Assembly: GCA_046563655.1 (NCBI GenBank)
Contig: CM102287.1
Location: 5,022,001-5,086,000, forward strand
Direction: 5' to 3'
DNA from: Yuukianura sp. NJ FZ-2021
Lineage: Eukaryota
Length of the DNA: 64,000 nucleotides
Below the pieces are notes generated by a model. That model was not told the DNA's origin. It did not search any database and was given only the letters and a program-made list of their open reading frames with translations. This document shows positions 1-64,000 of the stretch, one piece after another. Both the position numbers and the translations under genes were made by a program. How positions within the stretch are numbered: position 1 is the stretch's first letter; every line of letters begins with the position of its first letter.

Positions 1-1188
1 AAGAAGTCAAACTTTAGGCAGAAACTGCATTTCTGGAGAATTTTGTTTAAGAAGTTGCATAATAAAACGTAAAAGCGGTTCACCACTGGTGTCGAACTAG
101 GCAGACACATTAGAGATTAGACTTTAAGCTGATTTTTCGGATTTGTATTATGTGTAGCCTAGGTTGTGTTTTTTTATGATTTTAAGTTAGTTTTGAGATT
201 AGGTTTGGCGTTTAAGGTTGTTTTAGGCTTTTCGTGAACTCTTTCTACCAGTAACAGACAAATTATCCGTTTCCGTTTGTTTTTCGTGTCCTGTCAGTGT
301 ATTCTCAGGAAGTTGTTTGCTTTTACCGCGGCTTTTAAGGTCTTTTTTTAGCTTTGGTTCTACGTCAACTTGACCCATGACCCCACCTACTCACTTAATC
401 ATTTCCTGGAACTAAAAAAAGTTGGCGGATCCAGGCAGTGCTGGCGGAGAAAGTAAAGCAATAAAGCTCAAGTCGCTGCTCTTTCATTTCTTTGTCAAAT
501 GGCCTCATCTTGGTTATTAGTTATTGATTTGTAGTCGTTTTAGCTTGTGTATGTTAGGTATGTTTGGTTAGCCTATCCGTGTCACAAGATGTTTTTGTCA
601 GTGCAATTTGACTTGGCAAGGTCAACACGCCATAGAATTCGAGAGAGCAAGGTCGAAAGGTCACTTCCGCCAAACGAACTCTTGAGCTAAAAGCAAAGTC
701 GCTTGGCTTTTGGCACACGCTTCCGCGTTATTTTACTCGAGTTATTGCATCAACGTTAACAATGTTCCTTTAGGTTAGCTCTGTTCTTGTTTCCTAGTTG
801 AAACTTACTTGTTAGTTCATGAACTACGCGTGATTACTGAAAAATTATTCGAAAGCATGAATTTTGTGACCAAAAAATTACTTTCGTAGTTTGAGTTTTC
901 AATTACGCTGATCCAGTGCAAACTCAATTTGCGTGAGTTTCGTGCTATGTTATGGTTATGGGTCGTATCAATTTTAGGCAGACGCATAGTCGAGTTGATT
1001 AAAATAGAAACAGGATGACCTTTGACCCTGCTGTAGCAAATGTAAATTACAGTTTACCACCTTGATGCAATTTGAAGTAAAAGTTAAAAAAAATACCACC
1101 GTTTCTTTTGGACACAGCATTACATAACTTGAAAGTAAAACAACGTTTTTCTAAAACAAGTTTTTAATTTAGAGTGGCTTAATTTCAG

Positions 1189-4100
1189 GATCCAAATCTG
1201 GACGAAGCCACTACCTCCTTCATGGCCGTTCCTCCATCAGTTCCCGTTGAAACAGAGGCAAAAGCAAATGGGCAGCAAAGAAACGGCAGCGTTTTGACGC
1301 TGGCGTTGGATGCACCTACTGTTAAAAGCACCAATAACAACGTCGCGACGCCGCCATCTTGTACACCGCTGTGCGACGACGACGAAACCGCGGATGACGA
1401 TGGGAAGCAAGATCAAGATGACTTTGACAAAGTGTCGCTCACGTTCCGCGGTATCTATCTCCCTACGCTCACCAATCGCTTCAAAGAAAAAAAGCTGGAA
1501 GCAGCGTATCAGCGATACGCTTGTCGCCAGGTAACTCAAACTTTAAAACTTGAAACCCATTTTATGAAAAATTGGAATCGTTTTATTTTATTTTTTTAGC
1601 TAAAAAGTTTCAATGTGTGCTTTAAGTGGTAACTTTTTGTTTTGTTTTTCTTTTTACAGAGACAGAAGTCCCTTGTGATTGTAAATTTTATTGACCTTGT
1701 CGTAAAAGTTGTGATGTTGACATTTATCCTCTACTGGAGCTTCGAGATTGACCCCATGGAGAGTGCACAGAGTGACCCAGGTCGTGACATCCACCCCCTC
1801 CAGACAGCCCTTGTCCAGCACATGTTTCTGTTCACTGGAATCTGTTCAGCTCTGAACGTAGTGCTGGGAACACTAGCTTCATGGAAACAATTTGCTAACA
1901 AGTATCTCCACTGGAACGCTCTCGGAACTTGGCTCCTCCTTTTTCTTCAGGGTGAAAAAATACAGAGATCTTGATCACAAACATAAAACAATTGAGGCCA
2001 CTTAAGCCCAACTGGGATCAATTTGGCCTCAATTGCCAAATTTACTTATTGCCCAAATGCGTCAAAGTACTCAAAATTAATGTTATTTTAATTATTGTGA
2101 ACTTTACAGGGACGTTGCGAATAGTTTTGATGCTCAGTCAGCCGGCCTCTGTTTTCTGGTATATCCTATTTGTGATTTTTGCAACATATGCAATGCTCCC
2201 GATGCCCCTACGGTAAGTAGATTTTGAAAAACTGGACTAACTTAATGTAAAAGACTAACGTGATGTGAAAGTTAATTTTAGTTTTGTGGGCTAACTGGGA
2301 ATGCTGATTTCAAAATTGCGTATTCTAGTAGGTTCAAGGTCAACGACTTGCGTTTTGTTAAAAACTGAGTGAATTTGAACAGTGTTTGTAGGAGAGGGAG
2401 TGTTTAAGGTTCATTTCGTATTTTGCATTTGAACAACTGTTTGAACAAGAGTCGTTCAAATAGAGTCCTTGGAGACGTTATGGCCGCTCCTTTCGGAAGC
2501 TAACTTGAGGCCATTCCTTGTGGAATAAGGTTCCGAATTAAGCTTAATTTCCATTTCCAAGCTGCTAATGACAAGTCGTTTGGAAGTGGACTGGAACAGT
2601 GGCAGTATACTAAAAGTTGCTAACTCAGAAATGAACTAGTCGCTTTCCCTTCTAGCTTTTCCTCTATTAGCTAAAGATGCAAATGCTCACAGTTGGGACT
2701 CAACCTATTCCATTAGGACGACTTTCACCAACTGACATCGTCATAACTCCCGAATGACCTTGTGAATTTCATCTTCCAAATGCATTTCAATGTCTTTTCC
2801 GCTGAAAGCGGCAATTTTAGTAACGTATCAGCAAGTTTTGTCAGCAATTTTAGCAAAAAAAAATGACCAGCTTTCTCTTCCCTTTCGTTTTTAACTTTTA
2901 TGTTTGATTTTGATGTGGAAAACAAAATTTTTAAGTAATAAGTTTCTGACTGTCTCTAATGCGAATTTTTGATTTTTGTGAAAATAAATTTTGAAAAGGC
3001 TGTCATATTTTTACAGATGGGGAGCTCTGGCAGCAAGTACGACGGCAATAGTTCATCTAATCCTGTCTGCCATACCGTACTACAACACTTCTACTGCAAC
3101 TGAACTTGTAAGTTGACCTTGACCTCTAACGTTAGACTTTGAGTAAGAAAATCTAATTTCGTAAAGCTGAGAAACTCTGTTTCAACAGTAGTAGAAACAG
3201 AAACAAGTTTCTTGAGAAAAGGAAGAATTTTGTGCAATTCCTACTTTCTCCATGGATATTTGGAGTCTCAAGGAGTAGTCGTTAGGTCGTAATTTTAGAA
3301 TTTACTGTTCTCGTTTTCTTAGGACTTGTTCTAAAGCTCTAACTTTTAAGAGAAAGTGAAACTAGATTTAGAACAAGATCTTTTTTTTCTGGAGAAGCTA
3401 AAACTAAAGCCAAAATCAGGTGAAGACTGAGGAAAAGGAAGCGTAAAAAAGTCGACTTTCACGCAATCTTCAAAATTCCTCAGACTTTCTCTCATTGCCT
3501 TTTCAGTTTCAGTTTCCAGAAGAAGACAATTTCTTAAGACTTTTTCTTTGCTTTTTGCACTAGTTTTCTTTGTCTTGTTTTTGCAAAAACGAAGGGGCGG
3601 ATGAGTTTTCTAAGTGGGTTGTTTAGATCCTGCCGACTGTCGGGGTTAGGCTCATCCTCCTTTTTCTTTTCTCTTTTTTCAATTGGATTTTCTAAATGAG
3701 GAAAAATAGCATGAGGAGAAAAGTCGACTTTTTCTGAAATTCCTGTAATTGTCTTTTACTGCTTTTCATTTCATTCCTGTCAGCAAAGTGGAAAATGTCA
3801 GTTTAAGTCCTTCTGACAGAAACATGGAACAAAAGTCATGTCAGTCATGGCGGAGAAAGTCTTTTGTGTCTTTCTTTTCTTCACGCGGTAAAACTAAAAA
3901 AAGAGCTAACTTTAAAAAAAATTTGAGAATTACAAAAAAAAATTCCGAAAAATCCCAAACTCAAAAATTGTTGAGAAAACAAAGTGAAAGCGGTGGGGGG
4001 TTCAACAATAATAGCAAGGAATCATTATGAAATTCTCAGACCCCGCTTTTCTCTAGGATTTTTTTGTCGTAAAATTGTTCTGGAAAATGACCTTAGGAAT

Positions 4101-7100
4101 TCTGAAATTTTGAAAATTTTCATTTTGATTGTTGATATTTTTCAGGATTCTTCCGGAACTGTTCCATGTATTGTTCAAACGGTGACTGCTGATGCTCTGA
4201 TTTACACGGGCATCAATCTCGGAGCTCTCTACACCCGATTTCTGACTGATCGAGGTCAACGGAACGCCTTTCTGGAGACAAGACGCTACATTCAAATGCA
4301 CTACAGAACAAAGCGGGAAAATGAAAAACAGGAACGCCTTCTTCTCTCAGGTATGCTAGCCTAACATTTTATACAATTTTTAACCTAACTAACCTAACGT
4401 AGCAAGCACCCAACCTACAAAATACATTGAGCAGCGAGTAACCGCTTGACCTAGTTCTCTTCTATACACTAGGTCAAGCGGTTGCACAATTCCAATTTTT
4501 TTCGTTTGGGAAATCTCTCAAAGTTCTCATAATGTGAAAAAGAAATGAAAAAGTTCTGAATTCAGAATGGAAAATGTTTTTTGAGAGCTCTTTTGGTTTC
4601 AAACTAAAGCTTTTCCATATTTTTTTTTTAAAAACTTTTTATCACAAGGTTTGGAAAGTTGGAATTATGGTTTCAAGCGAGCGATAGTTAACGCGATAAC
4701 GGTGAAGCATGATAGCCGATAAGGTTTGAGTTGCTACTTTCACTCAACTGGGTTCAAGGAAAAGATGTTTTTGAAAAGTTTTTTGTTTTTGTCAAGTCAA
4801 GGGTGATGAAGGGGAACTGCTGGAGTGAAAGTTTGAGTTTTTATCACGAAGTGAGGTCAAAGGTCATCATGACTCTGAATAGGATTAAGTAAGTGGTGTC
4901 AAGCTTTGGTTGTGACACTGTAGGAATAATAAAACCATCATCAGTTTAGAACATGGTTTTTGTCTAGTATAAAAAATAATGCTAGGTTTTTGTGTGAACA
5001 AAGCTCGTATTAAGTAGGTTGATGTGTCCCATGTGTCAACACGCGAGAGAAAGTTACTCAATGTCACCACGTGGAAGTAACAAAATATTCTAAAATTGTG
5101 AAAATGTGTTTTGATTTTTTAAAACAGTTCTGCCGTCGTTTGTTGCAAAAGAATTGGTACGAGATTTAGCAACTGCTGAAGAATTTCAAACGTCTCAGTT
5201 TCACAAGATTTACCTTCACCGCTATGAAAATGTGTCGATTTTGTTTGCTGATGTCAAAGGTTTCACGGGTAAGGAAATAGTTACTCCCTTTAAATTCACT
5301 TTTCCTCATTTTATCTGAGATTTCGAAATTTTGAATTCCTGAATTTCCAAGTTATTAAAATGCCCAAGTTGTCGTAAATTTTGAGAGGATGCGGTTCAGT
5401 ACCTTCCTTAAAATGAAATCGATCCACAAAGGGAAAAAATCTTCTCAGAAAAGTTGCGATTCTGGGATGCTTTTTCAACTTCAGCTTTTTGAAAAGATTT
5501 TCTAGCTTTGAGATTTCTCCTTTTTTCTGAAAGTTAAAATGGGTTTCCCACTTCAACTTTCGTTTTTGTTGATTTGAAATCTTGAGGTTTCATCTCCTCA
5601 ATTTCTTTTCTATGAAATGGTTTCCAGTTCGGTTAAGTTTGATCCTTTAAAGCTCAAAGTGCTTTACCACTTGACAAGAGAAAAGTTACAGACAATTACC
5701 ATTGGAAAACGTAATTTGGAGTTTGACTGGATTTGGGGATAACGCTCAAATTTACTGCTCTTCCATTTAAAATGGGGAGCATTGAACTTTTTTAAATTTC
5801 AAATCTACTTATATAAAATCGAGACCCTGTTTATCTGTGTGTGTGTGTGTGTGTGTGTCTGTTCCTCTACTCCTCCGAAACTACTGGACCGATTTCGACA
5901 AATGAGGTGTCTTTTTTTTCGTGAGGTCACCCCGAAGAGCGTAGGCTATGTCACATGTTGATCTGACCTTTGACCTTTGACCCAGCGCACTGACCTCATG
6001 CGAAATCAAAGGAAACATAGGCATGTAATATATCAATCGAAAGGGTAGGTCAAATGAAATCGATTGACGTTTCACATGATGACCTCTGACCTTTGACCTT
6101 TGACCCAGAGCAGTGACCTCATGCGAAATCAAAGGAAACATAGGCATGTAATATATCAATCGAAAGGGTAGGTCAAATGAAGTCGATTGACGTTTCACAT
6201 GATGACCTCTGACCTTTGACCTTTGACCCAGAGCAGTAACCTCATGCGAACTCAAAGTCCGAAATCAAAGTCCTGCTACTCCTCCGAAACTACTGGACCG
6301 ATTGGGACAAATGAGGTGTCCTTTTCTTTGTGAGGTCACCCCAAAGAGCATAGGCTATTTGACATTTTGACCTGTGACCTTTGACCCTTGACGTAGCGCG
6401 ATGACCTCACAAAATCGTACCAACCAAAGGCAAGTGACATGTCATTCGAAAGCAGAGGTCAAATGCAGTCGATTGATGTACGACACATTGACCTGTGCCC
6501 TTTGACCCAGAGCGGTGACTTGACACAGATTTAAGCCGAAAATAGGCATGTGATATATCATTTGAACGGGGAGGTTGAAAGGAGTTGATTGACGTATGAT
6601 ACGATGATCTATGACCACTGACCCTTGACCCAGAGCGGTGACCTCTTATAGAATTAAACTGAACATAGGCAAGTGACATGTCATTCGAAAGCAGAGGCTA
6701 AATGCAGTCGATTGATGCATAACATGTTAACCTGTGACATTTGACCCTTGACCCAGAGCGATGACCTCACATAAAATTAAACCAAACACAGGCAAGTGAC
6801 ATGTCGTCATTCGAATGGTCATGTCCTTCCTACACGTTAAACATTAATCAGGTGGACGGGTTGTTTTAAGGGATTTCCGCCTGGGCAAATGGTAATGCAA
6901 GATAGCTTCATGAAAATAAATGATACTAATGTATCTCAAACGGGTAACGGGTTCCCAAAAGTGATACGTTTTTCTATGTGTGTTCGTATACACTACCACA
7001 AAAGCTAGCCCCGCTTTCACAAGCGGGTATCATACCTTGTTCTAAAATAAGGTACTCAAACACTTTTAGTCTTTGCTGAGGTTTCGGTTTTTCGGAGAGT

Positions 7101-10100
7101 TAAAGAAAAGACGTCAATCAAACGCTGAAATTGAGTTTTCAAGTTGTTTTTTTTTCCTAGAGTGAATCTTAATATTTTGCTGAATTGAGTCGTATAGGCT
7201 CGTCAGTGTTTTTTCCAAGTGGATAATAAGCTTTCCAAAAAAAATTGTTTTGTTAATCCGTCTTTGATTTTTTGAAAATTCGCAGAACTTGCAAGCTCTT
7301 GTTCTCCTCAGGAATTGGTTCGAATACTGAATGATTTATTTGGTCGCTTCGACAAATTAGCTACGGTAAGTCACAAATTTCTCATACAATTGAATTTGAA
7401 GCAAGTACGTAACTTGAAATTTCGTAAAATTATCGGTCACATGTCGAGAAAATATTTCGAGTGGCGTTATTATTTCGAATAACCTCTGACCTACCAATCA
7501 ATTTTCGATAGGAGACGGGGTGCCTGAGAATTAAACTTTTGGGAGACTGTTATTACTGCGTAAGTTTGATTACCGTATGTGAAGGAATTTCAAATTTGTT
7601 ATATTAGAGCAATTCCATTTCACATTTCACTTAATTTAACTTCTTTTGACTTTTTAACTTGTAACTTTTTTCAGGTGAGTGGCCTACCGGAGACGAGACC
7701 AGATCATGCCATGTGCTGTGTAGATTTGGCACTTCATATGATCCGAGCCATCCGATTTGTGAGACAAGACAAAAGAGTAAGTAGCAACACAAACAAATTT
7801 CATATCTGTCATCCCCCGTCTGTCCGTAATTGATCCTCTCTAAGTGAAAAGTAATTTGCGCCTAACAGCTTTGTTTAAATTAAGTTTGACAAGTACTTAA
7901 AACGCCACGGGGTCAGTGACCTAAAAAAGGATGGAAGCGAAGATAAATGAACTTTGTGGAATTCATTTTCCAAAAATTAGTTTCATTCTGCTGATTGTGA
8001 GAGGCTCACAAAAAAACCGAGATTCGGAGACAGGAAATTGCAATCTGTCTTAATTAAACTAAAAGGCAACATGATTTTGCTTGGCGCAACAAAGTATATG
8101 CTCAATTTCAGAACGCAGGGGACACTGACTCTCAACTTTCTGTTTGACCTTATGCAATTTGGGTTTAGGTCAATTTAGACATGCGTATTGGAATCCACTC
8201 TGGAGCTGTTCTATGTGGGGTCCTTGGCCTTCGGAAATGGCAATTTGACATTTGGTCTCATGATGTCAACATTGCAAATCACATGGAGTCTGGTGGGGTT
8301 CCGGGGTAAGTCAATGGTCAATGTCTTAACATATAAATTTAAATGGTAAACTTTTAACGTACTTTGGAATGTATTTTTGATCTCTTGTTCTAACTTGCCG
8401 TTCGATTTAAACTTTAGATTTCGCGATGTTGTTGTAATAATTTATTTGCAATTTTTTAAACAGGAGAGTACACATCTCAGAAGCAACTTTAAAATACCTT
8501 CAGAACACGTATGAAGTTGAGCCAGGATTTGGCGCTACACGAGATACCTTCCTACGCGTAAGTTTTCCGTAATGCGATTTTTGAACAACAGTTTATTTCT
8601 GTAATCCCACAGTTTTTATGGTCTAGTGACCTCTACATCCTTGGCGCTTTTGAATTTTCTAAGGATTAGATTTTGGTGACCTTAAAGAAATTTGAGTGCA
8701 ATGACAAATTCCGTGATGTTGGGCTAGTGCTTTATTTTAAGTCAAAGAAGATTTGTCTCATTCCGAATTCGGATCTGATTAATTCACTGAATTCGGTTCC
8801 ACATCTGTGCCTTTTCCCCGCTGTGCTGTGCACCCACTCACGGCACTTTACTTTCATAAAAACTAACGTGACGTTCCCAACATCTTTTTATAGATGATCC
8901 CCTACTACTAGGAAGATTTTTAAATTCACTTCTTTCAATGAAAACTGAATTTTGAATTTGTTCAAAAAATTTTAGAGACAAAAATCGCTTGGGTTTCCGG
9001 AGGGGGAGGGTATCACAAAACTTTCTCCGGTTTTATCACCAGCTGGAGAATCGTAAACCGAGTTTACGTCTTTTTCATTCTGGGCTTCTAAAAATATTTT
9101 TTTATGTCAATTTTTTTTTTAGTTTGAAGGTACGCTTGAAATGAAAAATTCATAAAAATTTTAAATTTAATAAAGACCTCCCTGTAACACGTCCGGTAAC
9201 TTTCAATTTTCGGTAAATGGAACGTGCTTGTGTTAAAGTTTTGGAAATTTTGAACTTGACCTGTCTTTTGCTAAGGCTTTACTGGGCCAGAGATTCAATT
9301 AAATGATACACGTGGCATTGGCAGTAGGCGGAAATTAGTAAGTGGTTTTCAAAATTTTGAACTTGAGTTTCAAAACTTCTGCCGAAAACAGCTTGTCTTG
9401 AAAAGCCACCGAAAATGATTTTGTGATAACTTTGAGGTCAAATCGGAAAAGCAAACTTTCTCTTGCCTTTCCCTTTGCCTTCAAAATAACCCGGGTATTT
9501 TCGTTGCCGATTTGAAAAGTAAGTCTGTTGAAGTTTCCCTGCAGTTTCTGAGAGATTCTGAAAATGTTTTTTTGTTTAGTCAATTTTCAGAATTTTGGGG
9601 CGACAGGAAAAAGTTGTGTCTAGTCCTAAGTTGCCTGTGAATTATTCCTTAACTCCTTCCGCGTGTCCTGAATTCCTTAAATGGTCAAAGTTTGTGTCAA
9701 TTTATGCCACTTTTCGCTGTCTGGGTGCCAAATTCTCGGGGCGGGAAAGGAAGTCTGTTTAAGGCAATCTGTGCTAGACGAACTCGGGGTGGTACACGAG
9801 TTAAAGTTCTAGAATTCTCTTCTACTTCTATTCTAAAATTCTAGACTTTATGAAATTCTGAAATTTTGAAAACATTTTGTGGTCAAATGTTTCGGAGAAA
9901 GTAGCTTTTTCCGTGGTTTTCCTTTTTAATTGAAAATGTAAATAGAAATGTTTTCCAATTTACTTCAAGGTTGTCACAAAATTTGAGAAAACGCACCAAG
10001 GAAAAACTTAGTGTTAGTTGTAGTGCTAGTGCCAAGAAAAATGAAAGTATGAAAAACTCAACTTCAAAAATTTTGAGGTTTAGGTTTTGAAAATTTGGAT

Positions 10101-10457
10101 TCTACGATAGCGTTTTTTTTATTTGAAAACTTTGTGCCAATATAACGTTGGAAAGTATGCTGCGTAGGGTGACTCTTCAGTGCAAGGTCAAGAAGACGAC
10201 AAAATCTTCGAAGGTTTTGGGGAAAGCTGCTTTTTCTTTGGGTAGGAAAAGGTTGAGGGAAATGGAGCCATGAATTTCTGTAGACATTTATGATGTTCTT
10301 TTGTTGAATAGTTACTCCCTCAAAAGAGAAAGTTAAGCAAAGGATCAAACTATTCCTGAAACTCAAACTGTTCCACTTACTATAACTCATAAAAACAAAA
10401 GGCTTTGGATGTACTTGGAGAAGGGGATGTTTCTAGAAGAAAAAGACAGACTTTTTC

Positions 10458-10496
<39 letters not shown>

Positions 10497-13400
10497 TCCT
10501 CGCAGAAATCAAATCTGCGGATTAGTCATGCCTCAGGAACTGCTTTCTTCTGCAATTCTTCTAAATCACATCCCAAGATCTAATCAGATCAAATGGATTT
10601 TTTTTGCAGGACCATAAGATTGAAACTTTTCTGATCAAAAGAGATGAACCACTACGTCCAAAACGCAAGCACCGCGGCCTCCTTCCGCCCAATCCAAAAC
10701 GAGCTCTGCGCGCTCCAAGTGTAGTTCTGAATGCAGGACTCCTTGCGTCGGCCTTGAGCAGTATTGGACATCGCAAGTCACTGGATGCGTCTCAAGAGTC
10801 ATACACTGCTACGGTGGACAGAGGCAGTCCGCATAGCCCTGGAGAAGCGTCGACGCACTCTGAAGAAAACGGAACAACGCCACATGCTGCAGCTTCTCCA
10901 GACGGGGTAAGAATGCCTTCGCAGATTACTTCAGAAATAAAAATTTCTTGCGATATCGCTCCAAAATGCGTTCGGTTTAGTTTGGCGATGTGTGATTTCG
11001 AATAATTTAATCATAATTTGAAAAGTAGCGCGACACCGGGAACAAAGTTTAGTGTACGGTTCAGTACTTTTTGCCTAAAATTTTGAGTTTTGAGTCCCGG
11101 AAATCTTGATGAACCGTGGAATTGCCTCGTTCATCTTGCCCAACGACTGTCATCAACAAGGTTATTAACGAATCTAAAAATCTAATGTATCCCTTGAGCT
11201 CCAACTGTGGCTACCGAGCCCCACCAACGGTTCCCACCAGTCTTTTGTGAGGCGTTGTGCTTTGTCTCTGCAATGAATTTGATCATGATGAAGATCATAA
11301 TAAATCCACCATGAAAGGAGACGATGGAGCTCGGGGGAAAAGCAGGCAAAGAGAAAGTCTCGAGTGGAACTAAAATGAAATCGATTCTCTTTGTCAAAGG
11401 ACTCGAGTATTAATGAACAGGCAACGACAAAGCATTAGTTTTTCACAAAATTTCAAAATACGTTTCAGCACTTAGAGAAAAGTGCTGCTTTTCATGTTTA
11501 CAACTTTTTTTTTTAAAAAAAAACTTCTTACTTCAATCAAAACTAACCCTGTGGAGGCACACATTTCAGAATTTTAAAAGTTTTTCCTTTAAAAGCTCAG
11601 ATGAATCAAACTTTGTGAGTTGTTTTTATTTGTTTTGTATTTGTTTTTGGATTTCATGTCAAAATGTATGATTTGAATGAATGGTTTGAAATTCCTGAAA
11701 AAGTAGATGATGGTAATGGAGAAAGCTGTGTAGTATGTAGTAGTGGTTGTTCTGAGAAATTGCGACATTCGAAGGGCGACACTTCAACGTCGTGAAGAAG
11801 CAACAAAATTTATGACGACTTTCTCCTCGTCCTTCGCACTTTCCATGGCGCCTAGACTCTAACAAATTCACACCCACATCCCCTTCCCCACCACTGCCAC
11901 GGTCATGGTAAAACGCCCTCGCTTGGGTTGTGAAACCATAAAGGGGCTGAAAAAAATCTCATTCCACGGTTCACTACGGTTTTTGCGACGCTCACGCTGT
12001 TAAACTCGGAAAAAATTATGCTTTCGTTGTCACTTTTTTGTGGAAAACGCAAAACCAATCTACTGAAATGAATTTACGTGCGCTTAACGTTTTGCTTTGT
12101 GTGTTTGAATTCAGTACCGCGCAGTTGTGATTCAGTGACTTCCAAAATGGAGTTAGACGATCCGTATCGAACTGCGTTCAACGATTTTCGGATACGAAAA
12201 GACAATATTTTAGAAATTTTTTCAGAAAATCGATCTTTGGTGGAGCAACGAGGTCAATTTTGTTTGCGTTTCATTAGGCTAAGAGAGTAGTAAAGTGTGT
12301 TATGCTTCCTGTGTCCTTCGTAACATAATCCAATGTAGAGGTCACGCGTGTTGGTCATCCTGTAATGCGAATTTGTTTTGTTACGTGCACTACACATTAT
12401 CCTTGACCAGTTCTATTAGCGCCAGACGAAGCGTTTCAATTTCCCGTTTTTGTGAAATTACAAAATTTGCAACGTTTTTGGATCAAAATTTGCAATTTTT
12501 GGGAGCAAAATGTTCCAAACGATCGCATTTTCGCATTTCCAATATTCGCGGTTCAGTTCACTTTCATTGTAATTCAGGGCTCCTCTCTTCGGAGAAAGCA
12601 AAAGAGAATGGGCCATTGACCATAAAATGGTGTTTTTTTTTCGTTGTGAACGTTCACTGGAATTTGGTCACCCATAAATGAATACTAAATCGGAACAGTT
12701 TGTTAGACCCGTTCAAAATACAAAGTTTGGTCGTTTTTTGAAAATTTGGAAATTTGTTTTTAACAATTCCGTTTTTTTTTCAATAGGGAACAATGGGAAA
12801 TGGAGATGGAGACAAAAGTGGATATGGTGAAACGTTGTCATCAGACTATGATGGAAACACAACGTCTTCAAGATCTCTTATATGGAATTCAGTAGAAATG
12901 GATGGATCCGACTACCTCATGGATCACTGCATTGAAATTGATTCTAATCGCAGAATGAGAGATCAGTTCATCAATCCAATCAGACTCACCTTCAAAGATT
13001 CTCAAATGGAAACTGATGTAAGAAGGAATATTTTTAAAAATTCAAACCTTTTTGAACTTTTTTAAACGTGATCATTACTTTTGTTTATAGTTTTGCCAGT
13101 TGAAGGAGGACACTTTCAAATCCAATGTTGTGTGTGTCTTCATCATGTGGCTTTTCACGGCTGCTAGTCTCATCGTCATCATTCCAACGTAAGAAAGTAT
13201 TTTTGAAACCAAATTTTTTTCAGAGTTTCTCAAAAATTCATTAAGAAAAAGAATCAATTTTACTGAAAACTTAAAACTGGATCCTAAAAATTTCTGTTTT
13301 TGTCAAGTTTTGCGATTTTTTTTTCTTCCTATCCAATTTTTGAGACGTTTTAAGCCATTTCCAAACGTTTCTACAAAAACGATTTTTTTACTGGGAAGCG

Positions 13401-16400
13401 CTCCCCTTTGGAACGGAATTACAAAAGACATTTTTTAACGCATCCGAACCTTGCGAGGACTAGTAACATTGTAAGTTATTAGTGGGGTTAAAAAATTTTG
13501 GCGAAGCTTCTACACGTTTGTTTGCCAACAAGAAAAGACGTTCTCCGCCTCCCGCCTTTGTGAACCGAAAGAGTGACTCCTTTGACATTGAAATCCGCGT
13601 GACCTCGATTCACTCCCGGAGACCTTTATTCTGCCATGTTGACATGAGAAATCTCTTCCTCATTCTAAAAACGAACTTCCGCCTCACATACTCACTTTCT
13701 CTCTAGACAAAGCCTTAAGTCTTTTCTGTTACACTGAATTCACGAAGGTCAACACAGTTCTTTTTGTTCTTTTCAGGGGCATTCCCATGATATCATCCAT
13801 CACGGTCGCAACGATCATCTTGACAGGATGTCTCGTGCTGGTCATGGCCAGCGAATTTCCGTTCTTCCCCAAGTTCCTGTCGGACTACTCGTCCAAACTC
13901 AGTCGTGTTCGCAGAGATCGAAGCATTTTTACTGTCCTCGTCATCTTGACACTTGCAATTGCTACCGGTCTTCACCTTGTAAGTAACCCAACCTAACGCA
14001 ATTTAGCCTAACCGGAGTATCCTTCTTTAAAAGATGCTTTAAACGGTGGTTTTAAACGTTCCACTTTCAAACGGCACGTTAAGCAGATCACATGGAAGCA
14101 AAATGTCTCCATAACTTTGAATTTGAAACGCTTAAAATCATGGTCTATTTTTTTTTTCAAGCAGAACGGCATTTACTTTCGTCAAGTTCAGTTTCTTTTT
14201 TTGTAGTTCCAAAGTTAATGTCGCGTGAAAACATTACTATTTCTGTCTTCTTCTTTAGTAATGTCAATGTTAATTCCATTTCTGTTGAGTCGTTACAACT
14301 CCACAACTCGCTTTTCGAAAACTTTTCAAGCCAAAATGATTAACGCATCCACGCGGGATCCTTTGAGTTTGATATGCTCGCTGCATCCATCTTTACTATC
14401 AGTCATCTTCTGAGATGGTTGAAATTGAATGGCACAGTTCCAAAAGATTTGAGAGATCATCTTGAGAAGATGCTCAGACGCATCAACCTCAGAGTGCTAT
14501 AATTTGTTTGAGTAAGTTACTAATCAATTAAGAACTAAGAAAGTGAATAGGTCTTGACACTTGGATCTTCTGGAGAAAGTTTGAAACAAGATAATGGCTG
14601 TAGGTGAAAGTACAGCTCTAGGCTTTACTGTGGTTTGGAGAAAGGAAGACATTAATTTGAACTGAACGATGTACTTTGCCAGTGTTCTGAATTCTTGTGC
14701 TGGAATTAATCCTTTTAAAGATTTTCATTTAATCTCTTTCATAAACTTCCAAGGAAATTTTAGAGATCTAACCTACGCTAAAGTTGCTCTAAAGTGAAAG
14801 TGAAAGCGAAAGATCAAAGAGAAAGTCAAATTTAATCTCGCAAGAGATTTCTTATTTGGACTAAGATTTATCACTTCAAGTTTCACACGATTAACCTAAC
14901 TAGCCTAACCTAGCCTCACCTTGTCAAAATTAGTTTAGCTTAACGTAAAGACAACTTTCAACGGAAATCGATTCTTGGAGGAAAAAAAAGTAGGTTGTAT
15001 TCTGGCGTTGGCTTTACCGTGATTTCCTGTTACGTTGAGCAACTCTTTGATGATGATGAGAATATGATTGGAAATCATAATTTGCAGAGAGCTTGGGAAA
15101 CCGTTACGAAAAACGCGGGAAAATTTATTCGCACGTCCATGAGAAATTGGTTTGCCGCTCATGTCCAACTTCCCTAATGATCCTGTTTCGAAATCCAGGC
15201 TCTCTCGAATGAAAGTTTGTTTACTTTTTGTGCTTTTCCAGCTCAGCTTTACTATATCTGATGAAATACCAGCAGCGACGCGACCAAATAATTCAGAAAC
15301 AAGAGGCAGAAGCGGCCGGGTTCCTTTTTCCAAAATTATCGTTTCACCATCAGCCCTCACTTTTTCCAAAGAACTCGAGGCAACTTCACCATTTGCACTG
15401 TCTGCTTTCCCCGATCTCCAGAATCTCAATTCAGACGGAGAAACAAAAGCTACGGAATTCGGTACAGTCTCGAACTCTACTCTGAATCAATGTTTTCTTT
15501 TCAAAAATCTGATCACGTTCACGTTCATTTTCTTTAAACCTATATAACACATTTTCACAGGAGGAGCAGAAGTTGGAAAGCGAAGGAACATTTTAGCAGA
15601 AGGAGAAATTCAATCAACGCCATCACCAACAGTGATGACAGCTCACGCTAGTTGGGCAATTACAACGGGAAGGCCGCAGCGATCTGCAGAAATTGATTCT
15701 GAGACGGCATTTACCAGCAGTGATCCACTCACTCCAAATCAAAATGAGTCTGACACTGACTATGATGAAGGGCTGGAAGAAAGCGAAAGGGAAAGTTCAT
15801 CTCTCCTAACACTGCTGCGTCATAAGAAAGATTTTGGGCAAGAGTGGTCCAGAGGCCAGCATCTTCCATCAACTTCTTCATCTTCCCAACCATTTTTGAA
15901 GGGTAAGCATGCTGGGATGAAGAACGGAGCAATCGGGCATCCTTCAATGTCGATTTCTGGCACCAAACAAACAGATTTTGAGCCTAATCTTCCTAACCAT
16001 TCGAGAAGATTTGAGAGACATGTTTATGGACAAGCCGACAATGAGTTGCTGGCAAGTGACGTCTTTAGCAACGTCAGAAGAGGTACTATGTCTTCAATGT
16101 TGCAAAACGCACCGCAAGGAAGACTAGACAGGGAGGAAAAAGAGCACAGGAAGCGAAAATACTTAAACTCGAAATGGGTTGACGGTGAAACTTCGAGAGA
16201 AAGTGGCTTAGTCAAAGAGGATTATAGCCGGATTGGTTCAAATCGGATTTACCCTACTCCGTACTTCACTAGCCCCTACACGACCGGGAGACCTTACGTT
16301 GTCGTTCCCTTGAAGTCCCCACCTAGGTCAGCTTATCACTATGGCAGTACAAGAGAATATCAGGAAGTTCAGAAGAGGGGGCCAATGACCTCTAACAGAC

Positions 16401-19400
16401 AGAGTGACCGCAAGAAAGGCAGAGAAAGTGGAGATGATGTCGTGATGACCTCGACACTTCCAACGCTAAGTGACGACGGAGTCTGCGTAGGTGCTCCTCA
16501 TTATGTTGTGTACTCGTGGGTCCTTTGTATGGTGGCTCTGGCAGCATTTTTGAAGCTGTACTTCCTGGTCAAAGCAAGCATCATCTCTCTACTGGCCCTT
16601 ACCTACTCGTTCCTCATCTTTCTTGTCTTCTCCCACTTGTTTGAGGAAGAGGAAGACCTTGTCAATTCGGATTTGAGACTAAGGTGAGTTTAAGTTAAGT
16701 TCGGTTAACTTTAAATTAAGTGCAGAATACTTTTTATGTCAAGTTTGGTTTGGATTAGGTTATATTTCACGTTAGGTTAGGATTGGAATGGGTTTCCCGA
16801 GATAAATTATTTATTGCTTATCAATTGCGTGGTTGACAGGGTGTGAAATCAGAACAGTTTCTCTGGGAGAGAAGTCAGTGAAAGTGGATGGCTCTCTTTC
16901 TCTCTTCTCCACTCAACTTGAATTGACCTCCACTTGGTGTGACCCCAAGGGACTCCTTTATCTCAAGTCCTCAGTCCCCTTAACTTCAACTTCAGCTTAG
17001 CCCTTACACTGGTATAACTTAAGTTATTTTAGGTTTTTTTTAGTATATTCTTTTCTTATTCGAACCAAAACGCACTTGTCTCCTGCAAGCGAAGAAACTG
17101 CCACTTTCTCCACTTTCTAAAGTCCATTTCTTCCACAAATTCTCTTGAAACTGTCGAAGTTTGGGCTGGTTCATGTCCATAACTTTCAGACCAAAAAAGT
17201 AGAATCGTTTTCTAAAAAAGAAAGTAGTTTTTGTTTTGTATTTATTTTTGAATTGATTCTTTTCAGACTTGAAATTCCTGCTCAAATTCAATTGGTGATG
17301 CTGGTTCTTCTGTTCGTCTATGTCGTCATCTATCACTCTCGACTAGTCGAGGTCACTTCCCGTCTCGATTTCCTGTGGAAGAAACAAGCCGAAACGGAAC
17401 TGACGAGCATGAACGAAGTTCGGCAATGCAATTCCCAATTACTCAAAAATATTCTACCCGACCATGTCGCTAGTCACTTCCTCATGTGTGAGGAAAGGCA
17501 AATGGATGTAAGTGAATTTCAAAAAAGTACTTCCAAAAAATGTAGTCTCCGAATTTGTAAAATCGCCGCAGTCAAAGTTTTTTTTTTTGTCTGTTTTGTC
17601 CTGGATAAAAAGACGTTGACATTTGAAAATGTCCAAAATTAGAGAGACACTGCTCGTGTCGACAGTTTATGAAAGTTTATGTCCAATTTTGGACGAAAAG
17701 TGACCTTGGACTTGTCCAAAATTGGATAGAAGTGGTGCTGTGAATTTGATAAATGGATGGCCTCTAAGTCCACTTTATGAAAGTTTATGTGATTTATTTG
17801 GTGTGTCCGTAGGAATTGTACTCCAAGGCGTGGGATCGTGTTGGCGTAATGTTCGCAAGCATACCGAAGTTTATAGATTTCTACTCGGAAGATGTGAATC
17901 AAGGGATAGAGTGTATTCGGCTGCTTAACGAAATTGTTGGTAAGAAATCACTTTTTCAAAAAACGTTCTGATTTTTTTAAATTTGATGGAAAAAGTTTGA
18001 GAACTTTGCATTACATATGGAGAGAAAGCGGAACAAATAAGGCCATTTGTCTTACGAAACTCCACAAAATTTATCATATACAATGTACATACTGACAGAA
18101 TTTAGATTGGATAGTGTGTAGCACTAGCTACATGATACGTTCTAAAAATCGTCGGCGTTGCGCTTCAACTCCTAAATTTTAATTTTTGACATCAATCAAT
18201 TTTTTCATGTTTGAAAAAAGAAGTTTTTGAATTTTACAATTTTTCTAAAAATTCAGTAACAATTCCATAACTTTCACTTCCGTTTATGCTGTGTGGTTTT
18301 CTGCTCTTTTTTTTATATGGCGTTAAAGTGTTGGTGTGAGTTTCAGCCTTGGTTAGGTTGGATGAGACGCGTATTAATTTGTTTATTTTAATTATTTAAA
18401 TGTATAAATTATTGTATTAGTTTCGCATTTGTTATTATACGTTTAATACCTAGTAACAATAATTCGTATGAATTCTGTTTGAACAGTTGATTTTGATGAG
18501 CTGCTGGACGAAAGAAGATTTTCCTGCATAGAAAAAATCAAAACAATTGCCAGCACTTACATGGTTTGCTCAGGGCTCAGTCCAGAAGATCAGGTAAGAA
18601 TAAACTTATGTTCTTCGTTCTTGCATAACATAAAGTTACTTTGCCTAACCTAATTTCGACATAAATACTAACATTAGCCGAATCAACCTAACACCCCAAC
18701 CATCTCAAAACGTAAAAACTTGACTTACCTTGCCCTTGAATTTTGAAAAGTGAAATTTAGTATTTTTAGTCTCGTATTCGAAAAGAACGAGCGAAGAATA
18801 TTGAATTTCTTAAATAAAGAAGAGAATTTGAAAAAAGTGTTTTTAAAAACTTTGCTATTTTGGAAATTTTAGATAGAACCAAGAAGTATCCAGCACTTGT
18901 GCACTCTAGTGGAATTTGCTCTGGAGATGCGTGATAAACTGAATAACTTGAACAAGCATGCTTTCAACAGTTTCCAACTTCGAGTCGGTAAGTTTATTAT
19001 TCTGAGCGCTTCCTACCCACTTACTTTATCCCTACTTACGAAAAAACTTCAACTTTTTCTAAAAATTTGAAAAAAGTTTAGCTCAAAAGGATATTTCTTA
19101 AAGTGAGTTGGTAAAAAACATTCTTGTGGCTTAAGTCGATTTAGAAAAAAAAAAGTTTTTCCCAAGAAATATTTGTGCTCTGAATCCAACTTTCTCCATG
19201 TAACATATCAGACACTCCCTAGCGTTTTTGGAAAGTGAAAGTAGAATTCCGAAAACCGAAAATGCTTAAAGATTACCACAATCCAAAACCGGCGGGTTAG
19301 TTTAAGAAACAACATTTTCGTGTTTCTGTTTTAGAACCACCGCAAAAGCGTAGCGTGTTTCCACATTATACTATTTCCAGCGTTTGAATTTCTCGGTCTC

Positions 19401-21331
19401 GCGTTCTACAAACACATTTCTCAGGGGTTACTTTAGAAAATTTGTTTGAAAAAAAGACCTGAAATGGCCGCCAGTCACCTAAATTTCGTTTTCAACACAG
19501 TGCTAAATAAAGTCATCCGAGATACTTTCAGTGAAAGTTTCCCATAACGGCATGATATTCGTGTTACCCTAAACTAAAGCTTGTTATAACTAGACCTGGT
19601 AAAAATATTTACTAAAAACACCCCAAATATTTACTTAAAAATTTACTCAAAAGGGCCAAATATTTACTAAAATATTTACTAAAAAACTAATATTTATGAA
19701 AGTTCTAACAAGAATTAGACGGATTTTTGAGAGAAACAATTAAGTTAACATAAAAAACAACGCTTTTCTTCAGATTTTTCACGGTTGAAATGTAAAACCG
19801 AAAAATGCAGGGCGGCAGACTACAAAGTACACCTTGCATTTTTCATTCTATCGCTCAGTATTGTTTTATCAGCAAAATATTTCTGTACGATATATGAAAT
19901 TTCGTTAAAAGTACATAAGAAAACCAACGAGTACTGATTTTAACAATTGCCTTGAAACGTTGTACATAAATAAGAGTAAAATTTAATGCAGCGCAATTGC
20001 GCAATTGGAATTATGTTTTGCTCCGTCTACTTGACCTAAACTGGGTTTGCAATGTACAGTTTTGGGCTAACTGGAGCGATGTCAACGAGAAAAGGCATTA
20101 AAAGTAAGAAGAAAACAAGATTATAACCCGGTCTTGCCACGATTTTGTCGAAAAACCACACAAACATATTGGCCTGATCACCAAGAAAGATGAAATTTTG
20201 GCAAAATTCCCGAAAAATTTAAAAAATATTTACATTTTTTCAAAAAAACGCCAAAAATTTAAAAAAATATTTATATTTTCTAAAATCGCGAAATATTTTT
20301 TTTAAATAAAAAAATATTTAATATTTAAAAAAACATTTTTACCAGGTCTAGTTATAACACAATTTCTGGACGTTTTTTAAATTGAAAATTTTTCTAAAAT
20401 CTTCCGTTAAAATCTTGAAATCCAGACCAACTAATTTCTTAACTGTAAACTTAAGCTCTCGATCATTAACTCTTAATCTAACGTTTGAGTTTATCGAAGT
20501 CGTCAATCTCATTTTTAAGTTTTCGCTAGTTTGGGTGAAACGAATCCAAAGAAATTGGATTGATTAAGCTAGTTTAGGTTAGTAACCTAAAGTTTGTGGC
20601 ACTAGTTGGACTTATGTTTTTTGTTTTGTTCCAGGAATCAGTTATGGTCCAGTTGTTGCAGGGGTAATTGGAGCCAGAAAGCCAAACTTTGATGTTTGGG
20701 GGAACACTGTGAACGAAGCGTCGCGGATGGACAGCACCGGCGTCGCCGACTCAATTCAAGTCACCAAGGACGTTGCTCAAGTAAGAACAAGAAAGGAAAC
20801 TTTCTTCTTTATTTCTGCTCTGATTTATGGAGGTCACGTCCTCTGGCCTCCCAAATCCAGTAGAAATTTGGGGAAAGTTGGTGGATTCACTGGACTCTGC
20901 TCTTTTATTACACTCTGCTCAGAATTGATAGGATTTGTACGTTTGGTTTGACAGATTCTGCAGGCAAATGGATTCATTCTGGAGAGGAGAGGGATGGTCC
21001 AAGTGAAAGGCAAGGGCGAGATGGAGACGTTCTTTGTCCGTGGACGAGGAAGAAAGACGTTCGACAATCTGCTGGATAGAGGGGAGCTCCAGAACAGAAA
21101 GACGCTGGCAGCAGTTGTCTTTGGCATGGTTCAAGCCAGGAGAAGACAAACGATACGAGGGAAAGGTCAGTTTTTGATCTAAAAATATAACTTTTTGGAA
21201 GGTTTAAGAAAATATACTAAATTTTGAATGTTTTTTGGCACACAGCATCGGCTGACATCTTGGGTCCACCTCCGACGAAGCATGTGAGAGCAGCAAGCTA
21301 TCGAAAATCGGACCCTGTCAAGAATCCATAA
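1189..21331 (+). CDS. ADCY8: Membrane adenylyl cyclase, type 8-like (AC8/Ac78C group), ~1612 aa from 24 exons; further upstream exon(s) possible
   Basis: Frame-consistent GT-AG exons: 1189-1530, 1660-1951, 2110-2212, 3017-3107, 4146-4350, 5128-5268, 7286-7365, 7512-7559, 7675-7776, 8169-8305, 8464-8557, 10610-10906, 12787-13017, 13091-13188, 13777-13978, 15242-15461, 15561-16683, 17267-17507, 17813-17939, 18487-18593, 18873-18987, 20635-20780, 20955-21165, 21246-21331 (sum 4839 nt, ends TAA). C1a motifs [51 protein letters not shown]2a motifs [50 protein letters not shown]8-like N-terminal [24 protein letters not shown] and C-terminal [11 protein letters not shown]. First exon begins at a splice acceptor with an in-frame ATG at 1222. 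Confidence 0.93.
4440..4483. repeat. Perfect 16-bp inverted repeat (hairpin, 12-nt loop) in adenylyl cyclase intron
   Basis: aaccgcttgacctagt (4440-4455) is the exact reverse complement of actaggtcaagcggtt (4468-4483). Confidence 0.85.
5836..5858. repeat. (TG)n microsatellite inside the Helitron-like element
   Basis: Uninterrupted tgtgtg... run of about 11 units. Confidence 0.9.
5964..6810. repeat. ~120-bp minisatellite array rich in TGACCT
   Basis: Unit 'tgacctttgacctttgacccagagcagtgacctcatgcgaaatcaaaggaaacataggcatgtaatatatcaatcgaaagggtaggtcaaatgaa..' occurs as near-identical copies at ~5964, ~6087 and (partial) ~6210, with diverged copies to ~6810. Segment ~5864-5990 is also duplicated at ~6274-6390. 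Confidence 0.85.
10466..10493. repeat. (CT)n microsatellite
   Basis: ctctctct... run in the intron upstream of AC exon 10610. Confidence 0.85.
19591..20350. mobile_element. Non-autonomous hAT-type DNA transposon (MITE), 760 bp, in AC intron
   Basis: TIR tagacctggtaaaaat (19591-19606) / atttttaccaggtcta (20335-20350). Flanked by 8-bp duplication gttataac (19583-19590, 20351-20358). Subterminal aaatatttactaaaa-type repeats. No transposase ORF. Confidence 0.8.
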
Positions 21332-22125
21332 TCAATCATTACGTTTTAAAATCAACTTTTAAAAATTGTAAAGTTGGAATCTGAAATTACTATTGTTGGA
21401 TTTCAATTGTTGGAAATCAAAAGTCAGTTTGACTTTAATAATGTTATTGTGATTCTCAACTATTGATAACTATGTTTTACAATGTTAGATGTTTAACTTT
21501 AAAACGTTTTAATGAGATTTTTTGACTCTGTCAAGAATGTGAATGGTTTTTTAAAGAAACTTGGTTAGGTTAACAAAAGTGTATAATTGCTGTATATACC
21601 ACATACCACGTTTAGACCATAATGTAAAAATGTAATCTGAAGTATAAGCATCAAAGATCTCTACCACCTACATAAGTTAATTGTTATTTACTAAGGTTAG
21701 GTTAAGGAAATTTTAAAAGCCCTTTGGCTTCTGTTTTTTTTAAATTAAAAACAACTTTACAGCGATTTCTGTTTTGTCATCGCTCGCTAGCTTCAAGACG
21801 AACAACAGCGGTTCACATTAGTCTGTGATGTATTCTTCCAAACAACGCACTTCTAATTCTTATTTTTGTTCAACACACGAATATGGAAATTTGTAGCCTT
21901 ATTTCAAAAATTTCGAAAAATAAGGTCTAGCACATTCAGTATCCTTAGTGTGAATTTTCGAAGTTGTTTTTTTTTGAATTTGGCAATATTTTATATGGAG
22001 ATTAGTTCGATTTGAAACGTTTGCAAATTTTATGCACATCTTGCGCCGATGGAAGTTTCTCCCACAGTTTGAGGGACGGAGATGCTGAAAGTACTGCAAA
22101 GAAATTGTGATGGAAAATGCAAGAA

Positions 22126-23451
22126 CGAAATTCAGTTCGCTTTGCGTTTAGTTTGAAGAATTTGCAGCGTCTCGAATTGGCAAAAACGTCTTCCCATTTT
22201 TTTCAAATTTCATCAAGATTTTTATGGAGCGTTTTTTGCAAAATTTTTGCACCAAATTATTCGACATGTTGTTTTGCAACGTGAACCGGACGAAAGTGCC
22301 ACAGAAATTGCAACAAAGTTGAAATTTTTAGAATTTTCTAAAAACGGAAAACTAGTTCTGCTTGAGAAGCAGAACCATTTTTTTTTATTCATTCCTTCCA
22401 TCAGTACAACATCAGCACACCATCAGTAGAGCATCAGTACAGCAGCCGTCCACCATCAAACTGAAAAAGTTGAGGCAAGAAGCGGCCACTTTTGAATGGA
22501 TTAATCCCTCAACTTTTTCATCCATTCAAACTATCTCCATACAAAATATTCCAAAATTCAAAAATACTTTGCAAATTCATATTTTCCGAGCAGATCGCTT
22601 CCCAGCGCTATTCTATTTTTTGCAAAAAGTCCGCACATTTCTCGGAATTTATTCGCGAAGAGATTAGCTCTCTTAATGCATTCCATTCACCAGAGATGAA
22701 TTTTCAACGTTTTGAAGTTTTTGCGAAAGTTGCAAAATTTTCACCGTGCAAAATTCTGCACATTTTTTTGAACTTATTCGGGAAGAGATTAGCTCTCTAA
22801 CGCATTTCATTCAGGAGAAATGAATTTTCAGTTTTAAATCTTTTTTTTAATTTTTTGAGAGAGATTTTGCATGGTGAAGTTGAGGAGTCTTCTGAAAAGT
22901 GTCCGGAGCTGCAAGGGGATCGTACGGCTCAAAAAGTTTCCCTGTCACTCTCAATTTTTATTTTTTTTTCCCGGCAGTCGCTTCGGCGGCACAACAAAGG
23001 ACGAGGGGGGAAGCCCTTTTTGCTCCGTATATTCCCCTATCTCAAATCTCACAAAATCCCTGTTTTGCACTCGGAATCTCTGCCCTATCCAAAGTTTGGA
23101 GGTATATCTTCTGCAAACTCGCGAAGGTTCTATGGGAGAGATAGGGAATTTCACTTTCTCTCAGGGTAACAGCTCTGGGCATCTCACTTCTCCCTATCTC
23201 ATACATGGGGGCACATTTTAGTTAAAGTTAGGTTAGGTTAAGTTAGGGTAATGAGCGGCCAAAACTAATTACAGATTCGTAATCAGCGTAAAAAACTGAG
23301 TTAATTGAGATTTTTATCTCAATTAAATGAGCTTCGCGAGTTTCCGAAAGGAGTTCCAGTTTGGATTCCAAACACGCTTAAAGACGCAGCATTTTTGCCA
23401 ATTCGAGATGCTGCAAATTCGTGAAATTAACGCAAATCAAACTGAATTTCG
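22126..23451. repeat. Degenerate foldback/MITE-like relic between the 3' ends of AC and MARCH5
   Basis: ~60-bp imperfect inverted repeat, cgaaattcagtt...ctcgaattggcaaaaa (22126-22186) vs tttttgccaattcgag...aactgaatttcg (23392-23451). Internal imperfect tandem duplication 'ttattcg.gaagagattagctctc...atgaattttca' at ~22648 and ~22774. Confidence 0.5.
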
Positions 23452-23860
23452 CGATTTCATCGCTGTACGTAAGAAATCTTTTAATTTTCATAGTTTTTGA
23501 TGGTTTAATCAGCGGATAGAAGCGGAATAACTGGAAAATCTTTTTTGGTTATACCTTTCAGCTTTAACGGCAAGACATCAATCAACTAATTCGCCAATTT
23601 ATACGTTAAATAACTTGTCAACGATCAGCGGAGATGGAGAAACACGTACAGCATTTAATAATTGAGTCTACACCAGTAATAGATCGTCAATATCGATCCG
23701 ACGTACTTGTAAACAAGAGGACTATAAAGTTAGCGTGTCAAATTCAGACTCTAGTGTCATAAATAAACTAATTCAGAATAACAATTGAGATTAATCTCTG
23801 TCGATTTAAATTGGTTGTCACAGTTTAGACTTAAAAGGATGACCGTCTCGGTTAGTCTTT

Positions 23861-25427
23861 TCAGGAGTAGTTTGACCTTGCTCCTCCGTTTTCATCTTCA
23901 ACGTCCTCATGGAAATCCAGAATTTTACGCTCAAAGGTCCTCGAATATTTCTGCTGCTTATGATACAGGCGAAGAACGCCCTTGATTGTAATGAAGGCAA
24001 CTCCACCCTACGTAAAAATCAATTCAATTAGGTTATCATTTCACAATAAGCGACAGGTCGCTTGAACTGGTATGTAAATGATTGTGCTGCGAATTTTTTG
24101 GCGTAACGACTTACAAGAAGTGCCCTTTGAAAATTTGACTTGACATTTTCAAACAGGAGTTTCCCGAGCAATGTTGAGATTGTGGGGAGAAGAAGGGCAC
24201 CACAAAGGATTCGGGTAGCCGAAACTGGGTCAGATAATGGTGGCAGATCTTGACTCACGCCTTGCTCTACAACTGAGGGCGCCCTAGAATCATAACAAAT
24301 CACAAAGAACTATTTAGTGATTACAGGGTTATGTAACCTGCTAGTAGTTTACTTACTTCAAACTGGGAAGGATGTGCCTCAGAAGTGGAATTCTCCAGGA
24401 ATGTTTCCTCATAAAGCGGAGAACTTGATCTTCCCATCGGATCATTTTACTTAAGATCAGCATGACAGGAATTGTCGGAAGGCCTACGAGGAGAACGAGC
24501 GGATCTGCCTGTTCCATTAAACCCAGACCTTCCTTATGACCGGCAACCTAAGTGAGTAAACACAAACACAAATTTTACGTTGAAGAGAGCAGAGCCGAGC
24601 CGAGGTTAATAAGTCGAATTGTAATTTAATTACCTGCATAACTGTGACAGCTCCGTATGTAACAGCGGTCCAATAGATAGATCCAACTACAAGGCCAGCG
24701 GCGACGAAAGGACATACTCTAGAAATCAAGGCATCCAGCGAATCCATGATAATAACTAAAGGCCCTGCAAGATATCAGAAAAGAAACGTCAGTACTTTGT
24801 TTTGTATGTAAGTCAGCGAGCACATTGTGCCAACTAAATCAGTTACAAAGTCAAACGGTTAAAGTGAACTGTGCCTTACCTTGTTTAGGGTAGACGATAT
24901 AGTACTCGGTATTGCATTGCGGACATGAAACTTTGGCTGTTGTGTTTCCCTTTTGCTTCTCGTCGATCCATCGCTGAATGCAAGCCTGATGAACCCACTT
25001 TGTTGTGCCGCGGCAACGACAAGGTTTCACCCATTGGGCAGTCATGTCATCCTCATCAGTAGCAAAACACACCCAGCAATAACGTTTACTGCAAAGTAGA
25101 AAAGTATGTGAGAAACTAATCTTGCCATATCTGCTTTACTTCTTTGAATCCTTACTTGTCATCCACCGCAACATTAGTTTCTGATTGAATATTCCGTTCT
25201 ACTATGTCCGGATGGTTTCTGGGAGACGAAGTAACAGGATTATTTAGCTGATTCTGAATAGATGGTGGAACTTCTGAAGATCCGTTGAGCCCAGCAGTGA
25301 CACCATCAGCATTTGCACTCAATGTGCGCTTGTGTAGGGAATCCCCTTGTCCAAACTCTGAATTATTAGCACTGCTGTTGAAAAGGCTTGCCGCTGACCC
25401 ATCAACCCAATCCGACTCTCCTGACAT
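23861..25427 (-). CDS. MARCHF5: E3 ubiquitin-protein ligase MARCH5 (MITOL), 372 aa, 6 coding exons
   Basis: Exons 25427-25156, 25088-24880, 24764-24634, 24547-24357, 24283-24115, 24007-23861 (1119 nt). RING-CH CWVCFATDEDD..WVKPCRCRGTTKWVHQACIQRWIDEKQKGN..CPQCNTEY. TM motifs CPFVAAGLVVGSIYWTAVTYGAVTVMQV, ADPLVLLVGLPTIPVMLILSKMIRWED, DPVSATRILCGALLLPTI. Start context ttccaccATG. Confidence 0.95.
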
Positions 25428-26690
25428 GGTGGAATTTAGATTCCTCCCTTGCGGTCTTGCTCTTTTGCTGGTTCGTTAGCTGTCCTTGTCCACCCAAATC
25501 TACACAACAAAAACACAAATAATGTTCAGATTATCCCAATCCAGCATGTGAGTCAGATGTTCGATTCCAATCCAATGATTCTCTTCGAGTTATTACATGC
25601 AAGTTGCATGATGCAAGAACACGGACACAACACACAAAGACGTACGTACCTTCGTAAAATGATTTCCAAATTGCTATGTGAAGTTCTGAATTTTCAAGCA
25701 GTGATTGAAGAACCTTTGCGAATTTATTTTCTAAATACAAAACAAAAATGTGTTATCATACTAGTTACAGTATGGCTTCTAAATTAGTTAAATAAAATAG
25801 ATTTGTCTCTTACCATTTACTAATCGGAATTTTCAAATCAAACAACTGAACTTCGCACGGAAACTTTAGTTGAAGTCGATGAGCTTTTAATTAATTAGAT
25901 GTTATGTACGGTACGACTGTTTGATTTTTCAAACAAATCAGGTGATTCACATTCAATCAATTGAACTTGAATGAAATTGAAATTTATGAATTTTGAATTT
26001 GATCGATGAATCATCAAAAAATGAATTTTTCAAAAACTTTTGAAACTGGCGCGCTTTCTCATTCAAAATAGTATTTTGGTCTGGAAAAAAAAACTTGAGT
26101 TTAGCGTCAGTGCTTCTTATGAACACGAAATTATTTCAGAAACTTTTTCGCTTCTTCTGCTGCTAAAATTGAACTCTCAACAGTTTAAGTTCGAAGTTGC
26201 AATTAATTAATTATACTTAAACCAAATATGATTAATTATAACTTTATTCACAGTAGGCTCTTTATTTACTTGTAATCTTCGTTTCTTCCAATTGAATAAT
26301 ATGGCTAACCGTGCAGTTTAACTTTTTGTCGTAGTTTTTAGCGTTCATCTTCATACCAACTTGCACAAGCTGTTAAGAGTAAAGTGGTTTAGATAATTCT
26401 GCTAGAGAAACACGCCGCATTCATTTGCAAACGAACCTCCGATGTACTTTCTGATGTATTTTAGTTTTGTTAGAACTTCTACGACCCTTATATTCAGTAT
26501 TCGTTTGACTATATGCCTCCACTTGCTTTTGGATTTCCAAACAACAAAAAGGACTTTACTTGGTACGAGCATAGAAGAGAGCTCTTTGGTTTCGACTAAA
26601 AATAAAAACCAACTGTAAAATGGTCTCTATTCAACGTGGAAATAAATGAATTTCATCTTTCACAAGTCTTTCACAATTGTTTACTTGCAG

Positions 26691-27692
26691 TCGAATACTT
26701 TGAAAACCGAAATTTCAAAATACCGGGCATGGGGAATTCCGTTTCTGCAACCACGGCCAGGTAAAACGAAAATTTTGAAAACTTTGTGAATTTCCTTCGT
26801 ATTTAAGTTTAACACAGATAAAAGCCGAATGAAAATAAACCTAAATTTTGTCTGATTTTTCAAAAAGTGAATATCTAAGATATATTTTTATTTATTACGT
26901 CCAGCGTTTATTCATAACAGCAAAATGATCCAGTTTTCAAAAAAACTGTTTTTGAATTTCAGAACTGAAAAATCAGAATCGCCATCTAAAACAACAATTG
27001 ATAATTCAAATTCAAACGCTGCAGTAGAAGCCAAGAGTGACACTAAATCAAAAATCCTGGATTATCCGGAAGTACTCGGACACCCGAACAGTCACAACGC
27101 TTTTCGTCACGTCCATGGTTACTGGATGGGAGAAGACATTGGAAAACTGCATAGGAATTTCATCGACACTTCGTTTGCTCAACAATTGTCACTTTTTCTG
27201 AGAAACGAAAAGTGTTCTTCTGTAATTGACATTGGAGCTGGAGATGGAAGTTACAGTCAAGCAATTGCCGACGGTAGTGAAATTTTTGTAAGTTGTTACG
27301 ACGGAAATCCTGATACTCAAACAATTTCCGGAGGACGTTGTGCAGTTCTCGATTTTAGCCGAATGCTTCAACTACCAAGTCGATATGACTGGGTGCTTTC
27401 ACTTAAAGTTGGAAAGCACATTCCAGAAGAATTTGAAGACACTTTTTTCAAGAATATGGATACACTAAATACGAAAGGTGTGATTATCAATTGGGGTGGG
27501 TCACCTGAAATGACTCCGCATACACCCCATGGGGCGAAATATTTCAACCAGAGATCGGATTCGTACATTATTAAAAAGTTTACAAGTTTAGGTTATGTTC
27601 AAGACGTACCGGCTCAAATGTTCTTGACAAATTCTGCTTCAAATAAAACTTTACGTGATAGACTGCTTGTGTTTCGAAAGCAAACACGGTAA
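26691..27692 (+). CDS. Class I SAM-dependent methyltransferase-like protein (divergent); N-terminus uncertain
   Basis: Main exon 26963-27692 with SAM-binding motif VIDIGAGDGSY, followed by YDGNP and YDWVLSLKVGKHIPEEFEDTF. A frame-compatible upstream exon lies at 26691-26760 (ttgcag|...GCC AG|gtaaaa joining ttcag|A ACT GAA). A hydrophobic first exon at ~26442-26562 is possible but unproven. Confidence 0.7.
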
Positions 27693-28677
27693 TCCCATAA
27701 TTCATAAATTATAAACTATAAATAAATATTAATGCAAATTAGTAGTTTCTACATAAAACTGTTCAAGCACTGCTATGCTTTGCAAACATTACCTAAATGT
27801 AGGTGAGGCTAATACACAAATCCTAGAAGTCAATTTTATTTTGATTAGTGTTAAGGCAAATCCATTTTTCATAATTTAATTCAATTTTCTATACAATAAA
27901 TAATGATCTAATTAAACCTAACATAGCTCACTCGAAACTTTGACTTTGAACATTATCTTTCTTTTTGAAGAGGCAAGTTATGAAGGTTAATGGAAACAAA
28001 AAGTTATAAAAACAAAATACAAAAAAAAAATCGTTATAGTATTAGATTAGCTGAGGTTTAGAAAACACTACGAAATGCAAAAATGGAAGCACATCAACAC
28101 TATGGACACGTTTTATCTAATATAACGTTTCTGACTCGACCTATCATAATGTATCATTATCAAATTTGTACATACAAACTTAACTTAACTTACAAATAAA
28201 ATGTTATAGTATAAATATTCCCTTAGCATTGTATTAATCTTGACAAAAAAATGAGTTTCCGGGTCTCCAGAATTCGCCACGAAGTAGTTAGGTTTCAGAT
28301 TCCAATTACATTCTTGTGTTAAAGTTAACCCACGATACTGGAACTACAAAAGATTTTGGTAAAAATTTCGATTTTGGCTGAAATTTTAATGGAGTTGTTC
28401 GCATCACTTACCTTGGAGCTAAATTTTGTGCTGAGCAAATCTCGAATTCCGAAAACAAACTTCAACGTCGTGTAGTATTTCCAATGTATAAATTGGGTGA
28501 AAGCGTATTTGGGAAAGTTATCTCGAATTCATGTGTGAGGTTGGGCCTTGGGCTGTAGTCTATGAAATTTTTTGAAAAACATCACAAGATTTTGAAATAA
28601 TTTGAAAGCGTTGTGGTTTCTGATCAAAACTTACTCAAACAGTAAAACTGGATAAGTAATTATTTACCATGGAATTG

Positions 28678-31600
28678 TCATACGGATGCTTCTGCCTCCT
28701 CAATCACTGTTATGGACCTTCCTGGAAGAATTCGACTAGACCTGGCATAACTTTTGAAGCTTGGAATTTCTCTTGGCATTGTCATTTGCACTCTTTGGCC
28801 AGAGGGATTTGGGCTGGAAATGCCATGAGACGGACTTGCGCCTGCGCTGGAACCTGCTACTGCCGCCGAACTTGTCGCTGCAGGGTTTTGGCCACTCGGA
28901 CCCAACCCTGCAATACATCCAGCTACTGCTGACGTTGCATGGGCTAAATTTGGTCTCGCAGCAGACCATCTTCTGGATTTTCGATCCAAAAGTACAGCAA
29001 AATCTGGATCGTACTCTGAGACTAGACAATTTTCTACTTTGTTACAGGAAGTGATGCAGTCGGCTCCAAAATATTCTGCCCAGTCTTCAAAGTAAATATC
29101 CTAGGCAAAGAACAAAATTAATCCACAATTAAAACCTTCAAAAAATTTTATTTTTGTTTTAAATTTTACTTGAAAGTCCATGTCAGCAATTCCTTCTTCT
29201 GAGATGCAAGTGAGCTCCTTGGCGAGGAGCGCTGGGTCAAGCGCTGCTTGACCTTCTCCATTCGAATCATGTTTGGACTGAGGTGATACTTGTTCCACTG
29301 GAAATGCAAATAACAGGCGTCGTATTTTCGGAGACTGTGCACTCTCCAGTGTTTCACACCTAAAATAACATTGTGATTTTTTTTTAAGTTTTAATACTAC
29401 GAATTACTTATTGAGAAATTAACCCGTTTTGATGGTTTAATTTGATAAGTATTGGTTGTTGCGTTCAGCACATCGCTTATAGCTTACGTTTTCATTGAAC
29501 TATTTTGTGCCTTGCGACGGGACAAGCGTCGTCGCCTGACGTCCGTTAGGAACAAGCATGCAGCTCCAATAATCACGGATACTGCTGAGAGGTAGTAACC
29601 AGTCTTAGATCCCAAGGAACCATTGACATACCCTAGGAAACAGATTTTGAGCAAAAATTTCAAATTTCGTTTGAAATCAGTTTAAAATCAGTTTGTAAAA
29701 AACCAAAACAAAACGCCGGTAAAGTTTTATTAAAGAAGCCTCTCCGTGTTGTTCAGAATAAAAATGAAAGTTTGTAGATAGCTCCGTTTTTTATTGTTTT
29801 ACGCTTTTTGCTTCTTAGTTTGTGCTTTTTTCTTTTCCTTTTCCTTTCACCAACACCAGCTTTTAAAAAGGCTGGTGAAAGTGAAACAAATGGAGGGTGG
29901 TGAAAGTCATCAATTCTTGCACCACATTCCCGCGCTTTCTCCTTACCGGTAAATGGAACTCCGAGGAAGAGCGGAATCGCTTGGGCGGACTGGATGAAAG
30001 ACCAGGCTCTCGGGAAGTGCCTGCGGAACACACAAAGAGAGGATTTGTCATTTTAAAACGCTTTTCTACACAAAAGTTCTATTTCATTTTCATTCCTTGC
30101 CAAATTCCGCTCATTTCGAGCTACAAAAATCCCAAGGACGCTTAAACTTTCTCCACCGGTTACAATCCTTGCCTCGTTATGTTAAAACCTATTAGGTCTG
30201 GATCCATAACCTAACTGCCGTTAGCCTTACCTCGCACGGACTCTCTCGTAGGTGTAGACCTTCAAAGCGTAGTTGTATCCACCGAGAGAGAAGCCGTAGA
30301 TGCAGCAGAAAATAATGAGGCCATTGAAACCCTCTACGGTGGTTAGGCCTAAAATTGAGATCCCGCAAATGACTCCAGCCATCTGAAAAGACACGGTCCA
30401 CTTAACACGAGTTACGTAAATCAACAATGTTTCTACTGAGCAAAACTCAATACGAATCCAAAAGAAATTTCACAATTTCCAAAGTTATCATCTAATATAA
30501 GTGTCTTCAGATTTTCGAAAAAACTGTTAGTGAATCGATACTGTGGATCATTGCATTGCCTGGTTCTTGTCTGGTTTCCCTTGTTTAACCTGGTTTTTGT
30601 TCCTTTCGAAAAGCGTTACCCTAGATTACTGGAATTAGTGGGAGGAATAAACTCGAGTCAGAAAATTTAGGTTACATTTAAGAGTGGATGTATCGGTTGG
30701 ATTTAGAATTATCTAGATTTAGAATTAGAATTGGATATTGATTTGACCTCACCTGACATAAATACTGTTTGGACACGCGACAATCCTGATTCTTCTGAAG
30801 AACAATGAGACCAAATAGGATACAACCCAGAATCCAGAAAGTTCCAACACCAATATGCAGAAACACTACGGAAATATCTTCTCCTCGGGAGAATTCCAGC
30901 TCATCTGCTTTCACCATTTCATTCTGGTACTCCACAGCCTAAACGCCACAGAGAGAAAATACAAAATTTTGAAACAGGCACACTAAAATAGCCGAAGATT
31001 TTGAATACGTTGGGCGACGTTACTTTTTTTATTGTGAAAAACTTTGGAAAAAGTTGTTTTTTTGTTTTACAGTTTTTGGGAAAATAAATGTGACCTTACC
31101 AGGTAGAACAACGGTGTATTAATTCCGAATGCTGTGAATCCACATGAGAGTAGAAGAATTTGTAAAGTTTTGCTTCGAAGGCAAGTGAAATCCAGAAATG
31201 GCGGCTTTTCCTCACGTTTCTCTTTTTCTTTCACCTATTTTAATTAAAAATTGGTTTTATATAAATTAAAACAAACAAATTTTAATTAATTACATCAAAT
31301 AAGGCTCAAGTTTTGTATCAAGTTTGTATTTTGTTTGGTCTAGGTTAAGGTTAGCAACGCCTCTCTTGAGCACGAATTCTATTAAACCATTTGCGTTTGG
31401 GAAACAATTGTGTGGAACCTTTTAGAAGATTCGTTTTGCCAAAATAATGACTTAGGTACTTGACAGGGAAAATGAAGCAATTCGTTACGAATGATCTATG
31501 AACCGTGGGGTCGTAATACATAATGTTTTAAAATAACGCCAAAAGCCCCATGGATTGCGTTTTATGCAGAACATAACTCTTGTCGGTTCGGTATTTTATA

Positions 31601-32835
31601 AACTTTTTGAATGCCAAAATTTTTAATTTATGGACGAGTTAAATAACCAAGTTGTTTTAGAAAACAAAGAAGATGGAGGCAAGGGAGGCTTGTTTTCCGA
31701 ACTTTGACCTCTTGGTCTTACCCATTATCCTTAACATAAAGCATTTGGACGAAAAAAAAAAGTTTTTCTAAAAGTGCTTCTTAAATTTCTAACTTTGAAA
31801 AAACTTTTGTTTTCTGAATGATTTAGGCGGCAATAACTCAGGAACAAGAAAAGTGCTTCTGTTATTGTTTTTCTTCTTAAGTGTTTTTCATTAAATCGCA
31901 AACTATTCCAAACAATTCCCATTTGTAAATTTGCCAAATTTTTGAAATTTTTCCGAATTCCAATACTTTTAAAATTCTTTTTTGAAAGTTAGCTTCAAAA
32001 AACGTGTACTCACCTTTCGTTTTTGATTCTTCAGGTGCAGAATTGCTCTTCTTTGTGGATGATAGAGAGATGCAGATCGGTAGCAAGTGCCAAGGAAGAA
32101 AGTGAGGAAAACGGAACCCGTAATTGCCTGCAGACCAATTCGCCATCCAAGCCAACTGAAACAGATTCGTACAAGAAAAGTTTTTGCAAAAAATTTGCAA
32201 CCGAATGAAGGAAGAAAAAGGAGCTAAGGAAGAATTGAAATCTCAGCGTGGGATTCAAGAATTCTTTGAATGGCGTCTTTTGGTAACATTTAAGATTTCA
32301 TCGGATCTAAAAAGCTTTAGTCGTTTCAAACCGGAATAACAGTAGCAATAAAATTAGATTTGATGGAAACAGTAATGTTAGGTTAGATTAAAGTCCGAGA
32401 ATGCTAACTCATGCTGTTAGGAAAAAAATGACCTCTGACCTCACAGATGTCTGAACTGCAACGGACATGACCAGAATTCCGAGTCCAGATCCCGACACGA
32501 CAACGATTTCGACCAAATCTCTTTTGCGTTTAAAGTACTGCCCAACCATGAGAGAAGAAGCGTCTCTCGTAAGTCCAACTCCAACGCCTAGGTAAGAATT
32601 TTTGAAACTTGAAAAGTTGAAATTATTTTTTCAAAATTTTGAAAATTACCAATGAACGCTCCATAACTAATGAAAAGTTGGTGGAATTGAGAAGCGAAGG
32701 ACGTGAAGAGGCAACCCAGGGATGCGACGAGTCCTCCGAAAACGGCTGCCAGCCGAGTACTCTTCCGCTTACAAATTGAGACCCAAATTGGTGAAAGCAA
32801 AAGTGAAAGTGCCACGGAAGAAGCTCCAAGCCATC
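28678..32835 (-). CDS. SLC16/monocarboxylate transporter (MFS) family protein, shared constant region (TM2-TM12 plus C-tail, ~593 aa, 10 exons)
   Basis: Exons 32835-32650, 32587-32440, 32155-32014, 31234-31100, 30938-30753, 30382-30231, 30020-29947, 29632-29488, 29359-29170, 29100-28678 (1781 nt, entered in phase 1). SLC16 signature VGQYFKRKR, plus GWRIGLQ and twelve-TM hydrophobic pattern minus TM1. Ends ITVIEEAEASV*. Confidence 0.9.
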
Positions 32836-35819
32836 CTGTAACGATTTTAAAACATGGATCTTTAGACAATTTCTTTACAACTTTTTTTGTGCATTTGCCA
32901 ACTTTTTCTAGGCTTTTGATTTTTTTAAGCTCTTTGATTGGTGCTTAATCACCTTCTTTTTTTCAGAATATTTGCAGTTGTGTTTTTATTTCAACTTGTT
33001 CGGCTTAAAACCAAGGAAAAATTTGTCCCAGTGGAACAATCTTTTAGGAGAATTTGTAAACAAAATGTCAAATGAACATGAAAATTTTGAAGCAATACAT
33101 TCGTATTCAGAATCGTTTTCAAAAAATGTATTCTGAAAGTGTGTACTAGTATTTCTAAAAATTTTCTCGAAAAATTACGTTGTAAAGCGTAATGTTTGGT
33201 ATTTTACATTTTTTTTTACACAAAAACATGAGATTTGACAACAAAAAATATTTTCAGTTCCTCAACCCATAAACATTCAGTAATCAAAGAACAAATTTCG
33301 ACAAATTTTTTCATGTTCCGAGTTTACAACTGGGAATTACAACTGTTAAACCAAATCCATTCATGGTTGAGTACAAAATTGTTCAACTGTTGTTCAATTC
33401 CTGTTTAGAACAAGTGTGTTCAGAACAGAGTTTTTGAAAAGTGTTTTTCTAGGAACCATCCCATTCATTTTCCTTCCATAAACAACTTCTTCTCCTTCCG
33501 CTTCCCTCTTCTTCTCTTTCAGAGATCAGAGATCATAAACGATGAGCGTAAATAAGCCTCAAGAAAAACAACCTTCCTTAAAAATCTCGCTTTTCAGTCC
33601 AAATTTGAAATTCGAATCAGTCCATTTTTTTTTCTGTAAGGATTTCAAAATTTTGGAGTTTGCTTATATAAAAAGAAACTACTGGGAGGCAGAATACCCT
33701 GCTTCTAAAACATTCGTTTTTATGACTTTGCTTTCTCAAAATTTATTGAATTAGAAAATGGTGTCGGAAATGACAGCACAAAACTTCATTCAAACAACAC
33801 TCAAAATTTTGAGAAAACTAAATAACTTGAAATAGTTGTTGTTAGCGAACAACTTCGTCGACAAAATTTGGTGTGCATAACTGTTTATCCAAACTTTTTA
33901 AAATTCTTTAGGAAATGCGTTTATGATGCTTCCAGTTTGGTATTTTCCTTTAATGGGTTTGTTGAATGGTAATTATTGGAAATTTTCGAGAAAAAAAACT
34001 TAGAATTCGAAAACTTTCTTTGGAACATTCTTTTTATGAAAGTGTGGTTTCATGTATGATTCTGGCCTCCTTCTTTTAAAATAAATTTTGAATTACAGTA
34101 GCTTTTGAATTTGCGAAATGTCTGGCGCTTGGAAAAAGTTAGCATAATTGTAGGAATTTACAATGTCCAATGTGAAACCAAAATCAACCTTGTGAAAAGT
34201 GAAGAATTTCCAATTGTAGAATTTGAGTCTGTAAATCAAACTTATGATGCTTAATAAGCGACTAACTTTTTTCTGGTAATATGTTTTCCATCTTCTAGTT
34301 CCAATTGCTCATTGTTTAATTTTTTCTGATGAGAAACAATGAAAAAAATGAGTGAAGGATTTAGTATGTAGAGTTGCCGTGTAATTTGAGGATCCTAAAT
34401 CATTGGTTAGTATTTTTTCACAAGTAGAAATAATTACATGTTTCACACCCATAATCAGTCTGGTGGTAACTACACTCTTTCTGGCAAATGGGCACTTTAA
34501 ATTGGACAGCACCCCAGGCACCATTTTTCGGCCAATTCTCACTTTTAGTCATGCGCAAACAATCCAAACATGAACATTTTGTAACAGAAAAACTTGACCT
34601 TTGACCTGATCCACTTCCTAAAAATTAACGTCTGAAAGAAAATTCCCGAATGACAAAAAATTCATGTTCACAATCACAAGTTATCATTTTCGTTTCAAAT
34701 TTTCAGGTTCGCGTATCACGCTTGTTAGACTCCTCCTTTTTTGTGCAGAAAAAACTTGTTCTAAAAATTCATGATTTTCTGGATCACTTTTTGCTCTGTC
34801 TATTTCAAACGCGAAAGTATTTAAGCTCACACCCGCAGCAGCTTCCCGGAGTGAAAATTTTGAAACAATTTTGTAATTAACTAAATTAAACCGGTTGTAA
34901 ACTGTTTTAATTTTTGAGAAAGGAAACTTTTTGAATTCGGAATGAAAAGAATCCAATTTATTTTTGCCTGGCAGCTTTCCTCCTGCTGTTGTCCATTTCC
35001 CGTTAATTGCTCAAGTTCTTTGCTCTGCCTTGTTTGTTCTAAAGCCCTAAAAGGCTTTTCTCCTTGTCTCTAGATTGCTCTTAAGAACTTAATTAATTTG
35101 TTTTAGTTTACTCACGCAGCACTTAATTTTTGACGTGTCTGAAGCAGGATTTCACCACTTCAAAAGAAATCAACAATAGAAAAGGATGGAAAATACTTGA
35201 ATACACAAGAAAAGTATGAGGGGCGTGATGGGCCAAAAGTCATTTTAGCTTCAACATTGTACAGTAATCCTAACTACCGCCAATTAGAACACGTTAACTG
35301 ACCAAACCTAGCCGTCTACCCACTTCAAGAAACTTTATCTGTCGACAACGACACAACATCTCAATCATTTTAGAAGAAAAAAAAATTAAGAAAAAAATTA
35401 ACATAACAAAAAAGAAGGTTGATGTCATTGTCTACAATGTGTACTAACAAGTTTGAGAGCTTAAAAAAGAAAACAATTTGAATATTCAAAAAAAAAACTA
35501 CTAAAACACTCATAGAAATCCAAACTGAAAATTTTCGCTTTTCTTTTTCGTGGATTCGGGATTTTTTCAGCACTGTTTTTTTAATTGTTAACATAATTAT
35601 TTTTTTGCGTAATAGTTTCACTATTTCGTGTTCTACTATGCAGGGAGGTGTTATGGAAGCTTTAACTAACCAAATAGTAGGTCGAAAATATTTCCAGACA
35701 AAATAATTTTTACAGCAGTGTTTTGCTAGAACAACACTTCTATACTTCGTTAAATCTTAGGTTTTTTTTTCATGAACTGAATAATTTTTGTGAAAAGTTA
35801 AAAAAATGACCAAGATTAC

Positions 35820-36660
35820 CTGCTTGGATGTGAGTAACCTTTTCACTAAATTTACGCGTTAGAAAAGCAATGAAGATGCCCGTCGAGAGCTGGAAGCCTA
35901 CAGTAAGGAAATGACATAGCACAGCCACTAGGAGAATGACATAACCCCATCCACCTTCTGGATAATAATGTTGAGTAATTGTACTTGCACTGCCACTTTC
36001 ACTTTCACTTTTCTTCCTCTCAACCCCTCCGTGACCTCTGTGACCTCCTGTTCCTATAAAGTGATGTGGATTTCTAAAGTTTGGTTTGACATTTGTTCCA
36101 GCCAGTTCCATGTCCAATCTGGACTTGGAGTCAGAAGATGATCCAGGGCTCTTGGGTGTTTGATTTCTCTTTAATCTGAGTCTGTGTCGTTGTTTTGACT
36201 TGAGCTCCCCATGGATCTGATTGTCATCAGGCAGAGATGAGACTTCATCATCTTCTGAATTGGCTTCATCCGCATCCACTGACGTCTCTTGCCCAAACTG
36301 AAGCCCAGTTTGAATCAGATCACCCTCAATGTCCATCAAACCTGATGGAACATCGCTTGGCAAGCCACCACAACTCATGTCATCAGCAAATTGACCTCCA
36401 TCCAAGTCATCTTCTGGGTCAAGGCCAGAGTCTTTTAAGTGACGATTTGTATTGGACGTGGTGCTGCTGGGGTCATCGAACAACGCGATCTCTTGAGCTT
36501 CTTTGAGGTCAGAACTGGCAGAAGTGTCAGCAAAATAAGGAAGGACGCCGTCGGAAGAAGAGGCGGAGAAAGTCCGGTCAAATGAAAATGGGAACTTTCC
36601 CCTTCCTCGGACAGTGCTATTGGCATGGCCAAACGTTCCTTTTAATGGCCTGGAAGCCAT
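35820..36660 (-). CDS. MCT transporter variable N-terminal module 1 (proximal; 280 aa cytosolic tail + TM1)
   Basis: ATG 36660, open to ...ITQHYYPEGGWGYVILLVAVLCHFLTVGFQLSTGIF..HIQA G|gtaatc. 841 nt = phase 1, fits the shared acceptor at 32835 (G+GA TGG = GW). Confidence 0.85.
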
Positions 36661-38019
36661 TTCTGAAGCTTAAGCTCTCAGGTTACCCCAATGTTGATTT
36701 GTATTAGATGTCGCAAGGTCACCGGGGTCAGTTACATGACACAAGGTCAAGTGTTTGGTTTGCTTGTACTAACGTTGAGGTTGGAGCAAGTTACTCTTCT
36801 TGTTAGGCTACGGAATGACTTAAGACTAGCGTGGGGTAGGTCGGATTTCGGGAAATTCTCATGTCAGCGTTCGACATTTTGGAAATTTTTGACAGTTTGA
36901 AAAAAAATTTGGACAAAACTACTGTTCAGATGCTGTGCTGACAGGAGAAATTTTTAGCTTTCCAAAAAAAATTTGCCAAAGTTCCTCATCCTAATCTTAT
37001 CACAACTTTGGAAAAATTGGAGCTTTCCAGAACACTAACCACGGACAACTTTAGTTTCTTTTTCACTGTCCTATTTTCGTCCAAGAACTTTCACTTGTGT
37101 CACTCCGTCCAACTTTTGTTTTCGGAGTGACTGACCGAGAAAGGAAGCTACGAAGAAAAGTGACTATTTCAGATGGAGAGCACAATACAAACTGAGTTGT
37201 CTAGTCCCACGTCTCCCTTGCCCTTTTGCTTCTTCTCGCTTTTCAACTTAAAGGAAACTCAACGAAGCGAAAAAGAAAGACGCTTCAGTCTCAGATCCTC
37301 CAACGACTTCCACTTTTGTTTCCTTGTTTTGGCACTTGACTTCTTCCTTAACGCTACACTGCCCACTTTCCGAATTCGGAGCCACTCAAATCACCGAATC
37401 CAAATAGCTTAACCAAATCCAAGGAGATTTGGAACTTAATGTGCTGTACGTTTAAAACCTTGTGGTACCATTCCAATTCCAACGAACTGCTCCGGATTTT
37501 CAAAATTTAGAACAAACAGGCTGTTGAGCTGCTGCTGTTCAAACAGCAACTGAACTTGACTTGAGTTACATCCCATTTTGCAGTAGAAAACTTTTCAAAC
37601 TTTATGTTCATCTGGAGAGAGCATTTTCTGGACGCAGTAAAAAGTTAGGTCCAACTTTCTCCAGATTCTGTTCCTCATTTGGTCACAATTGGACCATTTG
37701 AAACCAAAACGACGCTCTGAGAAAACTTAACATTATCCAGACAGCTCTATTGCTGCAAAGCTGGATAGAAAAGATTACACAATTGATATGACCAGGGCAC
37801 TGTCACTCTCACATTTCAAAAAAGTTTTCAAATTTTAAAAAAATTTCTAAGTTTTAGATCCGGTTTTGGAATTTCAGGCAACTGTCATGTGCTCTTGAAA
37901 TGTGAACTGACTCTTCTCATTTCACACAACGTTTGAAGGTTTGACACGTTCACAACGGAACACTCTTGATGCTTGATCTTTTTAATTAACAAACTCTGGA
38001 GACGTAAAGCAGTTGACGC

Positions 38020-38388
38020 TGTTCGGACTTTGACCTCGTGTCAAAGCCGAGCTGAGAGTCTCCTTATGAGACGTACGACTCAAAACACGGCAAAATAACG
38101 GAAGCAAAAATAGGCAAGACAAGAAGTCCAATTGTTTCAGATTTATTTAGGACTTGACTTGTCAACGGACAAAATGCAACTTACTTACTAAAGGGTCATG
38201 GTGGGTTTCTTCGTTGACGTTGGGTTGGTTTGGGCGGGAAAAATGTTTGTTTCTTAAAACTAAAAATACACACAAGTTACAAACTAAAAGACACAAAAGG
38301 CATGAAGGAAAGAAAATGTAAAATGGTAAAATTGGTAAAAATGCATAAATTAACCTAATCCTAAAATCAGCTCTGTTCCTTCGGAACA
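38020..38388 (-). repeat. 3' LTR of BEL/Pao element
   Basis: 369 bp, no differences from 43955-44323 found by eye. Preceded on the - strand by ...GGCCCCGGAAGA at the PPT position. Confidence 0.95.
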
Positions 38389-40463
38389 TCTTCCGGGGCC
38401 GGGAGAGGTGGAGGCTCCTGGGTATCTTTGGATCCATCTTGGAGAATCGGCGCATGCTCAATTGGTAGGGGGGCAATTCTGGTAATCGGACGGCGTAGAA
38501 TCTTTCCTTGGGGTGTCCGTATGTCAGCTACACGAACCTTTCCATCTGCTCCTGGGTAGACGGCTTCCACACGGGCTAAATTCCAGTGGTGACTGGAGAA
38601 GGTGTCATCCGAATCTTGAACCAAGACGAGGACTCCGGGCTCCAAATCCGGTTGTGGTTGGCACCATTTTGGACGGGATTGGAGAGTGGCGATGTACTCC
38701 TGCGTGAATCGTTGCCAAAAATGTTGCGCAAACTGTTGTACAATCTCCCATCGATCCAAGCGATTGAGTGGAGTCTTCATGTGGTTGTAGGCTGGGATGG
38801 AGTGTAGAGTATCTCCGATCAAGAAGTGCGCAGGCGTAAGCACGTCGAATCCGGTAGGCTCAGAGTTCAATGGCACTAGTGGACGGGAGTTGAGAGCTGC
38901 TTCAACTTGCACTAAAAGTGTTCCAAATTCCTCTAGTGATAGGTGGCGGTCACCAACAATTCGTCGGAGATGAAGCTTGGCACTTTTTACCGCAGCTTCA
39001 AAAAGTCCTCCATGGTGTGGTCCATATGGGGGGTTAAACTGGAACTCGATTCCTTTTTCCTTGGAGAACATGGTGACTTGGCTTTGAAATTCTGTTGAGT
39101 CGATAATCTTTTGAAGGTCATCAAGCTCATTTTTGGCTCCTACAAAGTTGCTACCATTGTCGCACACTATGGTGCGAGGGAGTCCACGACGCGACACAAA
39201 ACGATTGAGTGCAGCGATAAACGATGGAGTGGAGAGACTACCAACTAACTCTAAGTGTACAGCCTTTGTCGCTGCGCAGACCAGTACACAAAAGTAGTGT
39301 TTCTCGAGGCGTGGTCTTCTTCCTGGAACTGTTGCAAGGACGAATGGTCCTGCAAAATCCAATGCGGTGGTAATAAACGGTCGAAGGTTAGAGGTCACAC
39401 GATACTCTGGCAATGGTGCCATGAGTTGGCGGAGTGGTATGGGGTTAGCTTTGTGGCACTTTACACACTTACGAACGATTCTTTTTACGGTAGTGGGACC
39501 ATCAAAAATCCAAAACTTGTCACGCAAGATGCATAACAGTAGGGTGGGACCGGCGTGTAAATGTTCTTGATGGAGGTGACGTATGAGTACTTCTGTGAAG
39601 TGGTGGTCCTTTGGGAGAAGCATTGGGTGTTTCTTGTTGAAGTGGAAGTTACTTTGACCCAAACGTCCCCCCACACGGAGGATACCTTGGTCATCGAGGA
39701 ACGGAGAAAGAAACTTAACTCTTTTTGATGAGGGGGCACTTCCACTACTAATGAAACGAATTTCATTAGAAAAGGCTTGACCTTGGATGACCTTAACGAT
39801 GGTCAGGAGGGCATCTTCCAACTCCACCACTGTTAGAGGGGAGTTGTCTTTCACTTTAGTTTTTGCACATTTTAGAAAACGCTGACCTGATGCCACGAAC
39901 GATTTCATCTTGTGGAGAGATGATGTGGAATTGATGAATTCCAGAAGTGGTGGTAAAGGTACGTTCACACCGACTGAAGAAACATTCACTATGGGTGGCA
40001 CTTGGATGAACTTGACCCACGGTGGTCCATTGAGCCAAAGTGGGTTGGTTAGGAATTCCTTTGCAGAAATTCCACGTGACGGAAGGTCGGCTGGGTTCTC
40101 GGATCCAATAACGTGGTTCCACTGGGCAGTCGGAAGTAGTTGTGTAATAGTACGCACTCGGTTCAACACAAAAATTTCGCGCTTGCGCGGTGGGTCGGAA
40201 CCGGGCTTTAGCCAGCCAAGGACACTGGTAGAGTCAGAAAAGCACATGACACTGTTCACTTTCACTGGGAGGGCATCAATGACGGTTTTCAAAAATCTGG
40301 CGAGTAATTTTGCTCCTTCCAGTTCTGACCTTGGAGTAGTTTCACCTTTGACCGGAGTAACTTTTGTTTTGGACCCTATGAGGGTAACAGTGACATTGAA
40401 GGGGGTCTGTACACGAATGTACACAACTGCTGCATGAGCTCGGTTAGATGCGTCGCAGAATCC
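38367..40463 (-). CDS. BEL/Pao pol C-terminal part: RNase H and integrase (continues after a 1-nt frameshift)
   Basis: GFCDASNRAHAAVVYIR, TTPRSELEGA, FSDSTSVLGW, NPADLPSRG (Pao RNase H). HHCC zinc finger (HLHAGP..CVKC). DDE core LDFAGP / CDNGSNF / GLFEAAVK. Reads into the 3' LTR. Confidence 0.9.
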   Translation of the reverse strand, partial: GFCDASNRAHAAVVYIRVQTPFNVTVTLIGSKTKVTPVKGETTPRSELEGAKLLARFLKTVIDALPVKVNSVMCFSDSTSVLGWLKPGSDPPRKREIFVLNRVRTITQLLPTAQWNHVIGSENPADLPSRGISAKEFLTNPLWLNGPPWVKFIQVPPIVNVSSVGVNVPLPPLLEFINSTSSLHKMKSFVASGQRFLKCAKTKVKDNSPLTVVELEDALLTIVKVIQGQAFSNEIRFISSGSAPSSKRVKFLSPFLDDQGILRVGGRLGQSNFHFNKKHPMLLPKDHHFTEVLIRHLHQEHLHAGPTLLLCILRDKFWIFDGPTTVKRIVRKCVKCHKANPIPLRQLMAPLPEYRVTSNLRPFITTALDFAGPFVLATVPGRRPRLEKHYFCVLVCAATKAVHLELVGSLSTPSFIAALNRFVSRRGLPRTIVCDNGSNFVGAKNELDDLQKIIDSTEFQSQVTMFSKEKGIEFQFNPPYGPHHGGLFEAAVKSAKLHLRRIVGDRHLSLEEFGTLLVQVEAALNSRPLVPLNSEPTGFDVLTPAHFLIGDTLHSIPAYNHMKTPLNRLDRWEIVQQFAQHFWQRFTQEYIATLQSRPKWCQPQPDLEPGVLVLVQDSDDTFSSHHWNLARVEAVYPGADGKVRVADIRTPQGKILRRPITRIAPLPIEHAPILQDGSKDTQEPPPLPAPEDVPKEQS

Positions 40464-43400
40464 AAAAGTTGGTACTGCGCATGCTCACTGCTACTTTCGT
40501 CTGGACGGAAGTAGCACCTTGGGGCCACGAACTCAGCAAGGCAGGGAAGGTCGGAAATGTAGTTGTTCCATTTTTTCAAAAGTTCATTTGAGATGGGGTC
40601 ATCCCAGTTGACCTTTGACTTCCATACTTCTTGCAGTAGGATTTTGGCACGAATGGTCACTGGAGAAAGAAAACCTAATGGATCGTAGAGTCTGGCTACG
40701 GCTGAAAGAACTGACCTCTTGGTGACCTTGGATGGGTTAGGCATGGATGGCACCACTACAGTCATTGTGTCGGTCGAGGGTACCCACCTAAGTCCAAGGG
40801 TAGGGAGGCCTTCGGGGTCACAAATGAGGAGTGGTGAGTTGACCTCTCGCTCTTCCGGTGGAATGCTGGACAGCAAACTTGGGACATTCGATGCCCACTT
40901 GCAAAGTGGGAACTGGCCTTTAGCCATCACTTCACGTAAAACACTTTGCACATGCGTAACACGGTCTAGGGAAAAGGCACCAGTCAACACATTGTCAACT
41001 AAAATGTCTTTTTTGACTATGTCAGTTATGGTGGGGTCACTACACTCATCTTCGAACAACTTGTGCAGGGCACGAATTGCTAGGTATGGGGCGGGAGAAA
41101 CGCCAAAACACAAACGACGGAAGCGTAGATGCTGTAAGGGCATGTCAGGAGACTCACGGAACACTAAACGCTGAAAATCCCTTTGCACATGCGCAATCCA
41201 AATTTGTGTGAAAAACTTGGCGATATCAGCAGAAATGACATAGGGGAAGGCACGGAACCTCACAAGGAGTGGAATTAGATCCACTTGCAATTTTGGGCCT
41301 GGGTACAAAATGTCGTTAAGGGATGGGCCCTTAACGGTTTTCGCTGAACAATCGAAAACGATTCGGAGTTTGGTGGAAGTGGATGTCTCCTTCACAACAT
41401 GGGAATACGGCATGTAGTATGACGTTTCTGGAGAAATGCGAATTTCATGGGTAGGAATGACCTCCATGACCCCTGAGGTCAAGTTGGACTTGAAGTACTC
41501 TTTGTAGGCAGTACACACTTCACTGTTCTGGTGGATTCGTCGTTCCGTAGAGTGGAAACGGCGAATAGCATTGGCGAGGGACCCACCCATGGGGGGGTGA
41601 ACATCACGAAATGGCAATTCCACAGTGAATCTGCCACTGAGGTCACGGGTTGTTGTTGCGAGGAAACGAGATTCACAAATTGAGTCTTGAATTGACCTTG
41701 GTGCACTCACTGCATCAGGTTCCTCTGATTCCCAGAACTTTTGAACAAGTTGTTCCAAATCTGGTTTGGTGGGACAGAGCACGCTAGAACCTGGGTGTTG
41801 AGCGGGTGGGGATTCCCTGGCGGATGCCAATCTGCACTCTCCGCTACTGGGCGAGCCGACTCCGGCACCCTCCCCAAGGAGGGGGATCCCGCTCACTACA
41901 GTAGCGTTGCACTTGGGCATTTGGGTGGGCACTCTGGGTACACTGGGTACTGGGTACTCACCGGTTAGGATCCATCCGAACGGAGTGTTTTCTGCTGATG
42001 GCATTCCTGGTGGTCCGTGGATCAGTCCACCGGACTTGATTTTGGTGGCGAAACGGTTGCCCAGTAGAATATCCACTGGGTGGGGATCGAAGAACCCTGG
42101 ATCGGCAAGATCCAAATCTACCAAATGGGGAAATGAACTTTGACATTTCACTTGGGGCATGTTTCCACTGGTTATTTTGTCCACTACATCAGCTTCGATT
42201 GGGAGGGAGTAGCCGTTGAGGCGGGACACTAAGGTCACTTTCACTCTACCGTGGGTGGTGGGGCCTGCAACTCCACTAATTCCAGTAACTGAAATGGGGG
42301 TACCGTAAGGTTTGAAACCAAGACGGCGGGCTAAATCACTCGAAATAAACTCCACTTCACTACCATTGTCAACAAACACTCGGGCGGGGTGGGGTTGACC
42401 TTTGAGGTCAAGGACGTTGACCTTGATGGTAGCGAGAAGAACATGAGAAGAGTGGGTGATTCCGAATGAGCAGTTTGAGTAACTGACAGTATCTCTAGGT
42501 GGAGGTGGGTGTGACCCTTGACCTGGTGGGGCATTGGTGGGGCGGGAACGATCATGGTGGAGTAAGGTGTGGTGGCGTTTACTACACTTTTGGCACACAA
42601 ACTTGGAGGTACACTCATTGGCAGAATGCTTGGACGAAAAGCAGTTGAAGCAAAGGCGAGCCTTTTTGACAAGGTCACTCCGGTCATTTGGAGAAAGTGA
42701 CGCAAACTTTTGGCAACAATTCAATGGATGGAATGTTTCCATGCAGCAGACACACTGTCCACTTGGTGGGGCGGGAGCGGCGGTGGCCGCGAACACTTTT
42801 CCTTGCATGGTGGGACGAGGTGGGTTTGACCTTTTGACCTCTGAGGTCGAATTTTGTTGTTTTTTGGATCTACCTGCGTTGTCATCCAGTGCACATGCGC
42901 GCATCTCCAAAAATTCTAGAAATGGTTCTAGGGTGGGTAGGCTGGTGTCCTGGGTGAGAAGCCACTCACGGCGGGTGTCCTCATCCAACTTCTTGAATGT
43001 CCAAAATACTAGGATGACATCCCAATATTGGACAGGAATTTCTTGTGACTTGAGAGAGCGGACGACTTCATTGACGAGATCCACCACAGCACGCAAATCA
43101 GTGGCGGAGTCGGTTGCTCTTCTCAACTCATACAATTTGCGTAAATGTGCAAAAGCTATTTCACGTGGATTTGCATACCTTTTTTGCACAAGTTCCCAAC
43201 CGTCTGGGTAGGAGTTGTTGGACGTTGAGAAATTCTGGATTATGGCTAGAGCGTTTCCTGTGAGCGAAGTACGCAAATGAACCATCTTCTCGGCGTTGGA
43301 CAGACTCTGGTCGTTGTGGACTGCTGAGGTGAAGAGGTCACGGAACTCTTCCCAAGCGGCAAAGGATCCATCGAAGGTCGGCAGCTTGACTCTTTCAAGC

Positions 43401-43864
43401 TTAAAGTTTGACTTGGAGGACGCAGACTGTTGAGCATGCGCTTTACGAGTTTTAAAAAGTAATTTTGTACCTGCGTCTAAGATGTCCTCTACAGCGTCAA
43501 AGCGTCCGATGTTGTTGGCGTACAATTGTTTGTAGTCCTTGAGTGCAGCTACGGCGGTAACAAACTTTTGCTTCCAGTCACTGCACTGGAGTTCCATCGC
43601 TTTGAACTTTTTGTCGTATGTTGCTAAGTCGGAATCGTCGAACACTGCATCAACACAGGCGACGAACTTCTCGTGGAGACGTTTGGCGTCATGGTGTAGC
43701 ACTCCGATGCCAAACACGCAAGTCTCCATATTAGGAATTGGCATTGGGACTTCACCACTGTCACTAACCGCTTTTTCGGTTGTTTTCACCACTTTTTCGG
43801 TGGCCTTCGGCACTTTTTCTGCGGACTTTGGGGCACTAGTGCCGGATTTGTCTTGATCTGACAT
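40376..43864 (-). CDS. BEL/Pao gag-protease-reverse transcriptase polyprotein (N-terminal part)
   Basis: Gag KLPTFDGSFAAWEEFRDLF. Knuckles CVCC..H..C, CFNCFSSKHSANEC, CQKCSKRHHTLLH. Protease VFVDNGSE. RT KLRIVFDCSA, SLNDILYPGP, ADIAKFF, FGVSPAPYLA, LVDN. TKRSVLSAVARLYDPLG. Confidence 0.92.
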   Translation of the reverse strand: MSDQDKSGTSAPKSAEKVPKATEKVVKTTEKAVSDSGEVPMPIPNMETCVFGIGVLHHDAKRLHEKFVACVDAVFDDSDLATYDKKFKAMELQCSDWKQKFVTAVAALKDYKQLYANNIGRFDAVEDILDAGTKLLFKTRKAHAQQSASSKSNFKLERVKLPTFDGSFAAWEEFRDLFTSAVHNDQSLSNAEKMVHLRTSLTGNALAIIQNFSTSNNSYPDGWELVQKRYANPREIAFAHLRKLYELRRATDSATDLRAVVDLVNEVVRSLKSQEIPVQYWDVILVFWTFKKLDEDTRREWLLTQDTSLPTLEPFLEFLEMRACALDDNAGRSKKQQNSTSEVKRSNPPRPTMQGKVFAATAAPAPPSGQCVCCMETFHPLNCCQKFASLSPNDRSDLVKKARLCFNCFSSKHSANECTSKFVCQKCSKRHHTLLHHDRSRPTNAPPGQGSHPPPPRDTVSYSNCSFGITHSSHVLLATIKVNVLDLKGQPHPARVFVDNGSEVEFISSDLARRLGFKPYGTPISVTGISGVAGPTTHGRVKVTLVSRLNGYSLPIEADVVDKITSGNMPQVKCQSSFPHLVDLDLADPGFFDPHPVDILLGNRFATKIKSGGLIHGPPGMPSAENTPFGWILTGEYPVPSVPRVPTQMPKCNATVVSGIPLLGEGAGVGSPSSGECRLASARESPPAQHPGSSVLCPTKPDLEQLVQKFWESEEPDAVSAPRSIQDSICESRFLATTTRDLSGRFTVELPFRDVHPPMGGSLANAIRRFHSTERRIHQNSEVCTAYKEYFKSNLTSGVMEVIPTHEIRISPETSYYMPYSHVVKETSTSTKLRIVFDCSAKTVKGPSLNDILYPGPKLQVDLIPLLVRFRAFPYVISADIAKFFTQIWIAHVQRDFQRLVFRESPDMPLQHLRFRRLCFGVSPAPYLAIRALHKLFEDECSDPTITDIVKKDILVDNVLTGAFSLDRVTHVQSVLREVMAKGQFPLCKWASNVPSLLSSIPPEEREVNSPLLICDPEGLPTLGLRWVPSTDTMTVVVPSMPNPSKVTKRSVLSAVARLYDPLGFLSPVTIRAKILLQEVWKSKVNWDDPISNELLKKWNNYISDLPCLAEFVAPRCYFRPDESSSEHAQYQLLDSATHLTELMQQLCTFVYRPPSMSLLPS

Positions 43865-43954
43865 GGTGGGACGAAAGCACTACTGAACGTTGGAAAAAGC
43901 TTTTAAAAACTGGCTAGGTCACACAATTGGAAAGATCACTACAATTGGAAAAGA

Positions 43955-44323
43955 TGTTCGGACTTTGACCTCGTGTCAAAGCCGAGCTGAGAGTCTCCTT
44001 ATGAGACGTACGACTCAAAACACGGCAAAATAACGGAAGCAAAAATAGGCAAGACAAGAAGTCCAATTGTTTCAGATTTATTTAGGACTTGACTTGTCAA
44101 CGGACAAAATGCAACTTACTTACTAAAGGGTCATGGTGGGTTTCTTCGTTGACGTTGGGTTGGTTTGGGCGGGAAAAATGTTTGTTTCTTAAAACTAAAA
44201 ATACACACAAGTTACAAACTAAAAGACACAAAAGGCATGAAGGAAAGAAAATGTAAAATGGTAAAATTGGTAAAAATGCATAAATTAACCTAATCCTAAA
44301 ATCAGCTCTGTTCCTTCGGAACA
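43955..44323 (-). repeat. 5' LTR of BEL/Pao element
   Basis: 369 bp direct repeat of 38020-38388. AATAAA on the - strand near 44077-44082. Confidence 0.95.
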
Positions 44324-47300
44324 GACGCTGTACCAGCGCCTGCGCTTCACAAAAAGTTACTCCCTCCAAAGTGTGAAACTTTGATCAGTTTTTCGACACC
44401 ATGTCAGGCTGCTTTTCTCGAAACTTTTGGCTTCATTTGTTTTTCGCTTGTACTATTTTACTACCTTTAGACAGATGGTAGTGGAAGATAGGCGGAGGCG
44501 TCAAGCGCAACGTCGAAGGCAGCAGCGGCAGCTGCTGGAGTGCCAATTTGCGCTGATTAGCTCCTAAAAACTTTGACGCTGAATCGGAGATTGGCAAGCG
44601 TTTTATGTCTTTCCCTTGTTATCTGATCCCGTGGTGGAGGATCCGAAAGAAGGAAGATGACTGAAAGCCTAAATGATGGGAAGCTTAAAGATGATCTTTG
44701 GAGATGCAACGAGAAGATGCGATGCACTGCAGAGATGCATTCAGTTTTGTCTTCTCTAACCCTTTCCTGAAGCAGTCAAAGTTTTACCATAACTCGTGAG
44801 ATGCATCTTACAACTAAAAATTTTGCTTGGCTTGATTTGGATTGAAACTATGAATTTTGTTGGAGGCGATGAATCGATTTCAGCGTTTCATCCTGTTCTG
44901 ATCCTATCGCATTGTCATAATTCATGATCAAGAGTCCCTTGATTCCCATAATTTAGATGCATTTTCAGGATCCGCCTCCCTCAAACTAACTTTGTACAAT
45001 CCAAAATCCAACAGGAGAAGCTACACATAAATTAGGTTATCCTTAACCTAGCCTAACTCAACAAAATGAAAAAAACTGCATCTCTCTTACAAAAATTACG
45101 GCAATAATGTTTCTTCTTTTCGCGTCAAGTTGCAAATTTTTTCAGATCTGAATTGTGCGTTCGGTTCGAATTACTTTTCTGGTTCATAATTTTGTAAGCC
45201 TCGAAGAAGCTTCATAAAAGGAAACTCTGAACTTTTACATTCTTAAAGATTTATTTGACTTTTGATCTGTGAGCTCATCGCTTAAGAGTAGAAATCTAAC
45301 ATTTGTAAAAACACCAACACTGTTTTTTCTGGAAGTAGAGAAAAGTTCAAACAGAATGAAAACATCTCCAACAAAAAGTTTCCTTAGAAGTTCGGAAGTG
45401 CTTGCAGTACTAAAGTAAAAGCAGCAGTGTCGAACGGACCATTTGGCCAAAAGGCGGTGGAGGGAGTAACTACATTTGGATTGAAAGTTAAGTGAGATAC
45501 AGCTGCACAAATACAAAATTCACACAAGAACAAACCTATAACCTAACTTTATTGGCACAGAGAGGAGAAAGGCGTCGGACTCAAAGAAAGGAGTCGTTGT
45601 CTTTGAAGAATCAAATTCCTTAGAGAAGATTTATGAGGCAAAGTGGGGTTGGTCTAAGATGGACTTATTTTGGCAACGAAATCTACATCGAATCGCAAAA
45701 CAAAATTCCGAACAGGTCATTCCATTGGTCGCAGTGACCTAATTTTGAGGACTTTAGGCTAGGTTAGTCCAATGGTTTAATGTCTAAACTTATTTTTAGG
45801 CCTCACATTCTTCGTTTTCTCAAGTTATAAGTCACCACCTCATTTTTAGTCAAGTGTCCTCAGATCATTCTGTTCGTTCACCTTCAAATCTTTGGATATG
45901 TAAGTTGTTCAACTGTAGAATCACAGTCAATAAATCATTCTATTTTAAGTTTCTCCAAAGCCTCAGACTACACTTGTCGCATAATTAATGACAGGATTCT
46001 TCTATTTATAAATCAGATTCGGGGATTCTCAGAACAGAGGCGGCAAACAAGAAACTAAATTACCAATGATACCTAACTAACCAAATGAAACATTAAATTA
46101 AAAAGTTCAGTATTTAGAACAACGTGCCTAACAGAAATTCCTTTGACCGTCCGAATCCGATGAAAAGGGAAAGTTTCTAGAAAACTGCACCCTTATCAGT
46201 ATCAAACTCCAAAAGATTTTGCAAATTCGATGACCTTGTACTCTGAGTTAAGACATTTTTCGGAGTTTATTAACTCTTAAAAGTAACTAAAAACAGTGAA
46301 ACTAAAAGCTTAAGATCAACTTTTTTTATTCTCTTTCCTAATACCAGAGAGATTTGGAAAACTTTCTATTGTCTGCTTCTTCACAAGCAAAATACAAAAA
46401 TGGGTTTAGGCGGCGTCTATGAAGGTAACATTGGGATTCACGGCGGTTCAGAAGAAAAGTTCGAAGAAAACTTCGATCTTTCGCACAGAGATGGCGAATG
46501 CACTGTCTAGGAATAATTGTGTTGGTTTATCTGAACGAAGCTCATCTTAGTCCAAACATGTTACTTTCTACAGCGTTAACTTTCACTCTGAAAGTGCTTT
46601 CCAAGACATCAGACCGACACCGAACTGGTAATAGTAACTTTGTAATGTGTTACAACTCTGGATCTGTTGTTGAGTTTATCTGAACGGCGTTAAGTTTAGC
46701 AAAATTGTTTAAAGTTACTTAACTACAACGCGAGACATTATTGATTAAAAGCAGTAGGTACTTATTTTTAATTTGCTCCTTCATGTGCAAAAAATGTTTG
46801 AAGAAATTTAAGTGAAAGTTTGTTTGCATCAAAATTAAGCGAAACACGGAACACGAATCTAGCTTGGATTTGGACAGAAGTAAAGACAAATTCTTCGAGG
46901 ACACGCAGATGTATCCGTAAAAACATAAAATGACCTCTGCGTTTTATTATTACTTAAAAGATGCCAATTTTAGACAGAAAAGATGAAAATGTTGATGCAG
47001 TTAAGATTATTTTAGTAAGAATCCCATTTAACGCACAACTTTTCAATTCAACACTTTCAAACATATTGCCATTAATTCAGAATGAATGAAACTTGGTCTG
47101 CAATTATGAAACAACTGGAAAAATCGTTAAAACGTGACCAGTACTTTGGAGGAATTTTGAACAAAATTGCATAATTTTCAGTTTAATAGGCCAGTTCTCC
47201 ATCTTCTATCTTCCTGACTTTGATCTGCCAAGCGCAGACAAAGTAGGTATGATTGATTCCAATCAATTGATTCAGCCCTTTCCATGTTCTCCGTGACAAT

Positions 47301-49470
47301 ACATTCATCTTCTGAAATCTCTTGTCCTAAACCCAGCATCTTCCTCATTTACACAACATACAACCTAACCTAAAGATGTATAGACAGGATCTGATTTTGA
47401 CAGGGAACAACGCAACAAATTCATTCTCAAACGCAAAAGGCTTTGAGCCATCAGAGATCAAACAGAATCAACAAAAATAAACATCTTCATCCTCACCCCA
47501 TCATTTATGCAACATTTATTCTCGTCATAATCCGCGACAACAAAAAACGCGACGCAAAAAATGCAACATCAAAAAGACAACTTCAATATTGCACAAAACT
47601 CAAACAAAATACCTGAAAAAGAAAAAGACTAAACAACAAATGTGCATATAACTTTTGGTGAAACTTTCTCTTATTTGGATCTTTTTCTATAGTTAAAATT
47701 TTTTTCTCATAATTTTGAACATTATTTTAAAACTATGTAAAATGTACTTTGATATTTTTATGCTATTCAACGTATGTGTCGCTTTTTTAAGTTTAGCTTT
47801 ATTTGTGTCCCAAATTTCGCATTTTTGTAGTCTACCCTTTTGTGTCACGTATTTTGTTCTCTAAGCGAGGAGGAGGAGACAGTTTTTGGGAAGCATCAAT
47901 CATAATTTGTAAAATGAAACTTTTCATTTGTTTGTTGGATCCATGTCGATAGGTCTTGACTTTTATGAGACATAATTGAATACAAATGCATTAATTCCTT
48001 TGAGTAATAACTTGGTCCTTTGTCTACGTGCCAGAACAGCCTAGCGTAAACCTAACCTAACCAAACTATAAACCACTTAGGGAGGCACTCAGTGAGAAAA
48101 AAGTTTGGCCACACTTTCATGATATGTTTCTGGCATAAATTAAGTTTTTGAAACTTTACAAATAAGTTTTCCACAAAAAGGTCTAAAAAGTTTTCACTTT
48201 CAGCCGGAATCGTTGGAACTTTCTCTGGAATCGCTAGAAATGGAGAAATATTGGCTTAGGACCAAAATCCGAATTCGGATGAAAACGGAACAATAGAGAT
48301 TGGAAGAACTACTTAGAAATCCCATACATCAAATTCCTTTAACAAAACTCCAAATTTGTATCAGATTAAAATGTGCTCAATTTAGAAAGAGGGAAATTGA
48401 AATTGTTCAAGATTCTCAAGATTTCACTTTCTCTTGCAAGAGAAAAAAGACTTGACTTTCTCTTCAGATTCTTGCTGAAATTACACTGGAGCCATACCAG
48501 ACTCAACTACTGGGTAAACAGTCTCCAAATTGAGAAAACAAAATTACGACTTTTTCAGAAAAAAGTTGGTTTTTGAAACAGAGTTTTTTGCTTACTCCAA
48601 AGTTTAGTTTTTTGCAACTAGAAAAAATCCATTTCGGAATGACAAAAAGTGGAGGAGACAGTAAACTGACAAAAAAAAGTTTTTGGCGTTCTAAACCCAT
48701 TTGCTACAGAGTCTGTCTCCTGTCAATTTACAACTAATTTTGTTATGTACTATAAAATTCAAAATTTAAAAAGAGCTTTTTCGAAATCAAAACTAAAAGC
48801 TTCCGCCTCTTTCTAAAAAACAACAAATGTATTAAATATTTTTAATTTTTGTTTTTAAAAATTTGAGACATTTTGATTTTCACCTGAAGTTACAATTCTT
48901 ACAGCATGACTTAAAGCAACTTTGAGTTTGAGTTTTAGAACTCAGAATTTTCTCCAAAATTTCCCCTGGCTTGTTTGAAATTCAAAAATTTAAACACTTC
49001 TTAGACAATTTTTTTCTCATGAAATTTGTTTGAGAACATGAACATTTTCAAAAATGACTTTGTAAATTAGTCGTTCTTTTTTATAGGAAAATATTCATTC
49101 TACTGCCAACATTATTTTTGTTTCTTTTCTTACATCACAAATTCATTCCCGGAAGTCTACGCTGACTACTAAAAACATAATCTCAGAAATTTTGAGTTCT
49201 TTCAAGAGTTTAGTTTACTGTTTATTTAAAAAGTAATATTTTTTTTTTAAAAAAAAGAGCATGAGAAAGTGAAAGTCAAACAGGGTTCAACTTTTTCTTT
49301 GCCAATTTTGAAAAAGAAACCGGAAGGAAACTGTCAACAATTTCTCTTCTTTTACTTTACTCCACCATCAGAACATGCAACTCCACCAGAGTCATTACAA
49401 CTTCAGAAATACTTTTCTAGGAAATAATTTACAAAAAAATGTACTGTTTTTTATTTTTTCAAAATTCTAC

Positions 49471-51086
49471 CTTCATTATACCGATGAACCAGCATATTAG
49501 CCAAGAAGAGTTGTGTTCCATGAGCCAGCAAATGAGAGGTCAAGGCACAAAAGGTCACGACCCAACCCCATCCCCCCTCGGGGTAATAGTGCTGCTGCAG
49601 TGTGCGCCACTCTGACCTCTTCTGCAGGTCATTCACCTCCTGTCACATTTTAAACACGTCAAATTCAATTTATATAAAACAATTTATTAATTGATTTTAA
49701 TAAATTAAGCCTAGGCGGAGACCTACACCAATTTATTTCCAGTTTTAAACTCTAATGACTCGTTTAGCAGAAAGCATTAGCGAAAATGAGATTTTTAGAA
49801 TTTCAGTCATGTATGCAAAAAGCAAAATGGCAAATGCACTGAATCGGAAATTAAGCAATAAATCAGTACTTGAAACAGTAACAAATGAAAAACTCCCGAA
49901 GCAAAAAATTAGTCCAACAGCGTCTGGTTTTAATTACAACAAAAGCAAAAAACGTCAAAAATTTACCTACTCTGTATTTGCAACGGTACTTCCAAATTTG
50001 GATCTCGTTACAAACAAGAAGCCTCTTAATTTGGACACACCCTGTACTTTTTTTCCTGAAGTGATTCCTAATTAACTTTTTAGGAAATCAAGAAACAATT
50101 GATTTTTGTTCAAATTATACCACATTGTAGATACATAGCATATGGACTGGGAAGCACTTTGGCCTTACACAGATCGCAGAACGAATTCCCATCCTCATCT
50201 TGATCCTAAATCTTATTTTCATGTTACATCTCTAAGGAATTTCTTATTTGGAGAGACAGAGATCTGTTAGAGGGAGGGAACTCTAAATAAATCAACTCCA
50301 TCTTTCATCCAATGAAAAGGCATAAAAAGAAACGAGTGTTTTCAGAAAATACTTTTTCAAAAAGAGTAAACATTTTTAAAAATTTGAATCTACTATTTAC
50401 AAATTCAACATTTTAGGACCACTCCTCGTTATAAATTTAAACTAGCTTGAACTTCCCGTGAGTTCTTCACGGTTGCCAAACGCTTAATTTTTAAAGTTCA
50501 CGCTAAAAACCAAAGCAGTAACTTTTTTTGGAGTTCCGCTGTACTAAATTAAAATGCCAAAACAGAAACAGAATGCAGAAAGTTGGTTAGTCAATCAGAA
50601 CGAAAAAGCCTAAAAGCAAACGGTGCTCACTAAATTAGAAACCAAAAACTGTCAAATTCTAAAAACCTGTTTTGAAAAACGGAAGCTAAAATTTCTTAAA
50701 ACTGCGTGAAGCAATAAAGTGTGTATGACAAATTGACTATTGACATTGTAACTTTGGAAGGAGAGTAAACAAACCTGTTCCTTCTTGGCACTTGCTCCTA
50801 ACTTTCCACCCCCTCCTTTATGAATCATCTTCAGTTTGTCCATGTTGCTTTTCAAGTCTGCGCTTTTGATTGGAATTTGATAGGAACCTTCTGGGTCATC
50901 CGGAAGATGAATTCGCGGTAACAAGACGGCGGTGGCTGGCAGGGACTTTGATCTGCTAGATTTCGTTGTAGCGGGAAACTGTCCGTCATCTTCGGAACAT
51001 GCTGTTCCTACTACAGCATCTTTGGAAATCATTGTGCAAATGAAGTCAGCAGCACAAGCACCCCCACTAGCCTTCGACGAGATCAT
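49471..51086 (-). CDS. MCT transporter variable N-terminal module 2 (two exons; ~160 aa tail + TM1)
   Basis: Exon 51086-50775 (MISSKASGG..AKKEQ|gtttgt, phase 0) joins exon 49639-49471 (acag|EVNDLQKRSEWRTLQQHYYPEGGWGWVVTFCALTSHLLAHGTQLFLANMLVHRYNE G|gtagaa, phase 1), which fits the acceptor at 32835. Confidence 0.75.
50021..50046. mobile_element. Possible solitary Tc1/mariner-like terminal inverted repeat fragment
   Basis: gcctcttaatttggacacaccctg|ta is the reverse complement of TA-CAGGGTGTGTCCAAATTAAGAGGC, resembling a mariner-type end. No partner TIR found nearby. Confidence 0.3.
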
Positions 51087-54000
51087 CAGAGGGATGATTT
51101 GACTGAATTTCGCTAATGGATCTTCTTAAAGAGGAAACGATCTTGGACGGCATTACGTAGGTTTACTTACGTCAACACAGAAAACGTCAACAATGAAAAC
51201 CACCAACTCGTTTTACATAAAAACATACAATATTCTGCATTTTAAGTTGGTTTAAAAGTGGTTCTCTGTTTACATAATTTTAGTATAGTTAATGTCGTAA
51301 GTGAGCCAACTTATCAAATCAAGTGCTTAGCTGAGATTAACATGGATTGCCTTTTTTTTTGGATTCGCTTCAACATACATTTCATGTTTACACGTTCTTG
51401 TGTTGGTGTAAAGTTGTGTTTAGGTAAGTCTGTTTATGTAATGACTGAGGAAAAGTTGGATTGTCTGATTTCCATTGTTTTGTTATTCTGCTGTTGAAGA
51501 TCCAGTTGACTTTAGATGAACTTGTGAATGATGCTCATCAGCCTCTTCGATCTTCAAATTCTAGATCAAATTCTTTGATTCTTTGAAGTCATCTTCCTAA
51601 ACAGTTTCATTACAAGCACACTTCACTTTTGTGGAGTCAATGACCTCGAAGGATGCATGTCACTTTTGACACGTTTTAGATTATTACACAAACAGAGCTT
51701 AGATCAAAAGCCAGTTAGTCCAAAAACTTTTGACAATGACAACTTTAGAAAGTTTCAGAAGTTATTCGAGAAATGATTTTTGGCAAAATTGATTCAGCGA
51801 GCAACGGCTCTATAAATTCTAAAATCTGGAATATTTGTTCCGCATTTTCAGGTTCCAAAACATTGAAAATGTTTAGAAAACTGGCGAAGCAGAACTGAGT
51901 TTTTCTGAAAAAGGGAACTGCTCTTCAGCACTTCTAAAGCACACGGACGCACAACGCATAAAACCAACAAATGTCAAAAATGATTGTCATAAATAATTCA
52001 AGCTGAAGAGGAAAAAGTTAATGGGGAAGAACAGACTGTTTTAAAATGGGTTTATCTTCTTGTTGGACAATTCTTGAATTTGACACTTTCAGAAATTCTC
52101 GGGACATTGGATGTGATGGGGCGAAAATAATTTTTATGATGTGAGCTAAACAACTAAATCTTACGCACTGGAACACTTCCGCAAACGCACAATTTTCATC
52201 TTCCTGCATTGCTTAGATTTTCAGATCTTCAGAGAAACTGAAACGAAGTGAGAAGAATTCTACTTTGAGAAAACGTTTTTCCAGCGATGTGTCAAAAAAA
52301 AACTTCCACCGCACGCCAAAAACGCCTTAAAAGCACTTTCTCCGTCAATATCGTCAGAGTTTGAAACAAAAGTTGCCGATTTCTCGGCTAATGTCACAAA
52401 GCGACGCAAAAAGACAATTAATTTTTATTGTGTTTTTAACTAGGTTTCCGGAAAAACTTTGAAAACTTTTGTCGTTCACGGAGAACCAAAAACTGTCAAT
52501 TGGCTGCCTTCGATGAACTGAAAAAGTGTTTTCGTTTTGTTCGTGCTTAGCAGACAGAAACGAGACCACCGCCTCCAATCCCCAGTTTTGTTCAAATGAA
52601 CTTCTTAAGTACAAGACACTTCAGACACTTTGTGCGTACTCAATCTTGTGAATGAGTGAGCCTGAATAAATTCAATCTTCTAAAACCCAAGATGAAATGA
52701 TGAGGCTTCCAACAGTGAAGGTAGAGTCAAGATAGGAATCACCATTACCTTCCACAGCCACAACAATACTTTGTAGCACTTCACAAAATGAAAAAGTGTA
52801 AAATGTAATATGTAAAACGTCTAAAATGTAAAATTTAAACAATTGAATTTCAAATTATGAGAGCACGAATCTTCAGAAGATGTTTCTCCTCCAGGCCATT
52901 CCTCAATAATGAGAAACTTTTCTGGAGAAAGTGCGGCGCGTTTCAATTTGGGTAACGTCGTCTGATGGAGTCTGAGATACAAGAAGGATTTGGTTTGGGT
53001 TTAACACTTTACGAGATTTTGGGAAGAAGATGCAACTTTTGCGGGCGTTTTCACTTTTTCTGTGGGATTTGAAGAATTAATAGTAAGATTTGGATGGTGA
53101 CTGGTCGTGATGAAAAGAAAACAGAAAATTGCTGAGTGTGGTGAGAGATGAAATGAAAACGGTCGCGTCTTTGCTCTGGCAAATTCCAAAGTGAAAGAAA
53201 GTGGAGATCATTTCCCAAAAGCTCAGAAGAAGATCCGAAGAAGTTCAGAAAGCGACAGGAAATGTGAGTGTCGATTGAAATTTGAGTTCTTGTGGTGGAA
53301 AGGCGCCGTAACCGCAGCGGTGGCGGGAGTAATAACAAGGATTTTGGCTTTTGGGATTTTAAAATAAAGTGGCACTTCAAACCACTCCTTTTGTTTTTCT
53401 AATACGAAATTCTACGGAAAACGGAGATCATATGAAACAAATTTATTTGTAATTTCACCCATTTCAGAGCGGACGAAGATGTCTAATCTTTTTTTAGTGT
53501 TTTTCTTAAACTAGCTCGAAAATGAATTGAAAACATTAAAACAACATTAGCAAAAACATCGCTATATTTAAATTTTTCAAAAAAAAAAATACATTAGAGA
53601 GTTTACGAAAACTGTAAAATTATTCTGCAACTGATCTCCCCCCATAATTTACTCAATTTGTTTACTTTGCGTAGGTTTTAGTTTTTAAAGTAAAAGCTGA
53701 TCAGTGTAAAATCAAATACTGAACGTGATTTTGAAACCTTTTCGGGGAGTGATTGATGTGAAAATTTCAAATTTCGAGATGATTAGCAAGATGAATGTGA
53801 GATTTTGGGAATGTGATCTGCAGTGAAACCGAAAAGGAATATTTCTCCAACCTTGTACTTCATCTTTCCCATAACGAATGAATCCCAAGATGCTTTCCCG
53901 TTGCCAAATGAAGTCTTTTCCTGAATGTTAACTTTACTATAGTATCGAAGTCTCTTAAGTTACAAAGTAAGTGAGACTGAAGGAAGTGTGAAAAGTCACA

Positions 54001-56885
54001 CGGGAGAGATTTAAGTCCCCAATTAACATTTCATCTCTCCAAGAAACCTCCTCGGCACTTCCTGGCTGAGCTCCCTAAGTTATGAGTTTCGTTTCCTACT
54101 AAATCACTTCTTAAATATAACTTCTCTGGGATGTTCAAAAAAGCTTCTAAGATTTTAGAAATAAAATTTTCTACCTTTGTCTCTTCATTTTTGAAAAAGA
54201 AAAGTTGGAATAAAATGGATTTCGACACTTGTCGCTCTAAATCAATCCAAACCAGCCTTCTTTTCAGCAAAGTACTAAATAAATTAACATCTAATTCAAC
54301 AAGAATAAACTGAAAGCGAGGAACTTCTTCAACATGTAGTACGTGTTTTAGCATGAAGAAAGTAAAAGTTAAATGGAACTTTTAGATTTTGTGATTTCAG
54401 TAAACATTGTTCCAAAATCACACAGGATTCGCAGAAGTAGAAATCGTTAGATTTTTATGACATGGTAAAACCACTGGTTTTATGATGTTTGTTACTCAAA
54501 AAGTTAAAAACAGAACTTTTCTTAAGGCTTGTTAGGCTAATGTTGGTTCATCATAAAATTCAAAAAGTCAGATTTCGAAAGGAAAAATAAAAGGAAAAAG
54601 TTGTAGCTTTTTTCAAATATACTTTCACCCAAAAATCGATCAAAATCCGAATTGGCACAAATCGCACACAGAAATCAACGCTCGAAAATGTTGCGGTTTG
54701 GTGTCGATTTAGAAAAGTTCGAATTTCCGTTTAGGAGAAAATTTCGAAGAGAAAATTTCAGTTAGGTGAAAATGCGGTGAAATGAAGATATGCGAAAGCT
54801 TGCAAAAAAAAATTCGCAAGCTTCTGCCGGGAGTTGTTGCCATCTGCTGGAAGGATTTGAAAACTCAACAGGAGGATTTTCAGTAGCCAAGCATGGAACT
54901 GTTGCCAAACTGAAGATGGCAACTCCAACTCTCATAAAGATTTTAGTTTCAGCATAGTTTGCACAACTTAATAATTCACATTGTCCTTTAAAAAACTGCA
55001 CCTATTCAAAATTAGGTTAACTAAAAGTCAAATTACGCTTTGTTAAAAATTATGAAGAGTTCATTGGCATCAAGAGGAAGTGTCTCCATGTTTTCGACAG
55101 AATGAAACCCGGTAATTTGAGATGACTTTTTGTCGTGTGGCGTTTAACTATTTTCGCTAACAGAAACGGAAATGCTTTGATGAAAAGTGAAAGTGTGAAG
55201 GAATTTTAGGTTGAAGTTGAGCTCACTTAAGGCAAAGGGCAGGACCCTTCTCACTTAAGCCTTAAGCTTTGCTTATCATTATTGGAAAAGTAATTTGGAA
55301 GTTGCCTACTTAAGCCTCCGTTTTCATGCCACGTCTGTTCTAGAACCGTAGAGCTAGTATACCTAAACCAATAGTTCAACAACAAAATGGTCAAAAAGTT
55401 CCGCTTCGGCATGAATTGCATTAAAAAAAGTAGCTAAAACTTTATATCAACAACGTCGATTATTTTCCACTTGGAAGTAAAAGAACAATAGTAAATTTTT
55501 TTGTCAAACTGTTCAGTTTGAATTTAGTTTCGCTACTATGAGTTGTTCTAATCCTCTCGACTTGCAAACTAATTCAGTGGCAAACAGAATACACTGACCT
55601 GCTGTAGCAAATATTCAAGTAAATCTAAACTAATTTTGAACCGAAAATTGATTTTTCAGTGGAGCGTGTCGATCCAACTGTTTTTGAACAAAACGACATA
55701 AGGAGAAAGTGTTGGAGTGAAAGTTCGTAAAACCGGGTTCTGTGTGGAGGCTTTGTGGTTGACCCTTTAGAATCGCGTTCAGAACACAATGACTTTCTCC
55801 ATTCACTGCACAAAGCACTACATTTCCACAAAACCAGAACCCAGATTGTGTAGCACTTGAACACAATTGGGTTTCATTTATATGTCACTGCACGTTCATT
55901 CTTATCCCATTTTGCACAACCTCATCACTGTCCAACTAGTGCCATTTTTAGATCCATTCATTTTATAAATACATCATGAACTAATCAACTAATCCCACAG
56001 CTTTCACAAACGTTGAACATGACAAATTTCTTAGCAATTGCTTGATTTTGACTTATATTTTCTTTCAATTTGCATGAAGCGAACTTACTAGACCAGACGC
56101 AGACCAAATGATTTAAAGACAACAGCCAATTGATGCCAGAACGCAAAAGAATATTTCATGAGCTCCATTTTTGAAATTTTACCATCACTACAGATATTCT
56201 TCTACTATACCGGATGATCATTCTTTTCGGTTTATAAGCTCCCTCCTATTTTCTCTCTGAATTTTCTGTTTTTCTCTCAGAATTCTCTCTTTTCTCTCAT
56301 CCGAATTTTCTAATGTAGGTTTCTAGTCCAATATTGTCTAAGGACGGAACCCGAATCTGAAGTTTATGAGCTCCTTCAGACTCTTCTTCTACCCAATTTC
56401 ATTCACCTTACCCTCTGCTCCCGATGCGACTACTCTCAGAATCAGATTTTGAAAGAGGAGAAAGCAGGAGAAAGTGATCTGAAGTCTAGTCAGGCGAATC
56501 CTTGGGCATTTGACCTTATTTTGGCGTCTTTCTCCAAAGACAATAACACTTTCATCACATCCCAAAAATAACATCAGACATCCGCTTTGGAACCAATCCA
56601 CACAACCACCGCAGGGACAATCGTGCCCCAAATTTTCTGTTTTTTCAAATTCAGAATTGCAGGGATTTTATTGAAGCAAGTTCACATGTAACGGGTTAGA
56701 GAAAATCTTTCGAAATTGTAATTATAATACCATCTTCTAACGTCAAAATTTTGATGAAATAGGGAAATATTTCCAGTAGATTTTTGAGACTAAGCCAAGA
56801 AAAAAACATCGATTCGACACTTTGTTTTCCTCAACTTTTTCTGTCCAGGTTTGCGTAAGAGAAATGCGTAGGTTGGATTTTAGTA

Positions 56886-57592
56886 CCCTAATTCCTTGCC
56901 TATAAGCCGCACTCACGTATAAGCCGCACCAAGGAATTTTCAAAAATACATTGATAACGCAAAAACGCAAACTTTAAAGTTAAAAAAAGGAAACTGTACA
57001 GATTATAGTACAGTTTCAGGTATAATTATTGTACTTTCATCGTGTAACTCCGATTTTTTTTTGATTTTTTTCCCCTAAAATTCCTTATGGACCCCTGGCC
57101 ATGAAAATATATATTTTTTACTACACTCCCAAAAACTGAAATTTTTTAAAAAGTTTGAAAATTGAAATGTCCCCATAATGGCTCATGTAAATTTTTTCTC
57201 AACGTTTTACAACTTAACTCGGTTACTACGTTTTAAAACGCTAAACAATTTTGGTAGGTAGGTTAGGTTAGTTTTTTTTAGAACAAAAATTATACAAATC
57301 CGAGTTACCCGGTGAAAGTAAAATTATTCCCAGTTTCCTCAAAACATCTTTTAATTATGCACGAATTCGTACAAATTTGATTCGCCAGGCACCAGAACCG
57401 TGGCAAAAATGCTGAATTTGATGAATTAACATTAAATAAAAACCGTTTTAAATGGGATTTAGCACATTTACAGGCAATTCCTAAAGATTTTTAACAAAAT
57501 TCTTCATTTTTCTACGAAAAAAAAATTATTTTGTTTTCAAAATTTTTCGAAATTTCTCGGATAAGCCGCGGCTTGTAGGCAAGGAATTAGGG
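56886..57592. mobile_element. pogo/Tc2-like (Tc1/mariner superfamily) MITE, 707 bp
   Basis: 25-bp TIRs ccctaattccttgcctataagccgc (56886-56910) / gcggcttgtaggcaaggaattaggg (57568-57592), one mismatch. TA on both flanks. Internal tataagccgc repeats. Confidence 0.8.
57019..57330. mobile_element. Small MITE nested inside the pogo-like MITE (GG-start TIRs, ~8-bp TSD; Merlin/Mutator-like)
   Basis: Imperfect TIRs ggtataattattgtactttcatcgtgtaactccgattt / aaatccgagttacccggtgaaagtaaaattattcc. Flanks cagtttca (57011-57018) and cagtttcc (57331-57338). Confidence 0.6.
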
Positions 57593-60121
57593 TATCTGTA
57601 GAAAAAGAATTAGCGTCTAACACGCACTTTGACAAACAGAAGATTTAGTTATCTTATCACCAACTTTTTTTCTCAATTACTACAGAGAAAATATGTTTGA
57701 GAGGTAAAGTAGGTCAAAGTAAGGAGAGTAGAAGTAACTTTTTCTAAGTAAGAGTCAGCACATCACCAACTTTCCCAATCGTCTAATCCTAACTTTCTCC
57801 CATAACTTTGTGTTAAATGTGTGTTTTTCTTCATCAAACACCTAAAAGGAATTTGCAACTCCACAAAAGAAACACATTGTTATATGCTAGCGGGGCTTGG
57901 ACGGAATTTTTTTGTACACTTTTTAGTGATTCACAAATATTAAAATGAATTTAGTTGATTACAATCCATTGAATTGATCAATCACAATCAATTAACTCAT
58001 CTCTTCAAATTGAATCAGCCTTAAATGGACGCGTTCAATCAAATTCAGACGAAAAGTCACTACTCATTTTACCCAAAGAATTCAAAGTTATTGTGAGCAA
58101 AATAAAATTCTTTTTTTTTTCTTCTTTTGCTTCATGTCAAAAGCTGAACAAGCCAAATTTGGACATGAAAATTTGATGAAACGGGTAGTTAGCCCAACTT
58201 GTTTTTAGGTTTATGTTGTGCCATTTTAGAAAAATAGTAAATAAGGAGACTATAAATAGTTTAGAGGCTGTTAATTGGAATTGTTCGGAAAATGAACCCA
58301 TAAACTTCTTACGGTTTATTTACACACTTCACTTTACTGCTTTCCAAAACGACGCAATTTCCTTTCTCTTGTGGAGCGCTAAAAGTGGAATATTTATATT
58401 TTTTACGTCCTTTTTCCCAAGCCCTGCTTTTCGTCAATGTTCAAATATTTAGCAACAGGAGACAGTTTTGCGACGGAAGAGAAATTTGCAGCATTTTTCA
58501 TCTTCTAAGGTTCCTTTCCCTGGAATTTAAAATTTTATGTTAAGATGCTATACGGCGGCAAAGAAGAAGAAGTGAAGCTGTAAAAACTATCCGAGCCATT
58601 TTCCGTTAGCGTTTTCTTTACAAAATATGAAAAAGTTTTTTGAAACTTTTGAAAATTCCAATTTTCGCACATTTTCGCTAAGAGTCAGTAACTAGAAAAG
58701 TGGTGACTAGGGCGCAGCTTATCTAAAATGTGTAAAGAACACGCACTTTGCGTAACGCACGAGGTTAAATGAATCATGAATATTGTTTAACAATTCAGAA
58801 AAACTGACAATTTTGGTCTGCGAGAAGTTTCTTTCTTATTTTTTTTAGTAGAATGATGAATGAGATTTGAACAAAATTTGATGGTGACTTCCGTGGTGAA
58901 TGTAACTTTTAATGAAACATAAACGTTGGAAAATGTCTACAACAAGTTTTCATATGTGCTCTAGTCTAAAAAAAATGAAATCAATCTTATTCAACCTTTA
59001 CAATTCACGTCTGAAACTACAAAAGCTATTCATTTTTCAAAACCCCAAATTTTAATTAATTTTTGAACTTCGGACAGATTTGAATGAAAACGTAGTATAA
59101 CTTCGTTCTTGCTTTTTATAAAATCTGACATGAATAGTAAAATTTTCGACGAAAGGACGAGACCAAGCCCTATTTTTTTAAACATGAAACTGATAGGAGG
59201 AGTTGTTGTGTTGTACATGGCGTATTAAGCAACTCAAGAATTTAAAAAAAACATGAAGTAAGAGGCTGCATCTAATAAAATTTGACAGTTTATGAAACTT
59301 TTTGCAACATTTAATTGGCTCATGTTTCAGATATTTTTGGAAGCTTAAGTTCGGATCGACCTAGACGTCTCATACCGAAAATCTTCAGACAGTCTCCGAT
59401 TTTTGTGTGTAAAATCAAAATCCAAAAACATTTTGTCATAAAACTTGAATTTATTTGAAGTTTTTAACTCAAATTGTGCCAAGATTTTCATTGGCGCATG
59501 AACCCTGACCTCCTCAAAAAGAATTGCCTAAAAAACAACGATCATCTTTGTTTATAATTTTGTGGTTACGCTTTCATTTGTCACCCAAAGCATTCCAAGT
59601 TGAGTTAACTAAAAATAGTTGCAAAAGTTTTGCATTTTAGTCCAAACACTACAAAATTTTACAAAACTTTTCAAACATTATGAACAAAACCAAGAACACT
59701 TCATTTTAAAAAAAAGTAGTTTTTTCTAAATTCCTAGGAGGAACATTTTTCATGAGACTCAATTATTCTTCGTAAGTACCAAAACCATCTCAAGTTTTCA
59801 TCAGCGACGTTTCAGCCACCGTCGCCTCCTTAATAGTCATTTATACCAATTGCCCTGCTCTAAAAACATTTCCCCGTCTGCGTGTCTAGATTCTTTCTTA
59901 AGCTCCCATGTACTACTCATTTGCACACACTAAAATAGCTAAAAAAAGCATAGTCATTTTTTCAGAAAAGTGAAAGAAAAATATGATCCTTCGTGACAAC
60001 ACAGTCATTTCGACACGCAAAAAAACCGAACAAGTCGCTATAGTACCAACGGAGTGGAAGGAATGTGATAGAAATGGGATCTAATAAGGGCTTATAATAA
60101 AGTAGATTTCTGGATACTTAC

Positions 60122-61279
60122 CCAGAAGCGTTTCCGTTTCGGCTGTCACCGGAAATCGACGCTGAATAGGAACTGTGAGAGAAGTGACAGCTACTTGGAA
60201 GCCATGATTAATCGACGTAATCATAAATGCAACTACGACTACTACCCAACCCCATTCTCCCTCCGGGTAGTAATTTTGCCACAGCGTGACCACTTTTCTA
60301 GGTCCACTTCCATTGGGACTGGACTGGACATGGAGTGACATTGGGCCAGTGGCTGTTCCAGTGACATGACGCTGTCCAGAATCGGCTGCAACTTTGGAAG
60401 GTGGGCCAGAATGGCCAATTGGTGACATAGGAGTGGTGGGAACTCCATTTTTACAAGTGGGAAGATGCTGAAAGTTTGTTTTAGAAAATGTGTTTGGTGG
60501 ACTTGAGTACGGCCGAGAGTCACTGGGGAAAGTTAAGACTGAAGTGTCACTTTTCCTTGGAGGACTCAAACTAATTGCTCTTATGGCGGAATTGTGTTTG
60601 TTTTCCATTTGAAGCTTATTGGTGTTTGCCAACTCAAGACTTTTCTCGCGTTTCACAAAATTCTTGGTGTTTCCCATGATTTTTCCTTTGAGAAAGCTAA
60701 ATTTATCCCGAAATGGATTTCTCAACTGGTCAACTCCTGCAAAGTGACAAAAAAGTGAAAAGAAAAGTCAATAAAAATGGAATTACTGAAGTGCTAAGCA
60801 ACGCTTTTTTTTTCCTGCTTTTGTGAAATTTTTTCAATTTGGGCAATTCTGGAGTTATTTTGATTGTCCCTGTAGCCTGGAAGAATTTTAGTTTCAAGAA
60901 ATTTTGAAAAATATTTTCGTTTTTTGAAAAAATTACCTCCCTTACCACGTGAATGTCGTTTGGTACTGACGCAGTGTGTCACTGCACCAGTTCGTGCCGT
61001 AGTTCTAGTCACTTTTGACGCCGAAAGTGAGTGTTCCGACTCTACTGTTTTCGCCTCATCACCTTCAGATTTATGAGCACAAGTGCAGAAATTGGCACTT
61101 TTATTTCCAACTCCAACTCCACCTCCTTTTTGAAATGATTGAGAATTGTTCCTTTTCTTTCCGTTTTTCAAATTTTGTTTCAATTCTTCTGCAAAATTCA
61201 ATCGGTCCAATTGTAATTCCTCCGCAGCGGACGGCCATGTAAAGCTGTGTTTCAAGCGGAATGATTTAGACGATGGCAT
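60122..61279 (-). CDS. MCT transporter variable N-terminal module 3 (distal; two exons, ~316 aa tail + TM1)
   Basis: Exon 61279-60946 (MPSSKSFRL..KRHSR G|gtaagg, phase 1) joins exon 60736-60122 (tttgcag|GA VDQLRNPF..VVTLWQNYYPEGEWGWVVVVVAFMITSINHGFQVAV..ETLL G|gtaagt, phase 1), which fits the acceptor at 32835. Confidence 0.82.
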
Positions 61280-62541
61280 TTTCCACGCTACTGAAATTTC
61301 ACTTTCTTCGCAAAAGAAAAATCAAATCGGAACTTTCACTTTTTGACCAGAAAGATTTAAAAACGAAAGTCTAAAGTTTTTTTTTTTTGATTTCACTGCC
61401 GCAAAGGAGAAAGTTTAAAGCAGTTTTTGGAAAAAGGTGAAATAGTTTTAAAAACTTTGAAAATGGAGATCTTATTTCCACAAATACAAAATTCATGAAC
61501 TTTTGTTCACTATGTTTCACAAGTTCAGAAACTTATTGTTCCAGTAGTATAAGGTTTAAAGCAGACCGGAAAAGTTAAAACCAAGGCTACTCCGGAAAGT
61601 GGTGGCTTTTTCGGTTTTTCCAAAAACGAGACTATAGACTTGGAATTTCGCATTGTCACGCGGAGCACGTGAAGCGGTTTCTTCACTTTCACCACACAAC
61701 TTTTTCTTCGCGAAAACTTTACAAAATTTTCGCACACGACCTGTCACCCTCCGCTGTCACTCACATGACCTCTGGCACTGAAAAATTGCACTTTCTCTGA
61801 ACTTTTCATTCTCTGAACTTTTTTCAGAATATGATAGATAAGGCTATGCCAGGCGATGCATATGATTTTCTTTTTGCAAAAAATTTACTAAAAATTGAGT
61901 TACGTTGTGTTTGCTTATTCAGAAATGTTAGGTTTGGTTCTGCTACTTGACTTTCACTTTAGGATTGCTGGCAAATCGGAAGTCGATGGTGGTCTGTGTG
62001 CTTATGGCAGTCGACTGGGACAGAACGGGTAGTTCGCTTTGCCTCAATTCCTGTCCGCCCTCTTCCTCACTCGACCAAGATGAAATTGAAGTAAAGTGTT
62101 GAAGACGCTCTGTTCTACCGTGGAAAAGTACGAAGATCTCCTGGCAGCCTTAGGTTAGGTTAGGGATTTCCTTTTGTCATCTTCGTTTCATCTACACTTG
62201 CGGCTGAGAAATGTGTTGGAGACGTGTTTGGAACTTATGTCAGTTCAAGAGAAATTTTTAGATATGAGAAAATATGGGAAACTCAAAATGTTCTAATTTA
62301 AATCATTTAATTTAGTACATTAATAATTTATTAAAAAGCCAGGTTCAAATTATTTTTATGTTTTATGGGCTTGGTCTATGGTCGCTAAAGGCGTGGTTTT
62401 AAGAATATCCTACTTGACAAAGGTGTTTCCCAACTTCTTCTAACAAAAATACACTTTTACATGAATGAAATTATTACAATTTTAGGGAAATTTTAGGAAG
62501 TGAAAATTTTCATTTTTTTTATCAAACGCGATGCGAAGTGA

Positions 62542-63463
62542 TTAAGCCCAACCAAAGAAAGATTCAACAACTATAGCAACAAATTCAACGGCGATTCCTC
62601 CCTCGATCAAAGCCTCTCCAAGTTCAGTAATTTCGGGAAGACGCTTCAAGCGTTGCCATGCAGCGGCCATTTCAGGTTGACGGAGTCGTTGAATGAGAGC
62701 GATGGCGGCGGGATCCTCTGATTGGTAAAGTTCAACGGTCAGCACAAACATGTCATTCACTGGAAGAACTTCAAGCAATTCCTCAAGTAGTTTTTGAATT
62801 GACCGCCCCAAATTGGCGTCGACAACAAAGGCGACTCCGTTGTTGACGGTGCCATTGTCCTTCAAGTCCCAGCCGAAGAAGGCACGAATCCGATTCAGCG
62901 TTTTGTAGATGCTCGTAGCGCCGTTGTCGTAGAACCACTGTGCAAGCTGAAACCGAGAAATACAAAAGGCTTAGGCCAATTCAAGTTTTGCCAATTCAAT
63001 TGCCTTTTTGAAAGTATTTGTATACTATGAACTTACCCGTTGATACTCGGGATCACTAGCCAAGTGCCGAGCGATTGCCTTGCCCTTGGCTCCACGCAAG
63101 TAGCGAAAAACCGCATGGGCGTCCGGATCATTGGCAAGTTTTTGAATCAAAAATTTCGCCAATGGTTCTTTGTCGACGAGGGCAAAAATTCGACCAAAAA
63201 GTTCGCCAATGTCGGGGTTTGAAATTTCAACTGTTTGCAATTCCTTTTCGACTTCATCTGAATCTAAAAGGGATAATTTTTTGCATGTATTTTTTGCAAA
63301 CAATTTTTTTTGCTTTGAATAGATACCTGTTGGAAGCCATACCGTGGCAAATCACTATAAGACTAAACGTTTTGCAAAAATTTTACCTAAATTTACCTTT
63401 CAATGGGCTTGTTGAAACGAATCCAACGCAGATGCAAACGAAAACAAAAATTTGAAAATTCAT
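62542..63463 (-). CDS. Secreted insect allergen-related repeat protein (G12 / Bla g 1 / nitrile-specifier-type single domain), 232 aa
   Basis: Exons 63463-63397 (signal peptide MNFQIFVFVCICVGFVSTSPLK), 63263-63037, 62946-62542 (699 nt). Two helical half-repeats, each ending FFGW: 'FALVDKEPL..LANDPDAHAVFRYL..DPEYQRLAQWFYDNG..IRAFFGW' and 'LEVLPVNDM..EDP..LIQRLRQPE..LIEGGI..VESFFGW'. Confidence 0.8.
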
Positions 63464-64000
63464 TTTGTGTTTTAGTTTACTAATTTATAACAATCAAGAT
63501 TTACACTACAAGAAGTAAGCATAAAATGCCCCAAGCTTCAGATTTGAAATGACTACGAATTTTTAATTGCAGCCGAATTTAAAATCAGAAACACCCCAAC
63601 CGCAGTAAATGTTTAATGTTTGTCAGTTTGTCCAAACAAAAGCATAAAAATTTTAAAGTAATCGATTAACGCGAAATAACTAGCACAATGGATGGACACT
63701 AAAATCCATAAAATGAACTGCCAAAAGTATTCGAAATTTTAGAAACAATGGAGTTTTAACCAAATTTATAGCTTTATAAACAAATCCTAACATTTTTGTT
63801 AAAGTTTTTGGAAAAAGTGAGTCAACTAAATTGACTTTCATGCCGCAACCTTTTAATTTTTCAAGCGAAATTTGTGTCATAAAAATATTAAAGTCTCTCT
63901 TTTTTGTGCATCAAAAAGCGTCAAAAAACATGTGGTATTTAATTCAAAATAGTGAGTTTTTTAAACATGTTTTGATTTTTTTTTTAAATGAAATGTCCTT

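What the first reader, a model, noticed from the sequence alone, without database searches (positions are those of the whole stretch)
28678..61279. SLC16 transporter with three interchangeable N-terminal modules, each carrying its own TM1 (variable/constant exon architecture)
Seen: the SLC16 TM1 signature occurs three times on the - strand, as QHYYPEGGWGY (~35940-35970), QHYYPEGGWGW (~49560-49595) and QNYYPEGEWGW (~60245-60280). TM2-TM12 exist only once (32835-28678). Each TM1 exon follows a different, unrelated low-complexity tail (modules of 280, ~160 and ~316 aa) with its own ATG. All three end in a phase-1 GT donor (35820, 49471, 60122) matching the single phase-1 acceptor at 32835. Established: UGT1A and clustered protocadherin loci use tandem variable first exons spliced to constant exons. 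Inference: alternative promoters produce three transporters that differ in a core transmembrane helix and the whole N-tail. I cannot tell from sequence alone whether this is already annotated in other arthropod orthologues.
Basis: partly seen in the sequence, partly recalled or inferred. Interest (0 to 1): 0.85.

Follow-up and report, generated by a model that had tools for sequence, protein, structure and literature searches.

The report
Transporter gene with three alternative starts
A springtail-like membrane transporter gene carries three interchangeable front ends, each with its own first membrane helix, an arrangement that is real but is already annotated for the matching gene in mosquitoes.

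Summary
On the minus strand lies one SLC16 (MCT8-like) gene. It has a single 10-exon constant body (32835-28681, 593 aa) and three upstream 5' modules (ATGs at 36660, 51086 and 61279; 280, 160 and 316 aa). Each module holds its own YYPEG-WG[WY] TM1 and ends in a phase-1 G|gt donor (35820, 49471, 60122) that fits the phase-1 acceptor at 32835. Each module has its own orthologue at the N-terminus of an annotated collembolan transporter, joined to a body at the same residue. In mosquitoes the orthologous gene (An. gambiae AGAP000795, Ae. aegypti AAEL012461) is annotated with 3-4 isoforms. These have identical bodies and different N-tail+TM1 modules that switch at the same G|W junction. Tail motifs link the collembolan and dipteran module types. 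No RNA run was listed and no genome is held, so the three junctions in this species are inferred. This is a new member of a kind already annotated in databases. Seven full-text searches found no description of it. Interest is modest.

The parts
60946..61279 (-). Module 3, exon 3a: ATG at 61279, 111 codons plus 1 base, phase-1 donor CGT G|gtaag. The N-terminus carries K-H-S-F-T-W-P.
   Evidence: Sequence read; translation; the [ST]WP motif is shared with Folsomia and Orchesella C-type and with dipteran b/c modules.
60122..60736 (-). Module 3, exon 3b: phase-1 acceptor ttgcag|GA, tail plus TM1 (QNYYPEGEWGW...), phase-1 donor CTG G|gtaag.
   Evidence: tblastn to P0011 and P0016 gave E 1e-14 and 4e-12. 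In the TM1 tree it groups with Folsomia and Orchesella C at 99/98. One search found P0011 only.
50775..51086 (-). Module 2, exon 2a: ATG at 51086, 104 codons, phase-0 donor CAG|gtttg. Contains R-S-K-S-L-P.
   Evidence: The RSxSLP motif is shared with Allacma P0007 and with 18 of 18 dipteran or ant d-type modules.
49471..49639 (-). Module 2, exon 2b: phase-0 acceptor, TM1 (QHYYPEGGWGW...), phase-1 donor GAA G|gtaga. The segment from TM1 to the junction is about 10 aa shorter than in modules 1 and 3.
   Evidence: tblastn to Allacma P0007 gave 64% identity, E 7e-21. In the TM1 tree it groups with Allacma at 100/99. Allacma shares the short form.
35820..36660 (-). Module 1: a single exon, ATG at 36660, 280 codons plus 1 base, tail plus TM1 (QHYYPEGGWGY...), phase-1 donor GCA G|gtaat.
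   Evidence: Orchesella P0001, P0003 and P0004 are homologous over both TM1 and tail. In the TM1 tree it groups with Orchesella A/B at 99/95.
32650..32835 (-). Constant exon 1 (TM2-TM3). Phase-1 acceptor ttacag|GA; this is the common target of all three donors.
   Evidence: 87% identical to Allacma P0007; gene model.
32440..32587 (-). Constant exon 2 (TM4-TM5 region, GQYFKRKRDLVE...).
32014..32155 (-). Constant exon 3 (TM6, RSASLYHPQRRAILHLKNQKRK).
31100..31234 (-). Constant exon 4 (loop and TM7).
30753..30938 (-). Constant exon 5.
30231..30382 (-). Constant exon 6.
29947..30020 (-). Constant exon 7.
29488..29632 (-). Constant exon 8 (last TM and start of the C-tail).
29170..29359 (-). Constant exon 9 (C-tail).
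28678..29100 (-). Constant exon 10 (C-tail ending ...VIEEAEASV, stop at 28680-28678).
38020..44323 (-). BEL/Pao LTR retrotransposon inside the intron that transcripts starting at modules 2 and 3 must cross. It lies in the same orientation as the gene. It is not part of the transporter.
   Evidence: Pfam Peptidase_A17, rve, DUF1759 and DUF5641. The 369-bp LTRs are 100% identical, with TG...CA ends and a 5-bp target duplication GACGC.

Best explanation
This is one SLC16 (MCT8/MCT10-like major-facilitator) gene of a collembolan-like hexapod. It has three alternative 5' modules, each probably driven by its own promoter. Each module encodes a different cytosolic N-tail plus its own first transmembrane helix. 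Each is spliced through a phase-1 donor to the same acceptor at 32835, in front of ten constant exons that encode TM2-TM12 and the C-tail. The predicted products are 873, 753 and 909 aa.

The arrangement appears old. The same three module types exist in other Collembola, and the orthologous mosquito gene uses 3-4 such modules on one body.

Shown:
- the anatomy of the locus and the phase compatibility of the sites;
- a single body in the window;
- orthology of each module;
- annotated use of such modules in mosquitoes.

Inferred:
- separate transcription starts for the three modules;
- use of all three junctions in this species;
- functional difference between isoforms, which I expect to lie mainly in tail-borne regulatory or trafficking motifs (RSKSLP in module 2, N-terminal TWP in module 3), because the H-G-x-Q-L-S half of TM1 is kept in every module.
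For: Anatomy of the locus:
- Splice sites and phases were read directly.
- The 10-exon body model is all GT-AG and gives a 593-aa open frame.
- Body and TM1 occur once and three times respectively in 64 kb.

Module orthology in Collembola:
- Module 1 resembles Orchesella P0001 and P0003.
- Module 2 resembles Allacma P0007.
- Module 3 resembles Folsomia P0016 and O. dallaii P0011.
- In each of these proteins the module is joined to a body at the same residue.
- TM1 tree support is 99/95, 100/99 and 99/98.

Mosquito precedent, isoforms with bodies identical to the last residue but different N-tail+TM1 modules (names, check):
- An. gambiae AGAP000795: 4 of 4.
- An. merus: 4 of 4.
- An. funestus: 3 of 3.
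- Armigeres: 5 of 5, of which 2 lack a TM1.
- Ae. aegypti: 3 of 4.

Motifs that link module types across about 80 N-modules:
- RSxS[LIVMF]P occurs in 18 of 18 d-type and 2 of 2 collembolan module-2 type, and in 0 of 47 a, b, c, module-1 and module-3 types.
- [ST]WP in the first 25 aa occurs in 11 of 11 b, 3 of 3 c and 5 of 5 collembolan module-3 type, and in 0 of 48 a, d, module-1 and module-2 types.

Serial use is excluded by frame: the 3b donor joined to the 2b acceptor reads GGA GGT GAA TGA.

SLC16 membership: the Allacma orthologue matches solved human MCT8 at E 1e-35, then MCT10, MCT2 and MCT1.
Against: - There is no transcript evidence for this species. No RNA run was listed and no genome is held.
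- In Orchesella dallaii and Folsomia the module-3 type sits on its own, different body (P0011, P0016), and module-1 types sit on other bodies (P0003, P0004). Modules can therefore belong to separate paralogues. Module 3 here could be what is left of such a paralogue.
- The body tree does not resolve whether the window's body predates that duplication.
- Folsomia's four annotated products of LOC110854068 all share one N-module, so alternative TM1 modules are not annotated in any collembolan.
- A 6.3-kb sense-oriented LTR element with identical LTRs lies in the path of transcripts from modules 2 and 3.
- Exon 2b has an acceptor with few pyrimidines upstream. Including it in module-3 transcripts would be out of frame, and how it is skipped is unknown.
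- The motif counts are inflated by closely related mosquito species.
Confidence: 0.8

Rival explanations
1. Only one or two modules are used. Module 3, and perhaps module 2, would be a leftover 5' end of a tandem paralogue whose body was lost. It would not be spliced productively to the remaining body.
For: In O. dallaii three paralogues on one 3.0-Mb contig each carry one module type on their own body (P0003, P0004, P0011). Folsomia's module-3-type gene has its own body. The body tree leaves the order of duplication open. There is no RNA evidence here. A recent LTR insertion lies between modules 2/3 and the body.
Against: All 316 and 160 codons are open, with start codons, canonical GT-AG sites and exactly the phase needed for the acceptor at 32835. 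The tail motifs and the TM1 signature are conserved. Mosquitoes use the corresponding module types on one body. No other body lies within the window.
Confidence: 0.13
2. The distal modules are separate small genes encoding a long tail plus a single helix, and are not parts of the transporter.
For: Such a stand-alone model exists in a public annotation: Cephus cinctus LOC112494658 (P0005, 595 aa) ends just after a TM1 exon.
Against: The Cephus model and the Logan protein P0002 simply read on into what looks like intron after the conserved junction residue, so they look like split annotations. Here each TM1 ORF closes 31-41 bases beyond a consensus donor. Every full-length relative joins this exon to a body.
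Confidence: 0.03
3. The TM1 exons are included one after another in a single transcript.
For: Exons 2b and 3b are internal exons with both an acceptor and a donor.
Against: The 3b donor (phase 1) joined to the 2b acceptor (phase 0) gives a stop in the fourth codon. Module 1 is a first exon with its own ATG, and stops lie just upstream of that ATG. No relative among the 149 proteins fetched has two TM1 signatures in the tables.
Confidence: 0.01

Closest known systems
Mosquito orthologue: Anopheles gambiae AGAP000795 (PA, PB, PC and RefSeq isoform X2); Aedes aegypti AAEL012461 / 'monocarboxylate transporter 12' isoforms X1-X3; Armigeres subalbatus isoforms X1-X5
   Same: Same orthologue group: the collembolan and insect bodies form sister groups. 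Same junction, with the module ending in G and the body starting WLGA. Several N-tail+TM1 modules sit on one identical body. Tail motifs are shared: RSxSLP, N-terminal [ST]WP and FD[DE].
   Different: Mosquitoes have four module types (a, b, c, d); the window has three. One-to-one orthology rests on short motifs only, because the TM1 tree does not resolve it. Tail lengths differ. Collembolan module 2 has a TM1-to-junction segment about 10 aa shorter. I saw only the protein products, not the mosquito loci or their transcript support.
Collembolan relatives: Orchesella cincta and O. dallaii 'Monocarboxylate transporter 10' (P0001, P0003, P0004, P0011), Folsomia candida LOC110854068 (P0016), Allacma fusca CAG7725857.1 (P0007)
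   Same: Each carries one of the three module types, joined at the same residue. The bodies are 45-89% identical exon by exon. The collembolan bodies form one clade at 100/99.
   Different: There the module types are annotated on different bodies (paralogues), one module per model. Here all three precede a single body.
Variable first exon / constant exon loci (UGT1A, clustered protocadherins); recalled, not tested here
   Same: A tandem series of homologous 5' coding exons, each presumably with its own promoter, spliced to shared downstream exons. Protocadherin variable exons likewise carry a transmembrane segment.
   Different: Only three modules. Two of them consist of two exons, so the TM1 exon has its own acceptor. 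The variable part supplies one helix of a 12-helix bundle rather than a separate domain.
Human MCT8 (SLC16A2) and MCT10 (SLC16A10), solved structures 9gv5, 9fkn, 8zkn, 9gsz
   Same: These are the best-matching solved proteins for the Allacma orthologue (E 1e-35 and 5e-26). They have the 12-TM SLC16 layout. MCT8 also has a long N-terminal extension before TM1.
   Different: No alternative TM1 exons are known to me for the human genes (recalled). The arthropod proteins have much longer N- and C-tails. The substrate is unknown.

Membership tests
SLC16 / monocarboxylate transporter family (MFS) | Signature leading into TM1, [D/E]G[G/S][W/F][G/A]W (pattern recalled from reviews) | tested here: met
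   PEGGWGY, PEGGWGW and PEGEWGW in the three modules. Modules 1 and 3 each depart from the recalled pattern at one position (Y for the last W; E for G/S), and their collembolan orthologues share these departures.
SLC16 / monocarboxylate transporter family (MFS) | Significant similarity over the whole 12-TM core to proteins of known SLC16 structure | tested here: met
   Tested through the orthologue: Allacma P0007 (73% identical to the window's body over 554 columns) matches MCT8 at 1e-35, MCT10 at 5e-26, MCT2 at 3e-25 and MCT1 at 1e-18. Relatives carry Pfam PF07690. Single window exons are too short for Pfam.
SLC16 / monocarboxylate transporter family (MFS) | Large cytosolic loop between TM6 and TM7, and a TM5 lead-in motif YFxK[RK][RL] (recalled) | tested here: met
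   GQYFKRKRDL in constant exon 2. The loop segment RSASLYHPQRRAILHLKNQKRKV follows TM6.
Variable-first-exon / constant-exon gene architecture | Tandem homologous 5' coding exons upstream of one set of constant exons | tested here: met
   Three TM1 exons and one body in the window.
Variable-first-exon / constant-exon gene architecture | Every variable exon can be spliced in frame to the first constant exon | tested here: met
   Three phase-1 G|gt donors and one phase-1 acceptor.
Variable-first-exon / constant-exon gene architecture | Each variable exon has its own promoter/TSS, and use is mutually exclusive | not testable with these tools
   No RNA run was listed. Each module has its own ATG with in-frame stops upstream. 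Serial use of 3b and 2b would be out of frame. In mosquito annotations each isoform carries one module.
AGAP000795 / AAEL012461 orthologue group | Body orthology | tested here: met
   The collembolan clade (100/99), which includes the window, lies beside the insect orthologues. Ischnura and Carabus sequences fall outside on a long branch. The motif RSASLYHPQRRAILHLKNQKRK is shared.
AGAP000795 / AAEL012461 orthologue group | One-to-one correspondence of module types (m1=a, m2=d, m3=b/c) | tested here: inconclusive
   The tail motifs agree. The TM1 tree leaves the deep forks open, and tblastn with the c-type protein P0041 did not hit module 3 at E<=1e-3.

The most novel reading that the evidence does not exclude
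The cluster of alternative N-tail+TM1 modules would be an ancient pancrustacean or hexapod invention, kept for several hundred million years. Each module type would be defined by its own short linear motif:
- RSxSLP, which fits the recalled 14-3-3 mode-1 consensus;
- an N-terminal basic-x-x-[ST]WP;
- FD[DE]P.

One transporter core would then be sorted or regulated in three or four different ways. Mosquitoes and this collembolan keep all modules on one body. Orchesella and Folsomia would have resolved the same modules into separate paralogous genes, a natural case of isoforms turning into paralogues. No paper describing this turned up.
Probability: 0.45. Interest if true: 0.5.

Novelty: new member of a known kind. 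Interest (0 to 1): 0.3.

Why it matters
- **Genome annotation.** The three modules belong to one gene. They should not be called as separate genes, as appears to have happened with the Cephus cinctus model P0005.
- **Transporter biology.** This is a clean example of an MFS transporter that swaps its first helix together with its regulatory tail through alternative promoters, and it is conserved from springtails to mosquitoes. It offers a way to test which properties (sorting, regulation, perhaps substrate) are set by TM1 and the N-tail.
- **Evolution.** Comparing this locus with Orchesella and Folsomia could show alternative first exons being partitioned among gene duplicates.
- **Limit.** None of this is a new kind of system. 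The architecture is already in the VectorBase and RefSeq gene models of the orthologue.

Tried and rejected
**Transcript and genome evidence**
- No RNA holder was listed for window:28600-36700.
- No whole genome is held for this window. A second body or other module copies elsewhere could not be sought.

**Tests on the window itself**
- Pfam on single exons gave nothing above threshold (one search was a frame slip of mine).
- Docking/selector RNA pairing, Dscam-like, between the 250 nt upstream of the acceptor and the 250 nt downstream of each donor: 7, 1 and 10 of 25 mononucleotide shuffles reached the observed duplex energy. A larger version timed out. There is no support, and the test is weak.

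**Comparative tests**
- A TM1-only tree (61 columns) cannot resolve how collembolan and insect module types correspond.
- The body tree cannot order the A/C duplication relative to the window.
- A 'longer' search with module 3b returned only P0011. A 'longer' search with module 1 returned 5 proteins, none from the window's own species.
- The Drosophila orthologue was not identified. None of the 95 hits is from a brachyceran fly, and I did not pursue it.

**Literature and earlier findings**
- Seven full-text searches gave no paper describing alternative TM1 exons in an SLC16 gene. AGAP000795 and AAEL012461 occur in no held main text. Supplements were not searched.
- For the Silnoon paper (PMC2557035) I read only matched passages. 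They say nothing on this, and I could not tell whether Sln is related.
- Earlier findings of this scan: nothing.


Full report
**What is there**

Between 28678 and 61279 the minus strand holds one SLC16-type transporter gene.

Three 5' modules:
- Module 1 is one exon. Its ATG is at 36660, with stops just upstream, and its last base is 35820 (280 codons).
- Module 2 is exon 2a (ATG 51086 to 50775, donor CAG|gt, phase 0) plus exon 2b (49639-49471). It totals 160 codons.
- Module 3 is exon 3a (ATG 61279 to 60946, donor G|gtaag, phase 1) plus exon 3b (60736-60122). It totals 316 codons.

Each module ends with its own copy of the TM1 lead-in YYPEG-WG[WY] and a hydrophobic helix. Each closes with a phase-1 donor that leaves a G.

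The single acceptor ttacag|GA at 32835 completes a glycine codon in all three cases, and the frame runs on into WLGASS... (TM2).

A script chose GT-AG junctions by similarity to the closest relative. It gave ten constant exons (32835-28681) and an open 593-aa body. The predicted isoforms are 873, 753 and 909 aa.

**Is it more than chance, and is there only one body?**

I ran tblastn of 12 related proteins against the whole window.
- Body matches lie only between 32860 and 28693.
- TM1-like matches lie only at the three sites.
- The repeat finder independently reports the three TM1 copies as its only multi-copy family apart from a pair of LTRs.
- Each module matches its best relative at E 1e-14 to 1e-21.

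**What the relatives show**

The nearest proteins are collembolan. Each of the three modules has its own counterpart at the N-terminus of a full-length collembolan transporter, joined to the body at the same residue:
- Module 1 corresponds to Orchesella cincta and O. dallaii P0001 and P0003, and to the paralogue P0004.
- Module 2 corresponds to Allacma fusca P0007, including the unusually short stretch between TM1 and the junction.
- Module 3 corresponds to Folsomia candida P0016 and O. dallaii P0011.

In a tree of the TM1 segments the three pairings have support 99/95, 100/99 and 98-99. The three modules are therefore older than the split of these collembolan lineages.

The deep forks between collembolan and insect modules are not resolved with 61 columns.

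Yes.**

One search returned many 'isoform X' products of the insect orthologue. One search gave their names, and one search compared them.

| Species (gene) | Products with an identical body | Notes |
|---|---|---|
| An. gambiae (AGAP000795) | 4 of 4 | PA 925 aa, X2 868 aa, PB 823 aa, PC 803 aa; four different N-modules, each with its own TM1 |
| An. merus | 4 of 4 | |
| An. funestus | 3 of 3 | |
| Armigeres subalbatus | 5 of 5 | Two of them lack a TM1 |
| Aedes aegypti | 3 of 4 | The older model AAEL012461-PA differs near its end |

- In An. gambiae the switch lies exactly at ...G|WLGALSTA.
- One search had shown the same for three pairs of isoforms, with bodies identical over 614 of 614, 614 of 614 and 689 of 689 residues.
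- The variable-module, constant-body layout is thus already in public gene sets for the orthologue.
- I saw only the protein products, not the mosquito loci or the transcript evidence behind them.

**Links between collembolan and dipteran modules**

Motifs in the tails sort with module type across about 80 N-modules.

| Motif | Present in | Absent from |
|---|---|---|
| RSxS[LIVMF]P | 18 of 18 d-type modules; both collembolan module-2 types (window, Allacma) | 0 of 47 a, b, c, module-1 and module-3 types |
| [ST]WP within the first 25 residues | 11 of 11 b; 3 of 3 c; 5 of 5 collembolan module-3 types | 0 of 48 a, d, module-1 and module-2 types |
| [LVIF]FD[DE] | 18 of 23 a; 2 of 5 collembolan module-1 types | All other named types |

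- Among 14 unclassified modules the three motifs occur 3, 1 and 1 times. Penaeus and Artemia are among those with RSxSLP.
- These counts include many close mosquito relatives, so they are not independent events. The pattern still suggests m2=d, m3=b/c and, more weakly, m1=a.
- Against this, tblastn with the c-type protein did not reach module 3.
- RSxSLP fits the 14-3-3 mode-1 consensus as I recall it. That is a lead, not a result.

**How it most likely works**

Transcription would start at one of three promoters. The module's donor is spliced to 32835, and everything in between is removed as intron.

Mutual exclusion follows partly from the layout. Module 1 is a first exon without an acceptor. 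Joining 3b to 2b gives a stop in the fourth codon.

How exon 2b is skipped in transcripts that start at module 3 is open. There are few pyrimidines upstream of its acceptor. A test for competing RNA pairing found nothing.

Across ten module representatives, the lead-in and the second half of TM1 (H-G-x-Q-L-S) are conserved and the first half is free. I therefore expect the transport core to be similar in all isoforms. The differences should lie mainly in the tails (sorting, regulation), with TM1 carried along because the ancestral intron lies behind it. This last step is inference.

**The main rival**

In O. dallaii and Folsomia the module-3 type has its own body, and in O. dallaii three paralogues lie on one contig.

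Module 3 here could therefore be the remnant of a lost paralogue. The body tree puts all collembolan bodies in one clade (100/99) but leaves the window, Allacma, the A-type and the C-type unresolved, so it does not decide.

In favour of current use:
- the 316 codons are intact;
- the splice sites are consensus;
- the phase is exactly right;
- the motifs are conserved;
- mosquitoes provide a precedent.

I put the three-isoform reading at 0.8.

A 6.3-kb BEL/Pao element lies in the same orientation in the intron crossed by module-2 and module-3 transcripts. It has identical 369-bp LTRs and a 5-bp target duplication. It may lower the output of those transcripts in this haplotype.

**Family**

The Allacma orthologue is 73% identical to the window's body over 554 columns. 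It matches solved human MCT8 best (E 1e-35), then MCT10, MCT2 and MCT1. Relatives carry Pfam MFS_1. The gene is an SLC16 member of the MCT8/10-like kind. Its substrate is unknown.

**Novelty**

Seven full-text searches found no paper that describes alternative TM1 exons in an SLC16 gene or that names AGAP000795 or AAEL012461. Supplements were not searched.

The architecture is nevertheless plain in existing annotations. This locus is a new member of a known kind, in a genome for which I found no annotated product. Interest is modest.

The boldest reading the data allow is an ancient, motif-defined module cluster that some Collembola have resolved into paralogues.

**What could not be done**

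There is no transcript evidence, no genome, no access to the loci of the relatives, and no Drosophila orthologue was identified.

Noticed in passing
window 38020-44323 (-): A complete-looking BEL/Pao LTR retrotransposon. Its two 369-bp LTRs are 100% identical, with TG...CA ends and a 5-bp target duplication GACGC, so the insertion is very recent. The gag-pol frame is broken once, inside the Pao peptidase domain (ORFs 43879-40376 and 40484-38367 overlap). The element accounts for the GC rise to 0.47-0.50 in this stretch.
   Followed up: partly
window about 1183-21000 (+): A multi-exon adenylyl cyclase gene on the opposite strand, downstream of the transporter's 3' end: Pfam AC_N at 3975-4364 and the Guanylate_cyc catalytic domain at 20586-20951.
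   Followed up: partly
window 26871-27692 (+): A 273-codon open frame between the cyclase and the transporter with no Pfam match at E<=0.01. Unexplained.
   Followed up: no
window 51150-51195 (-): About 70-110 bases upstream of the module-2 ATG there are two TGACGT motifs and a TACGTAAT (ttgacgttttctgtgttgacgtaagtaaacctacgtaatg), which resemble CRE or PAR-bZIP sites. They may be part of a module-2 promoter. Not tested.
   Followed up: no
P0005 (Cephus cinctus LOC112494658) and P0002 (Logan): Public protein models that consist only of a long tail plus a TM1 exon and then read on past the conserved junction. They are probably alternative first modules of the SLC16 orthologue called as separate genes or ORFs.
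   Followed up: partly
P0100, P0098 (Armigeres subalbatus isoforms X4, X5); P0081 (Apis dorsata X5); P0084 (Cimex X2): Annotated isoforms of the orthologue that start from other first exons or inside TM2, and so lack TM1 altogether. In the window, splicing 3a (phase 1) directly to 32835 would likewise stay in frame and give a product without TM1.
   Followed up: no
window 5881-6264 (-): An open frame made of about three tandem copies of a 35-40-aa unit (…[23 protein letters not shown]…), lying within the cyclase gene region. It looks like a tandem DNA repeat, not a gene.
   Followed up: no
one search hit list: Among 95 hits to the TM2-TM3 exon there are many nematoceran Diptera, Hymenoptera, Hemiptera and crustaceans, and one spider. 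There are no brachyceran flies and no Lepidoptera. The orthologue may be lost or much changed there, which could explain why the architecture has not been studied in Drosophila.
   Followed up: no
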